DNA of 64,000 nucleotides. Origin: Phoronis australis (taxonomy: Eukaryota; Animalia; Phoronida). Location of the stretch: assembly GCA_002633005.1 (NCBI GenBank), contig NMRA01000642.1, positions 159,285 to 223,284 on the forward strand, read 5' to 3'. Within the stretch, counting starts at the first letter, position 1, and each line of letters starts with the position of its first letter. A program made the position numbers and the translations under genes. The notes beneath the pieces were generated by a model that made no database searches, had not been told where the DNA came from, and saw nothing but the letters and a program-made list of their open reading frames with translations. This document shows, piece by piece, positions 1 to 64,000 of this stretch.

Positions 1-2344
1 CGGGACAGTTTTTTGGTGGTGAAATGTAACTCTTGGAAGTGAAATACTTCAGAAATGGCGTACTTTTTAGCTTTGGATAACGCCTGAGTGTTGGCTTCCT
101 TTGAATGAAACTGTTGGAGAATGATGACTGATTTACCTGTCCTCAAATTGTGTTTACTACATGTATATCCCAGTATTCCTTCGAGGTTTTGGATACATTG
201 TTGATGTTGGAGATAATTCTCATGTTATAATCTGGCTGCCCACGGGGAACTAGGACGCAAACTCGTCGCATTGACGTCGGTATATAGGCGTATCCATCGT
301 TCAGTAATAAAGATGATGGTAAAAAAATCGGCAACAGGTTGATGTGCCTAGAAGGTAAGATATCCGTGCCACCTGTATTGTTATATCCAACAAAAGAAAG
401 CAATGGTAGCGTCCCATAGGCGGTAACCATGCGGCGCGCTTAAGCCCGTTGCATGAATCGCGCAAGTTAAAGATTGCGAAATCCATACGACATCATTTGG
501 CCTGGGCTTGTCCTTTTAATAAGTTATTCCACACTGTTGCAATGTTCGTTGTAAAACTTAAACGTGTATAAGTTATAAGATTAGTTTTCTGACCATTCTG
601 CACAGTCTATTTCTTTTATTTATTTCACAGTTAATATTGTTTTCACGGTTGATGAGATTTTGTTATCAAGTGTGTTATAGAGTGACTATGATATTCATGA
701 GCATTAGTATTTCTGCCCAGTCAAATGTTGTGTCGGTGTGAAGATTGTCTATGCTAGAGAGGCTGTAATTCCAGATATTTTTGATAATGTCGAGTTCTTT
801 AGGTGAGCAATTAACTACATGTATGTGTATAGAGTCCTCGTTTTGTTTGTTTATGCTGTTGTCAGGCTGGAGGTCTTAGGTGCTATGTTTAAATTAACAA
901 ACCTCTTCTTTCTTATTTTGTTTCACTTTGAAGGATGACCATCTGAGCGATGCTTATCCAACAACAGTCTCCAAATACTTGACTTTTGAACTACAGGAGC
1001 GCAATTATAGAGTCAGAAGTAATAATACGATATAGATACATGTACATGTATGAACAAAATGTGGACGGAAATTTCAGGGTCACTGAAAATTGTATAAGAT
1101 GGTAGTCTCAGAAAACTATACAGTTGTGACGAAACATTCGTCATGCACTTCTTTGGGAACCAACACAAGCCGTAATAATAACTACACACGGTCACACTTG
1201 CTTCTCACGTTGTATACAAACCTGAAGGTCATAATGCAAGGAAATAGTTTGTTCCTAAAACTAGAAATCGAAAGAAAAAATAAATGAATATACAACACAC
1301 CTACTAAAATTTGAAAATGGTACAGAATATTTTTTGTACATATCCACAACTATACAGTGCATGGGTGCATTTGATATGAAATGAAAAGAAGTTCTCAAAT
1401 ACCAATTTTCTCTCCTACTGTGAGTGAACTTTTTTCTCCATGCTTTGCGTTTAGCTGAACAGCCCAAGGATAGGACAGGCCCGTAGCCACGAGGGGGAGG
1501 GAGGGTTCGGGGGTTCGATCGAACACCCCCTCCGAGGAAAAAGTCCAGCCCTTGCCTATCCGATGAGAATACGATAGGGTTTACTATATTGACAAAATAA
1601 ATGTTGTAACTACAGGTTCTACTAACCACAATCATAACCAAGTTAACAGTAATTTTGAATTTTCTTCTGATGTAAAGCGCTTTACATAATCATCGGGTCG
1701 TATCCGGCCCGAGTGGTGACTGCGTAGATGTTGAGTGGAGGAGGCTTTATGTTATTCATCGGCATTGAAAGAGCGTGGTCTCTACATCACAGGGTAGCGA
1801 GGAAGTCTAGAAATAAATGCCAATGCCTAGCCCAAACTTTATGGCATCGAGAGAGATCCACAAAAGTAGTGCGGTGTTAATGCCTTTTAAATCGACCAAG
1901 AAACACAACAGCAGAAAATGGGTTTGTTATTTGCTACTTTGGTGTATTTTCTAGCATTGAGCATGGATAAAGTGCAGGCATTTTCAAATTTCGAATTTAA
2001 AGTGATCGCCAAATATCTTGATCATCAAGTGACCACTTTGATTGTGGATTGGTGGATTGACATGCATGCGTGTACACGTGTGTGCGTTTCCGTTCTTTTA
2101 AATTCAGTACACAACGACAGTACACTGACTACTCTGTCGTTTTTCAAAAATCAGACATTTAGATACCCCGTTTCCTTGCGCTGAAAAATCCCCGCATGTT
2201 CACATTATTTGGCAAGTCTAGACCTAATTAAAATTGGTTAATGAAGAAAGCCTTCTCTTGTCAGTCAATGTCAATGGTAAACAGCGTCACAGATTTCATA
2301 CGAGCAACAATTTTGATGGAAAATATTTCCAAGGTTACATGTAC

Positions 2345-3176
2345 ATGACCGAAGGTTCACTTCTCCGAAGATTCGCTACCTTCAAAGGTTCACCACTCCC
2401 CGAATTCCGAAACCAGAACTGCAACATTTCATTTCTCTGATTTTCTGATAATAATTCAGAACTGAAAATGAAAAAGGTATTGTATTTGTGTCTATTTAGT
2501 AACCATTGAAAGGGTGTGCAAGAGTTGGATAGTCCGAAAAGGTTTATTTACATTGTTTACAAAAGAGTTCAGTTCCAATCACTGGCAATCTTGATTCTTG
2601 AATCCAACTAAAGACTCATTCTCAATTAGGGACGATATGTGAAGCACGGGTCCAGCGACCGTCACGGCGGTTTTAAATATAAAAAAACTGAATGAGACTT
2701 CGAGAAGGGTAGCTTACTAACTACATTTCGTTTCAATCCGGCCGTGCGAGTAGTTCTGGTGGGCGAGGTCGAAGCGCAGCGGCCTCAAACTTTTTTGTCG
2801 CGTTGTGAGATGATGCGATCTTGACTTGAAATACATATAGTTGAATGTATCGTGGTCGATAATTCAACAACCTTCCTACTTCATATTCTTTTAGAAATGC
2901 AAGTCCGTACTCATTTTTTCGCATTCGTAAGACATGCGGACAATATTTCACATACACATGGAATCCAAACAAAGTGATTTATTAGCCGGGTGTATTGTTG
3001 TCGGTATAGTTGCATCTAATAACCGATGTGTCGATTATTTTTGCATGTAAAAGTACAGCAATTACAGCTGATTCAGAAATTTTAGACATTTTCGGAGAAG
3101 TGAACTTTCGGAGTGGCGAACCTTCGAAGTGGTGAACCTTCGGAACAGTGAACCGGCGGAATAGTGGGCAGTTCCC
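2345..3176. mobile_element. Non-autonomous element with inverted arrays of ~15-bp subterminal repeats
   Basis: GAAGGTTCAC(T/C)..TCCG units at 2350-2410 are mirrored by TTCGG...GTGAACC units at 3090-3170. Confidence 0.55.
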
Positions 3177-3650
3177 ATTTCCAGCAATGTAAGCAACTTT
3201 TAACAAAAATACGATAACAAATTACATCAAGTCATTCTTCGACTTAATATTTCCATCGGAGTATGTGATGAGGTGTAATCACTCATTTAAAAATGCCCGA
3301 TTTGAAGGTTTGGCTGCACGTAACGCCCTGTGGAGAATTTCTCGCTTAAATTGGTCACCACTCAGATTCCCTTTGCCCCAGACAAATTTTATGATACCTA
3401 TTCAGCTCGCCCTTTGTATTGATGTAGATTGGAGCTAATGAAGTCGAAAAGTAGTAGCTAGCACTAATGTCTCAAGAATGATGGTTGTTAGTACACCCAA
3501 ATTAGTGTCCTCTGGTATTTGCACAAAGTTACAGCCTGCGACCGTAGAGAGTAGTTTTAACTTGGTACATTTTGAATATTACAAAATGACTAAAAAATTT
3601 TTATTGATGTTTATCTTGATCATAGACAGCTTCCAAAAAGAACGATGGTT

Positions 3651-4203
3651 TTAAATGTTTCATACTGGTTTATGTTATTTTATTTTAGTACTTTTTATCA
3701 GGAACGGGTTGATATTTTTTTATTTTATTTTTAAACTTGGAGTACGAGAAACAGTAGTAGTTTTGATAACCAGCAAAACTTAATTAGTTTACTTAATTGT
3801 GAACCCATCCCTGAACTTTCCAGATTGCAGGTACACTAAACATTTCACAGCGGACAAAACCACACGTGTTAATAGTTCAAGTTTAAAATCTTTATTAAAA
3901 CTCAAATCAAGAAACGTATACAAAAGTGAAAATGGTGACAGCCAAACTGAAGATTTGGAATCTCTGGACGATTTTGTTTGTACTAACTATATAACTAATT
4001 TCGCTTTTTGTCAGCCATAAAAGTATAGAGTGGACACAAGTTAAATACAGCAGCTTCCTAGTCAAAAATCTGGTTAAACGAGATTGAAAGAATATTAAAA
4101 GAATAATCCATGTGATATATTGATAACTCTGAACAGCGTTTGTAAATACCCTGATTGTATCGATACGCACACTCGTTTATCTTCAATCTTGCCCAATGTT
4201 TCT
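3651..4203 (+). repeat. ~550-bp dispersed direct repeat, copy 1
   Basis: Collinear with 7747-8294 (ttaaatgtttcatac...tcttcaatctt.cccaatg). The spurious ORFs 3907-4170 and 8034-8261 are paralogous for this reason. Confidence 0.92.
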
Positions 4204-4632
4204 ACAGTACAGCCACTGAATTTTTAGACTTCGTCCGGGTTCCCTCACGCCTGGCCAGACGGGAGCGCAACCGGAACGCACACATGACAGAAATCAGTCA
4301 CGGTCGCCTCACGCCTACTCTCCGGGTAGTCCTCACGCTTACCTCCGGTTTAGTTCACGCTTTCCTCAGGCTTTCTTCACGCCTTCGGTACCTGTGGTAA
4401 CTATGGTATGGCACCGGGCTAATCAATAAAAATACATGTAACGTCTTGATTGCCTGTCGTTTCGGACAAGTTGCAAAGACATTATAGTATATTATAGAGT
4501 ATCTTTGCAAGCAGTCATCTCTCTCATTTGGGTTGCGACTAACTTTGTAATTCCACGTGTTTTTCATACAAACGTCTTCCCTCAGCTCATCTTGTGATAC
4601 GGTTACATGTACATTTTCTATTTACGACTTAA

Positions 4633-7600
4633 GAGCCAGTCCCATCAACGACATACATGTACAGTAACCACGGTTGGTAAATACGAATATACGCGACCCA
4701 ATGTCCAGAGTCGTCTTTACATGGCTGTGGACTCCTTAAAACTTGTCACAGCTGTATATGGTTAATTTGCCCTAAATATAGCCTACGCATCTTGTGAAGT
4801 ATTGTGTCACTCCGTAAATTTTTGCACCGCACTGGCGTACAGAAAATTTCAATAGGCCGCCATTCTGACATACCCATTCCTTACTGCAAGGAAATGTTTT
4901 GACTAAAATGTCCTCAATCCGTAGTGCAGTTTAATTATTTGTAGCCCCCTCCCCGTAGTACATGCGTTTCGACTGAGTTCACAGTATCCCCGGGGTAATT
5001 CTTCACCAAAATAATAATAGCAGTAATCTGTTTGACTCGTCAAATGCATGGGCACGATCGTTTTCTCCGCATGAAGCCGGAACTTGGGATCAATGTGCTC
5101 AGAATTGACATGATATGCTCCTTCATATCGTGAAGACAATTGAATATTTCCGCCATGTACAAGCGTGTTAAGATTCTTTATTAGTTTATATTAAAAACAA
5201 ATAATTATATATAAGTGAAAAGTAGAGTCCACTGGTCTGTTTTCTGAAGTGACTTAAGAGTGAAGTACGGCTCACAGCAGGCAAAAATGCCCAGAGGGGT
5301 GATAAACCCAATGTCATCGATTTGAACCATACTATGCATTTTAGTTACCTTTGGGATGATAAACAAAACAGTAAAGTCCAATCTCATTTTACCTTGTTTA
5401 AGTGGGAGAAATCAGGGAGCCTCTATTTTGGGGGTATGCCATGCAATGAACTCGCCGAAAATGCCTTATTTGCACTGCACAATAAAAAGTATCGGCGCAC
5501 GAGATCATTAATTGTTTGTAATGTTTAAATAAAGCAAGTCTTCGACTTTATAAAGATGTTAAACAATACTCATTTACTCTGCCGCTAAGTTAAAAATTTC
5601 AGGCATAAAGTATAGAGGGGTCAGAGGTTAACAAGGCATTGCAATTTCGCCAAACTTTGAGTCCGTATATCTCAGCTGGCACAACACTGATCAACACCAG
5701 ACTTTTACACAAGACGTTTCTATCTTATTGCTGTTGATNCACCAAAATGCGATTCACTTAACATCACAGGTGAACACTTTCCCAGTGGGTTCTCGTAATG
5801 TTTTCTCCATTTTGGCACTTCGGAGGATGAACGTTTTTACCTGACTTATCTCCTTCATCGAATATGTTCGTCGGAAAGTTTTTAACCTTTGCTGAAAATC
5901 TTGTTGACCTTTTACCTTTTTTCAATGCCTAACCTATTGCTTCAGCATTCGTCTCATCCAAATAGTACTCTGGGGCTGCGTCAAATGACGCTCCGGTTCT
6001 TGCATCTGAAAGCATTTCTGACCACTGTCGTGCGATGTGGTCATACGTGGTTTCCTTCTGTAAATGTTCAGTGTGGTTACCCACATCCAAATGCCGACCT
6101 AGTTCTGCGTCTGTAGCAAACAAAATTCGAGTAACCTTTCTGGATTCAAGGGAACTTTTGTTGAGGCTCTTCACTAGATACAATGCCAACCTTAAGTCTT
6201 GGTGTTGAAAATCCGCCATGTCTAGATATGTTAAAGTATTTTAGAGAAATAGGTTTCCCATTTTCTCAGTATTTGTAAGAACTTACCGTCACCTACACGG
6301 AATGCTTTCCACACGCGAATTCCTTGGGTGGAATAGTGGGAATTTAGGAATGTGCTTATACCAGGAACTGAGTAGTTTGGAAAAGACTTGCATTGACTAA
6401 ACATGCATACACATAACATCCCTTCACACGGCCACTGGAAAGTAGTGCTTCTTTCAAATCCAGAAACTTTATGATATTTTTACTTTCGGCTACAAAGTAC
6501 TTTGCATGTTGTTTGAGTGTAAGGAACTTGTGATCACAGAGATCCTTTCCACTCTGACTCTCACTAAAGTCATATCTCGAAACAGAAATGCCTGTAGAAT
6601 TTGACAAGGCTGCTACTTTCAGGAGGAGAGGAGCAGAGTAGTGACATCCGGCATTACCTGACTCTTCCATGACTGGTCCTGTTCAGTCAGAAATTCACCG
6701 ACTCTGGGTAGTACGAGTCCGTACTCTGGCAAAGGCCTTGCTTTGTGAGGTAGTTTCCTATATCTCAAATGTTCAGTGATGTCTTTGACATAACTCACTA
6801 AAGCACCAAGGTTTTGTGATTTTTTGCAGAGTAAACTCTAAAGGAACTTGAAGGCCCATCGACATCGTCCGCCATTTTGTCTTTTTAAAATGCACTTGCT
6901 TCTCTCAACACCAGTCATTACAAATATCAATTCTTACTCGTTTAATGTTAAAGGCATTTATTTCCATTTAAAATTTCTACAGAGTGTTTAAATTAAGCTG
7001 ATTATGTAAAAGAAATGAAAGAATACAAGAGGGTTACACGTACATTTTTATATATCCTCAAGCTTAACCTCAACTGATTCCCTCAGTGGGCAAAGGTCAT
7101 CGGGTTCAGTTTTGATATTAGTCGCGTAATAAACCCGAAAAACATCTTTTTTCATTTGAAAGCGTTTAGACTTGGTTTCTATAACTATTTAAAGCAGACT
7201 TCTTGTGGTCTGTAAACTCTGCTCATCATTTCCAAACTATGAAAATAGACAGTTTTGCAAGACAATTTTCACAAAAGTGCAAAGTTGAGGTAAGATTTTT
7301 TATTGCTCAGTCATCAAGACTAACTCTTAAACTACATGTATATGTTCAAAACGCCGCATAAGGCTACAAGGTGTTTTATGACAGTAAGAAGGTCACAAAA
7401 ATGGCCACTAAAATTAGCCCCAAAAAGTGTTCTGTGGATTATCTCCCCTGTCTAGCACAAAACTGTTATTTCAGCCACTAAAACATAGCTTTTGATCTAT
7501 TTTGTATGTTACTCATTTTTGTTGCTGAAAACATGCGATTTTTGAGACGGCTAATATGCCCAATTGTGCCAATTTGTGTTATCTTGCTCCAGCGGCGAAA

Positions 7601-7746
7601 TTAGGGGTCAATGAGTGCACAAAATTTGGCATTTGGGTTTTTGTTAGGGTACCTACCCATGTATAAAAAATGAAGTTGTTTTAAATGTTGACGTATAGAC
7701 TGATTTTTGAAAATCTACTGGTTTTTACATGTATATGGACTGCCTC
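4633..7746 (-). mobile_element. Decayed DNA transposon, Sola3-like
   Basis: Ends TTAA|GAGCCAGTCC and GGACTGCCTC|TTAA give a 9/10 terminal inverted repeat, GAG..CTC termini and a TTAA flank on both sides. Broken minus-strand ORFs at 5720-6670 include SGNAGCHY...RYDFSESQSGKDLCD, which is transposase-like. The superfamily call rests on the termini. Confidence 0.6.
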
Positions 7747-8294
7747 TTAAATGTTTCATACCGGTTTATGTTATTTTATTTTAGTATTTTTTTACCAGGA
7801 ACGGATTGATATATTTTTTATTTTATTTTTAAATTTGAAGTACCAGAAACAGTAGTAGATTTGATAACCAGCGAAACTTAATTAGTTTAGTTAATTGTGA
7901 AGCCATCCCTGAACTTTCCAGATTGCAGCTAAACTAAACATTTCACAGCGGACAAAACCCCATGTCATTGGTCAAGTTTAATCTTTTTTAGAACTCAAAT
8001 CAAAAATTTATACAAAAGTGTAAATGGTGATAATCAAACTGAAGATTTGGAATCTCTGGACGATTTCGGTTGCACTAACTTTATAACAAGTCTAGCTTTT
8101 TTCAGCCATAAAAATATAGAGTGGGCACAAGTTAAATACAATAGTTTCCTAGTCAAAAATCTGGTTAAACGAAATTGAAAGAATATTAAAAGAATAATCC
8201 ATGTGATGTATTGATAACTCTGATCAGCGTTTGTAAATCCCCCGATTGTATCGATACGCACACTCGTTTATCTTCAATCTTACCCAATGCTTCT
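7747..8294 (+). repeat. ~550-bp dispersed direct repeat, copy 2
   Basis: Matches 3651-4203 and starts exactly at the TTAA that closes the Sola3-like element. Confidence 0.92.
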
Positions 8295-10569
8295 AGATTT
8301 TAGCTTTTTAAGTTCATCGATTTTTAAAAATCGAAAACCTTACTTGCTTGTTTTTTTCCAGCTGAATACCGCCGTAGTATTCATTTTTAACGAAAATTAT
8401 TGATGAATGCAATTTGAAAATTCGCCATTGTGTACAGGCAGTGATGATTACGACAGCGTGTGGTCGGGTAATAACACTTAATTGGGTCTTGCGGTCAACA
8501 CAACGTATCCGACACGGGCACCGCAATTTCTTTGATCCTGTTGAAACAAGGAAGGGCGGTGAAACTTTCTGCTTTTCTTTAGAAATGGGTGACTTCTTTG
8601 TAAGGGTATTATTCACGGTATGGCGAAAACGATAGGTTATATTTAAGGATCACATTACGTCCGAATTTGATTCCTGTTGTTTGCGAGCAATCGTCACGAC
8701 ATCCTCGTTTCTGGTAATACAAATTCTGTCATATCTCAGTAACATAGAGCTGAGAGCCATCGTTGCCATGGATACAGATTTCTCTTTCCCATTATTAACC
8801 TGCGTCAAGCGCCTTACCAAGAACTCGAGTGTTTATGCTTGCAAAAGGTCCACCTTTCTAGAAATTCGAACCACCCCCGGCCCAATGCAGGCTACGGGCC
8901 TGGAAGTTCGTGTTTAAAAAATAACTTTGACAAGACCCTGCTAATATGCTAAACCTTAAAAAATTGTCCCATGTCGTCACTTGCAGTTGTTGCAAATAAC
9001 ACTGGTCAGGAATCTTACCCACATGAAATTATTCGAAAGTTTATACAAGTTTCATGAAAGCAAAAAATCAAGATAATTACATGTACAAAAAGAAAGTAGT
9101 ACTCGTTTACATTTACCTACAATACAGTGTAGTTCGTTTCTCCTCCTCATGGTATCGATCGTATTATAATTATGTTTGAGAAGCAAATGTAACATGTAAA
9201 ATTACAAGCATAGTAAGTGGGCCCAAAGGTGATTAGTGCAGTTTCCTTCCGACCTGCCGACGCATCTCATGCGGGATAGGGTTGAGTGAGGGGAAAACAA
9301 GTAATATAGTAAGCAGCCGACATAACGACACACCTCAGAGGTGACAAGTTTGCGTTAGGGGATATTTAAGAATATGTTAGCAGTCATTTTCATCACGCTA
9401 GTCATTGCAACTAATCAGTGTAATTAATACATGGTGAGGGTATACTCATATTCGATCTAATCGATGTTTGATGCAGTAACATTACGATTTGCTAGCAAAA
9501 TAAACAAACCTCCGGCATTAGATACGCAAACTGTCATGTTTGGCTTCCAGGATTGTAACAGTTATATTATCAATCTTATTCTCGTTCTTGCAAAGTACCA
9601 TATTCACTTATGTCGCTATAAATAGCGTCTATCCGTTTTCAGCAATTAAAGGCAGAAGTGGCAAATTATTTCAAAATTAAAAAGAAATATCCATTGCCAG
9701 AACACCCCAAAATTTTAGACCGATGGGGAGCTATTATCACAATAAAATTTCACAACTATATTTGAGATATGAAAATAAACGTATTAAAAAGAATTGCTAT
9801 ACTTAGTAGTCTCAAATTATTCAATAATACACATAAGTTACAATAATAAATACAGTAATGGGTTCAATATATAAAAATATGTACACTATCTGGATAACAC
9901 CAAAACTTAAAAACTTATTTCCGCGGAAATACAGCTGTAACTCACCTTGTTCAATGGAATTATTTCAGGATCGCTCTTTGAAGGATTGGAACCCATCGGG
10001 AATCACGCTCGTTTTCACTAAAGTATGTTTACGTGCTGCCCGTAAGCAAGGAGCAATGGCACTGTGCATAACAAAGTAAAGTAGTAGTTAATGTGTTATT
10101 TATGTACACCGCTGCTACGTACTGCTGTTTGTCTGTCGCTTAGTACATCTGGCCGTGGCAGAAATGCATACGGGACTTAAGCCCCATGTCTAGCCTCGTT
10201 GTGGGTGAATTGAAAACCTGGTACATGTAGCTAACGCTGCCTATAGGCGACAATTCCGGGTTCATTGGAAGAGTAATCTGAAACCGCTGCCAAAGATTTC
10301 GATGAGCTACATGTATGTGAGACCGGTCATACAGTTCATGTGATTTTTTTCACGGCTCTTACATTTTGTTCGTGCATAATGTTGAGGGTACATGTAAGTC
10401 AAGTGTTGTCAACATAAGTCATCGATTTTCTTGGAAAACGACTCACGAGTCACATCCTCGGCTCAGCGGGTTGAATTCTCAGTGCTGCTGGTTTTTTTCG
10501 TCGGCTAAGTGCAGTCTCATTAATTTTGCAGATTTTAAATTATTTTTAACTTCATTAAAAAAAAAAACA

Positions 10570-11719
10570 GTGCAGGTGGTCTGATGTCATTTGCGGTGCA
10601 TCAGACGTGCGCAGGCCTCATGGTTGGGCCCATTGCACAAAACACCTGAGCAAAGGCACGAGACCCCAATTATGGCTCCTCGTGAAGAAAGTTTTCAAGT
10701 CTGCCAGTCTCCTTTAGGAAAACGGACAGACGTTTCCATTTGTTGCCATGCACTATATGTTGTAGGCATGTAACAATGCCATCCAGTAGGTTGCTCCTTA
10801 GCCTATAAAAAGCTGGGCAAGACTCTACCAGGTGTTTAGGAGATTCTACGTCAGTACCACACTCGGGACACACAGGGCTCCTCATATGCCCAGTAATGTG
10901 TCTGTGTCGGGCTAGGTTGCAGTGGCCCGTCAAAATTTGAATGACGTGTCTTATACCCAATCTATCTAGACTCAGAAGGCTTTTTGAACCTTTTGGTTCG
11001 ATCACGTTGGGAAAATTCTCCTTGGTTTCTCGGCAGGAGTTAAGTGATGCCCACTGGGCTGCTGACTGGGTATGTACCCAGTTGCGTATACTCATCCTGC
11101 AACATCCGTAAGATACCGGGATAGCAGGTTCAGGCACAAAATGCAGAACGCTTGCTCCTATCTTTGCGAGTCTGTCTGCATTCTCATTGCCATCAATTCC
11201 CACATGGGCCCTGACCCAGCGTATATTGACGGTTCTTTCAATTGCAAGCTTGTTAAGCTCATTAATACAAGCATTAACACAACGAGAGTTGACCCTTAGT
11301 TTCTTTAGGGCTTTTATTGCTGCCTGGCTATCTGAAAAGATGATAATTGGCCGATTGCCAAGTTCAGTGTTATATTGTTGTGCCAATTGAGCAGCTCTAT
11401 TAATTGCAGTGATCTCAGCCTGAAACACCGTGGCAAGATTGCCCAACGATACCCAGTTTTCTGCATCTGCAACAGGAAGGCTTGGAAAGTAGACCCCAGC
11501 ACCTGTCTGGCCATTTTCCAGTTTAGAGCCGTCCGTATAACAAACCACCTCATTCTTGTGTTCTGCGGTAGGCCATCCATCGCCAATTTCCGTGAAGAAA
11601 TTGTTTGTATGATTTAAAGTTGTGACCTGGACATCACTAGGCATGTTCCATAGTTGCCCAGTCTTGGCCATTAGCTTATTGCAAACATTCCTTTGGCTTC
11701 CGTGTGCAACGGATTACAA
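10570..11719 (-). mobile_element. 5'-truncated non-LTR retrotransposon (LOA/R1/I group): RNase H, C-terminal Cys/His knuckle and 3' UTR
   Basis: ORF 10670-11671 carries YTDGSK, VFQAEI, FSDSQAA and WVRAHVGIDGNENADRLAK (RNase HI catalytic motifs), then LTGH and CPECG...ESPKHLVESC. No RT domain is present. Confidence 0.92.
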
Positions 11720-12615
11720 TTAAATCAGTAGTTTACGGTGTCTTACACTGGCAAGGCAAATCTTTACCAGATGTTGATTCTCGGCTTCCACGCTCATTTG
11801 GGACAACATGAACATGTCGTGGCTTGTTACACTGTAGGTTGCAGTGTCCAGTAATAACCTGGATGATAGCAAGCCTACCTTAACGTAACAGTTTCTTTGA
11901 ACCTCAACGATATTAACTTGTATTGACATCTGGAATTCCTTACCATTCAAAATAAAAGAAAGCACTTCAATCGTCACTCTCAAGAATAAAAAATGCATAC
12001 CACTACTCCAGATTTGCCAGTCCCATTGACATCATTCCAACTTCCCTGCAACCATGAAATAACCCTATACAGATCAAGATGTGGTCTATTCCTAAACAAC
12101 GAGAAATTTAGACATAATTTTAATAATATTTTGCCTCTGTGTTCCTGTGGAAATACCAAGACATATCCTCATGTTTTCTTTGCTTGTGAAGTATGCAAGG
12201 AGGAGAGGGTACAGCTCTTCCAGGCACTCGAACAATACCCCAATGTTTATAAAAGTATTCTGAAATTCCGCAATTGTACAACAAAATTAATTTCTTTCTA
12301 TATGGATGTCAAGAACTTAACTCAAACGAAAATAAGGTTTTATTTGAAATAGTATCAGAATTTCTTTATAACATTAAATCTCTCTGTGTGAGTGGATAGA
12401 CTTTTATTAATATGTATGAAAATGAATTATTTTCATTCGTTGTCACATATCATTGTATTCTTAACATCAGTTTTTTATTTTTTATGTATTCGTATATAAT
12501 AATTGTATATAGACTTTTTCGTATTTTTTTACCCAGATCTAATGCCTCTTGGCGCTTTCTGTGTTATGTATATCCATTGAAATCTGAAGATTTCGAAATA
12601 AACATTAAAAAAATT
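11720..12615 (+). mobile_element. Decayed 3' end of a CR1/L2-type LINE
   Basis: ORF 11993-12352 reads LYRSRCGL..LN...PLCSCGN..TYPHVFFAC, a LINE ORF2 C-terminal motif. An AT-rich UTR ends in AATAAACATTAAAAAAA at about 12597-12613. Confidence 0.7.
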
Positions 12616-15079
12616 TTAAAAAAGTTTCTTTGAACCTTTTGATTCAATAGGACTTAGAAATATTTGTTTGGTTTGTTCCAGACGGAGAGCTGCCTCTACA
12701 TATACATCCACGGATAGTTTTCGCAACCATGCAGTGCCTTTCCTTTGCTGACCCAAGCTGGAAATAAAACAAATTGCCCACGGTAGACGATGAAATGTTG
12801 GAGCAAGAGGGCAGATCGTGGTGAAATAGGCCTCGTCGTGTTTTCATCAAAGTATGAAGAACTGGTCCACTTTCTATGCAGAAATTTAAGTTCGTTCCCA
12901 CTGCCTGAGTTTTCTTACATTTCTTTGTTTAGACCTGAGACCTCCTGGTCATTTTCTCCGCGGATGTTTTGTAAATGATTTACAGGTTCATTAGCAGTTA
13001 TCATATATATATACATAAATTATAGGTGTTCAAATCTCCTTAAGAGACGTGAAATTGGCACAGAAATATCATTGTCATGGTGCGCTGTACAAGATTGTCA
13101 GTGTGGAACATGCAATTCGGTCGGGGGCCACACTTTGTTTTGCACATTTCAAACAATCGTGTGTCGGGTGTTGGGCTTACCATGAAGGATTCGCTTGCTT
13201 CTTGTTCGATTCAGACAGATTTCAGTCCTAACTGCATTGAATGTAGCATCAGAAAACGTTTACGTTGTGTTTGAGAAGCGAAATTTACACGTCATTAAAT
13301 TTGAATATTTTACAGGATTCCCCTAGGCTACCATTTGATGTACAGAGTGAGTAATGTTGCATTTCTCTCCAGTTAAGCCATATTATACAGTAAGTATTCC
13401 CTTTTATAAAGTTGTGCATACAACTGTAGCTTGCCTTCTTAGGTTAAACTTGAATAGTCCTTCTTTGTGTCAAAAGCATTCCACACCGTTAGTCGTCTAA
13501 CAGTTTGAGTGACATGTTTGTTTAATTCTTTTGTCCGTGGGGTAGACTATTATTGAAGTGGTAACGTCTCTTTACAGCTATTTATATGTTTGTGAAATCC
13601 CTTTTTAAAGGACAGCCACAGGTTTGTGATTTTAAGAGACAATGCCTCCATTTTTCAAAAGTAACTCGAACCATCTGAATAATTTGATTCCTTCGGATGT
13701 ACATGTATACTACCCTACAATTTACCTGCAAAACTCAAGGCAAATGACCAGTTGTTACTGTGTACATCCGGACCTTAGAATCCGCATTTTTCTTGATGCT
13801 GTGTATTCGAAATTTCGTCGAAATGTGAAGATTCGTCAAAACCCTCATTTTACCAAGGATCACAAAGATGAGAAGAAATTCGGGTTGTTCATCGTAAACT
13901 CTCGCATCAAAACATGTAGTGCCCACCTCTACCTGGAGGATTTGATCCACTCAGACGGAAGGGAACTAAGACTAAAAAGCAAACCAGTACCCTCGAGTTT
14001 TTAAGCGTAAAGGCTTGAACAAGTGAGACAAGACAAAGGTGCGGAGACTGATTCAGCTCTGAGGGTGAAGGTGGTGCCATTGCTGTTGCCATGTACTCAC
14101 ACATTTTCTTTCAAATTTTGAAAATTAAATGCACAACTGATGGCAAAGAACGTAAACTATCCAATCACTTTTTCCGGATTCAACTTTCACGCTGATGTCA
14201 TGTAAACACTTTGAATTTATTTCTCCAAATGTATATAGCATCCACCATTGCCTGTTCATGGTTTCGATGAAACGTCCTTTCTCTGTATTTTAAAGTATTG
14301 TGGACAACACTTTGATTTCATGGATTAACTATATGTACGCGTATGATGTTTTGGGAGGCCCTGGAATAAGGTCTCACAGGAGTGTGGTTTTAAACAATGA
14401 ACAGCAATTTTTGGGAAAGTACCAATTAAATAACATAATAATTATTGACGCCACAGATTACAGGCTACCAGTTCTTTGCAAAGGCAAAATGAATGCTGCA
14501 CGACATACAAATCAAACATACTTTAGACCGTGTCAACTGACACCATGTAAACGTTTCTCAACTATAGACATCAAATGAATTTGCAGAAAGAATAAGAGGA
14601 AGAATTGGAAAAGGTCATTGCAACACGCAGGAGCCTCGGTTTGGTGAACATTAACTACTTTTTTCAAATCACGTGACATGCTAGCCGATATTGGCTGTTG
14701 AAATGTCGACAATTAGCTCAGAATGTCCACAAGACAGATACTGTATGTAGAGTGCCGCAAAAATGACGACAGGTGGCTGAGAGCGGGGTTGCATAAAACT
14801 TCAAAATTATCCGCTGGATAAGTTTGATTGTTGAGTGTCGTCAGGTGCATTTTTCAACAATAACAATGTGACGCCTGAGAATGAGACGTCATTTTAGCTA
14901 CATGTATACGCGTATAACTTTTACGCAACCATAGACTATAGTACGTGGACCGCCAACTCCGTATACTTTCAATGGACGAAATCTATGAGCTTACGCACAA
15001 GCTCTTACGTCATTATTCACTGGCGACACCTGGCTAAATTTTCTGGTGCCATTTCCGGCAAGTACGTCGTCTGCTAATC

Positions 15080-15304
15080 ATGGTCGGCTGCTGTGTGGCC
15101 GGTTGTTCCGCCACACACGCGAAATCAGGGATACATGTAAGCTTTCATAGCGTACGGAGACACCAAAATCCGCTGTGGGAGGAAAAGTTAACGTCTCGTG
15201 TGAACGTGAATGGAAGTTGTTACTCCAAAAAGAATTTGTACATTTGTTCACGTCACTTCGAAGATGGGTGTTTTTTAAGAGGCTCTGGTAGGCCTACTAC
15301 TTAA
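15080..15304 (+). pseudogene. Isolated THAP zinc-finger ORF, probably a DNA transposon remnant
   Basis: MVGCCVAGCS...SFH...W...ICSRHFEDGCF matches the C2CH THAP signature. The ORF ends before a full AVPTI box unless it is spliced. Confidence 0.75.
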
Positions 15305-18300
15305 TCCTGTCTTCACAAATCCATTTTTCTTTTCTCCGTTTTGATGAAAACTATCTGGTAAACTTTTTGACGAAAAATGTGCGCTAAATTTCTTCCAATG
15401 GTAGTGACTGGTGAACTCTTGTCCTTACGAGGACCTTCAGCCATAGTCAAGTGAGCGAATTAACCAAATTACTCTTCGGTGACCCTGATCAGACGGTTGC
15501 TCTCAGCATAATGCGTACATTTGGCCAGGATTTGGATCAGCGATTTCAACTACTTCACACTGAATAGTGTACAAATAAATAGGACGCTAGTAAAACCTTT
15601 AACATAAATAAAGATTACATTAATACTTCAGAAAAAATCAACTGGACCTGTCAAAATCTATCTCGCAATTCAACAGCAGGTTACATACTCAACTATTAAT
15701 GTCGACTGTATGCCGCACAAAACCTTTACCATCTTAGCCAAGTACGCTGCAGTCTATGAAAATACCGACAACTAACTCGAGTTTCAACTTCTTTGCAAAC
15801 ATGGAACAGGGATATCAAAATGGTATGTAGGTTGTTTTTATGCTTCAATGTTACATTTTTTAAGCAGACAAATGTTTTATTTTTTAAATCTACCTTAATT
15901 CCTACTATTTCAAAAGTATTTCCAACCTCACGTCTTTCAAACGTACATTGATGACAAAACCATATATCTTCCACCGGTTTTGTAAAGTCCTGCACCATAA
16001 TATGAACCAACCCTACTCCTAATGTAACAAAAAGGTCCCGTGCGTAACGGATACTAAGCATGGTCCATCTGAAGTATTGGATAGGTTCTGCTAACGCAAC
16101 CTTGCGAAAAGTCACACAAGAACTCGTGTACCATCGCGTTACAAGTGAGACACGTGATAATAGTACTTTCCTTCGGAACATCCTTGCGTGAAAGGAACTT
16201 ACTATGTGGATTTTCCACTATATGGCATCATTGCTGTGTTTTTCATGTTTGTGTCATCCCCCGCTATATTCCAAGTTAATGGAGCGAGACATTGCGATGT
16301 CAGCCTAGTAAAACATTTTTTAAAATGCTAATGGTTTTGTGTAGTGTCGTGGATGCATGCCTGTTTTTGATAATTCAATGTTAATTAGTTCTATGGTCAA
16401 TTCCACGATGTTTAACATTTTAAGAAATTAAGTCAGTGCTTGCTTTGCTTTATTTAAGATGTCAGTTTTACCAAGAGAATTGTAGAGGGTAGTATGCCCA
16501 CATTATTTATGCCGCCATCACCTCTTAAAACTGCTATTCAAAGAAAAACTCCTCTCGTGAGTATTTAAATTCGTTCTCAACATTTTGTTTTACGTTCTAT
16601 TACTATTATTGTTATTATGTGCACATTCATCCACTTTAGACCTATCAGTAATGGGCTCTTCAGACATGTTTAACGGTATGTACACATCGAAAGATCACTT
16701 TCATTCCTTAAAACGAATGTATTGAGGAAGATTTGCCACTTTCCGTACTCTCTTCACAGAAGGCCTTACAGTAGATCGTCTCATTGAAGATTTGTACCTA
16801 TTATTGCTGAAACATGTAACAAAATAATTCGCAAACTGCAACGTAAACTTCATTGTCTTGTTATGTCGGTTGGTTGTAACACAGAGTTGATGCTACATCA
16901 CCTGGTGCTCATGCTAACCTCAGATCAACACAAGTATTGTTTCAACGTTTGCCTTAAATTAAGATAACGAATTCATGAAGTCAAATGTTGTTCAGTTTGG
17001 GGATTTTCCGTATCTTTGATATGGATTGTCCTATGACGATATGACATGGACAGGAAAGCCTGTTGTCTTACCAGACGCGAGACGGGGAGTGACAACTTGT
17101 CAATTTTTGGCATAGTTAACAAAGCGCTGTTGAAGGTCTTCAGCCGTTTGTTAGTTGAAATGTGCATTCCAAAAACTACGGCAGTTCTTTGAGCGACGAA
17201 AGCATGAGCTCTACAATGAATGTAGGGATGCAAATGTCATTTCAAAGCGTTATGAGATACAATGTAGTAAAGTTCATATTTTCCTGACTCTTTCATTAGC
17301 GACACTTAATTTCTGAAGACTAGTCAGTTATTTATTTATAGCTGACAATATTGTAGCTGTCACATACGGTATTTGTTATGTACTAATGAACAAAGGCAAT
17401 GTTTAAACAGTCAAATTGACATCTGATATGTATTTAAAATAATAGTTCTTAAAATGCTCATTTGATATTAAGTGGTGATCGGATAAAACATCGTTATCCT
17501 TAACTCATTTAGTGATATCAATAATATTTGTCAACCTGTATTATCTAGTATGGCTAATTCCTCCACGTTGACTACGTCCTGTTATTTCAAAAAAATGCAA
17601 TCACGTTGTAAATGTCTTCCTTTAGCACCTACAACAAAACTTAAGAAATAATAAAAGCAAGCGATTTCTAATCAAAATATAAGCACAACCAGTGTTTCAC
17701 CGCGAAAAATATCTGGTTGCGAGATGAAATTATATATTTACGTCTCATGAACATTATTACCTCATAGAAGCCATTAATCATTCCATTTAGTGAACGTTGA
17801 GTCATAGTTAATTGGATGCTCTACTGTTTCCTAAATCCTGTTGCTTTTATTTGAGTGGCATGTCTCATAGCTCCTTCAATATTTCTTTCGATGTTCTGAT
17901 TAAGTAATTGTTGTTCAATTGCTACAATAATATACAGAGATTATTTCGTGTTCCCCATGTTGTCGTTAATTAATTTGTTAAATTGTAAGAGTATTGTAAG
18001 CGTCGCCGAGAATGGGTGCTTTTTAGGCAATATGCTTTAAAAATATTCATCCATTCAACAATTTACCTATATTTTTTATCCTGAGCTGTTATGGATATCT
18101 GAAGACGTTGGAATGTTCACTATTGAAATGACGTAATGTATGTGTGTGGTATAGATGTTATGAAGAATAAGAATGATAATAAAAAGTACAAAGCGCATTT
18201 TACACCACAGTGATTAGTTTTGGCGAGTGTTGTTACATAAAAGCGGTAGTACCGTACTATATATTCACGTTTTGTCACAGAAGTAATTTTAATTTAAGTA

Positions 18301-18577
18301 ACTTACCGTTATAGATGTGTTCTTACTTTAGTCATTACTCAAATGAGATATCTGAGTTTACAAAGAACCGACAATTGTGATTCCTCGAGGCCATACCCGG
18401 TACAGAAAATGCCACACCGTGATAAGACAGCATGCGGAGCTTATCTCAGGCAATAACAAATTGTCAGTTATGTCGAACTTTACTTCATTTTGACATTGAT
18501 ATTGCATTTAAAAATGTAAGAGGTCTGATCAAGAGAAAAATACTTTTGTGACAGAAGGCGAATTTAGTCATGTACAG

Positions 18578-18780
18578 CACACATCACGAATTTTTGGCCG
18601 ACCGGTCGGAAATTGGTCGACGACCGGCCGTCGACCGGTCGTCTAGCCGACCAGCAGCCGACCAACAACGGTCGGCTAGGAGCCGTCTACTGAGTCGCCT
18701 CTGTTGTCGGCACTTGGGTCGGCTAAGTGGTCGCTTAGCGTAGACGACCAATTCGGATTAAGCGTGTCCTTGGTCGGCAA
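18578..18780. repeat. Cluster of CCGAC/GTCGG motifs in both orientations, probably subterminal repeats of a DNA transposon end
   Basis: GC-rich island gccgaccggtcgg...ggtcgacgaccggccgtcgaccggtcg...gccgacc... within AT-rich DNA. No partner end was found. Confidence 0.5.
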
Positions 18781-19546
18781 TTACCATTTTATGACTTAAC
18801 GGGTGAACTTTGGCCAAACAAACATTTTACTGTTCGCTGTTCGTTCACCACTGGCAACTCAGGTCTTGACATCGGTTTATAAAGTTTTGTTCAACTATTG
18901 AAAGGAAATAAAATCGAATCAACCTACAAATAGCCGTTTGAAATTTAGACAAACTCATTTGAGAAAAATATTGAAACCACCACCTTCCATTTGAAAAATC
19001 GCCATTGTCAAACAACTGCACACGCATATAAAATCGTGTCATAAGCTGTTTGGAAAAGATGACTTTAACATAATTCAAATTCAAATTATCTTTAAGCACA
19101 TAAATGCATTTTGATGAAAGCATGGATTCAAGATCCTCGTTCCAGTTCGCCATCTCAAATTTTCCTGGAAAATTTCACCGTTCAAATGCAACCGTAAAGT
19201 CATTATATTATTTCCCCGTGAAATATGCTAAAGCTATATAACCTCAATCACTGTCCAGAATAACGAAAAACCTCGGAAGCAAGGGAAATGAACCCTAAGA
19301 GGTAGCAAGCAAGATAAAGGGCGTGGTAGGTACGTGAAGCTGACGTGTGCTACTTTTCAATTTCATACTTTTATGTGGCATTTTCATAATTTTGATGTGA
19401 GATGTCAACTCAGATCAAGCGTTTTGAAAGTTTGGATTTTTAATTTGTAATGAACTTGAGTTGCAGTGCACGTAACCTTTTATGAATTTACCGTAGTTGG
19501 CTACAGACAAGCCCACCTTTATAAATACTAGCAACGTAGACAAACG

Positions 19547-19709
19547 CATGCGCGCACCCAGGGGAAAAGTCCAAGAGAAAGAGACGAAAGTCCACAGCAC
19601 GGCAGTACCCCGTTTTTTATTTTAGTTCTCACGCTTTTTTGTTAGCAAAAGGTCCACTTTGCCAGAGATTCGAGCCCGCCCCCTATATTAGAGGCTGGGT
19701 GCGCGCATG
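19547..19709. mobile_element. 163-bp MITE with CATGCGCGCACCCAG terminal inverted repeats and 5-bp target duplication AAACG
   Basis: aaacg|CATGCGCGCACCCAG...CTGGGTGCGCGCATG|aaacg. Confidence 0.85.
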
Positions 19710-19988
19710 AAACGTCTACACAAATTGCACCTAATGCAGCTCCTGTTCTAAACGCGGGCTTCTTTTTTAAAGTTTGGTCAGGTATAAATAACGCCACAAC
19801 CATGGAAGTTCAATGAAACACGTCTACATTACAGATGTGACAATCCCTAGCCACGAAAAACTTAAGAGCCCGACAAAAATACTAATGGTGAAATACCGGT
19901 GATGATAATCATCCACTTTGTTAATTTACTTCACCTACACAATTGGAAATAGCCGCTAAAATGAAACTCATTCGAGTAAGCACCACGT

Positions 19989-20139
19989 CATGCGCGCACT
20001 CAAAGGGGGGGGGTTCGAGCCCCCCCCCATTTGGCGAAGTGNAAGTGGGCATAAAGGTCTGCCCGCTCTCTTGTTAACAAAAGGTTCATAACGTCAGGAA
20101 TTCGAGCCCCCCCCATTTTGAAGGCTGGGTGCGCGCATG
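19989..20139. mobile_element. 151-bp MITE of the same family with 5-bp target duplication CACGT
   Basis: cacgt|CATGCGCGCACTCA...TGGGTGCGCGCATG|cacgt, with internal TTCGAGCCCCC motifs. A solo end lies at about 21329-21340. Confidence 0.85.
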
Positions 20140-21669
20140 CACGTGAGTCCTTATGACAGCCCCAACATGGTAGAACCCAAAGAGCTCAAGTCGTGGTCAA
20201 ATCAGGATGGGCATAAATAAGGAAATTTACTGTTTCAACAGATTAGACAAATAAAAATAAGATTCAAAGAATTGATACAGTGTACACGCGCACAATAACT
20301 GGGTCTATCATGATTCAACTGAGATGTTCTAAAGGCCTTGACACGAGTAGATGTGTTCAACATCATCCTCTTCAAATGAGGCTATATCTAAGAACACCAA
20401 CACAGTGTAAGTGTGACCTTTTTATACAGCATCATTCTAATGACCTAACAAGGCCAAAACAGTGTTTGAGTGACCTTTGAATACAACATCACTATAAAAC
20501 ACCTATAACAAGGCCAAAACAGTGTCTGAGTGAAATAAGTTATGTAGGTACATGTACAGCATCCCAATGAGTGTTGATCATAGATTATCAGTAGAATGGC
20601 TGAGGCACTGCATCGTAGAAAGATATCAGACCAGTGACAACTTGCTGTGGGCGAACTGTTAGTTTGAACCAGTCTTGAACCAATTATGTATTGACCTCAC
20701 GGATACGCCATTAGTTGTTTCAGCCTGATCAACAATACTGAAGTATTTACCGAATGTGCCGTCAACATTACAACTAATACGCGTTTTGTGGGACATCTGT
20801 TGTTAGCGCCAATCTGTTCATGGGCTAATTAAGTAAATCTCAAAAATATTCCAAAAAAGGTCCCATACGCGTAACATTACAGCGAATTCCTGTTCATTAA
20901 TGTGAGATTTGTTATGAGTGCCAATCTTTTCTTGGGCTAATTAAGCATCTCAAAAATAGTCCCCAAAATTTCCCTTACGCGTGATCCTTTTTCGTAAAAT
21001 TTTCTGTGGGTTTGTCTCCAAAACAGAAAAGTCTGGTCGTGTATGAAAAGGACTACAATATTGCAAATAAACGGGGATTGGTGACAAGAACCTCGGTGAC
21101 AATTCATGAGCATACCCAGCCTTCAATTTGCGGGGCCAAATTCCCGGCGTTGTGGACCTTGTGCTAACAACAGAGCTGGCGGACTACAAAAAAGCGGAGC
21201 ACCACTGTGAATTGCGCATTTGGCTTATTTAGTGGACTTGTGTCCCATTTTCTCATACTTTTTGTCTCTCGGGGTTGGAGCTTTTTGCCCACTTCGCCTA
21301 ATGGGGGCTCCTTCGAGCTTCCCCCCTATGTGCGCGCATGCAATTAAGATTTGGATTGTGGTATCATGGGAGAATCTGTAATCTGAGAGCTAGCCATGAG
21401 CACAGGGAATTTATAAATTACATTTTTTGTCTGCGTGTATAAACACCCTGGCTGAAGCACTCGACATTTCTCGACCCCCTCTTACGGCAATTTCAGCGAC
21501 TGTTAGAGGTGAGATGGGTCGTTACTCCTTGATTGCATACCGACTTCCTAGAATTATGAAATATCAAAAACGGACGAGTCAAAAATTACATACCATTGCT
21601 ATGAATGGCAGTACAATATAACGGAAAATGTTAATAAACCGTGCTGTTTTAATGATTTTAAGAAATTGC

Positions 21670-22250
21670 TATTTCAGTTTCGTTTTGGAGAAGCATGGTA
21701 TGATCAGGGTGTATGTTCCGAGACAAGCTCCATATTACTTTTTAAACAAAGATGCAAAGATACTGATCAGCAAAAGGGGCAAGATAATTTGAACAATTCG
21801 ATTAAGCTGGAAACTTACAGAACTTTTAAGTTAAATAATACATGATTTGAAAACTATTTAGATGTAATTGACAATGTGAATGTTAAGATCTGATATTGTA
21901 AGATTAAGATGTTCAGCGCATGCACTAATGATTGAAAAGGGTAGACACTTGAAACATAGCAGAACAGAAAGGTTATGCCCTCTCTGTGTTAGGACATATG
22001 TCGAGTCAGAATATCATTTTGTTATCGAATGCCCACTCTACCATGACCTTAGGAAACGATATTTGCCTGCATGGAGATACAACAATCCCAATGTTACAAA
22101 ATTCAACAGACTCGTGACTATGGAGGAAAAAGATCTTATATGGTCAACATGTAAATATGTTCATTTCGCATTCAAGCGAAGAAGAATTCGGTTTACTTCT
22201 AGTGTTTAACACTTACCATTATTGTATTTGATGATTTGATTGTAACAAGG
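21670..22250 (+). mobile_element. Decayed 3' end of an L2/CR1-group LINE ORF2
   Basis: ORF 21880-22209 reads RLRCSAHALMIEKGRH...RLCPLC..VESEYHFVIECPLYHDLR, the typical LINE C-terminal CCHC-type motif. An upstream KLETYRTFK segment fits the same family. Confidence 0.85.
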
Positions 22251-22310
22251 GCCGGANTCATCTCGTATACACTCATTAACGTGGTTCATAGGTCGTGAAA
22301 TACGACACTC

Positions 22311-24242
22311 CAATAGCGGAGTTGCAACGCCGCCATATTGGAAATGGGACAGAATGTTGCTTTGTGGTTAAGCCGGTAAACAAGTACGTCGACAAGCGTG
22401 GGGACGAACCGGCCACAGGGAGGTTATACGTGTAGTGTGCCTGGCATGCTATAATACCAGTTATCGGGATAAAAAATTAGTTACTACCTGTTTCCCAAGG
22501 ATCAAGAACTGAGTTTAACATGGGTCAGAGACATCGGTAGAGCTGGCAGCAAAGGCCGACTTCGTGATTTTTTTCCGACTTCGTAGCATAAACTGCAGCG
22601 CTCATTTTGAGGGCGGCAAGAAAACGTATCTTGGAAACTGCCCAACGATATCTCCCTTCAAAGAAACAGTAAAAAATACTCCACGGCGGTTGGTAGTGAA
22701 AAAAACAACTTGTTTTCGCTTGACTATAACCAAGCCAACATGATCACTTTTGAGGATAATGCCTCTGCACAATCACCTGTTCTGGGTCAACTCACTTAAC
22801 GTATGCACACTATAACGCGCGCTTGCAGAATATTATTATTTACTTTCTACAAAATTGTGGTGCATTGCTATCAAAATTCGTTGTTAAATTACGATAATTT
22901 TTCATAAAATTGAGTTGAAGTCCCAGGGCGAAATCTTGCCGACAAATGCGTAGCTGCCGGTCTCGCAATCGTCTAAAGGGCTTTAATTATTCAATAAGAC
23001 TACATCTTCGACTCAACAAATTACCTGAAATCCTCCTCAAGGTTTCCAAATAGCGTCTCTAATATTTATTGTGGAGTCTGGATTAACTGCAGATTAAGTC
23101 CGAATCTACGCTAGATTGAAGCCCGCAACACGAGAAAAATCTCTGGAGGAAAAAACATGTGGTTGTCACGTGATGTTTGTTTTGAAGTTTGTATGCGTGT
23201 GTGTGAGAGTAAACGTGCGTGTGCTTGTCATCCGAGTTCCTTGGCCAGAGTAAATGCGATGTAGTGATCTAGGCGTGTATTGTATCTAAAGAAAATAAGT
23301 CAAGCAGTCAAGCAGAGCGTGTTTTAATATTCAGCTTAGCACGTGCTGGCCTCATCTGCTAAAAAACGTTCGAAATTTTTTTCGGTGAGACCGATATGTC
23401 ACTCATTGAGTCGCCGAGTGGGTGGATGCGTAACCGTAGTGTAACAGCTATTTCCGGAAGATTTGGGGTGTAAAGGTGCGAACGTATTCACTATCAGTGG
23501 GTCATTTTTACTTTAAAAACACCAATTATGATTAGTTAAATAATTTATAATAAAATCAATGCAAAAGTTTTTTACGGTATTAAAAAGTTTTGGAAATTAG
23601 TGCCAATATTTATTCCTTGCTGATGCTTATGCAGCGCGCTTCTTGGCTGCATGCCAACACTGGTCGAGTTTTTATTAGTCTTCGATTCACGGTTTTCACG
23701 TGTACAAAGAAGTTTGGATTCGTGTTGAGGCCGGAGATTCTGTACCGGAAAGAAATTATGCAATCCCGCTGACAAGTACGCTTCGTCTCTTTTCAAAATC
23801 CAGACCCGCGTAGTGGGGCACATCCCTCGCAAGAGCAGCAAAACTTCTGCGTTCTTTTTGAATCGCGGCGTAAGTTTGAAGTGTAAACGAACATAACGGT
23901 GAGGCTCGTGGACTACAAATTCAGGACTGTCGGATCTTTCAATTGATAAATTGGAGACGTTAGAACTGTAGGTAAGGGCATTATTCGCACGTAGTTCATG
24001 GGCTCGGCGCTTACTTTAGCCAAGTCTGAAAATGCGTTGGGGTACTTGTTGGGGCATGGGCGCTTATTAGGGCGAATACCGGCAGAATTACATGCAGCAG
24101 CGTAGTTTAATGCACACAAATCACACGTCATGCAAACCAATCGGCCATTCCATTTACCCTAATCAATACCAATAGCTTTTGCGCATCCTATTTTCCGGAC
24201 ATGCGCAATCGTTAAATCGATTCGGTTGCAACTCCGCTATTG
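22311..24242 (+). mobile_element. ~1.9-kb non-autonomous TIR DNA transposon with a frameshifted THAP remnant (possibly PIF/Harbinger-ISL2EU type)
   Basis: Perfect 18-bp inverted repeat: CAATAGCGGAGTTGCAAC (22311-22328) and GTTGCAACTCCGCTATTG (24225-24242). 22425-22660 reads, across frameshifts, YTCSVPG..SYYLFPKDQELSLTWVRDIGR...CSAHFEGGKK...PTI. Confidence 0.75.
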
Positions 24243-24252
24243 TAACGCATTG

Positions 24253-24260
24253 TGACGTCA
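24253..24260 (+). promoter_or_regulatory. CRE/ATF palindrome TGACGTCA in the putative proximal promoter
   Basis: Exact palindrome about 90 bp upstream of the proposed ATG, with a further CGTCA half-site at about 24304. Function is inferred. Confidence 0.4.
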
Positions 24261-24346
24261 TTAGGTTTTTACAATGACAAATTGAAACCTGGAAAACCGG
24301 CCGCGTCACGAAACTTTGCACAGTCCCAAAGGTACCTTGATACAAG

Positions 24347-24406
24347 ATGGCAGCAAATAAGGATTTTGGGCAGGGATTTTACCTGAGTGGTGAAGAAAAG
24401 GAAAAG
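24347..24406 (+). CDS. Putative coding exon 1 (MAANKDFGQGFYLSGEEKEK)
   Basis: Start context caagATGGC. Twenty codons end at AAG|gtggga in phase 0 and join in frame to IRAAAETGD. A TGACGTCA motif lies about 90 bp upstream. No homology or transcript support is available. Confidence 0.6.
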
Positions 24407-25028
24407 GTGGGAATCATTTCATTATCTCACCTGTGTGTACTTTTTTAACTGTTTGTTTATTTGACCTTGGATACCTACATTACAACCGACTGCAGTTAAC
24501 CTGTTAGTCTATACAACTATCTTCGTTACCGATAAGAAGATCGAAACCAGTAGCTTTAGTGCATATATCTTGTGCCACTTTTTGTTACACAACTTGAAAC
24601 TTAGGCAAAGGTTGTTAAGCAAGTTTTCATAGCCATGTTAACGTTGTGTACTTAGTGGTCCCTTGTGTTTTCTAATCCAGCCAAACATTTACACGTAATA
24701 AGTTTGCATTGGTGAGTTAAGATGATCTGCAGGAGAATACATCGGTGCATCAAAGTAGGTGGCACGAGTCTTCTATTAAAATAATTTTAGAAACTGTTTT
24801 AGATCGTACATTTCAATTAATGCACAAAAGGTTTTGATCTGGCTGCAGTACTGACTGTAGAGGTGTGAAACGCACATGTACATGTAATTGGTGGGATACA
24901 TGTATTTTGTGGTCGGATATATTCTTCACTGAAGTATCCGCGTGTTTTCTTACACGAATGATGTAAGGGCTTAAAAGCAAACGTGCATAAATATTAACGT
25001 AAAGTAACATGTGTTTATACACATTGTA

Positions 25029-25082
<54 letters not shown>

Positions 25083-28000
25083 TTATCTATCATCATCTGT
25101 ACACTATTAAGAAGTTTGGGGTCCAAAGTTTAGAAAAACCGAGCCAAGGTAAAAATATTATATAGCTTTAAATCGCCATTATTACTTGAATGATGTTGCA
25201 GAAAACAAGAATATCGGTGCATCGTAGTTCGAGATTCCTCATCAGTTAACCTTCTGGTATAAATGAGCGTCCCAGGCTATGAATGTTCAGAGGTGTTAAT
25301 ACCCTGTGCCTTGTATAAATGAGCGTCACTTGTTATGAATGTTCGAAGATGTTGATACCCTGTGCCCGGCAGCATGAAGCAGTCATAGTAGGAATTCAAC
25401 CAGGTTCCCTAAATCTATTTCGCATTTTATTCAGATGCTGTATTCTCGCTAATCAAATATTCGTTATTAGGGGCAGTAGGTGGCACGCACACGCTGCACG
25501 TAGGATCAGTACACCACCGTTATCGTTTTTAACGTACATGTAGCGTATACATGTACAAAACTGTATAGTAGGTTATCGTATAGCCGGTGTGACATACATT
25601 GTAGCCGCAGTAACGTAGGAGAGAGAAGGGCCGACGGTTCAACGGCCCCTGGCATTCACTATAAATATTTTGTTTGGATTTTATACTGATTTTAATTAAA
25701 TTGAATTTAGTTTATACTTCAAGTTCTAGTTTTGCTTAGTACTAGGGTCTATGCGTTTGAGTATAGAAAGGGCCATTCATTAAAAAAATTCCCGGACATC
25801 GCCGAATTTCTGGACGTTACTGTGTAGACAGCAGATATCCTTTTCAGTTTTCCCCTAGCGTACCGTAGTTTTGGCACGTTTGCAGGGCATAAAAACGTAG
25901 ACGAAGTCGGTAATATAACAGTAGGAGCTTAGCACTGGCTAATGAATACAGGTGCATGCTGCCTCGTGAGACTGCTTGAAAAGGTTGAAAAGGTTAACAA
26001 ACCCAGTATACTGAAAACCATTATATCTATGTTGACATTGTGGTTCCTTTGTGTTTCTGCTCCTCAAAACATGTACATGTACATTGGCGAGTTGTGATTA
26101 TCTGTATCAAAATACATCCGTGCGTCAAATTATAAGCATGCGAATTATCTTCAAAGTTCGTCGATTTCTGTGTGACGTCACTGTGCACACTACTACATGT
26201 AGATATAGTAATATTAGCTTTTCAACGTATTTGGTATTTGCGGGTTAACCGAATTTTGAAACAAACTTGACTACTACGTTTACCCTCTCAAACTACGAGG
26301 TCATATTGAAAAGCATTGATGTCTTGAAAATAGTTTCCATCGCATCTCTCGTTCACAGTATTCAAAATAAGTCTGAAATCGTTGAGATTGCACACTTGGA
26401 ACTAAGAAGTAGTTCCCTATGCCACTAAGATGTCGGTCTCTGGGTACATGATCTATTCATAATAAACAGTGCTTTTGTGTCGCAAAAGTTCCATAGCGCG
26501 TGCGTTTGACAATAACATTACCCTTTGGCAACCAGCCCAAACTTCATTGTGAGATTTAGTGCAGTGAAAGTACATGTGGGATTGGACAAAACTGTTCAGT
26601 TGTTCTGGCTTTCAAAGTAAGATTGATACCAATTGTTAAAGGGGTGTTTCTTGGAACCGAGTATTCCCCAAAGGTCAAAGCACTGGCACCGAGCTTTAGT
26701 ATGTCTAAAAATGAACTCCGCCGATTGATCGTTTGAATATGCCATACTGGTGAAATGTTATAGCGGAGCAAAGGAACCTAGTTGACTCCTTCAAATTCGT
26801 TACAAAAGATGAATGTCCGATTTGGAAACAAAATTGTGTATACCTACCTAGTTGCTTGAAGTTTTGTATCTATTTTGATTGTTTGTCCTTTATGTCTCTT
26901 GTTGTTTTGCTTCGTAACTCCACGCCTGGAGATAGGGGATTGTATAGAGACTACGATCGAGTATATATTGATCTGTCTAATAAAAAGTGAAGTCGTGCCT
27001 TCAACCAAGTTTGTATCAATGAAGGGCTGCTACTGAACTATATTGACCTGAAGGTCTAGTTATATATGCATTATGTAACGTCATACGTCGTACTGAAATT
27101 TGGCGTTATATTAAGACAGATTCATCAACGTGGAAATAGTGAAACTAAACCTTGAGTTCATATTGCATGTTTGAGACAGCTCAGCTCAGAACAGTGTTAT
27201 CCTCTGTGTATTTTATTCCCATATTACCGGCTCTGATCACGAGTGGAAAAAGTTAAGACTGAGCGTGCATTCACTAGCGCTAGGAAATACGCTAGGACCT
27301 AGCAAAAATCTAACCAAACTTACGTGATTGCATTCAAAATACACGACACTACATGTATCTCACGTAGACCGCTCGAAGTCTTGCTTTTTGCGAGGTCCTA
27401 GCGTTACTGAACGAGAGGCAAGTCGTGGTTCCGTACGTGTTCACTTGTGTATGAGGCGGATATTCATATCTTGAGCGAAGCTAAACTCGAGTTGCAGACT
27501 GTAGCCTAACATTGTATTCTGTGACGAGTATCAACCAAATGAAGTGGTTTGAGTTGCTTACATTTGTAGCCAGAGACATGTGACTGAAGGAGTCAAGTAT
27601 TCACTCCTTTAATTATGGGGCAAAGTATCCGAATATGCTGACAAGCTGAACATATTTTTACTTTCGCCGAGAGAATAAGAACGCACAAGGTGTCGGTGAC
27701 TTGACCCGTTCCCAGTGCCGCCGCTTCCAATTCTGTAAAGAAAACTGAACGATTAATTGAGGTTACAGCCTTGGGTCACGTTCTTTCACTAAGTTTTTGT
27801 ATACATTTTGTCAGCTCGTGGAAGCAAAGAAAAGAGCTGCTCACTGATCAGTACACACGCTCCATGGCAACTGCGTGTTGTGCAAACTCGTGGTCCTTAG
27901 CAAATCGATGTTTTTCATATGCTGTGTGCCTAGAACGCTTTACCAGTGTTACTGGGTCAAATGCGCCAGGTTCATATTTTACGAACGCCTCAAATAGTTG

Positions 28001-31000
28001 CACTGTACGCGAAATGTCGCTGCCATATTGTCCAGCTGACATTGTGATTTTTTAATGTAAAGCGATGTTCCCTGGTACTTGTCTTTACATGTTACGTATT
28101 GAAATCAAAATGAAAATAAAGAAAGAGCCGAGTACAATCAACAAACAAACACGTACATGTACATTTAGATGTGCACTGCCCTTATACAGTACTGCTTGTA
28201 TACATGAACATAAACCATTCAGTACATGTACATGTGCATCCGTGCATGTTTCGATCTAAGCAATAAAGCTGTCTAAGATCAGAAGTAAGGTCTGTAATGA
28301 ATGTTACGTTGCTATGACAACGAGGACTTTTACGAACAAAATAACTGAACATTCCTAAGATGCCAAAAGTGCCTTGTTGAATTATTCGATAGAATCAAAC
28401 CATTCTATTGCTTCTGAATGACGTAAAGATTCTAGACCATGACATGAGTTCAACTAACGTGTTAACAGGTGGAGCCACTGAGCTACATGCTGAATACAGC
28501 TTGAATAGGAACATTGGGGCTTTCAACATTCGGTAGTTGATTCTTGAGTTCAGTTCATTGGTGTCTCTTTGTCACGTGTTTTATGCGCTTTGATGGAAAA
28601 TTGCTTCATTGTGAAGTGTTGTGGAGCATGTCTCATACCTGATGATGATATAAGGTATTAGATCGAAACGTTGATCATGAACATGGTTATCATTTCCACA
28701 GTCAGCGTCCAATTAGGCTTATATATACATACACTTAATTCAAGGAGAGCACATGTAACTGAGTAGAGGCGTAACCGCAGTTTTAGTTCTTCGTGACTTG
28801 ATCCGTCACTCACCAATTAACTCACATTGTCAACAAGTCGACACATTCCAGTCTACAAGTCAGAATTTTTTTGTCCAAACAACCCCAGGTCTACCTTTTT
28901 TTAAAGAGACATAAATTCCATTTTGGTATTTTACTGGTTATTGTTTTTCAACATAAACTTAAAGGCATTTCTGACCTCTGAGTTTTACAAAATAATTTAT
29001 TGAAAGAGAAGCATTGGCGATAATCTTTGCTATGAAACGGTTCTATCCGTATTTGTATGGTCGGAAATTTACACTGATTACTGACAACAAACCACTTGTT
29101 GCAATTTTTGGTCCAAAAACCGACTTACCTATTTTAGCAGCAGAAAGAATGCAAAGATGGGCAATGTATTTGTCTGGATTCAACTACGATATCAAATTTC
29201 GTAATAGCAAATCCAACGCCAACGCGGACTGTTTATCTAGATTACCAGCTGAAGAATGTCAACAAGCTGAAAATGAATATGAGCCAACTTATGCTCAGGT
29301 ATTCCATGTTGATATTTTGCCTGTGGAAAATAACCTTATAAAACGNNNNNNNNNNNNNNNNNNNNNNNNNNNNNNNNNNNNNNNNNNNNNNNNNNNNNNN
29401 NNNNNNNNNNNNNNNNNNNNNNNNNNNNNNNNNNNNNNNNNNNNNNNNNNNNNNNNNNNNNNNNNNNNNNNNNNNNNNNNNNNNNNNNNNNNNNNNNNNN
29501 NNNNNNNNNNNNNNNNNNNNNNNNNNNNNNNNNNNNNNNNNNNNNNNNNNNNNNNNNNNNNNNNNNNNNNNNNNNNNNNNNNNNNNNNNNNNNNNNNNNN
29601 NNNNNNNNNNNNNNNNNNNNNNNNNNNNNNNNNNNNNNNNNNNNNNNNNNNNNNNNNNNNNNNNNNNNNNNNNNNNNNNNNNNNNNNNNNNNNNNNNNNN
29701 NNNNNNNNNNNNNNNNNNNNNNNNNNNNNNNNNNNNNNNNNNNNNNNNNNNNNNNNNNNNNNNNNNNNNNNNNNNNNNNNNNNNNNNNNNNNNNNNNNNN
29801 NNNNNNNNNNNNNNNNNNNNNNNNNNNNNNNNNNNNNNNNNNNNNNNNNNNNNNNNNNNNNNNNNNNNNNNNNNNNNNNNNNNNNNNNNNNNNNNNNNNN
29901 NNNNNNNNNNNNNNNNNNNNNNNNNNNNNNNNNNNNNNNNNNNNNNNNNNNNNNNNNNNNNNNNNNNNNNNNNNNNNNNNNNNNNNNNNNNNNNNNNNNN
30001 NNNNNNNNNNNNNNNNNNNNNNNNNNNNNNNNNNNNNNNNNNNNNNNNNNNNNNNNNNNNNNNNNNNNNNNNNNNNNNNNNNNNNNNNNNNNNNNNNNNN
30101 NNNNNNNNNNNNAGAGAGTTGTTGAATCAGATGTTACTGAGGAACCTAATGTTGAATTAAGAAGATCAACAAGGAATAGAAAACAACCTGTTAGATTTGG
30201 ATATGATGACTAATATGTTAGTGTGCATGTAATTGATATAGTGAACTTGATTAGTTTATTTTCTTAACAAGAGCCTACTTTATATTTAGTGAGGGAGAGT
30301 GTTGTTTACTTAGTCACACAATAACAGGATGTTTGTAGGTTGTTGTTGTTTATGAGTTCAGTAGTTTAATTGGTATTATGTCATGAGATTCCTAGTACAG
30401 GAAGTGTGTCATAGGTAACGCATCATATGTTGTTATGTAGTTGTGTGTATATATATTGTGATGATATGTAGAATAAATCAGTTCAGTGTTCAGTTCAATT
30501 CTGTTCGTTTCACTGCATAGTTAATGGAGTGTCTACTTTATTTGACAAAGTAAGATACACAACATCAAAGAATCCCAGTCAAACGTTTTTATCACCTATA
30601 GGTTTATTGGTTGGCAGTGAAACATGCACAGCCAAGTTTTCATTTACTGAGAAGACAGTAAATATTTTACAAGAAAACAGGTGTTCTATAACTTGATAAA
30701 ATATGCAAGCCAAAAACCTAGCATAAATGGAGTCACAGTTAGAATTGGTATACATTTTTGTCCAAACTTAGACCAAAATCGTTTTCAAAATCTTCCAATT
30801 TTATAGCACATCTACGAAACTTGGAACAATACATATTCATCTTACATGTACATGTATGTGTACGTGTATGCTATAGTCTCGATAGGGCCTATAACCGTCT
30901 GCAAAGTGTTGGTGCAACAATACGAAACTTATTCCTGGTCACGTGACACTGAATATATGGTCGTCGAAAAAATATAGACTAAGATGTCTTATAAGAGACT

Positions 31001-34000
31001 TTCAGCCTTTTGAAATACATGTATTAACACACCGCAAAAACACCGGCCACTAGCATCACACGTATAATAAGAGGCATTCTTTAGCATAATCATACGTATG
31101 TAAAGTAAGTTTTTCTCCACAACGTGATCTGGAAATTTTTGCGAACAACATGCAGTTTGACCTTTTTAAGTTGTTTTTAAGTAATGTTGTGGAGTTTCCA
31201 AAAATATGCGGGGGCATACCATATCCTAATTTGCGTTCTTTCTAATGTTAATGGACGATTCGCAATAGATATAAGGCCTTGACGAAAATGATTCTACACC
31301 TCCAAGTGATATAAGGTTTTACAAGACCATACATGTAACACCTACTGTACGAATTGTTTTGTTTAACGCTGCCTTTTCTCTTCAACGGCCAGGTTTCAAG
31401 TAACACTGCCTGCATGATTATATTTTATGTGATGTGTCTAACAATCGTGGCTTAAACCGACAACTTAATTACTCTGGGCGTGTAAGTTAACAATGGAAAT
31501 AATATGGAAGAATGTAAACAAAAATACTGCGATCGCTGTATGTAAAGAAAAGTGTTCTATTCGATAGACTAAAGTTGACCTTGAATGGAGTAACGTTAAA
31601 AGCATGTTTTCAAAAATGTACGTATACATGTGCATATAAATGAAGCGCAGACAACCTACAGGTACATGTACACCAAGCCACATCTTATTGCCTTTATATC
31701 GTCTTTTAAGACATATGGGGAATTATCGCCTAATATGTGAATCCAGTCATTCATCACGCTTGTCCTTTCAACCGACGTAATTTAATTCGCTACTGCACAT
31801 TCTTGAGCTGACGCTACAAAAACCTCAATACATACACCGGAAGCGATGCGTCGACGACAAAAGGCACTCCGAGACACTACACTGTATGTCGATGAACAAA
31901 TATCGACTCGAGACGATGCCCCCTACTACCCCAAAACAATGTTTAAGAAGGCAGGATACCAACTGCAGTTGGCAGCACGTTTTGGGCAACTGAAATTAAA
32001 CACAATACAGTGTCTCCGATGGGACTTGAACCCAGGTTATACGTGGGACGACCAAGCGTGTAAATCTTTGGGTCAAGAGGCAATTGCCGCCAGGCAAGCG
32101 GCTTAGAGAGGCTTTATCTGACTGTACTTGTCGGCACAACCGGAAGTCACGCTTCACACCACTACACACATACCGCGGAACAGGAGCGCTCACTGGCTTT
32201 TAGATCTCAGCGGCACCCTAGCGTCCTTGAATTTGACCTCAGCAACGCTCTCGTTTTGTTATAAATCCATTAGTACCTGGTGGAGAAAGCGGGGCCCAAT
32301 TGAAATGATGGTAAAATGGACACAGTAGGTCAAAATGGACATAATGGTCAACGTGGACACAATGGGTCAAAAGGGAGAAGACAGACACAAGTTTTCCTCG
32401 TTTTTAAAGTTGGTATAATGTTGTGCTATTATGAAGCTTCAATATGAAAACGAGTCAAAATTTGCGAAAAGTATTTCATATTGCCACCATAATCCACACC
32501 CAGGAACAACCCAACACTCCCTCAAATTTCATATCATCTAAGAAGATCCATAATGATAGTGAATTTACACTATTGGCTAAATCACATCAAGGTCCATATT
32601 GGGGAGTTGACTGTTACGGTCTAAAATATTTTTTCGACACTTACCAAATGCCAACCGAATCTCATGCAAAGAATTATTTAGTTATGCAAATTAAAAAAAG
32701 GAATCATCAGACTCGGACAGTGGTTGGGAAATGTATGCATGTTTTTGTCTATTATTTTCACTCTGTTTAGATATGACTGGGAATAACTTGAGTCACTTTC
32801 AGAGTCAATTAGATGAAGTTGTACTTAATCATTGAGAAATTGTATGGTTCATCATAAAACAGGCACTCGTTACAAAATTTGTGAATTCTGTGTTTCTAAC
32901 CCTCACCTACTTTAAAGAAGGTTAAAATCTAAAGTTCACACTCTGTAACGAAAAGAACTGCAAAATATGTCAGCCTAGGCAACACAGCAAATTATTCAAT
33001 ATCTAAACAAACCAAAAGTTTGGATATTGAATTGGTTCTGCTAACAAAATGTAGTGTAGTGTATGTCTGACAAAAACAAAACAATGGACATTATCAAATT
33101 TGTGGACAATAAAATGCCATTCAGGACTTGGCTAGTTCTGAAAATCCTAGAAGACACGTCATGTGACAACTGATGTTGCAGAGGCAAGTTCTCTATCTCT
33201 CAAAACAACTTCAACTTGCAACAAACCCACAAGTAGAAGCAGTTCAAAACTCGAGACCATCCCATACATTTGTAGCTTAGTCAACATTTGACGTCGGTTG
33301 ACTATGCGTAGTGTACGTACCTCCCTCCAAACAGTACAATTTTTACTGTTTACAAGTGGATCACTGGGCCTAACTATTTTGACCAACTGGTGAATGTATT
33401 GAAAACTAGGCAAATAGCACCAATAAAGTTTTTGAAAAAGTAGTAACTTTTCATTTTCTTTTTGTAAAAATCATTGCAATATAAGGAAGTTCTCATTATA
33501 CTGTGTTAAAATATGCAATGTATCATCATCTAGAAAAACTTGATCAGCACGGTAATAACCTTTTTTATTTTAGTATGTGATACTTCTTCAGTTAAATCAA
33601 AAACTTATTAAATCAACAGCTACCTTATGAATTTTTGCATGGTAGAAGTGGGTTGTGACCACAAGTTGTAGTGTACCTACCCTTTTATACAACTGCGATG
33701 CATTAGGCCATAATATTTTATTCGGTGGTTCTTGTGCAAAATATTTTAGATTACAAACCTGGAATGATGGTACTCTAAAACAACTCAGCTTTTAAAGTTA
33801 TATGACAACTTCATTTTTCACCAAAAGTGGCCACCGAAGATGGACCTTGATTGTGATTTGGCCGTAGGCGATTTAAAATCTATTTGTTATTATTTTCAGA
33901 TTAGAGCAGCTGCAGAAACAGGCGACTGTTCAACAGTTGTGGAGTATGTAAACCGTGGTTGGGATGTGAACCAAGAACTGTTTTTGTTGGTAAGTATTTA

Positions 34001-37000
34001 CACATGAATACTCGTCTGATCATTATTGCCTTGAAATGCACCTTGTAGCAAACAATTCTATGCAACCGCTATCTTAAAAGTTTAATTACGATGACATTGC
34101 CGCCCTCAGTGATTTTACGTTAAATATATCAGCACTGCAAACTGTTAACCAAAGCAACATGTGAACAGCGTGGTAAACAATACAAAGCAGTAATAACAAA
34201 ATATTCACATTTAACTACGGAAGTTATGATTATAACAGACAACTTTCTTACTTTAAGTTAACAGAACGCGTAATGTTGGTGAGAAAAACACAATGAAATT
34301 ATGACGTGGTCCTACGAACCACAAACTGGCAACTTCAGCGAGTAGAACTTTATAGACGACATTCTGCAAGTCATGAGAATCAGTTATTCAAAAGGTAAAT
34401 TTACCAATCTGGCATGGAATACTATTAATGGTATCTGTTACATCGTCGACTGCCTCCAAAACAAGGATCACGCAAACGATCTATGAAAGAATTAGAAACA
34501 GACCGATTTGGACAAATCCACAGGCGCACCGGAGGGACAAATTTGGAAAAATGTGTCTGATTTTTTCAGAGTTTATTAATAATCTTCACCTAAGTCTGTT
34601 GACAGATTTCCTTTGTTATTGTACGTCGGCATATGACTATAGGAAGAATGATTTCATTCTTCCCTCAAAAGCACTGGTGAAAATTGAACTTTTATAACGA
34701 TACATTTATATCATTTTTAATTTACTGTTTTTATTGGGATTGTGTGACATACATCTATGCCTTGATTATCGTGGATTTGTGAGTGGCTCGACTGTAAGAT
34801 GTTGGAGTTAAGAAAGATATGCTGGGAGTGAAACCCGAGAGTTCTCTAGCTGTCTTGCAGCTTGGAAAAACTATCCAAATTCACATTGTCTAGTTTAAAA
34901 TACACGGTGTAATCTCGCAATGGGCCCAGCGATGTACTAGCGTTCTTGAACTCTATCCAGGTCGAGTGATATTCAAATTTTGTACTGCATATATTCTTTA
35001 CTTTGTCGAGAACGTGAGATGCTAACACCTAAATGAAATTTTCATTACAATGACTTTTTGTACCACTTATTGTGTTCGACCATTTCATAACACCAGTAAT
35101 GATTAATGCAACCTTGATATGATAATCTGTCCAGCACAAGCAAAGGTCCGGACCATCTCCATGTACTTGGTGGATTTTATCACCATAGTCAAAAAGGTTA
35201 AATCGTCTGTACGTACATGTACCAAATGATTTGAAACCTGCATTAACGATGCAATACAAATTCCAATAGGTGAATTAGAATTTATTTTTTTGCACACGGG
35301 CGTGTCAGCGTGGTTGAAATTACATTTCATCATTTACATGTGTACTATCATGCCTAGATCTCTATACACATGTTTTGGGGAATAATTTCACTATCCAGGT
35401 TCACATAAATATTGTCAGTGTGCAATTGGGGCGTCTAGAAAACGTAAGATCAACACTTTATCTCAGCCTTGAACCTTTCATGTGCTTAGTACGGACTATG
35501 AGTTGAAGTTAGATGCAACTGCAGTTGGATAGAGAGGCTTAGAGGGTGTTTTCACGATCTGGATCAATTTTGACTGTATCAAATAATTTACCATTCACTA
35601 AGTCATGCATGGTTTTGCGGCTCATGTCTGTCATGATTGAAGAAGAGCAGAAATATGACACCACCCTTCGGTACCCCTACGTAAGCAAACCTGGTTAGTG
35701 AGGGTTTTGAAGACACACCGTCTAGTCCTACTACCCGATTGGATTGTTACAGTACACGTACATGTACATGTATACAGTGAATAGTGCGTTCAGAGTGTCC
35801 GATTCGATAAGAGAAAACTTTGCTCAAGAAGAAATCTTGAGAAACCGTGTCAAACGCGGATTGATTATCTAATATTAAACCCATTTTTCATCTTATTATC
35901 GTATCTCGTGACCATTTTCGTACAGTTGAGATACGGTACTCTTTCCACTCATAAAACCAAAGTGAATTTGGTAATTTATTGCAATTTATAGAAAGTGAGG
36001 TCTTCGTACGTTTTATTTGATGTCAATTTAAAAGAAAGAATTTTGAAATGTTTCAGCTCTGCAGTGATTCTCAATTCTTTTCTAATTGATTACCATAATT
36101 TAAGTTTCAAAAAGTAGGGTAGGTGCCTGTTAGTGGAATTTTGTTTTATAAATGAGTGGTCGGCGAAGGCATATCTTTTATGCTTGTTTAATTTTTTATT
36201 TGTTATATAGACGGTGCAGTCATTTTTGTTTACACCAGTGTTTTCTAGTAAATGTATGGCAAGTGCTAGGGTCTCCTGGAAAATAGACAGGTGAACTGGA
36301 CTGTTTGCAAACAAATGTGGGTATTCAGCTGTTGTTTTATTTGTGAAGGAATCAAGAAAAGGGCACTTAAACTGTGCTCGTTAATTCCCATCTTGTGATT
36401 TAATAACAAGATATACCAGTAAGTTGATTTTGTTTCTTAGTCGCGTTTTGTTTATGAAAGAGCAATATTCATTTGCCTTGTTGAAACATTACATGCATTT
36501 GTGTATGTAAAGGTTTCATATTGTTCTGGTGCGGTGTAAAACTTGGCTAACTCGCTTTTAATAGTTGGAAATTGTTTTAGGTTGTTAAAAATTCAACACA
36601 TAGTTTGTTTCAAGTTTGATCTAAATAAGATATAAGTTTTGTTGATCTCGCGTTTGACGTTGTTGTTGAATCAAAATTTGGGTCTTCACTTTAGTAGTTT
36701 AGGATTTCCAAAATTGTTTTTATTTACTGATAACATTTGTCCTAGACGTTGTCGCAAATAATAGTCTTCCGATTTGCTGCATTCAATGTCTAAGACCATT
36801 AATTTCCAATTTCTGTCGTGTAGAACTGGTTCATTGTTACAAGTTTTAAGGCAGCTTCGTTATCACAGTTCCCTATAGGTGACAGGACCTCCAGCTAAGT
36901 TTCACGGTCTTCTGCATACCAAATGCCCTTACTGGCATCTAAGTCACCCTTTATTATCACTAGGGTAGATCAGTAACCAAACGTCGTCTCAAATCATTCT

Positions 37001-40000
37001 GTAACCATGATAGATAATTATTTCTATGTCAAACGGAACGTGCAGGGCGTCTGCACGTAAAAGGAAGGCAAAAAAGATTACGAAAAATTTCAGAATGCAG
37101 TCAGTTTTGACAGAATTGAAAGAAAACCCCATCTAAAATTGAACTGTTTCAATTCAATGACAGGTTACACCTCACTTTCTTTGCCGTGATATAGACCAAC
37201 TGATACGATGACGAAGTTAATTTATCTCGTTAAAATATTGAATACGTTAGTTTTAACATCCGCCACTTGGGCAATTGTTTGTCAAAAACATATTCCGGAA
37301 AATATACGTACCATAAACCGCGTATCAAATGACAACTGTGCAAATATTACGCATGGAAAAAATTATAACACCGTGCAAATTTAGGTGAAATTTCGAACAG
37401 TGTGTATAAAAGCACATTCGCTTGAAAACGTGACCAATAAGTTAATGCAAAACGCGAAACTTGTTTGCGTTCCTGTAGTGTAACGGCAAAGTCTGCTATG
37501 GTGGGGTGTAGACTTTTTCAGGATTTCCGGATAATTGATAAGAAACACTAAACAGAACGAACCTGAAGCTCTTTTATCGCGTCATTCCCCGTTAACTGTT
37601 GGGATTTTCAGCTTTTTGTGAATTAATACACTGGAGATGTGTTTAATAAATATTAAGTCAGATCACTATTTATTTCCAGTTTCAGTCGGAGTCTTAGTTC
37701 ACGTGAATGAAAAAATACGTTAGGGTCACATCAGATCTGTACACCTACATGTAAACATTTACATTTGTTCGTGAGTATTGAAGGCCTCTTTAAACACAGA
37801 CAAGTTTACCGGTGAAGCTCGTGTGCACGTGAAAACTGCCCGGCGACAAATCTCTGCTTTGTCAAAAGTGCGATTCCTCACCGCGTCGTTTCAAGCCACT
37901 GAACGGCATGCATGTGCAATTCTTGGAGCATAATTTGCTCGCTTGCGTTCAGTGGAATTAGTCTTCATTAGGTTATGTTCTTACCTAAGACGTAAGTATT
38001 CCCAAATTTTAGGTCTCAACATTGAGTTCTTACGTTTGATGAAATTGTTCTTCTCCACAACAATTGAAAAGCCCTGGACGTGCATCATGCAAAGCAAATC
38101 GAATTCGTGAAGCATGACGTTTCCGTAAGGGTTTTGTACGTCTTCCGTACTATGGCACATTATTTCGCGAGTTCACAGTATTTGTCGCAAATCGGCGTTC
38201 TCTAACAGTCACGTGCTTTCAAGTAACCAAGTAGGGAACATAAGCTTGAACAAAAACATTTGTTGACAAAATTCTCACGACTATTAATCTACTGTCATCG
38301 AAGTCGCTAAAGAAGCAAAGATATATCCTGTAACTATGAGTTCGAACTTCCTCCATTTGTTTGCTCTTCGAATTTTGCGACTCGCACGACTGAAAAATAT
38401 CCTGACCAAAAACAAAACCGCTTAAGTTTTTTTTTAGCCCAATGTCATATTGTGCATTTAACGTCATTGATTTGGGCAGAAATTGTATTAATTTTGGTTC
38501 AATTTTTAGATGACATCAACAGTTACCAAACAAACGGATTGATCATCAGGAACAATTCAGATCAAGTAACACAATAAAGTCAATGTGGCTTACACTTTTT
38601 TACGTTTTCAATTATTAGTTTTTTATAGAATAACTAGCTTCAAAATAACACCCATTCTGTACGGGTTTCCATAATCGGGTAATTCGAGTTTGCTGCCTCA
38701 GCACAGAATACACTGTAGGTGCCATACAGTTATGCAGAACATTGGTAGATTCGAAACCAAGCGTGACTCCAGCATGCATGTCGCTGGGGTTACTTCGCCT
38801 TCGGAAGCCTAAAACCAAACCGGCATTTTGCTATTACATGGGCGGCGCACCATAGGGGGCTGGGGAGGCTATAGCCCCACCACAATTTTCAATGTTCTGG
38901 CGCCCATGGTCTATGGGTGGGGTACCACAGGGGAACTGGGGGGGGGGGCGCTATAGCCCCCCCCCCACTTTTTTCAGGGCTGCTGTTGTTAAGTAAAATG
39001 AGTATGGCCCCTGTAGAATGCGTTAGTGACAAATTCAAACCACGGGGTCGCTTACAGCATACCATGTCTCCGTTGACAGCTGCAAATATAGCACACTGCT
39101 ACTCGAAACGTTGATTTAGTTACCGCATTTTAACGCATCATGCAGTATTGAAAATCACAGAATAGGCACAAAGTAGCAAACTTTAGTATGGTCGTTGTTC
39201 CAAATAATTGTTGCACTAAAAACTGTTGCAGTAGGGAGATTTGTTGTAATACGCTACTTTTGTGCAACGCACCCCACCAATTCGTGAATGTATGGATGTC
39301 GTTAACACCTAGAGTTTTTTAGACACTCGCAATGAATATCTCCAATTCTCTTTGGCTGCCGATTCAGTTAGAACAGTACTCTTTCCAAGCGAGTTTAAAA
39401 AATCAGAGACGTAGTCGTTTGACTACCCTGGGAGCAAAAAACTCGCATGCTATGCGCGAATAATCCAAATAATTTTATTGTTCCTCTGCTGGGACCTTGA
39501 CCGTGCCAATCCACTTGATCAAGCAGTGTTGCAATGACATGCGACCTGGGATATTTTAATTGGATAATCAGGACATTTTACTTTAAAATTGACATGTTTT
39601 TTCGACCACAACGTGTGATACGTTGATCGTTTCAAAATTATTGGACACATTCCTGTTTTGTACCGTTTTATCACCTGTTCTGCCGTGGTGCAGAACTTTT
39701 TTCGGCGCATCCGAAAATTTGCAATAGTAGTCAAAAATTCTTGCGGGTGAAACAAGTCAAAGATTGCATTTGCACTATATCATGTTCAGGCGATGCATGT
39801 ATGTTCACATTGAAATGTAAAAGTCATCCATAGGCGCGTTCTCTGTTAGTGTTCTTTCGACCTTACTTTGGCAACAACTAACTAATGGTCGGACCTACAT
39901 GAGTTGTTTCATATTTCCCAGGTATCAGCCGAGAAGTATAGATACACAAACTCAGCAGGCATTAGGCTTGAAATTCCGGGTTGCACAATTGGACTTGACA

Positions 40001-43000
40001 CGAGTGGCCAAAACCTGAGCTCCCATGAGAATTTGGGTGTGTAGAGTTGTGTTATTGCATCATTCTGTCGTATGGAGACTGACTTCAAAAATAGCAGTTA
40101 TTTAAGGATAACGATGTAACTTCATTTTTAAAATAGAAACATTCTTGTCATGGTTGCTCTGCCGTACTTTAAAGATTAACGGGGACTCGGTGGATGAAAT
40201 TGGGTTATGAAATCAATCACTACGAGTGAGTATCACCTCTGTGCAGGTCACCAAAAAACAGTCGTGTCTGGAAATTGTTCTTGTAAAGTAAGCGAAAGCG
40301 ACCTACATGTAGGCCTAATTTTGTTACTTTATCTCGATGCTCTGTTCTAAACGTAACTGATATATTGCAAGCTCAATAAATATTTCTCAAAACAATTAGA
40401 ATGATATCAATGACGCTTGTTTGATTTTAATCAGGCCGCATTTTATTGCTCAAAAGTGTATCGGGTGTATAAATTTTAGTGAAATGAAGTACAGTTTTGA
40501 CGTGCCAGTGTATGTCTAATTATTGATTTCCAGATTTTGTTCTATTAATAGATGGACTGGTGTACACATGACGCATTGTACTACTGGGTGATTTCACATA
40601 AAGAAAGGAATTTTAAAGATTTATTTAGATATTTTTTTACATTCAAATGTTTGGCAGTACAACGTGTTATAATTTTTGGGTGACTGCTACATGTATTATT
40701 CTACTGCCCAGTATTTTGCACATTATCTGTACTTATTTCTTCCTATATGTTGTCCAAGTGAACGTGGGATCCAAATGGCCGTCGGCTACTCGAGGCGTAA
40801 CTTGAAATTGCGGCTTTTGTTAAAGTTGTTGAATTTTTGTATTCCTTGTTTGGTTGTCATAGAATCGGTCGTTTTCATTCCGTTGCATATTCTCTGAGAC
40901 CAAGTATTTTTGACATTTCCCTCTTTACGCACCATTCTGAAACAAAATGTTGAATAAAATAAATCAACAAACTTCTCAAACTTTTGTTACAATATAGAAA
41001 GCTGTATCCATGCCGAAACACCAGTTTGAACGTCTGGTCGTAAAATTGTCAAACGAAAGTAGAAAAAAAAAATTGCAACATCGCTGATTTGGTTAGTCAC
41101 GGACTCTTTAATTGGTTCTTTGCGATAAGGAAGTGCCCCTTTAAATATATTCAAGAACTGACAAATGTATCAATTTATCGCGTGTACACGCGAAAACTGT
41201 CTGGAAAAGCGCTCTTTTTAAAAGCAACGCTTCGCCTGGCCAGACCGCTGCCACGTCGTCTCAAGAATAGCAGAACAATTTGTGTTTGCGTCGAAATGGG
41301 AGCCACATGATTGATTGGTTTTCTGAACAGCAATCTTGACAAGAAGAAAGGTTTTGGTGAAATGTGTCTTAACGTGCGTTTAACTTGTAGAAAACTCTTT
41401 ATTCTTTTCCTGAACGTTTTGCCTGCTGACATTTTGTTCGATGCCATTAACAATTTGAATTGAGTTCCCTGTGCCCGTTTTTCTGACCAGTAACAAACCA
41501 TACTTCAGTTACGTTTTGATAATATCCATTGCCAATAGTCAATTTACACTATATTGATTTTCTCTCATTCTTTTCTTCCTGGTTGTTCCCGATTTAAATT
41601 TGTTAAAAGAACTTATTTGCATCTCAGGAAAAAGTGAAACTGGACTTCATAACTTAGTTTGAACATGTTTTTCATTTCACGCCTCCAGCAGAGATTGGTT
41701 TGCGGTAGACCTACTAATTAAAGCAAACAAGACGACCACGAAAACTTTACCGATATAATCACAAGTTTTACATACAGTGTATTAATTTTTGCCTTTAACA
41801 TTTTCCTACTACATTGTGCCTAAAAAAATCCGGCAAGTCACATTTCGTCTTGTTTATCCGAAAATTGAAATAGACCTATAACTCTCATGAAATCCATTTC
41901 TTAAAAATGGTAATCAAATTTGATAAATAAGGTCACGTTATTGTCAAGAACAGTGATAGCCCTTTCCTAGCTACAACCAGTCGTACGGACTTTGATAAAA
42001 GTGTCCATATTTTTAAAAAACATGTCATGTCTTCGCTCTGAGGATTATTTTTAACACTAACAAACTTACTACGAGAGCGACGTAATCTTGGTCTTGAAAA
42101 ATAATGATCTATTCAAACGACAACTGATGAATTACCTGATAAACAGAGAGTAGATTTAGTAATTGTGTGTGCAAATGTGTTATTCCAACGTTTCTTGTGA
42201 TGAGTAATTAAGATTCACGGTGAAGTTAGTGATTGTAAAATTTGCTATAACTTGTTCATTGTTTCTGCAGGACGACACAGCACTACACTGTGCAGCACAG
42301 GTGGGACATACAGAGGTGGTGCGTGTTTTGTGTAAAGCAGGCGCTAAGGTCAACAAGCAAGGCTGGGTAATAGAAACTACTTGAGACGATTTTGTAATTA
42401 AGACAATGATATCTTTGTTACAAAGCTGTAAACTATCTGAAGTTGAACTAAACATGTAGTGTGTAAATACACTTTTTATTTCTCATCATTTCGACATGTA
42501 TTTTTCAATCTGTACCTGGCACATGCATCTTAAGTAACAGTGAGGTTTGAATTTTGTCAACAATATATTTGGCGACTTAACCTTGATATTTTTCTATTCT
42601 TAATGGTAATCGTCCATTCAAAAGTACAACTTTATATTAATCAGGAAGCCGTTAAACCGGTGTATAAACACAACATGGAGGGGTCACTGTGAAGTTATGG
42701 AGGCGCTCAGTAATTTCTGGCAGTCGACGTCTACATCATGTTCTGTTCTTACTTCAACGTTTTAAAATCACCTGTAAAACTTGAGTGTTGAAATCATTAC
42801 AAGTATTGTAGCGTCTTAGAGGGGTCAGTAATGTTTCATTTATGTCACCTTACAAGTTCACTTTCCCCGTGTATGTTAATTTGCTCTAAACGTTGATCGT
42901 CCATTCACACATCTCCATTATATATTACATAGGAGGACAATACACCGCTGCACTGTGCAGCACTGAATGGTCGTACACAGACAGTGAAGTGTCTTGTGGA

Positions 43001-46000
43001 ACACAACGCTACAGTGGATGTCCGTAATGAGGTAATTAATGACACACAGGTTGTTTGGTTGAACTAGTTGTTTACACAAGAGATGATTAAAACTATTGAG
43101 TAACAAATTTTGTTGATATTTTCCCAATTTAATGTCCCTAAACAATGTCAAATTAAATGTTGTCTGCTTTCCAACAGAGAACTGTCAAAGCTGCATCCGA
43201 ACATTTCAGTTGATCCATTATTGTTGTTTTATTTACCTATATAATATATTCTACATTTCGTCAAACAATAGTTTCCTTCAGACGATCTGGATCGCCTCAT
43301 TTAGTTTCACATTTATTTTCTACGTTATTTTGATTGTCCAACACTTTACAGCGCACAATTACTTGCTGTGTGTTACCGGCCTGTAACCAGACAGGGAACA
43401 CTGAACACGCTCTGTTGTTTTGTTCTAAAACTTAACATTTTCCTGTTGAAATCATTACAGGTATTGTAGCGTTTTAGAGGGGTCAGTAACGTTTCGTTTA
43501 TGTCACCTTACAAGTTTACTTTCCCCCGTGTATGTTAGTTTGCTCTAAACGTTGGTCGTCCATTCACACATCTCCATTATATATTACATAGGGGGGCAAG
43601 ACACCGCTGCACTGTGCAGCACAGCGTGGTCATACACAGACAGTGAAGTGTCTTGTGGAACACAACGCTTCAGTGGATGTCCGTAATGAGGTAATTAATG
43701 ACACACAGGTTGTTTGGTTGAACTTGTTGTTTACACAAGAGATGATTAAAACTATTGAGTAACAAATTTTGTTGATACTTTCCCAATTTAATGTCCTTAA
43801 ACAATGTCAAACTAAATGTCGTCTGCTTTTCAACAGAGAACTGCCAAAGCTGCATCCGAACATTTCAGTTGAATCATTATTGTTGTTTTATTTACCGATG
43901 TATATTCTACATTTCGTCAAACAATAGTTTCCTTCAGACGATCTCGATCGCCTCATTTAGTTTAAGATTTATTTTCTACGTTATTTTGATTGTCCAACAC
44001 TTTACAGCGCACAATTACTTGCTGTGTGTTACCGGCCTGTAACGAGACAGGGAACACTGAACACGCTCTGTTGTTTTGTTCTAAAGCTTAACGTTTCCCG
44101 GTTGAAATCATTTCAAGTATTGTAGCGTCTTAGAAGGGTCAGTAGTGTTTCATTTATGTCACCTAACAAGTTCACTCTCCCCCGTGTATGTTAATTTGCT
44201 CTAAACGTTGATCGTCCATTCACACATCTCCATTATATATTACATAGATGGGCCTGACACCGCTGCACTGTGCAGCACAGCGTGGTCATACACAGACAGT
44301 GAAGTGTCTTGTGGAACACAACGCTACAGTGGATGTCCGTGATCTGGTAATTAATGACACACGGGTTGATGAACACACAATACGTGACGAGGCTGAATTA
44401 TTGGATGCTTTAATTAAATAATCACAGATTGTAATTTTGTCTGTAAACGTTGAATTCACGGCACGTGTAGTGACGCGCACGTGCACGTGACGTGCTCGCG
44501 ACATTAAGTAATTAGAAACAGTTTTCACTTCACCTTGAGTTGTACAATGAGCAATGGTTCTTTACCTACATTCCCATAGCACTCACTAAATGATTGTGAC
44601 TCTGTTGTAATATAAAACATCAAAATCTAACATTTGAAATCATCTTTTCAGTCGCGTGACAACAACAGATCAGCATTTAAAAAATCTCGCTCATTTATGT
44701 CTGAATTTAAATGTCAGGTGTAGTCGTGCTCTGTTGAGTCACCCGCTTTTTACAGTAAGTATGCAACTGAAGGTGAAGTTCTGAAACAGAAAGGTATGAA
44801 GCGTGCCGCCCTGTTGACGCACCCACTTTGCTATTCGTAATGCTGACCAGCATTCTGTCTTTTTTGTTCATTTACTGTAGGATGGAGACACACCCTTACA
44901 TCTTGCATCCCACAGAGGACAGGCAGCGGTCGTGGAACTGCTGGTCCGTGAAGGCAGCTGCGACGCGGCTGCCGTAAACAAGGTATCTCAAGAGTGTTGT
45001 ACTCCGAGTTTAGTTAATGCTGCAATAAATGTGTTTTAAATGAATATTGAGTTCGAGGAATTGTTCACTCATAATAAATATCTGATCAAAAATGAACAAC
45101 CTCTTTACGTGGAGTTATACAAAGAGTCACTCCTTCACCGCAAGTACCTTCCCATAACACGCAGAGAAACTAAAGCCGCTGGTCTGATCCTACTATTGGG
45201 ACACAAACTAAAAACAAACCAACCACGCCGTAAGGCGCCAAACACAGGCACACATTTTGATATTCTCACTTCATAAAAAGATGCAGATTTTTTATCAGGT
45301 CAGTGCTTGGAATCAGGTGTGCATTTAGGGACCTCAGTAAAGGTTATTTGTCAAGGTTGATTTAAAAAGCGATTATAAGTCGTGTAGTTTCGTGGTTTAT
45401 TTTTAATGCCACTACACTGTTGTGTAATATGTTCCTGTCATGATTTGATTGATATACTCTGTGATGGGGTAATGTAGGGGATGAATTAGTCAAACCCTAC
45501 GTCCTGTTTTCACAATTCGAGGAGTCTGCTTAAACAAAACCCTGGAAAAAGCAGAGCGCTGTAAAACTTAATCACGTGCCGTGATCTTTTGTGATCCATT
45601 ATAAATCCAGGGTATTGAAATATGTTTGGTTCACCCATTCACCATCGTATTTCGGGTACCAGTTCAGGGTTCTCGCCGCAGTGAATCAAACAACGCCTTT
45701 TGAAATAAAGGTTGCTGGTCAACACGCTAGACGTTCGTTTTCATAGAAATACGAATACGCAACAACTTAAATGAATGGACACAAATCTTTATATCTTCTT
45801 AATGGATACATTGTAAGACAAAATTATATTTCTCAAGGTTGATTTCACGTTTGGACTGAGAATAAATCGAATTGAAAAAAATTAACACGCTCGTTGGAAT
45901 TTCAACACTAGAGAGTAGAACAGTTCGAGTTCTTGAACATACCATTTTCCCATGATGTTTTTACTTTATTTATGTTTCTGTTGACAAAGGACGTTATTAC

Positions 46001-49000
46001 ATCCGAAAATTTCAGTTGATCCATTCTTGTTGTTTTACTTACCTATTTATAGTCTACATTTCGTGAAACAATAGTATCCTTGGGAGGATCTGGATCGCCT
46101 TATTTAGTTTCAGTTTTATTACTCTGCGCGTGTAAGCGCAGAGTACTGTTGTTCCTGGGTTTTCTTCAATTTTATTCTTATTACTCTGTGCGTGCAAGCG
46201 CAGAGTACTGTTGTTCCTGGGTTTTCTTCAATTTTATTCTTATTCTTCTTATTCTTATTACTCTGCGCGTGTAAGCGCAGAGTACTGTTGTTCCTCGGTT
46301 TTCTTCAATTTTATTACTCTGCGCGTGTAAGCGCAGAGTACTGTTGTTCCTCGGTTTTCTTCAATTTTATTCTTATTCTTATTCTTCTTATTCTTCTTTC
46401 GACCAACTTTGAGGCTTAATAAATCCAAATTGGGTGCAGGTACGGTCTTTAAATTCGGCATATGAGTTTTGACGGTAAATAAATTTTGATTGGTTATGTA
46501 ATCATATTCCATATTGCACCAGAAGAGGTCATTTGGTGCAAAGGTCATATAATTTTCAAAATGCTACTTCTCCTTCAGTTTTAAAGCTATCTTTTTCAAA
46601 TTCGGTGCACAGGTATAAGTCACCATGACAATTTAAAAAATTACTATTCTAAGTAATCGGGTTATCCAATCAGGTGAAATAGGTCAAAGGTCATTAGGTG
46701 CAAACTAAAATTTTGAGCTAGACATTTCAAATTGCCACTGGTAAATCAAATCGGAATCCAAAGTTTCAGGTCATTTGGTGCAAACATGGGGTCATTAGGT
46801 GCATTTTACTTCTGAAGATTTGACCTTTTCAATCAGCAAGTTTTCTGATGTGTTAACCGTTAGACAACTGTGATTCTCAGCGTTAAACATATTTTCCATG
46901 GGTTTTGCAATAATTCTCCTAAAGATGCTTAAAATGCACCGGATTAGGTCAATTAGTGCAAAGGTCATGTAATGTTCAAAATGTTATATCTCTTACGTTT
47001 TTCAAGGAATTCTTTTCAATTTCAGCACACCGGTATAAGTCAACATGACAATATAAAAAATTACTTTTCTAACCAATTGGGTCATCCAATCAGGTTAAAC
47101 AGGTCAAAGGTCATTAGGTGCAAACTAAAATTTTGAGCTAGACACTTTAAATTCACAGTTCTGATTGGCACAGAAAATTCAATTTGGAATCCAAAGTTTC
47201 AGGTCTTTTAGTGCAAACATGGGGTTATTAGGTGCATTTTTCTTCTGAAAATTTGATCTTTTCATTCTCCAAGTACACTGATGTGTCAACCGTTAGACAA
47301 CTGTGATTCTCAGCATTAAACACATTTTTCATGGGCTTTGCAATAATTCTCCTAAAGACGCTTATAATGCACCGGATAGGGTCAATTAGTGCAAAGGTCA
47401 ATTAACGTTCAAAATGTTAAATTTCACGTTTTTCAAGGAATTCTTTTCAATTTCAACACACTAGTGTATGTCAACATGGCAATTGAACGACCTACTTAAC
47501 TACGCAATAGGCTTAACCAATCAGAAAAAATAGGTCAAATGTCATTGAGTGCAAAATTAAAATTTTGAGCTAGAGACTTCAAAATTACATATCTGATTAC
47601 TAAACGCGATTGAGTTTGAATTCTAAATTTTTGGGTCATTTGGTGCATCCATGGGGTCATTAGGTGCATTTTTCTTCTGAAAGTTTGACCAATTCATTCA
47701 TGTTGTATTCTTAAGTGCTTAAAGCAAAACACCTGTGATTCTTAGCATTAACTATACTTTAAATTGGTTGTACAATTATTCCCTCACTGGGTTTCATAAT
47801 GCACCGGAAGAGGTCAGTTAGTGGAAAGGTCATCAAAACATTAACATGAAATTACTTCTACAATTTTAAAGAATTTCTTTCCATATTGGTAAACGGGGTT
47901 GCTGTCAGTAACTTCCCATAACAATTCCTTTAATACGCACGCGCAGAGTTCATTATTGTCACGCCGTGACAATAATCATTCTAGTTCTTCTTATTCTTCT
48001 TCCGACCAACTTTGAGGCTTAATAACTCCAAATTGGGTGCAGGTACGGTCTTTAAATTCATCATATTACTTTTGACAGTATATAACTTTTGATTAGTTAT
48101 ATAATCATATTCCATATTGCACCGGAAGAGGTCGTTTGGTGCAAAGGTCATATAATTGTCAAAGTGCTACTCCTCCTTCAGTTTTTAAGCTATCCTTTTC
48201 AAATTCGGTGCACAGGTATAAGGTAACATGGCAATTAAAAAAAATACTTTTCTAAGTAATCGGGTCATCCAATCAGGTGAAATAGGTCAAAGGTCATTAG
48301 GTGCAAACTAAAATTTTGAGTTAGACACTTCAAGTTGACAGGTCTGATTGCCACAGTTAAATCAAATCGGAATCCCAAGTTTCAATTCATTTAGTGCAAA
48401 CATGGGGTCATTAGGTACATTTTTCTTCTGAAAATTTAACCTTTTCAATCAGCAAGTATTCTGATGTGACAACCGTTAGACAACTGATTCTCAGCGTTAA
48501 ACACATTTTCCATGGGCTTTGCAATAATTCTCCTAAAGATGCTTAAAATGCACCGGATAAGGTCAATTAGTGCAAAGGTCATGTAACGTTCAAAATGTTA
48601 TATCTCTTACGTTTTTCAAGGAATTCTTTTCAATTTCAGCACACTGGTGTAAGTCAACATGCCAAGTGAATACCCTACTTTACTTCGCAATAAGCCTAAC
48701 CAATCAGAAAAATAGGTCAATGGTCATTGAGTGCAAACTAAAATTTTGAGCTAGAGACTTCAGAATTACGTATCTGTTTACTAAGTGCGATGGAGTTTGA
48801 ATTCTAAATTTTCAGGTCATTTAGTGCACCCATGGGGTCATTGGGTGCATTTTTCTCCTGAAAGTTTGACCACTTCATTCATCTTGTATTTTGAAGTGCT
48901 TAAAGTAAAACATCTGTGATTATTAGCATTAAGCACACTTTTAATCGAGTTAACAATTACTCCCTCATCGGGGCTCATAATGCACCGGAAGAGGTCAATT

Positions 49001-52000
49001 AGTGGAAAGGTCATCAAAAAATTAATATGTACACATGTAATTTCTCCTACAATTTTAAAGAATTCCTGTTCATATTGGTATACGGGCTGCTGTCAGTAAC
49101 TTCCCATAATTCCAGTAATACGCACGCGCAGAGTCCGTTATTGTCACGCCGTGACAATAATCTTTCTAGTTCTTATTCTTATTCTTCTTCTTATTCTTCT
49201 TCCGACCAACTTTGAGGCTTAATAACTCCAAATTGGGTGCAGGTACGGTCTTTAAACTCAGCATATGACTTTTGACAGTATATAAATTTTGATTAGTTAC
49301 AAAATCATATTCCATATTGCACCGGTAGAGGTCGTTTGGTGCAAGGGTCATATAATTTTCAAAATGCTACTCCTCGTTCAGTTTTAAAGCTATCTTTTTC
49401 AAATTCGGTACACAGGTATAAGTCAATATGACAATTTTAAAAATTACTTTTCTAAGTAATCGGGTAATCCAATCAGGTGAAATAGGTCAAAGGTCATTAG
49501 CTGCAAACTAAAATTTTGAGCTAGAGACTTTAAATTGACAGGTCTAATTGCGACAGGTAAATCAAATCGGAATCCAAAGTTTCAGGTCATTTAGTGCAAA
49601 CATGGGGTCATTAAGTGCATTTTTCTTCTGAAAATTTGACCTTTTCAATCTGCAAGTATTCTGATGTGTCAACCGTTAGACAACTGTGATTCTCAGCGTT
49701 AAACACATTTTCCATGGGCTTTGCAGTAATTCTCCTAAAGATGCTTAAAATGCACCGGATAAGGTCAATTAGTGCAAAGGTCATGTAACGTTCAAAATGT
49801 TATATCTTACGTTTTTCATGGAATTCTTTTCAATTTCAGCGCACAGGTATATGTCAACATGAAAATTTAAAAAATTACTTTTCTAAGCAATTGGGTCATC
49901 CAATCAGGTTAAACAGGTCAAAGGTCATTAGGTGCAAACTATAATTTTGAGCTAGACACTTTAAATTCACAGTTCTGATTGGCACAGATAATTCAATTTG
50001 GAATCCAAAGTTTCAGGTCATTTAGTGCAAATATGGGGTCATTAAGTGCATTTTTCTTCTGAAAATTTGACCTTTTCATTCTCCAAGTACACTGATGTGT
50101 CAACCGTTAGACAACTGTGATTCTCAGCATTACACACATTTTCCATGGGCTTTGCAATAATTCTCCTAAAGACGCTTATAATGCACCGTATAGGGTCAAT
50201 TAGTGCAAAGGTCAGTTAACGTTCAAAAAGCTATATCTCTCACGTTTTTCAAGGAATTCATTTCAATTTCAGCACACTAGTGTATGTCAACATGCCAATT
50301 GAACAACCTACTTAACTACGCAATAGGCCTAACCAATCAGAAAAATAGGTCAAAGGTCATTGAGTGCAAAATTAAAATTTTGAGCTAGAGACTTCAAAAT
50401 TACATATCTGTTTACTAAACGCGATTGAGTATGAATTCTAAATTTTTGGGTCATTTGGTGCATCCATTGGGTCATTAGGTGCATTTTTCTTCTGAAAGTT
50501 TGACCAATTAATTCATGTTGTATTAAGTGCTTATGGCAAAACATCTGTGATTCTTAGCATTAACTATACTTTAAATTGGTTGTACAAATATTCCCTCACT
50601 GGGGTTCATAATGCACCGGAAGAGGTCAGTTAGTGGAAAGGTCATCAAAACATTAGCATGTAATTACTCCTACAATTTTAAAGAATTTCTTTTCATAGTT
50701 TGGTAAACGGGGTTGCTGTCAGTAACTTCCCATAACAATTCCTTTAATACGCACGCGCAGAGTCCATTATTGTCACTCTGTGACAATAATCTTTCTAGTT
50801 CTCCTTATTCTTCTTGCGACCAAATTTGAGGCTTAAAAACTCGAAATTGGGTGCAGGTACCGTCTTTAAATTCAGCATATGAGTTTTGACAGTATATAAA
50901 TTTTGATTGGTTATATAATCATATTCCATATTGCACCGGAAGAGGTCGTTTGGTGCAAAAGTCATATAATTGTCAAAATGCTACTCCTCCTTCAGTTTTA
51001 AAGCTATCTTTTTCAAATTCGGTGCACAGGTATAGGTCATCATGAAAATTTGAAAAATTACTTTTCTAAGTAATCGGGTCATCCAATCAGGTGAAATAGG
51101 TCAAAGGTCATTAGGTGCAAACTAAAATTTTGAGCTAGACACTTCAAATTGACAAGTGTGATTACCACAGGTAAATCACATCGGAATCCAAAGTTTCAGG
51201 TCATTTAGTGCAAACATGGGGTCATTAGGTGCATTTTCCTTCTGAAAATTTGACCTATTCAATCAGTGAGTATTCTGATGTGTCAACCGTTAGACAACTG
51301 TGATTCTCAGCGTTAACCACATTTTCCATGAGCTTTGCAATAATTCTCCTAAAGATGCTTAAAATGCACCGGATAAGGTCAATTAGTGCAAAGGTCATGT
51401 AACGTTCAAAATGTTATATCTCTTACGTTTTTCAAGGAATTCTTTTCAATTTCAGCCCACTGGTGTAATTCAACATGTGTACCAATTGAATACCCTACAT
51501 TACTTCGCAATAGGCCTAACCAATCAGAAAAAAATAAGTCAAAAGTCATTGAGTGCAAACTAAAATTTTGAGCTAGAGACTTCAGAGTTACGTATCTGTT
51601 TACTAAGTGCGATTGAGTTTGAATTCTAAATTTTCAGGGCATTTCGTGCACCCATGGGGTCATTAGATGCATTTTTCTTCTGAAAGTTTGACCACTTCAT
51701 TCATCTTGTATTCTGAAGTGCTTAAAATAAAACATCTGTGGTTATTAGCATTAACCACACTTTTAATCGAGTTAACAATTAATCCCTCATCGGGGCTCAT
51801 AATGCACCGGAAGAGGTCAATTAGTGGAAAGGTCATCAAAAATTAATATGTAATTTCTCCTACAATTTCAAAGAATTCCTTTTCATATTGGTAAACGGGT
51901 TGCTGTCAGTAAATTCTCATAATATTTCCAGTGATACGCACGCGCAGAGTCCGTTATTGTCACGCCGTGACAATAATCTTTCTAGTTTTCTACGTTACCC

Positions 52001-55000
52001 ATGATGTTTGCAATGAATGTAATCTGTGGAGAATGTGGAAGTTCTTAAACTCTTTCGACAATAACGTTTTGGGGATGTTTTATAATAAGTTTTTTTCGCA
52101 TTACACTTTATAGACTTAAATGTACGAGCTAATAGAATGGAGACCCTTTACGTATTCAGTTATTTCCTTCATTATTAAAGATGTTATATTACAGTTAAAT
52201 TAATTCACTTTCCTTTTCTATGTGACTTTTCGGCAACATGTACTTTTATCTATGGCTATGGTGCAACNNNNNNNNNNNNNNNNNNNNNNNNNNNNNNNNN
52301 NNNNNNNNNNNNNNNNNNNNNNNNNNNNNNNNNNNNNNNNNNNNNNNNNNNNNNNNNNNNNNNNNNNNNNNNNNNNNNNNNNNNNNNNNNNNNNNNNNNN
52401 NNNNNNNNNNNNNNNNNNNNNNNNNNNNNNNNNNNNNNNNNNNNNNNNNNNNNNNNNNNNNNNNNNNNNNNNNNNNNNNNNNNNNNNNNNNNNNNNNNNN
52501 NNNNNNNNNNNNNNNNNNNNNNNNNNNNNNNNNNNNNNNNNNNNNNNNNNNNNNNNNNNNNNNNNNNNNNNNNNNNNNNNNNNNNNNNNNNNNNNNNNNN
52601 NNNNNNNNNNNNNNNNNNNNNNNNNNNNNNNNNNNNNNNNNNNNNNNNNNNNNNNNNNNNNNNNNNNNNNNNNNNNNNNNNNNNNNNNNNNNNNNNNNNN
52701 NNNNNNNNNNNNNNNNNNNNNNNNNNNNNNNNNNNNNNNNNNNNNNNNNNNNNNNNNNNNNNNNNNNNNNNNNNNNNNNNNNNNNNNNNNNNNNNNNNNN
52801 NNNNNNNNNNNNNNNNNNNNNNNNNNNNNNNNNNNNNNNNNNNNNNNNNNNNNNNNNNNNNNNNNNNNNNNNNNNNNNNNNNNNNNNNNNNNNNNNNNNN
52901 NNNNNNNNNNNNNNNNNNNNNNNNNNNNNNNNNNNNNNNNNNNNNNNNNNNNNNNNNNNNNNNNNNNNNNNNNNNNNNNATGTTAGTTTTAAAGATCAAG
53001 TGACGTCGCTAAAAAGATGGCGTATATGTCATTGGGCAGGTAATTAGCGTTTGTTAGCAGCTTCAGTATCAGTGTTCGGATTTTTGTTGAGTGTATTACC
53101 AAACATTCACATGTACGTTTCGGCTAAATGAAGCAGTGTCCACTGTGGCTGACAAAGCCTTTTCTTAATTTTCTATTAGCAAAAACAGTAAACCTAGCGA
53201 CTGTTCACACATGATTTCTATTCACTTATGTAGCTGCCGAGGCATAACGTAAATAATTTGAAGAGGCCTAGAACGCGAAAAACGGGCTAAATTGCGTTAT
53301 TCATTCAGGGTTTTTCTGCCACTGAAACAAAAGCCATTTATCCAATGTGTTCGTAACATTTTATATTTAGTGTTGATGACAAAGTGTTTTTGTTTTAGTT
53401 TCAAATTTCAAAAAATAGCTGTCAACTGTTCGCCACTTATCAATTTTTCTCCAGCAAAGCACGTCTGCTTATTTCGTATTACAAGGCACAGACATAGCAC
53501 ATTCCGCTCCGATGGAAAAATGATCTTTGACCCTTGATAGAAACAACACAATCTTGACTTCAAGCAGCAGCCAGTCCAATTAAGAAACAATTGTTTGAAA
53601 TTAGTTATTAATGTATCGTAATATTCAAACATTCTAAAATTCGTTAAGTACATGTATGAAAGCCAAAAACAGAAGAAAGAAAACAAGGCGACCAAATCCA
53701 ATCAATGACCTACCATTGTTACAAATGCTGATACCGACAGAGTGTATTCATCTCGTCTCTTCTTCATTTTTGGGAGAGTGTGAGGAACTACGGAATATGT
53801 TTTCTTCATTATATACAGTTTAGAAAAACAAAATTTTAATTAAATGTATCGCAACATTACCATGGGTATATTGTTAACAAGTATACAATAGATGGCAAAT
53901 AATAGAAATGTGAAATTCTACACATTCATTTTAACGTGCTTTCTTCCTATGTTTAGTAGAACAGAGCCATCGTGGAACTCTTCCCGTGACAACGATAACA
54001 CGGTCACAATGGTTGTCATTGTCTACTACACAGGCCTTGTGGATGACATAGTGCTTTTCAACACGTTAGGAAGTTAACTAACATGACATCTGTCAGCCTT
54101 CAAGATGGGCCTGAAAATTATAAATTTGTGTGATTTGTAGGATGGAGCAACTGCTTACGATGTCTGTGGCGACCAGTGTAATGTGTTTTTTAACAAGGTC
54201 GACGATGGGACTATCGAGAAAATAAAGAAAGTCCTTAAGGTATGTAGTGGTGAAAAAATATTCAGATTTTTGTTTTGAATAGAAAAATGTGTTTTTATGA
54301 TTTATCAGCGTTATGAAGGAATCTCAGTAGTATTGCCATCAATTATCGAACCTCCAAAGGCAACACTTTGCATGTACTGAGGTGTATCTCGGCAGAAGAT
54401 AAAACAGAAGCATCCCGCTCAAGAGCTCACTGTGTTGGACTTCCATGTTTATCTGCATTGTATTTACAGGGCAGTCACAAAACTACATTACCATGTTGCA
54501 AGGGAAGACATACTTACAATATCGTCATGCCAATAATATTTTATGAGAATTTACTTGCGTTGTTATCAATTATCGCGTTGGTGTCGTTTAAGAAAATGTG
54601 TTACTCTTCTTAAACGCCATTTGCTCCGTTGGGAAAAAGTCCCGAGTTTCAACACTGATCCCTTCAGAGATGTAATTCAGATTTAACTGTACATGTAGGT
54701 CTCGTGAGTTTACTAATGTATGGCGTGTATTTAATACATTGTATAATTGTTTTTTGGTTATAAATATACATCTTTGTAACGCAAGTGCGAGGAAGGTTAT
54801 ATCTCCTGATCTCTTTGTCATTTACACAGGTCAGGAGACAATTTAATAACATGTTTGTGTGAATATTTGTATTATTTTAATTGGCAATTGGTTGCCTGCA
54901 GGAGCGCATGCGACTGGAACAGCAAAGCGGACCACCTCCCCCAAATGAAGACGCCCATAAAGGTCCTGCATCCGTTGCTGAAAAAGCGAACGTGTTATTA

Positions 55001-58000
55001 GCAGCGCTGGAAGATTATATAAACGCAATAGGTGAAAGCATACCTGATGGTGTGGTAAACGTGAACGTACAAGTAAAACGAAAGGACGACAGGACACTGG
55101 AACTATGTAGCGTGGATACTACATTGAAGGGTATTGTATGCTGTGACGTTTAGTATCACTGTACGAGGTTGAGAAAAGTGAAAACATGACTATGTTTCAG
55201 ATTTCTTACATCCAACTCGATCGGCTTACGGAAAATAATACATTTAGTTTGAAATTCGTAAAAACATATTTTGTGTTTTTTCGGGCATAAGCTTGTCTGT
55301 TATTTCTCATACCAATCTTTTCGTAACTGAATATGTGATCTTCACATGTTAGAGCATCGAGGACGCATTGCATGTTGGCAATTTTTAATCCCTCAAATCG
55401 AACCGTCTCCCTCGAACTCGGCTCCAGGATATGATGGTAATTGTTTCTATAATTTTCAGAGAACTCGTAACTCCGTATAATAACAAAAAATAATAACATT
55501 GTTAAACATTGCCTGAAACTAAGACAAAAAGAAAGTTCTAGTATTCAGCATCTATGAGCATGCTCAAACATAGACTATTGCAAGAGATACTGCAATAAGG
55601 CAACTTTAACTTCGTGGACAACTACTTGAATGACAGTTAATGCTTCATAAATCCACAGAAAATCTTGTGCGCTTAAAGTAGTACCATACATTTTGGTTTT
55701 TCCAAAAGATTTTTCCATTTTGACTTCCGGCTTTCAGGTGCATGCGCTTAAGTTCCAAAATTTGACGGTTTTGAGCTCAGATTATAGACGCTACTTTACT
55801 TTTTTACCAAAATATACCGAACTCATTTATTTTGCACACCGTATACCGTCAGTGACGTTCTGGTGGAAGTAAGCCTGGTAGAGTGGTGTTTATGTTCTAA
55901 AAATGTACACTTTTAATGCTGTAAATTTTACTTTTATCAAAGCGTTTAGCCATCGATCTTGATAAAGTAACACTTGGTTAGTCGAATACATCTCCATATT
56001 CTAAAAAGTTACTCAATACTTTACTGTAACTGTTAGATCACTTTATTTTCAATTGTTTGACTTGTGTTTGAGCACCATAATCAAGACAAGTTGTACTCAA
56101 ATGTCCTCATAGGTGCAAGTGGCTATTGATATTAGTCAAACAGGCAAAGATCTGCAATTACATGAAGGTGCACACGCTCCATTACGTGGCTATACAGTTC
56201 CACTTGATTTTGCATATAAATCAACACGTGACGAAATTGGGAAATGAAAATTTCAACTTTCCTGACATGTCATATGTTCTCAGAATAATTACTTTTTGCA
56301 AAACTTTCTATTGCAGTGACTCCTAGTTGGAAGTCTTCAAACAGAATTTTAATATTGATGAAACAAATACCTGTAAACGTATTTACAATGAGAATTAAAG
56401 TGAAAGTCACTGTATAAACTTGTGAACAAAGACATACACCAGTTGGAATGAAGAAATCTTGATTATTGAAATTATTATTGAAAACACATTTGACAACAAG
56501 TCTCAAATTGACATGACATCCCGGTCTGCTTTGCAATAAATACTTGGAAGTGTCTACTACCAGACTTTACATGGATGTATAAGATATAGCGAACCACGCG
56601 CAGTAGTGTTTTTTTAAAACAAAGCATAACCTTCCAGGTAGGCCTACTATGCAGGCCAATTTTATGTCCTTGTTTTAAGTTTATTTTTGGAACTTGTTTA
56701 TTAAATGTATCACTTCTTGCCTAATGGAAACCGGTGTGGAGGTGTAAAATGAACTTTCTTCTCGGCATGCTTAAATTGTGTCAATGATCACCACAAAAGT
56801 GCAACAAACTATGCAAATTTTCAATATTCCAGTTTAGAAAATGTATTTTGTGTTGCACCATGTAATATTAAATGTCTATATGTCGACATATAACTTTTCA
56901 GACAGTGCAAGGTTATTATTTTCGGTAGTGTTGTGATTTAAAATAAAAAATAAACTTTTATAAAAACCGGTTTTACTGCACCGAAATCTGCCTGAGTGTG
57001 AGAAATTCAAGATACAGGTATTTGTTTCAAACAACTAATCCAATGAATAACCTTGTTGGCACACCTTATTGAATTGTTCACTGATCAAGTGGAAAGTAGG
57101 CCCAATGCGTTCTGCTTGTAAATTGCTTTGTGGGGGAACTGGACACCCCAGATGTTTACGATATGTGTGGTTGTATTAGTCGCAACACTACACTGTATGA
57201 TCCAGCCAGACGGCTGTTACTCTTTCAGTCTAGGGAGAAAACCTGGCAACGAATGCATGGTTTTGAAAAAAGGCACGGTCTGGGTCTTCAGTATTTGGTC
57301 ATTTACTGCAACATTATCGAAGTGTCGTTACCATGCATCTTTTTTAATTTCAGAATATTTTCCACGCTCTGTTCCCGTAAAAAAGCAGTCTGGTCTTTTT
57401 GGCACGATCCCTGACAGGGGAGAAAAGGTGATTTCAGCACACCTCCAAAAGTCTCTGACCAATGCAGTATCAGCAGTAGCCCAACTTAAGCGGTCAGATG
57501 GACTTGGGGTGGGGTCGGGCTTCCGAGTCGGGCTCACTTACGTGATGACGAACTATCACGTGTATAAGTTGCTGAGTCTTGATGTTGCCAGTAAGTATAT
57601 CGATGGTTGATTGATTGATTGTCGAGGTTAAATCTACCTGTATGGTAAGTTGCTGTTGTACAGTTTGTCTACATTCGTTCAGAAGTACATGGTGTAGGTC
57701 AACATGTCTCAGAATTAGCATGGAAGTACAAATATATAAGGACATGGATTGTCTGCAGCTTACTCTCTGTAGTAGTATTATTGCCTCATTTTATTTCCGT
57801 TTGAGAATGAGACAAGTATGTTTCGAAATAAAGCGTGTGTCATTTAATCATGTTTTGTTCAGTTGTTTCACCGATGTTCTGTTGAGTGTAGAACTTTGTT
57901 CCGAGGATACGAAATGAACGGAATAAAGGCTGTTAATGACGACAAGTGCGCTGTATTTAATCAATTTTGCACACCAAAAAAACTATAATAGGAACTATGC

Positions 58001-60767
58001 AATGTTAATTCCGACACAAAATTTCATGATTTTTTCAAATAAAGGAAATTTTTGTGAATTAATTCCTAAAGGTTAGGCTCTGGCATTGATTTGTTTGGTT
58101 TTGCGTTAGTAATGAAACGACAATTAGTCTTCACCTGCTCATCTCAGTCACATGTGTTTTACAGTGAATAAAAACGCAGCAATCTTTTACTTCGACAAGC
58201 GATCAGAGCAGTGTACACCAAAAGCAATACCTATCGGGTCTCTGGTAGCCTACAATGAAGAGCTCGATGTGGCTGTATTGGAACTGGATTTCAACTCGCC
58301 TCTTACGGCAGCATTCACCAACTGTGAACAGATCAACAAGCTCTCATTACCGCCAGCATTGACAAACTTCAAGGCTATTTCTCAACAAGAACAAGTACAT
58401 TTTGCTGGACATTCAGACAAAACTGACCATAAAGTTGTGCAAGTCCATTGTCCTGTTGTCCTCATGGATCCAGCAGATTTCTTGAAAACGGTAAAAAATG
58501 ATGACATCATTTCACGCTAAGTAGTCACGTGTTTATGCAGCATCTGGTGATTGGCTGTACAGCAACTTAAAGCCATTCACAGTGAAGCACGTGTCCGTTT
58601 CTTTCACTTACCAAGACAATAATCCCTTAACGACTTGATCAGTGAAAAAATTGTAACTTAGTCCGAAAATCCTTAACTCAAGATTGTAATTTTTGTTGAC
58701 TAAACCTTCCGTCGCCGGTCACACTACGACACAGGCTAAGTAAGCACGTAAATAATTACTTTTACGCCGTTAAGTGCTGTAAATAATCAATTTACGTCGT
58801 TCATAATTAATTTGCACAAGTAATTTACATGCCTAACGTTCACTCACTGTGGGCATCATATACTGTCTCTTCAAATGGTCACGTGAGCGGGCCAGCCTGT
58901 TTCAAGTGCCGCCGCGTGCTATTGTAATACAGATATCAAGGTTATGGGGAACCTATCAACAAGTCTATGTATTTAACAAATTATCTAGAAAACTTTTTTA
59001 ACTATAAGTCAGCATATTTTCTGAAGGTAGAGAAGTTTGTAGAATTTCCTTATAACCAATCCGTCACTATACCGTGTCATGTGTCCCAGTCTTTTCAGTA
59101 AAATTTAAAAAATAGGAACATTCATTGCAAAACAGCATCATCAATAACTCTATCAAACTTCATTTGATTTCCTAAAACCCCTTTGATGTGGTGATGTAGT
59201 ATCATCATCTGTCTACATCAACCTCTGGCATGTTTACATTGGCGTTGTAGCTAGAGGTTGGTGCAAATAGACCAATAAAGTTTAGGGTGTTTATTTGATA
59301 TTATGTTTCAAAAATCCTGTTACAGTTTTCTGAAACACAAGTTCGTTTTGGTCGCACGCAACTTGAGAATTCATCGTGAAATCATAAAAACCAGCCTATT
59401 TTGAAAGCCTCCCATCTACCAAGTGGTAGATTATTAAATGCCATTATATACCTAAGCTTGTTTTGGAAACATTATTGAGAATAATATCAGAGGGTTTCAC
59501 GTAAATCCGCACAGCCCTTTCCGACAGAGACATGATGTTCAGAAGTTACCTAAAAATAGACATTTTCATTGGGTCCTACTTCACCTTAAACTTCGCGAAA
59601 TACAGGAACAATATTACATACGTTTCAATACAACACAGATGGCCATCTAGTCGCAGCTCCAGTCACTTCAACATTTGATCAGGTCAGGGGCCCTGGACGT
59701 CAGGTTGGCTAGATATATCCTCAAATTGGGAACACCCCGTTATTCAGTCATACAATGGTTACTTAAATGTAGAATTTTATCCCCTCCTAGTGCTATACCC
59801 GTATTGAGTAATATCGAGCTGGCTTTGTGTCTTGCCTCGTTAGCCTATCATAAGCTCTGAAAGTGTGAAGGTGCGGAAATACTTCAAAATGGCTACATCC
59901 GGGTGCCAGTTGTGGTGCATAGCTGGATGCTGCGTACAGTTTCAGATAGTGACTCATTGTCTGTTATGATACGTTATTTGTCGCAAATAACATGGACAAA
60001 CATCAGTGAATGATTGAAACATGGCTGGTATTCAACGTCAAGAAACTGCTACGTCGACAAATAATACTATTTATTTCTAATAATGGGGTCCTTTTTATTT
60101 AACCGGTCATTTGTGATTGTTGCCAGATGATACCCTATCCTGTATCTCTTTTATATTTAAATTGGGACGCATGGTTAGCACATTGTGCTCTTTGTGCGGT
60201 TTTATCGGTTTAGTTTTGTCCATAATGAGCAAAGGTCTTTTAGGGGCCCCAGAATTTAATACGTCGATCGGCTGAATGGATATGTTGTACTGTTATCAAT
60301 CGGACAGTTGGCTAAAGTTCGGTTACACGGTTAGCAACGAACGCAAGAATATAGGCGACATATTTTCAGATTTTCAATGATTGTATGCAACAAATGATAA
60401 ATCACTCATTTACACATTTCAGATTAGCGAGCTCAAACAATGGGCTCAGAAAGTATTTCCTAAGGGGTTTGAGGCATTCTCAAAAATCGACGACCCAAAG
60501 CGAACACTTTACAGAACAAGTCCAAAATTTGGCCATGGCAGCTCAGGAAGTCCTGGTTTTGTACCCGATGACCAACAGGAGGCTAGCGTGGCTGTGATAC
60601 AAACACGTGGATTCCCGGATCTGCCAGACGATCACTCAGTGCCTCAAAATCAAATCAAGGCTCGCATGGTTGAGCAAGGCATTAGGATAGAGGCAGTGTA
60701 TGATTTTCTCCATGCCACCCACCCAGTATTATGCAGGGATATTTTTGGTCTTGTTAGACCCAGTTAG
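24347..60767 (+). CDS. 12-exon gene: ankyrin-repeat protein fused to a C-terminal FAM111-like trypsin-fold serine protease (~626 aa)
   Basis: Exons 24347-24406, 33900-33989, 42271-42366, 42933-43031, 43592-43690, 44248-44346, 44881-44982, 54141-54239, 54902-55130, 57354-57590, 58165-58490, 60423-60767. All introns are GT..AG and the phases (0 x8, 1, 1, 0) join into one frame with no internal stop. TPLH ankyrin motifs lie N-terminal to the protease motifs TNYHV, ELDVAVL and GSSGSP. Extra exons could be hidden, for example in the gap at 52268-52979. Confidence 0.85.
25029..25078. repeat. (AT)n microsatellite in intron 1
   Basis: Read directly from the sequence. Confidence 0.95.
28627..28686 (+). 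ncRNA. Possible minimal (Penelope-type) hammerhead ribozyme motif
   Basis: Core CTGATGA (28639-28645), weak stem II gat..atc, then CGAAAC-GTT (28664-28672). The flanks catgt(c)tcat and atgaacatg can pair. Confidence 0.4.
29346..30112. other. Assembly gap
   Basis: Run of N inside the Gypsy element. Confidence 1.
30300..30564 (+). repeat. 3' LTR (265 bp)
   Basis: Begins TGTTGT immediately after the polypurine tract and ends ACAACA. Internal AATAAA at about 30472. Confidence 0.75.
32010..32090 (-). mobile_element. Possible tRNA-derived SINE head
   Basis: The minus strand has a B-box-like T arm, CCTGGGTTCAAGTCCCA. No intact cloverleaf is visible. Confidence 0.35.
32571..33868. mobile_element. 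~1.3-kb decayed TIR element ending about 30 bp before the exon 2 acceptor
   Basis: GGCTAAATCACATCAAGGTCCAT at about 32575 is an imperfect inverted copy of ATGGACCTTGATTGTGATTTGGCCG at about 33840. Both ends sit next to TA. Confidence 0.55.
33900..33989 (+). CDS. Exon 2, first ankyrin repeat (IRAAAETGDCSTVVEYVNRGWDVNQELFLL)
   Basis: Acceptor ttattttcag|, donor |gtaagt, 90 nt, phase 0/0. Shows the ankyrin pattern AAxxGD...V..xG.DVN. Confidence 0.8.
42271..42366 (+). CDS. Exon 3, ankyrin repeat (DDTALHCAAQVGHTEVVRVLCKAGAKVNKQGW)
   Basis: Acceptor tttctgcag|, donor |gtaata, 96 nt. Consensus ankyrin TALHxAAxxGHxEVVxxL..GA.VN. Confidence 0.92.
42933..43031 (+). CDS. Exon 4, ankyrin repeat A (EDNTPLHCAALNGRTQTVKCLVEHNATVDVRNE)
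   Basis: Acceptor ttacatag|, donor |gtaatt, 99 nt, phase 0/0, TPLH motif. Confidence 0.92.
43592..43690 (+). CDS. Exon 5, ankyrin repeat B (GGKTPLHCAAQRGHTQTVKCLVEHNASVDVRNE)
   Basis: Same splice context as exon 4, 99 nt, TPLH motif. Confidence 0.92.
44248..44346 (+). CDS. Exon 6, ankyrin repeat C (MGLTPLHCAAQRGHTQTVKCLVEHNATVDVRDL)
   Basis: Same splice context as exons 4 and 5, 99 nt, TPLH motif. Confidence 0.92.
44881..44982 (+). CDS. Exon 7, ankyrin repeat (DGDTPLHLASHRGQAAVVELLVREGSCDAAAVNK)
   Basis: Acceptor tttactgtag|, donor AAG|gtatct, 102 nt, GDTPLHLA consensus. Confidence 0.92.
46117..51985 (+). mobile_element. Four nested copies of a Helentron/DINE-1-like non-autonomous element with internal ~425-bp tandem repeats
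   Basis: Four heads TATTACTCTG(C/T)GCGTG at about 46117, 46179, 46257 and 46312, followed by a (TTATTC/TTC)n tract. Four bodies each end in CACGCGCAGAGT (reverse complement of the head motif), the hairpin TTATTGTCAC-nnn-GTGACAATAA and CTAG, at 47984, 49169, 50798 and 51985. Confidence 0.85.
52268..52979. other. Assembly gap in intron 7
   Basis: Run of N. Confidence 1.
54141..54239 (+). CDS. Exon 8, C-terminal ankyrin cap (DGATAYDVCGDQCNVFFNKVDDGTIEKIKKVLK)
   Basis: Acceptor atttgtag|, donor AAG|gtatgt, 99 nt. GxTAYD is typical of a terminal ankyrin repeat. Confidence 0.85.
54902..55130 (+). CDS. Exon 9, Pro-rich linker and small unassigned region (ERMRLEQQSGPPPPNED...SVDTTLK)
   Basis: Acceptor cctgcag|, donor G|gtattg. 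Phase 0 in and phase 1 out match both neighbouring exons. Lies within ORF 54881-55153. Confidence 0.8.
57354..57590 (+). CDS. Exon 10, protease N-terminal part with catalytic His (SAVAQL...GSGFRVGLTYVMTNYHV)
   Basis: Acceptor ttaatttcag|, donor A|gtaagt, phase 1/1. GSGF...TNxHV is the HtrA/V8/FAM111-type trypsin-like motif. Confidence 0.92.
58165..58490 (+). CDS. Exon 11, protease middle part with catalytic Asp (EELDVAVLEL...VHFAGHS..K....CPV)
   Basis: Acceptor ttttacag|, donor ACG|gtaaaa, phase 1/0. Resembles the FAM111 pattern ELDYAVLKL...IIGHP..K...C.V. Confidence 0.9.
60423..60767 (+). CDS. Terminal exon 12, protease C-terminal part with catalytic Ser (FGHGSSGSPGF...EQGIRIEAVYDFL...DIF*)
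   Basis: Acceptor acatttcag|, phase 0, GxSGSP nucleophile motif, stop TAG at 60765-60767. Confidence 0.92.
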   Translation: MSELKQWAQKVFPKGFEAFSKIDDPKRTLYRTSPKFGHGSSGSPGFVPDDQQEASVAVIQTRGFPDLPDDHSVPQNQIKARMVEQGIRIEAVYDFLHATHPVLCRDIFGLVRPS

Positions 60768-63700
60768 TAATTGTGCTGACAGTTTGCCTGTATCCATACT
60801 AAAACTGTGTTCTCTCTGTGTTACTCAAATTCCACTACATTCTTTGGGTTACTAAGATTACTCTGATAAGTGGTGGTGCACGCAAGTCATGTCGCTCCAT
60901 TGCGTTGCTTCAGCAGGGTACACGATAGAAGTTTGGATACTATCAGCAATGAGGCAGTAAATGCAATGTGCGTGATTCCATCTCCTGTAGGTGGTTAACC
61001 AAAGTCATTTTGAACAAAGATTTAAGGCTTTATTAAGTTAGGGTCAACAATTAATGGCGGCGAAAGTATGTTGGCCCAAAAATATACTCACACTTCACTA
61101 CAATGCCAGGAGGTCAAATTCGTTTCCCGTGGGTCAAATTCTGCGCCCGGACCTACTGTGCAGTTACACCTTGTAGTGTAAGTGAGTGCGTGAGCCATTG
61201 CGAGCTCTGTTTGCACAGAAATGACAAACGACTCAATTTTGGAGAATGAATTGATTGCGCAGGTCCACTGGAAACTAATAAACACATCAAAGTTGTGCAA
61301 AGACAATTCTTCCTTGGCCTGTTAGGAGTTGAATCCTCTTTCCCTTGCTCTTGGTGAATTACAAACCACTAATCCTGTTCCTAAATCAATAAAAATGCAT
61401 TTGCTGTCATTTGAATTTGTGAGTATACTTTTGGGACAACCTGTGGAACTGTCAAAATTTCGTCGACGATTGTCATTGAGAGTAATTTCAGATAGGCAAA
61501 AATCGTTAATCAATTATGCTATATGGGGATCGGACGATAAAGACTTTCTGAATTTCATCGTGCAGCTAAGTTCATTGAGGCACCATCTTTTATTACCATC
61601 AGTCGATTTCGGTAAGTACATCAACCTGGCAGAAAAATCTTGCATAAAAGGCATGCAAACCTTTTCTTTTATTGCAGATACTGTACACTAAATTGGTTGA
61701 AACTGTTCAGCGCTAAAATATCCCCACGTACTACTGCGAGGCGTGGTATTTTCATGCGTAGGATGTAAAAATGGTTCTCTGTAAAGTTTTGTTAGAGTTA
61801 CCTGCACAAACAGGTAGACGCGGTTGTGGAATGAGGTAGATTGACATTGCTGGTTAACAGACTCATTTGAGTAATTAAATACAAATAACAATCTTTGCCA
61901 AAAATACTTACTTCCTATCATAAATGTGGTCAATGGTACTTTTGTAAACATAATGTAATCAAAAGTATAAAAGAGTAAGAACTTTTTATCGAAGACGCGA
62001 ATCTATTGTCAAAATGTAAAAAGTGTGCGCATGCGCACAGAAGTGCTTGTGTTATGCTTTGTAATGTGGTCCAGTGGCCTGCCTTGTAACATGAAAAAAT
62101 TTATATTGCTGTAAATATGTTAAGTGGAAACAAAAAACGTGTTGTTTATCAAAACAGAATACTATAAGCAATTCTCGAAGTCATACAGATTTGTGACGCG
62201 CAACCGGAGGAACATAAAACTGGGCATCCCCTGGGATTTGGGAGTTCTTCCAAGAAAATGTTTGAGCTTTTTTTAACTTCACAGCTCGGGGACCCGTATA
62301 CGCCAAGGGGGACCGTCGGTGAGGAACACTTTCCCAACATTTTTATGCGTCCACAGGGTTCTTCTGTACGTTCGATTACTGCTAAAATCGCTGGACAGAT
62401 TTTGACAAAACTTCACAGAACAAATTTTTTAACAAAACGTTTGCCCAAATTATTATCAAAATAATGAGTTTAGCGAAATATGACGCAGAGACAACGTGGC
62501 AGAGATGCGTCAGCATCAGTCAATGTTCGTTCAACGTGACAGCAGTTCGAGGTGCAAACGTATTTTCTGTTGTGGTATGGTCTTCAGTGACGTAACTGTA
62601 TTGCTGGGTAGCCTACTTTATAACTTGCCATAGGAAGTGCATTTGAAGGAAATGCTCCTTTAAAGGCATATTGAGCCCTACTTCATTAAGCCCCAAATGT
62701 TCTTTAACAAATATCTTCACCAAGATATGTCCTTAATCTACACAAACTTTTGCTTAATCTACGCCTACACAGAAATGACGCACACACTACATTCATATGA
62801 GCATGGTAACCTCCAATAAAAACAAGTGTCCAAAGGCGGAAGTAAATCATATTTATTTCATCCTATTAGTAATCACAATCAACACTGAGGGGCTAATGGT
62901 GTCTAGGTGTTGCTGACGTCACAGAACACGATATGGAAAAGGCAAAGACTAAGAATTATTATCTGGGCAGCGTACATTGTATTCTATTGTGGCCTAAAAC
63001 AACTTGACGCTGAGAAGAATACCAAAATGTCACGACAAGTATTGACCTGAAAGTGATTTAAAATTTTCTTTTAGTTCAACTGACCTAAGCCAGAATCAAG
63101 ACTAAGCAATGTTGCTGTTCAACATGTTCAGAGATGAATGTATCTATATTGTACCTACAGGACTTTAACACAAGGAACAACAAGAATAAAGCTATAACAC
63201 CAATAGCGAAAATTACATGTAAGCAATCCATGTTGTAGGACTTGAAACTTGAAATGCAAAGGGTGGATAAACTAAACAAAGTTTTAAACATCAAAAGGTT
63301 AACAGAATCAAGGTCAGCTCCAATGCTAAACAAAGTATCAGGCAAGGTACATGTAAACACAGTCACTTCACTAACAGCAAACCACACCCTTTGAGTAACA
63401 TCACTCCTGCTTTAGTATTAAACTCCCTCTTCACACACTTCAAATGGAATCAAGTTAAAAGGGATTATGGGAAATATTGCCCCAATGTAGGATGCACATT
63501 ATTTTGTTGATATTTTAAAATTTTGTGGCATTGTTTTTCATTAATGGTCATTAGGACATGTGATGTGGCCACCAAGTGGCGTGCAGACCATACTTTTTAG
63601 GGGAAGAATACGAACAGCTTAAGGCAAAACAGTACTTGTCACTCTCTTGAAAAATGGAACACTAACATCTACTACCTGTTTTGATACGACTGCAAGCAGA

Positions 63701-64000
63701 GAATTGTGTCAAATTTTGAACTCATAGGGGAGCATTTTGAAGGAAAATAAGCAAGGATAACTGTTGCCATTAGATACTGTTGCTATAGGGAGGCTAGGAG
63801 TTCTCTGAGGTAACCATCCGGGTCTGTGATAGTTTCCAGAAGCCCTGCAAAATAAAGTAAGTTGTTCACAGATCATCTAAGGAAACAAACCCCAAAAATA
63901 TGGCCAATATCATGCAAATCAAGAACCAGGGAACTCAGTAATTGGCAAATGTACAGCCATGTAATGACCTCACTAGCAACATCTACTGCTAGACCATGTC

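Follow-up and report, generated by a model that had tools for sequence, protein, structure and literature searches.

Our analyses point to a real, expressed split gene on the + strand, between positions 24347 and 60767 of the window (the whole 64-kb stretch of DNA analysed), encoding a protein of ~68 kDa in which ankyrin repeats precede a Trypsin_2-type protease and the ankyrin solenoid likely picks the partner. We give this reading a probability of about 0.55. The product would be an intracellular protease targeted or regulated through its ankyrin arm, an architecture that we did not find in print. The exons, motifs and catalytic triad of the original prediction were all found where it had placed them, so that its sequence observation is confirmed, while its interpretation as an intracellular sensor-protease is partly supported.

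The gene model comprises 12 phase-consistent exons, as had been claimed. All internal borders are AG/GT, the exon lengths total 1881 nt and the spliced frame runs through 626 codons to a TAG with no internal stops. The proposed first coding exon, E1 (24347-24406), contains an ATG and 20 codons followed by a GT donor, and its only Pfam match, to DUF3990, fell below threshold. Because the ORF that contains E2 (33768-34007) has an in-frame ATG at 33840, translation could instead begin there and bypass E1, and 24347 is only a candidate start. E2 (33900-33989; 30 codons, AG/GT borders, phase 0) is ankyrin N-cap-like and is followed by E3 (42271-42366), E4 (42933-43031), E5 (43592-43690), E6 (44248-44346) and E7 (44881-44982; 34 codons), which encode ankyrin repeats 1 to 5. 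These five were the pieces, out of ten ORF pieces scanned, that matched Pfam Ank (PF00023; E 5.5e-9, 1.8e-8, 1.8e-10, 7.4e-10 and 1.4e-8, respectively, hence 1.8e-10 to 1.8e-8), in keeping with the predicted ankyrin repeats. E8 (54141-54239) is ankyrin C-cap-like; E2 and E8 gave no Pfam match alone and are supposed to be caps from their pattern only. E4, E5 and E6 lie in three tandem units, spaced ~659 bp apart and with flanking intron sequence in common, the E5 unit being nearly identical to the E4 unit, flanking intron included. Between E7 and E8, an intron of 9.2 kb holds a tandem repeat array with no assigned strand (45800-52150; TRF units of 431-433 bp) and, just past it, an assembly gap of 712 N (52268-52979). 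E9 (54902-55130) encodes the linker, with a predicted amphipathic stretch and the expected GPPPP, located at residue 258; its sole Pfam match, to PDZ_4, was below the cut-off (E 0.045). The last three exons, E10 (57354-57590), E11 (58165-58490) and E12 (60423-60767), encode the protease, the C-terminus and the TAG stop. No exon set recurred elsewhere within the window.

With regard to the compartment, the encoded protein showed no hydrophobic N-terminus (top 19-residue Kyte-Doolittle mean, 1.07), and a motif scan detected no IVGG activation motif in the 626-residue product, both as originally described. No signal peptide or membrane segment was seen, and an intracellular location is therefore predicted, in which the protein would stay in the cytosol or nucleus.

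The triad, which had been described as intact, is spread over the three protease exons: His393 in E10 (GSGF...TNYHV, with TNYHV at 390), Asp438 in E11 (ELDVAVLEL, with ELDVA at 436) and Ser553 in E12 (GHGSSGSPGF, with GSSGSP at 551). The Gly two residues before Ser553 is also kept. Taken singly, the protease exons matched no Pfam family and, by phmmer, no solved protease in the PDB at E ≤ 10, and three single-exon queries found no relatives in 5.8 billion protein clusters. We built a profile on 22 non-HtrA Trypsin_2 domain stretches taken from 21 bacterial ORFs; of these ORFs, 20 were scanned and all 20 reached Pfam Trypsin_2. This profile matched the spliced protease domain at 38.4 bits (E 5e-14) across the three exons and the protease region alone at 41.0 bits, the best among 2000 shuffles reaching 9.0; within the C-terminal 300 residues, His393, Asp438 and Ser553 fell on its catalytic columns. 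A grouping with HtrA, raised as a possible outcome in the original prediction, was not borne out, given that an HtrA-only profile (35 rows) scored 4.4 bits against the same spliced domain. A mixed profile of 57 rows scored 24.8 bits, or 27.3 on the protease region alone (best of 2000 shuffles, 7.2). Similarly, hhalign against a Trypsin_2 alignment placed residues 50-71 of E10 on columns 34-55 (E 3.9e-6), residues 22-87 of E11 on columns 77-128 (E 1.4e-4) and residues 23-88 of E12 on columns 146-214 (E 1.1e-3), so that the exons fall successively on the His, Asp and Ser blocks. The ESM Atlas, used for leads only, returned named look-alikes from Trypsin/Trypsin_2 clusters for E11 (0.92-0.84) and all from the PA clan for E12 (0.95-0.91). 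AlphaFold2 on single exons gave pLDDT values of 41.8 (E12) and 39.7 (E11). When the E10, E11 and E12 products were folded as separate chains, ESMFold2 scored 0.71, the best of three controls being 0.00, in favour of a single folded unit, and runs agreed in at least 87% of contacts with a partner pLDDT of at least 69. The mark was attained for 51 out of 78 solved complexes and for 2 out of 108 mismatched pairs. This job is unlike the tool's calibration, and the pass may mirror the abundance of the chymotrypsin fold among solved structures. The profile and hhalign results support a C-terminal PA-clan domain of Trypsin_2 type that keeps its catalytic His, Asp and Ser.

A measured match was obtained only with bacterial non-HtrA Trypsin_2 proteins (PF13365), at an identity of ~20-25% over 115-145 aligned columns. 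They too are one-chain fusions to repeat or adaptor modules (TPR, FHA, EAD1/EAD11), but none of the 20 scanned carried ankyrin repeats, and the protein described here differs in having its module at the N-terminus and in being encoded by a gene with introns of animal type. With HtrA, DegP, DegQ and DegS (MEROPS S1C) the domain shares the PA-clan fold, the G-S-G...T-N-x-H-V block and the Asp block, whereas a PDZ domain is absent and the triad spacing is much longer than theirs (in DegP, His and Ser are ~105 residues apart). Rice NAL1 embodies a similar idea, a cytosolic trypsin-fold protease, and the His motif N-Y-H-V of the present protein also occurs in two bacterial Nal1_C-like ORFs. Kinship with NAL1 was not supported by tests that were themselves weak: at E ≤ 10 no exon matched Pfam Nal1_C and the protease exons matched no NAL1 chain in the PDB (phmmer), and a profile from the two Nal1_C-like ORFs scored 0.2 bits.

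Expression was assessed with stranded RNA reads from three runs (X1, X2 and X3) bearing the same species label. Four out of the 11 junctions, all with GT..AG ends, were confirmed and join E8 to E12 in order: 54239>54902 (0, 1 and 3 reads in X1, X2 and X3, respectively), 55130>57354 (0, 1 and 5), 57590>58165 (3, 6 and 1) and 58490>60423 (10, 5 and 10). In nearly all reads over the exons the first mate was on the - strand, which in most stranded libraries denotes + strand RNA. RNA depth extended past E12 to at least 61500, and the region beyond the stop would therefore be 3′UTR. The ankyrin cap-like E8, the GPPPP linker and the protease thus belong to a single transcript. The one-gene claim stood for E8 to E12, as did the singled-out joint between E9 and E10, while the other seven junctions (E1>E2, E2>E3, E3>E4, E4>E5, E5>E6, E6>E7 and E7>E8, the last being the other singled-out joint, 44982>54141) were absent among the joints listed. 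The joint table was swamped by many repeat-to-repeat joints from the tandem array in the E7-E8 intron, over which RNA depth far exceeded that of the exons. We infer that E3 to E7 and the 5′ exons lie on the same mRNA as the protease exons.

The reads also revealed variant transcripts. Most were only 95-99% alike to the reference (83/96, 76/80 and 110/161) and extended into ankyrin and linker exons that are missing from the window; therefore, divergent alleles or paralogues exist, and part of the RNA support may come from one of these and not from exactly this locus. All reads over E3 carried T>C at 42320 (8/8, 7/7 and 44/44). An E4>E6 joint skipping E5 was found in 9 reads of X3, back-joins from E6 to E6 in 7 and 8 reads of X1, and from the end of E6 reads passed into an ankyrin exon outside the window (14, 16 and 36 reads). 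In X1, three reads entered E8 from an ankyrin-type exon end, also outside the window (K-G-A-R-A-T-V-V-N-T), which differs from E7. Loose read ends were seen behind 54230 (25 in X3) and before 57354 (4 in X1 and 8 in X3), and the reference-type E8>E9 joint was the minority in X3 (3 reads versus 25 of variant type). The variant transcripts retained the order E8-like, E9-like, E10. Of the 28 exonic departures from the reference with the best read support, 18 changed a residue and 10 were silent, an excess that could reflect either diversification or relaxed constraint.

From these data, the ankyrin array would act as a cis adaptor that recruits a selected protein for cleavage by a presumably active protease. 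The N-terminal part may also damp the protease before partner binding, as suggested by FAM111A, for which the available portion of PMC10920703 describes higher activity in the free protease domain than at full length. Recent tandem duplication of ankyrin exons, together with transcripts that differ in these exons, would suggest a fast-changing binding surface, which fits, without proving, a target engaged in conflict, for example a protein of a pathogen. An identical architecture could also serve a single-chain immune sensor, as the original prediction proposed, in which the ankyrin array would shut the protease until binding of a foreign or altered-self protein frees it to cleave host substrates and trigger death or signalling. 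We consider this distinctly less probable. The recently duplicated and variable ankyrin exons and the 18 out of 28 residue-altering sites point to it, as do the fusions of matching bacterial Trypsin_2 domains to EAD1, EAD11, TPR or FHA. Trypsin-like peptidases with effector-associated domains are treated as effectors of conflict systems in the available part of PMC8195603. However, Pfam on the exons revealed Ank alone, with no death, TIR, CARD or NACHT module, the variation may stem from paralogues, and a sensor and a substrate adaptor look alike under the present evidence.

A single ankyrin-protease gene was further weighed against two genes, a separate ankyrin gene made of E1 to E7 and a protease gene beginning near E8, past the 9.2-kb intron. 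The absence of E7>E8 among the joints listed is consistent with such a split, as are the RNA depth, which was low in the E7 bin (0.28-1) compared with the E4 bin (13-73), and the tandem array and run of N, which make a misassembly possible. Nevertheless, part of the high depth near E4 falls in intron sequence (with variants at 42736 and 42864) and resembles a repeat element, E8 as modelled opens in phase 0 after an AG and lacks its own start codon context, and an ankyrin domain cannot form from E8 alone. The reads entering E8 come from an ankyrin-type exon end, which shows that ankyrin repeats do precede E8 in transcripts of this family. Two genes are thus improbable. We are equally doubtful that the reference copy is a decaying or non-catalytic, little-used paralogue, for instance a scaffold. 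The low depth, the minority of reference-type junction reads, the 18 to 10 ratio of residue-altering to silent changes and the lack of close relatives in three database searches with single exons could be read in that way, but the 12 exons, whose splice sites are all intact, keep 626 codons open, the catalytic triad and the Gly two positions ahead of its Ser are retained, and reference-type joints are present in the reads.

The FAM111-like label of the original prediction was not supported. By phmmer, no single protease exon matched the FAM111A protease domain in the PDB (8S9K and 8S9L in the available text of PMC10920703) at E ≤ 10, and the surroundings of the serine differ, being F-G-H-G-S-S here and F-F-F-G-x-S in FAM111A, as derived from residue numbers in the same text. 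The encoded protein has no PIP box or ubiquitin-like domains and carries ankyrin repeats, in contrast to the two ubiquitin-like domains of FAM111A and FAM111B. An invertebrate FAM111 orthologue with a replication-fork or antiviral role, in which ankyrin repeats replaced the ubiquitin-like domains, is very improbable in view of these single-exon searches, the differing serine context and the absent PIP box, even though marine invertebrate FAM111A-like proteins without ubiquitin-like domains are listed in the accessible part of the review PMC9798293 and the predicted protein and FAM111A are both intracellular and Trypsin_2-type, with a regulatory N-terminal part and a long triad spacing. His and Ser lie 160 residues apart in the predicted protein, compared with 156 in FAM111A (H385 and S541, from the part of PMC10920703 at hand). 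The encoded protein also resembles FAM111A and FAM111B as a predicted intracellular S1-family protease, Trypsin_2 per Pfam (PMC9798293, in the part available), whose regulatory N-terminal region seems to damp the protease (excerpts of PMC10920703), as may be the case here.

The window has a G+C content of about 38%, retroelement fragments, tandem arrays and two assembly gaps (N at 29346-30112 and 52268-52979), and it looks like animal nuclear DNA. Using open frames and splice signals, we rebuilt the ankyrin and protease gene on the + strand as twelve exons. The N-terminal part of this model comprised E1 (24347-24406), E2 (33900-33989) and the ankyrin exons E3 (42271-42366), E4 (42933-43031), E5 (43592-43690), E6 (44248-44346) and E7 (44881-44982). 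These were followed by E8 (54141-54239), the linker exon E9 (54902-55130) and three protease exons, E10 (57354-57590), E11 (58165-58490) and E12 (60423-60767). All the internal borders were AG/GT with compatible phases, and the spliced 1881 nt read through 626 codons to a TAG without an internal stop, as expected from the twelve phase-consistent exons of the original prediction. Within the window, neither a tblastn search with the product nor a profile made from its own ankyrin exons revealed extra gene copies or ankyrin exons that had been overlooked. A possible alternative start without E1 was the in-frame ATG at 33840, located 60 nt upstream of E2 in the same open frame; from there the N-terminus would be 20 residues, a length equal to that provided by E1, and the 9.5-kb first intron would not be needed.

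The catalytic motifs TNYHV, ELDVA and GSSGSP were located at residues 390, 436 and 551, which placed His393 in E10, Asp438 in E11 and Ser553 in E12, so that the anticipated triad was intact with each member in a separate exon; the protein finished 73 residues past Ser553. Searches with the individual exons returned no relatives. E10, E11 and E12, taken singly, matched no family at E ≤ 10 among Pfam's own models and no solved protease at E ≤ 10 by phmmer against the PDB, where only chance-level matches appeared (Tob1, E 0.27; a cell surface protein, E 0.018). Similarly, no relatives of any of the three exons were present among 5.8 billion protein clusters: the word-sharing candidates (124 for E11, 80 for E12 and 78 for E10) did not reach E ≤ 0.001, 0.01 and 10, respectively. 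The 11 matches of E12 in 401 Bacteroidota genomes, at E ≤ 0.1 per genome, were at chance level, and a contig scan with the same exon found one locus, a histidine kinase (L007), via a chance 8-mer. The scan of metagenome contigs with E11 brought up locus L070, which was rejected as a close relative: it is an ordinary bacterial Trypsin_2 ORF with an exact 8-mer (VAYNEELD), and only 22 residues aligned. When the spliced model was compared pairwise by phmmer with DegP, DegQ, DegS and YdgD of E. coli, with two Nal1_C-like ORFs and with 272 fetched ORFs, only the His block aligned, without significance.

The family of the protease emerged at the profile level. Loci were collected by searching 61 Bacteroidota genomes plus E. 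coli K-12 for Pfam Trypsin_2, and an iterated profile was built from their open frames with DegP, DegQ and DegS as the seed. The mixed profile of 57 rows scored 24.8 bits against the spliced model (E 7e-10 for this single target) and 27.3 bits against the protease region alone, for which the best of 2000 shuffles reached 7.2. With the 22 non-HtrA rows as the profile, the score rose to 38.4 bits (E 5.1e-14). Its positions 9-165 were laid on residues 357-558 in one alignment that spanned all three exons, and His, Asp, the G-x-P/S block and Ser fell on conserved family columns; the protease region alone gave 41.0 bits and the best shuffle 9.0. We then aligned the single exons by hhalign to a set of 20 of these 22 rows, all 20 matching Pfam Trypsin_2, from which the 24-residue second stretch of locus L058 and the YdgD fragment were omitted. 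The exons fell on it in order, E10 on columns 34-55 (E 3.9e-6), E11 on columns 77-128 (E 1.4e-4) and E12 on columns 146-214 (E 1.1e-3). With both barrels matched and His, Asp and Ser lying in order on the catalytic columns of this home-made profile, the domain was assigned to the PA clan, Trypsin_2-type (PF13365), which at profile level supports the trypsin-type protease that had been proposed.

ESMFold2, given the three exon products as separate chains in a job that differs from the tool's calibration, predicted that they pack as a single unit, with a score of 0.71 compared with 0.00 for the best of three controls; 51 of 78 solved complexes attained the mark, as did 2 of 108 mismatched pairs. 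At least 87% of contacts recurred between runs, with a pLDDT of at least 69 for the partner. Since the fold in question is common among solved structures, this pass speaks for likeness and is not proof. AlphaFold2 on the single exons E12 and E11 gave pLDDT values of 41.8 and 39.7, too low for a fold search. The look-alikes of E11 and E12 in the ESM Atlas were PA-clan clusters, which we took as leads only.

Several other identities were compared with this assignment. The original prediction had labelled the protease as FAM111-like, and this label found no support. Run per exon and thus at low power, phmmer with E10-E12 found no protease match at E ≤ 10 in the PDB, which includes the FAM111A protease domain (8S9K and 8S9L; PMC10920703). 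The PIP motif of mammalian members was absent and the two ubiquitin-like domains of vertebrate members were not present, the N-terminal part being ankyrin. The serine surroundings also differed: FAM111A has F536-F538, G539 and S541 before and at the serine, whereas this protein presents F-G-H-G-S-S. The missing features were not decisive, because the review PMC9798293 includes invertebrate FAM111A-like proteins that also lack such domains, and for the same reason a distant tie to FAM111 is possible. A NAL1-like identity (NAL1_N PF25608, Nal1_C PF25819) found no support either. The N-Y-H-V block was the only element that the protein shared with the two Bacteroidota Nal1_C-like ORFs, whose two-sequence profile scored 0.2 bits (a test of low power). 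Nal1_C matched none of the exons at E ≤ 10 and no NAL1 chain appeared in the PDB searches, both comparisons being of low power; just 2 of 401 Bacteroidota genomes yielded the domain, a number too small to build a sound profile. A grouping with HtrA (S1C), named beforehand as an outcome that would count against the proposed family, was rejected. The 35 HtrA-type rows as a profile scored 4.4 bits against the 38.4 of the non-HtrA rows. Run against the PDB, the 20-row profile retrieved only HtrA/Deg chains among the 60 listed of 679 matches, a result with no bearing on FAM111A or NAL1. There was no PDZ domain, and the sole PDZ signal (PDZ_4, E 0.045) lay in the linker and below the cut-off. A secreted S1A trypsin was discarded by a sequence scan that bore out the earlier reading, with no signal peptide, membrane segment, hydrophobic N-terminus or [IV][VI]GG motif, IVGG included. 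A transposon or viral protease was dismissed, as the retroelement fragments lie elsewhere in other frames and splicing connects the protease exons with ankyrin exons of host type.

The N-terminal part was then compared with Pfam. Exons E3-E7 each matched Ank (PF00023, clan Ank) with 34.6-40.9 bits over a cut-off of 21.1 (E 1.8e-10 to 1.8e-8), while E2 and E8, each searched alone, produced no match. Judging by their sequences, E2 resembles an N-terminal ankyrin cap and E8 a C-terminal one. We therefore counted the array as five proven repeats plus two putative ones, so that of the "about six ankyrin repeats plus a cap" previously described, the five Pfam repeats stood and the outer members did not reach the same level. 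Exons E4, E5 and E6 lay in tandem units spaced about 659 bp apart. The E4 and E5 units were near-identical across the exon and both flanks, and the E6 unit shared the exon and the upstream flank; on sequence grounds, these units are recent exon duplications. The presence of E4>E6 skips and E6>E6 back-joins among the RNA reads suggests that the number of ankyrin repeats varies.

To follow the transcript, three RNA-Seq runs carrying the same species label (X1, X2 and X3) were mapped to window positions 42000-61000 and 53000-61500. Split reads with GT..AG ends joined E8 to E9 (54239>54902; 0, 1 and 3 reads in X1, X2 and X3), E9 to E10 (55130>57354; 0, 1 and 5), E10 to E11 (57590>58165; 3, 6 and 1) and E11 to E12 (58490>60423; 10, 5 and 10). 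The second of these junctions had been singled out for checking and was thus recovered. In nearly all the exon reads the first mate mapped on the - strand, which in most stranded libraries corresponds to + strand RNA. These joined reads from E8 through E12 place the cap-like exon, the linker and the protease in one mRNA. The claim that ankyrin repeats and protease belong to one gene stood in this portion, but the junction that connects the array to it, E7>E8 (44982>54141), was absent among the joints listed in the mapping, with E7 barely covered. Three X1 reads reached E8 from the end of an exon absent from the window that translates as K-G-A-R-A-T-V-V-N-T, which by its residues is the end of an ankyrin repeat. 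Likewise, 14, 16 and 36 reads left E6 into a different ankyrin exon, also absent from the window.

The origin of the reads deserved separate attention. Most of them were only 95-99% alike, and reads fitting E8 or E10 ran into E9-like sequence whose likeness to the reference, counted by hand, was about 67-77% (25 X3 reads behind 54230; 4 and 8 before 57354). We attribute these variants to another copy of the gene, or to a strongly divergent allele, in which the exon order is unchanged. This reading supports the architecture for the family and at the same time weakens the case for assigning every read to this locus. Among the 28 best-supported differences between reads and reference, 18 changed a residue. 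A minor GT..AG joint, 60005>60423, also entered E12 (1 read in X1 and 3 in X2). Upstream of 60005, a long open frame continuing in phase into E12 was not seen, and the joint may perhaps represent an unproductive isoform.

From its sequence, the modelled protein is predicted to be cytosolic or nuclear, with a mass of about 68 kDa. In such a protein, the ankyrin solenoid would bind another protein and either deliver this partner to the protease or relieve the protease, which would be tethered by a linker about 110 residues long. In FAM111A the isolated protease domain is more active than the complete protein (PMC10920703), and by analogy the N-terminal part of the present protein may additionally restrain its enzyme. 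The turnover of ankyrin exons and the 18 residue-changing differences would fit a changing target, and would equally fit relaxed constraint. The bacterial domains that matched best were fused to TPR, FHA or effector-associated domains, and PMC8195603 regards trypsin-like peptidases joined to effector-associated domains as conflict-system effectors. The likeness is a parallel and not functional evidence for the ankyrin protease. Two Bacteroidota ORFs met in the searches illustrate such fusions, one joining EAD1 (E 7.2e-6) to a Trypsin_2 protease (L056, 1044-2132, +) and the other joining EAD11 (E 2.7e-7) to the same type of protease (L065, 128-1090, +); other ORFs of this set carried FHA or TPR modules.

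Both domains are known, and in the literature searched no animal protein combining an ankyrin array with an intracellular Trypsin_2-type protease was found. We consider it improbable, at roughly 15%, that the locus belongs to a family of cytosolic ankyrin-array proteases, polymorphic or present in multiple copies, whose members act as one-chain innate immune sensor-effectors in a marine-type invertebrate. According to this reading, fast-changing ankyrin exons would recognise pathogen proteins, and on binding a Trypsin_2 protease would be set free to cut the invader or to bring about cell death. Such a protein would be the animal equivalent of the repeat/EAD-trypsin conflict effectors of bacteria. 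If the ankyrin arm does choose the target, the gene would offer a simple and testable one-chain model of targeted proteolysis. If it senses foreign proteins, a protease arm would be added to invertebrate innate immunity, tied to the bacterial trypsin-effector fusions matched by the profile. The exon-by-exon duplication and the variant transcripts constitute a natural series of binding surfaces for comparison.

Repetitive elements accompanied the gene. Most of the 9.2-kb E7-E8 intron was occupied by a tandem array (45800-52150) with sub-repeats of 431-433 bp, and the ORF list also showed a repeat of about 1.4-2.8 kb. RNA depth over the array, up to 115, was far above that of the gene's exons, with many repeat-to-repeat joints, and the array is probably a dispersed, expressed repeat family. 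Intron 1 contained an LTR-retroelement pol fragment (28996-30213, +; Pfam RT_RNaseH, E 4.6e-15) interrupted by the gap at 29346-30112. Upstream of the gene, a 347-codon open frame on the - strand (10670-11713) encodes an RNase H domain (E 7.4e-16) together with an RVT_3 domain and probably represents a portion of a non-LTR retroelement. Finally, intron sequence near E4 (42634-42932 and around 43310) was covered at an RNA depth of 13-73 and carried fixed differences, T>C at 42736 (each of 23, 35 and 173 reads) and an inserted C at 42864; a repeat element, or an intron retained in a variant copy, is the likely explanation.

Follow-up and report, generated by a model that had tools for sequence, protein, structure and literature searches.

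Tandem ankyrin exons differing only by amino-acid changes in a predicted ankyrin–FAM111-like protease gene of Phoronis australis

Diversification of repeat-containing receptors by concerted evolution and selection has been documented in fungi and brown algae. Among fungal NLR (STAND) proteins, Podospora Pa_3_8560 has highly conserved ANK repeats (Dyrka et al. 2014, PMC4986451). The Phoronis australis locus resembles fungal NLR ANK arrays, in which repeats are near-identical, selected and polymorphic sites lie on the inner helix and beta-hairpin, and concerted evolution has been proposed (PMC4986451). By contrast, the host here is an animal, the gene model contains no NACHT or NB-ARC domain and has a C-terminal FAM111-like protease as its predicted effector, and each exon encodes one repeat with the intron in the hairpin. 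Brown-algal ROCO genes (Teng et al. 2024, PMC11378527) likewise have one exon per repeat and same-phase introns, and the diversifying selection that is likely here has a counterpart on the concave face of their repeats; they combine LRR with Roc-COR rather than ankyrin with a protease, and they have many shuffled exons with demonstrated alternative splicing, whereas here three young copies are known from DNA. In animals, the PRDM9 zinc-finger array pairs a homogenised scaffold of repeats with contact residues that are hypervariable (PMC8925151), but its unit is an 84-bp coding minisatellite and it binds DNA, in contrast to the exon-plus-intron unit and protein-binding repeat of this locus. FAM111A and FAM111B have the same kind of C-terminal trypsin-fold domain with a His/Asp/Ser triad (PMC9798293, PMC10920703; PDB 8s9k, 8s9l), preceded by UBL domains and a PIP box instead of ankyrin repeats; according to the review, UBLs are likewise absent from invertebrate FAM111 forms. 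The evolutionary pattern already has examples in fungal NLRs, brown-algal ROCOs and PRDM9; what is new here is that the exons fit a 12-exon frame with a FAM111-like protease.

Gene model and duplicated block

The window (the whole 64-kb stretch of DNA analysed) yielded a 12-exon model on the + strand that translates into 626 aa with a stop only at its end and joins its exons at canonical splice sites; in it, seven ankyrin exons are followed by a linker and then by a FAM111-like trypsin-fold protease. The candidate first coding exon (24347..24406; ATG, 20 codons, phase 0) was picked by eye in frame with the next exon, and CCAAT and CRE-like motifs lie upstream of it. All ankyrin exons are phase 0. 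They begin with an N-cap-like exon (33900..33989; 30 codons, AG/GT) and exon P (42271..42366; 32 codons, Ank E = 1.7e-9), continue through the three near-identical exons A, B and C and a diverged exon D (44881..44982; 34 codons, Ank E = 5.5e-9), and end with a degenerate C-cap-like exon (54141..54239; 33 codons, AG/GT). Five of these seven candidates exceed the Pfam cut-off for the ankyrin repeat PF00023 (35.7–42.8 bits versus 21.1), and the two cap exons alone have no Pfam match. Profile scans of the window recovered only the seven ankyrin exons that had served as profile input. The linker exon (54902..55130; phase 0 to 1) encodes 76 residues of no recognised family, and an ESM Atlas search returned no match to it. 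Three protease exons complete the model and carry, in order, an N-terminal helix region with the catalytic His motif (57354..57590), the catalytic Asp motif (58165..58490), and the catalytic Ser motif with the stop codon (60423..60767). The ankyrin–protease fusion is a prediction, because exon D is separated from the next exon by a 9.2-kb intron holding a 712-base run of N (52268-52979); the ankyrin and protease exons are very probably joined in one transcript. No NACHT, NB-ARC or Roc-COR exon was found in the 626-aa model or in long ORFs outside the N run.

Exons A (42933..43031; Pfam Ank E = 8.1e-9), B (43592..43690; E = 4.7e-11) and C (44248..44346; E = 1.9e-10) lie in a recently duplicated block (42786..44368) of about 2.4 exon-plus-intron units of 659 and 656 bp, with 93.6% identity over 928 bp. 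Each is 99 nt long and phase 0, with AG before and GT after, and the splice-site sequences are identical across the three; the introns within the block measure 557–566 nt. Exon P is an older relative, with 72–75% nucleotide identity to A, B and C over 60–68 nt. Near-identity is confined to three of the seven ankyrin exons. The introns between P and A and between C and D show no homology to the A–B intron beyond 147 and 22 nt, respectively.

Selection on the exon differences

Recounting by codon reproduced the differences listed in the first-pass annotation: A and B differ at 8 nt (codons 1, 2, 3, 11, 12, 14 and 27), B and C differ at 8 nt (codons 1, 3, 27, 32 and 33), and each differing codon changes the residue. 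For the 100 nt that precede A and B, its figure of about five differing sites was also borne out, as four substitutions and one gap. A and C differ at 13 of 99 nt; when the mutational pathways between copies are counted, synonymous steps come to 0 for A/B, 0 for B/C and 0.33 for A/C. The earlier summary of variable residues omitted codons 14 (R/H/H) and 27 (T/S/T), scaffold positions that also vary. Codon 2 (D/G/G) corresponds to the conserved hairpin glycine; in all, two conserved scaffold residues are altered in copy A, changes that could be decay.

The three exons require a minimum of 15 base changes, distributed 6/8/1 over the codon positions, and none is silent (P = 0.005–0.015). The absence of silent changes among 11 codon-level events has P = 0.02–0.046; counted as five patch events, it is not significant (P = 0.17–0.25). 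An excess of transversions in the exons was likewise not significant (P = 0.098). The variable sites were placed by the TPLH register on the randomised set of a designed-ankyrin library, reference positions 2, 3, 5, 10, 13 and 14 (PMC3308923). Eleven of the 15 changes fall on library positions and occupy five of the six, and variable codons account for 5/6 library positions versus 4/27 others (P = 0.003); the true library mask ranks first of 33 among shifts. The enrichment is weaker for the ANK-N5C position set (4/6 versus 5/27, P = 0.034; mask rank 1–3 of 33). The natural exons thus overlap the variable positions of designed libraries at 5/6 (PMC3308923) and 4/6 (PMC4308713) sites, but the libraries are artificial, and codons 2, 14, 27 and 32 vary here too.

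In the three-way flank comparison, 14 of 169 sites had changed. The replacement rate over the whole exon is 2.4–2.6 times this flank rate (Fisher P = 0.005–0.01), and at library positions, with 11 changes over ~13 replacement sites, it is 9.6–10.6 times as high as in the flank (conditional P = 8e-7; P = 7e-4 counted conservatively as seven codon events). Against the hottest intron rate, the harshest stress test, the excess at library positions retains P = 0.015–0.022. Overall, the binding-face rate in these three sequences is 2.6–10 times neutral, with P from 1e-6 to 0.02 depending on the counting rule. Relaxed constraint alone would not raise the changes above the rate seen in nearby non-coding sequence.

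The first-pass annotation had proposed diversifying selection on ligand specificity over a homogenised scaffold. The placement on library-type sites and the rate above local non-coding sequence agree with that proposal; a scaffold held below the neutral rate does not emerge, since four replacement changes lie outside the six library sites where 4.7–5.1 were expected. The lack of silent changes, the placement on library sites and the excess over the flank make diversifying selection likely, and we consider that selection, rather than mutation clusters, probably lies behind the changes in these three copies. The sample consists of three copies from one assembly, in a case chosen post hoc out of many windows.

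Other origins of the differences

The copies do not share a single history. Private changes number 0, 7 and 6 in the flanks of A, B and C and 6, 1 and 6 in the exons (P ~0.006), so the flank and exon trees disagree, and A, B and C are mosaics of mixed ancestry. This disagreement, together with the clustering of the variable codons at 1–3, 11–14 and 32–33, is what would be expected if the differences predated the duplication, either as short conversion patches from paralogous ankyrin exons at other genomic sites or as long-diverged alleles stacked by unequal crossing-over; were that so, the flank ratio would overstate recent selection. A neutral donor should, however, bring third-position changes, and only one of the 15 is of this kind, itself a replacement (P = 0.019). 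Moreover, no further close copy was found in the window, and 42 protein candidates included no close relative of the three repeats, only five distant ankyrin proteins (best 57% identity, for a three-repeat query that included 11 intron-derived residues). An older origin would still require earlier selection on the same sites, and we regard it as unlikely.

The exons might instead show ordinary ankyrin behaviour, in which a few multi-base mutations fell by chance on an unconstrained surface after neutral duplication. The independent events are few, the introns also contain clusters of three changes within 8 nt, and the scaffold is not below neutral. Relaxation can, however, raise a rate no higher than neutral, and with each of the flank rates used the binding-face sites run 2.6–10 times higher; in 200,000 runs of a neutral simulation, at least five of six variable sites with no silent change arose in a fraction of just 6e-5 to 2e-4. 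These results make chance on a free surface quite unlikely.

Whether A, B and C are cassette or mutually exclusive (Dscam-like) exons, generating diversity through splicing instead of array length, was considered from the exon structure. Any subset would stay in frame, given phase-0 exons and identical A–C splice sites, and alternative splicing is known for the LRR exons of brown-algal ROCO genes (PMC11378527). Introns of this length, however, impose no steric exclusion, and of 31 inverted pairs the 25 longest were inspected and showed no convincing docking/selector pairing. As the whole account, splicing is very unlikely; as an extra layer, it is compatible with diversification of a tandem array. 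Identity of 94% is close to allelic divergence in some marine invertebrates, and the window contains N runs, but allelic haplotypes assembled in tandem are highly improbable, as three versions each with private changes are more than one diploid locus can hold, the junctions are continuous, no N lies within the block and both its ends are in unique sequence.

Predicted protease and possible function

The first-pass annotation did not include the downstream FAM111-like protease exons, which are the source of the likely function. Across these exons the His/Asp/Ser triad is intact, with the motifs in order and a consistent reading frame, and the domain is a predicted serine protease. A profile of 13 homologues alone matched the three protease exons and nothing else in the window, and scored the 626-aa model at E = 3.6e-47. 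A 16-row profile searched against the PDB placed human FAM111A in the top two ranks (E = 1.7e-24 and 1.2e-23; next 0.0024). By profile score, the exons are FAM111-like and resemble FAM111A more closely than they do other trypsin-fold enzymes. The best invertebrate relatives reach only ~25–34% identity, and 17 of 25 protease relatives match Trypsin_2 at E up to 0.01. Searched singly, protease exons gave no Pfam match, no useful PDB match and none to FAM111A; for the last exon, a word-indexed protein search found nothing among 80 candidates, and the ESM Atlas gave trypsin-clan leads. The model lacks the N-terminal features of vertebrate FAM111A orthologues, having ankyrin plus the family-less 76-residue linker where those have UBL domains and a PIP box. 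The two valines of the human dimer interface do not appear to be kept: in a by-eye ungapped alignment, the positions of V347 and V351 in human alpha-1 hold polar residues.

FAM111A acts as a restriction factor against viruses (PMC9798293). The product of the predicted gene is likely an intracellular (cytosolic) sensor-protease, for which we infer an immune role. In the reading that we prefer, three recent tandem one-repeat exons would have accumulated changes concentrated on the binding face under diversifying selection, while the 660-bp units would exchange sequence by unequal crossing-over or conversion, by which repeats are added, lost and homogenised. With the intron located in the beta-hairpin, a hairpin would combine the end of one exon with the start of the next, and a changed exon order or number would create new hairpins in frame. 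The groove would bind a foreign or conflict-related protein and thereby bring the protease to its target, release it or cluster it; this role of the groove is the least certain element, though we lean towards it given the rest. The whole reading, binding-face-diversified tandem copies within an immune ankyrin–FAM111 sensor-protease, has in our judgement an even chance of being correct. More speculative, and doubtful at present, is a natural animal DARPin library, with ankyrin exons varying between individuals in number, order and splicing, hairpins crossing exon junctions, and a FAM111-type antiviral protease aimed directly at foreign proteins without a NOD or Roc switch.

No relative backs the ankyrin–protease architecture, because no protein combining ANK and FAM111 occurs among the 25 and 11 protease matches. 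Such a fusion, or an animal array of this kind, was not found in the literature at the level of titles and abstract openings with partial coverage, and the domain tables of PMC9798293 and PMC8195603 could bear on it. If the preferred reading is true, it would add to invertebrate immunity a minimal sensor–effector design that pairs animal ankyrin repeats with an antiviral-restriction protease family, at a locus where a change of specificity could be mapped to five known positions (2, 3, 5, 13 and 14). It would also suggest that FAM111 proteases are ancestrally modular effectors, re-aimed by sensor swaps. Towards such modularity point the fusions of the long protease relatives, of which three of 11 carry Roc-COR, one NACHT and one a Death-domain name; the relatives with names are mostly bivalve.

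Duplicated ankyrin exons and a predicted gene

Three recently duplicated one-repeat ankyrin exons lie at 42933–43031 (A), 43592–43690 (B) and 44248–44346 (C). Each spans 99 nt in phase 0, is bounded by AG and GT and scores above the Pfam Ank cut-off. A and B differ at 8 nucleotides, B and C at 8, and A and C at 13; codon comparison showed that all differing codons are replacements, exactly as listed in the first-pass annotation. The repeated units, of 659 and 656 bp, each comprise an exon and an intron and lie in a block (42786–44368) with 93.6% identity over 928 bp. All three copies share flanks of 147 nt before and 22 nt after the exon; between the two complete introns, 31 of 557 sites differ. 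Exon P is related to the three but older (72–75% nucleotide identity). Among 42 candidates, no close protein relative of the repeats was found. The introns P–A, A–B, B–C and C–D (42367–44880) have similar lengths (566, 560, 557 and 534 nt), just two being homologous over their full length, and the first or last copy of the unit lacks 391 bp. A 121–124-bp piece (46000–46120), directly left of a large satellite, matches the central part of each duplicated intron (43194–43317 and 43853–43973) at 86–87% identity. It is either a dispersed repeat or a relic of unit formation.

Seven ankyrin-like exons (33900, 42271, A, B, C, the diverged exon D at 44881, and 54141), beyond which no further ankyrin exons were found within the window, join a linker and three protease exons with matching phases, giving 606 codons and then a stop. 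A candidate ATG exon (24347–24406), downstream of CCAAT and CRE-like motifs, brings the model to 626 amino acids. The joined gene is a prediction because the 9.2-kb intron that separates exon D from the C-cap exon contains a satellite and 712 N; judged from sequence, the ankyrin and protease exons very probably form one gene. This downstream context makes the original idea of selection on the binding surface more specific. The N runs lie at 52268–52979 (712 bases) and 29346–30112 (767 bases), and the former, inside the predicted gene, could conceal further exons. The 5.9-kb intronic array (46108–52000) is built of ~430-bp units within larger units of ~1.6 kb and includes terminal hairpins as well as a microsatellite rich in TTC/TTA; it resembles Helitron-related non-autonomous elements of invertebrates. 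An LTR-retrotransposon pol-like frame remnant, recognized by eye, lies in the predicted first intron (28996–30210, plus strand).

Position and rate of the replacements

On a star tree, the A/B/C exon carries at least 15 changes, none silent (codon positions 6/8/1), and the shared flank 14 changes in 169 sites. The probability of no silent change is 0.005–0.015 with 15 changes, 0.02–0.046 with 11 codon-level events and 0.17–0.25 if clusters are counted as five patch events, which bears out the earlier warning that three copies give weak statistics for this test alone. Tests of position and of rate carry more weight. With the register set on TPLH, exon codons 33, 1, 3, 11 and 12 correspond to consensus positions 2, 3, 5, 13 and 14. 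The classical DARPin randomized set is 2, 3, 5, 13, 14 and 33. One published ankyrin library randomizes 2, 3, 5, 10, 13 and 14 (PMC3308923), and a second lists 2, 3, 5, 10, 13 and 33 (PMC4308713). In this case, picked post hoc, five of six positions of the first-library or classical set vary versus 4/27 others (P = 0.003), the true position set ranking 1 of 33 circular shifts, in agreement with the proposed binding-surface placement; for the PMC4308713 set, the counts are 4/6 versus 5/27 (P = 0.034; rank 1–3 of 33).

Because position alone could mean mere tolerance of change, rates were compared with the flank. Library positions took 11 changes in ~13 replacement sites, 9.6–10.6 times the flank rate (conditional P = 8 × 10⁻⁷; P = 7 × 10⁻⁴ when counted as 7 events). 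With the neutral rate taken from the hottest 100 nt of intron, 7 events were still 2.6–2.8 times those expected (P = 0.015–0.022), and neutral simulation reproduced the pattern in 6 × 10⁻⁵ to 2 × 10⁻⁴ of 200,000 runs. Outside the six library sites, 4 replacements against 4.7–5.1 expected are near neutral, and therefore do not demonstrate purifying selection on the scaffold; in copy A, the hairpin glycine and position-16 histidine are altered. The claim of diversifying selection over a homogenized scaffold is supported in part, by the rate excess at binding positions. Selection probably lies behind the A/B/C differences, a fair but small-sample signal (three copies) on a real feature.

Private changes number 0, 7 and 6 in the upstream flanks of A, B and C and 6, 1 and 6 in the exons (permutation P = 0.006), a mismatch that points to conversion or unequal crossing-over. 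A neutrally diverged donor is a less likely source of the differences, as third-position changes would then be expected, yet are scarce (P = 0.019). Two haplotypes placed in tandem would hardly explain why the N-free sequence contains three versions that each have changes of their own.

A FAM111-like protease

In a search of 1.84 billion representatives with the last exon, 25 proteins matched with E of 0.001 or lower; 17 of them had a Trypsin_2 match, two were unrelated repetitive proteins and none of the 25 carried ankyrin. Ten relatives were looked up; the six with a named source are all bivalve. A profile built from 13 relatives and the three window exons matches human FAM111A (E = 1.7 × 10⁻²⁴); one built from the 13 relatives alone matches only the three protease exons within the window and scores the 626-residue model at 3.6 × 10⁻⁴⁷. 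All three catalytic motifs (His, Asp and Ser) are preserved. Identity to the relatives is ~25–34%, which does not reveal the group of the host; this is presumably a marine invertebrate and may be a lophotrochozoan. Among 11 relatives of 586–2,000 residues (best 7,997 candidates scored), three have Roc-COR, one of these also NACHT, one carries a Death-domain protein name and none has ankyrin. Accessions in other long relatives presumably denote HEPN/DZIP3, CCCH zinc finger and Rel homology. FAM111-like proteases are fused behind Roc-COR in P0018, P0033, P0035 and P0040, from bivalves and a cnidarian, one sea-anemone protein also having NACHT; such fusions constitute a modular effector family meriting its own survey.

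In humans, FAM111A acts as a restriction factor against SV40 and poxvirus mutants (PMC9798293), and it requires dimerization via its first helix (PMC10920703). The two interface valines are not kept in the window protease in an ungapped alignment; activation of the predicted protease may therefore differ.

Mode of working and neighbouring elements

The predicted product is most likely a cytosolic sensor-protease. The ankyrin groove would bind a target, which the FAM111-like domain would cut, or binding would switch the protease on. Recombination between exon-plus-intron units could lengthen or shorten the array without breaking the reading frame. The intron sits in the β-hairpin, so that variable codons 32–33 of one exon join codons 1–3 of the next in one hairpin, and new exon neighbours would create new hairpins. 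Given selection and a single gene, a conflict or immune role is somewhat favoured; the reading as a whole stands about evenly balanced, and an explanation from older variation overlaps with it in part.

In mode of working, the gene resembles fungal NLR ANK arrays (PMC4986451), brown-algal one-exon LRR ROCOs (PMC11378527) and PRDM9 (PMC8925151), but it belongs to none of these groups, having no NTPase switch and another effector. Ankyrin arrays frequently gain and lose units, according to a general survey (PMC5100051), and duplication more commonly involves several repeats together (PMC1553488). Bacterial conflict systems repeatedly employ trypsin-like effectors, according to a portion of PMC8195603 that does not mention FAM111. 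Among the papers listed in our literature search, none describes an ANK–FAM111 fusion.

Elsewhere in the window, a 347-residue open frame with RNase H (10673–11713, minus strand; Pfam E = 7.4 × 10⁻¹⁶) probably represents the terminal part of a non-LTR retrotransposon. Direct repeats of ~500 bp (3716–4213 and 7814–8304; 4.09 kb apart, 86–93% identity) flank broken minus-strand frames at 5932–6682, which gave no significant Pfam match; together they are possibly a decayed transposon.
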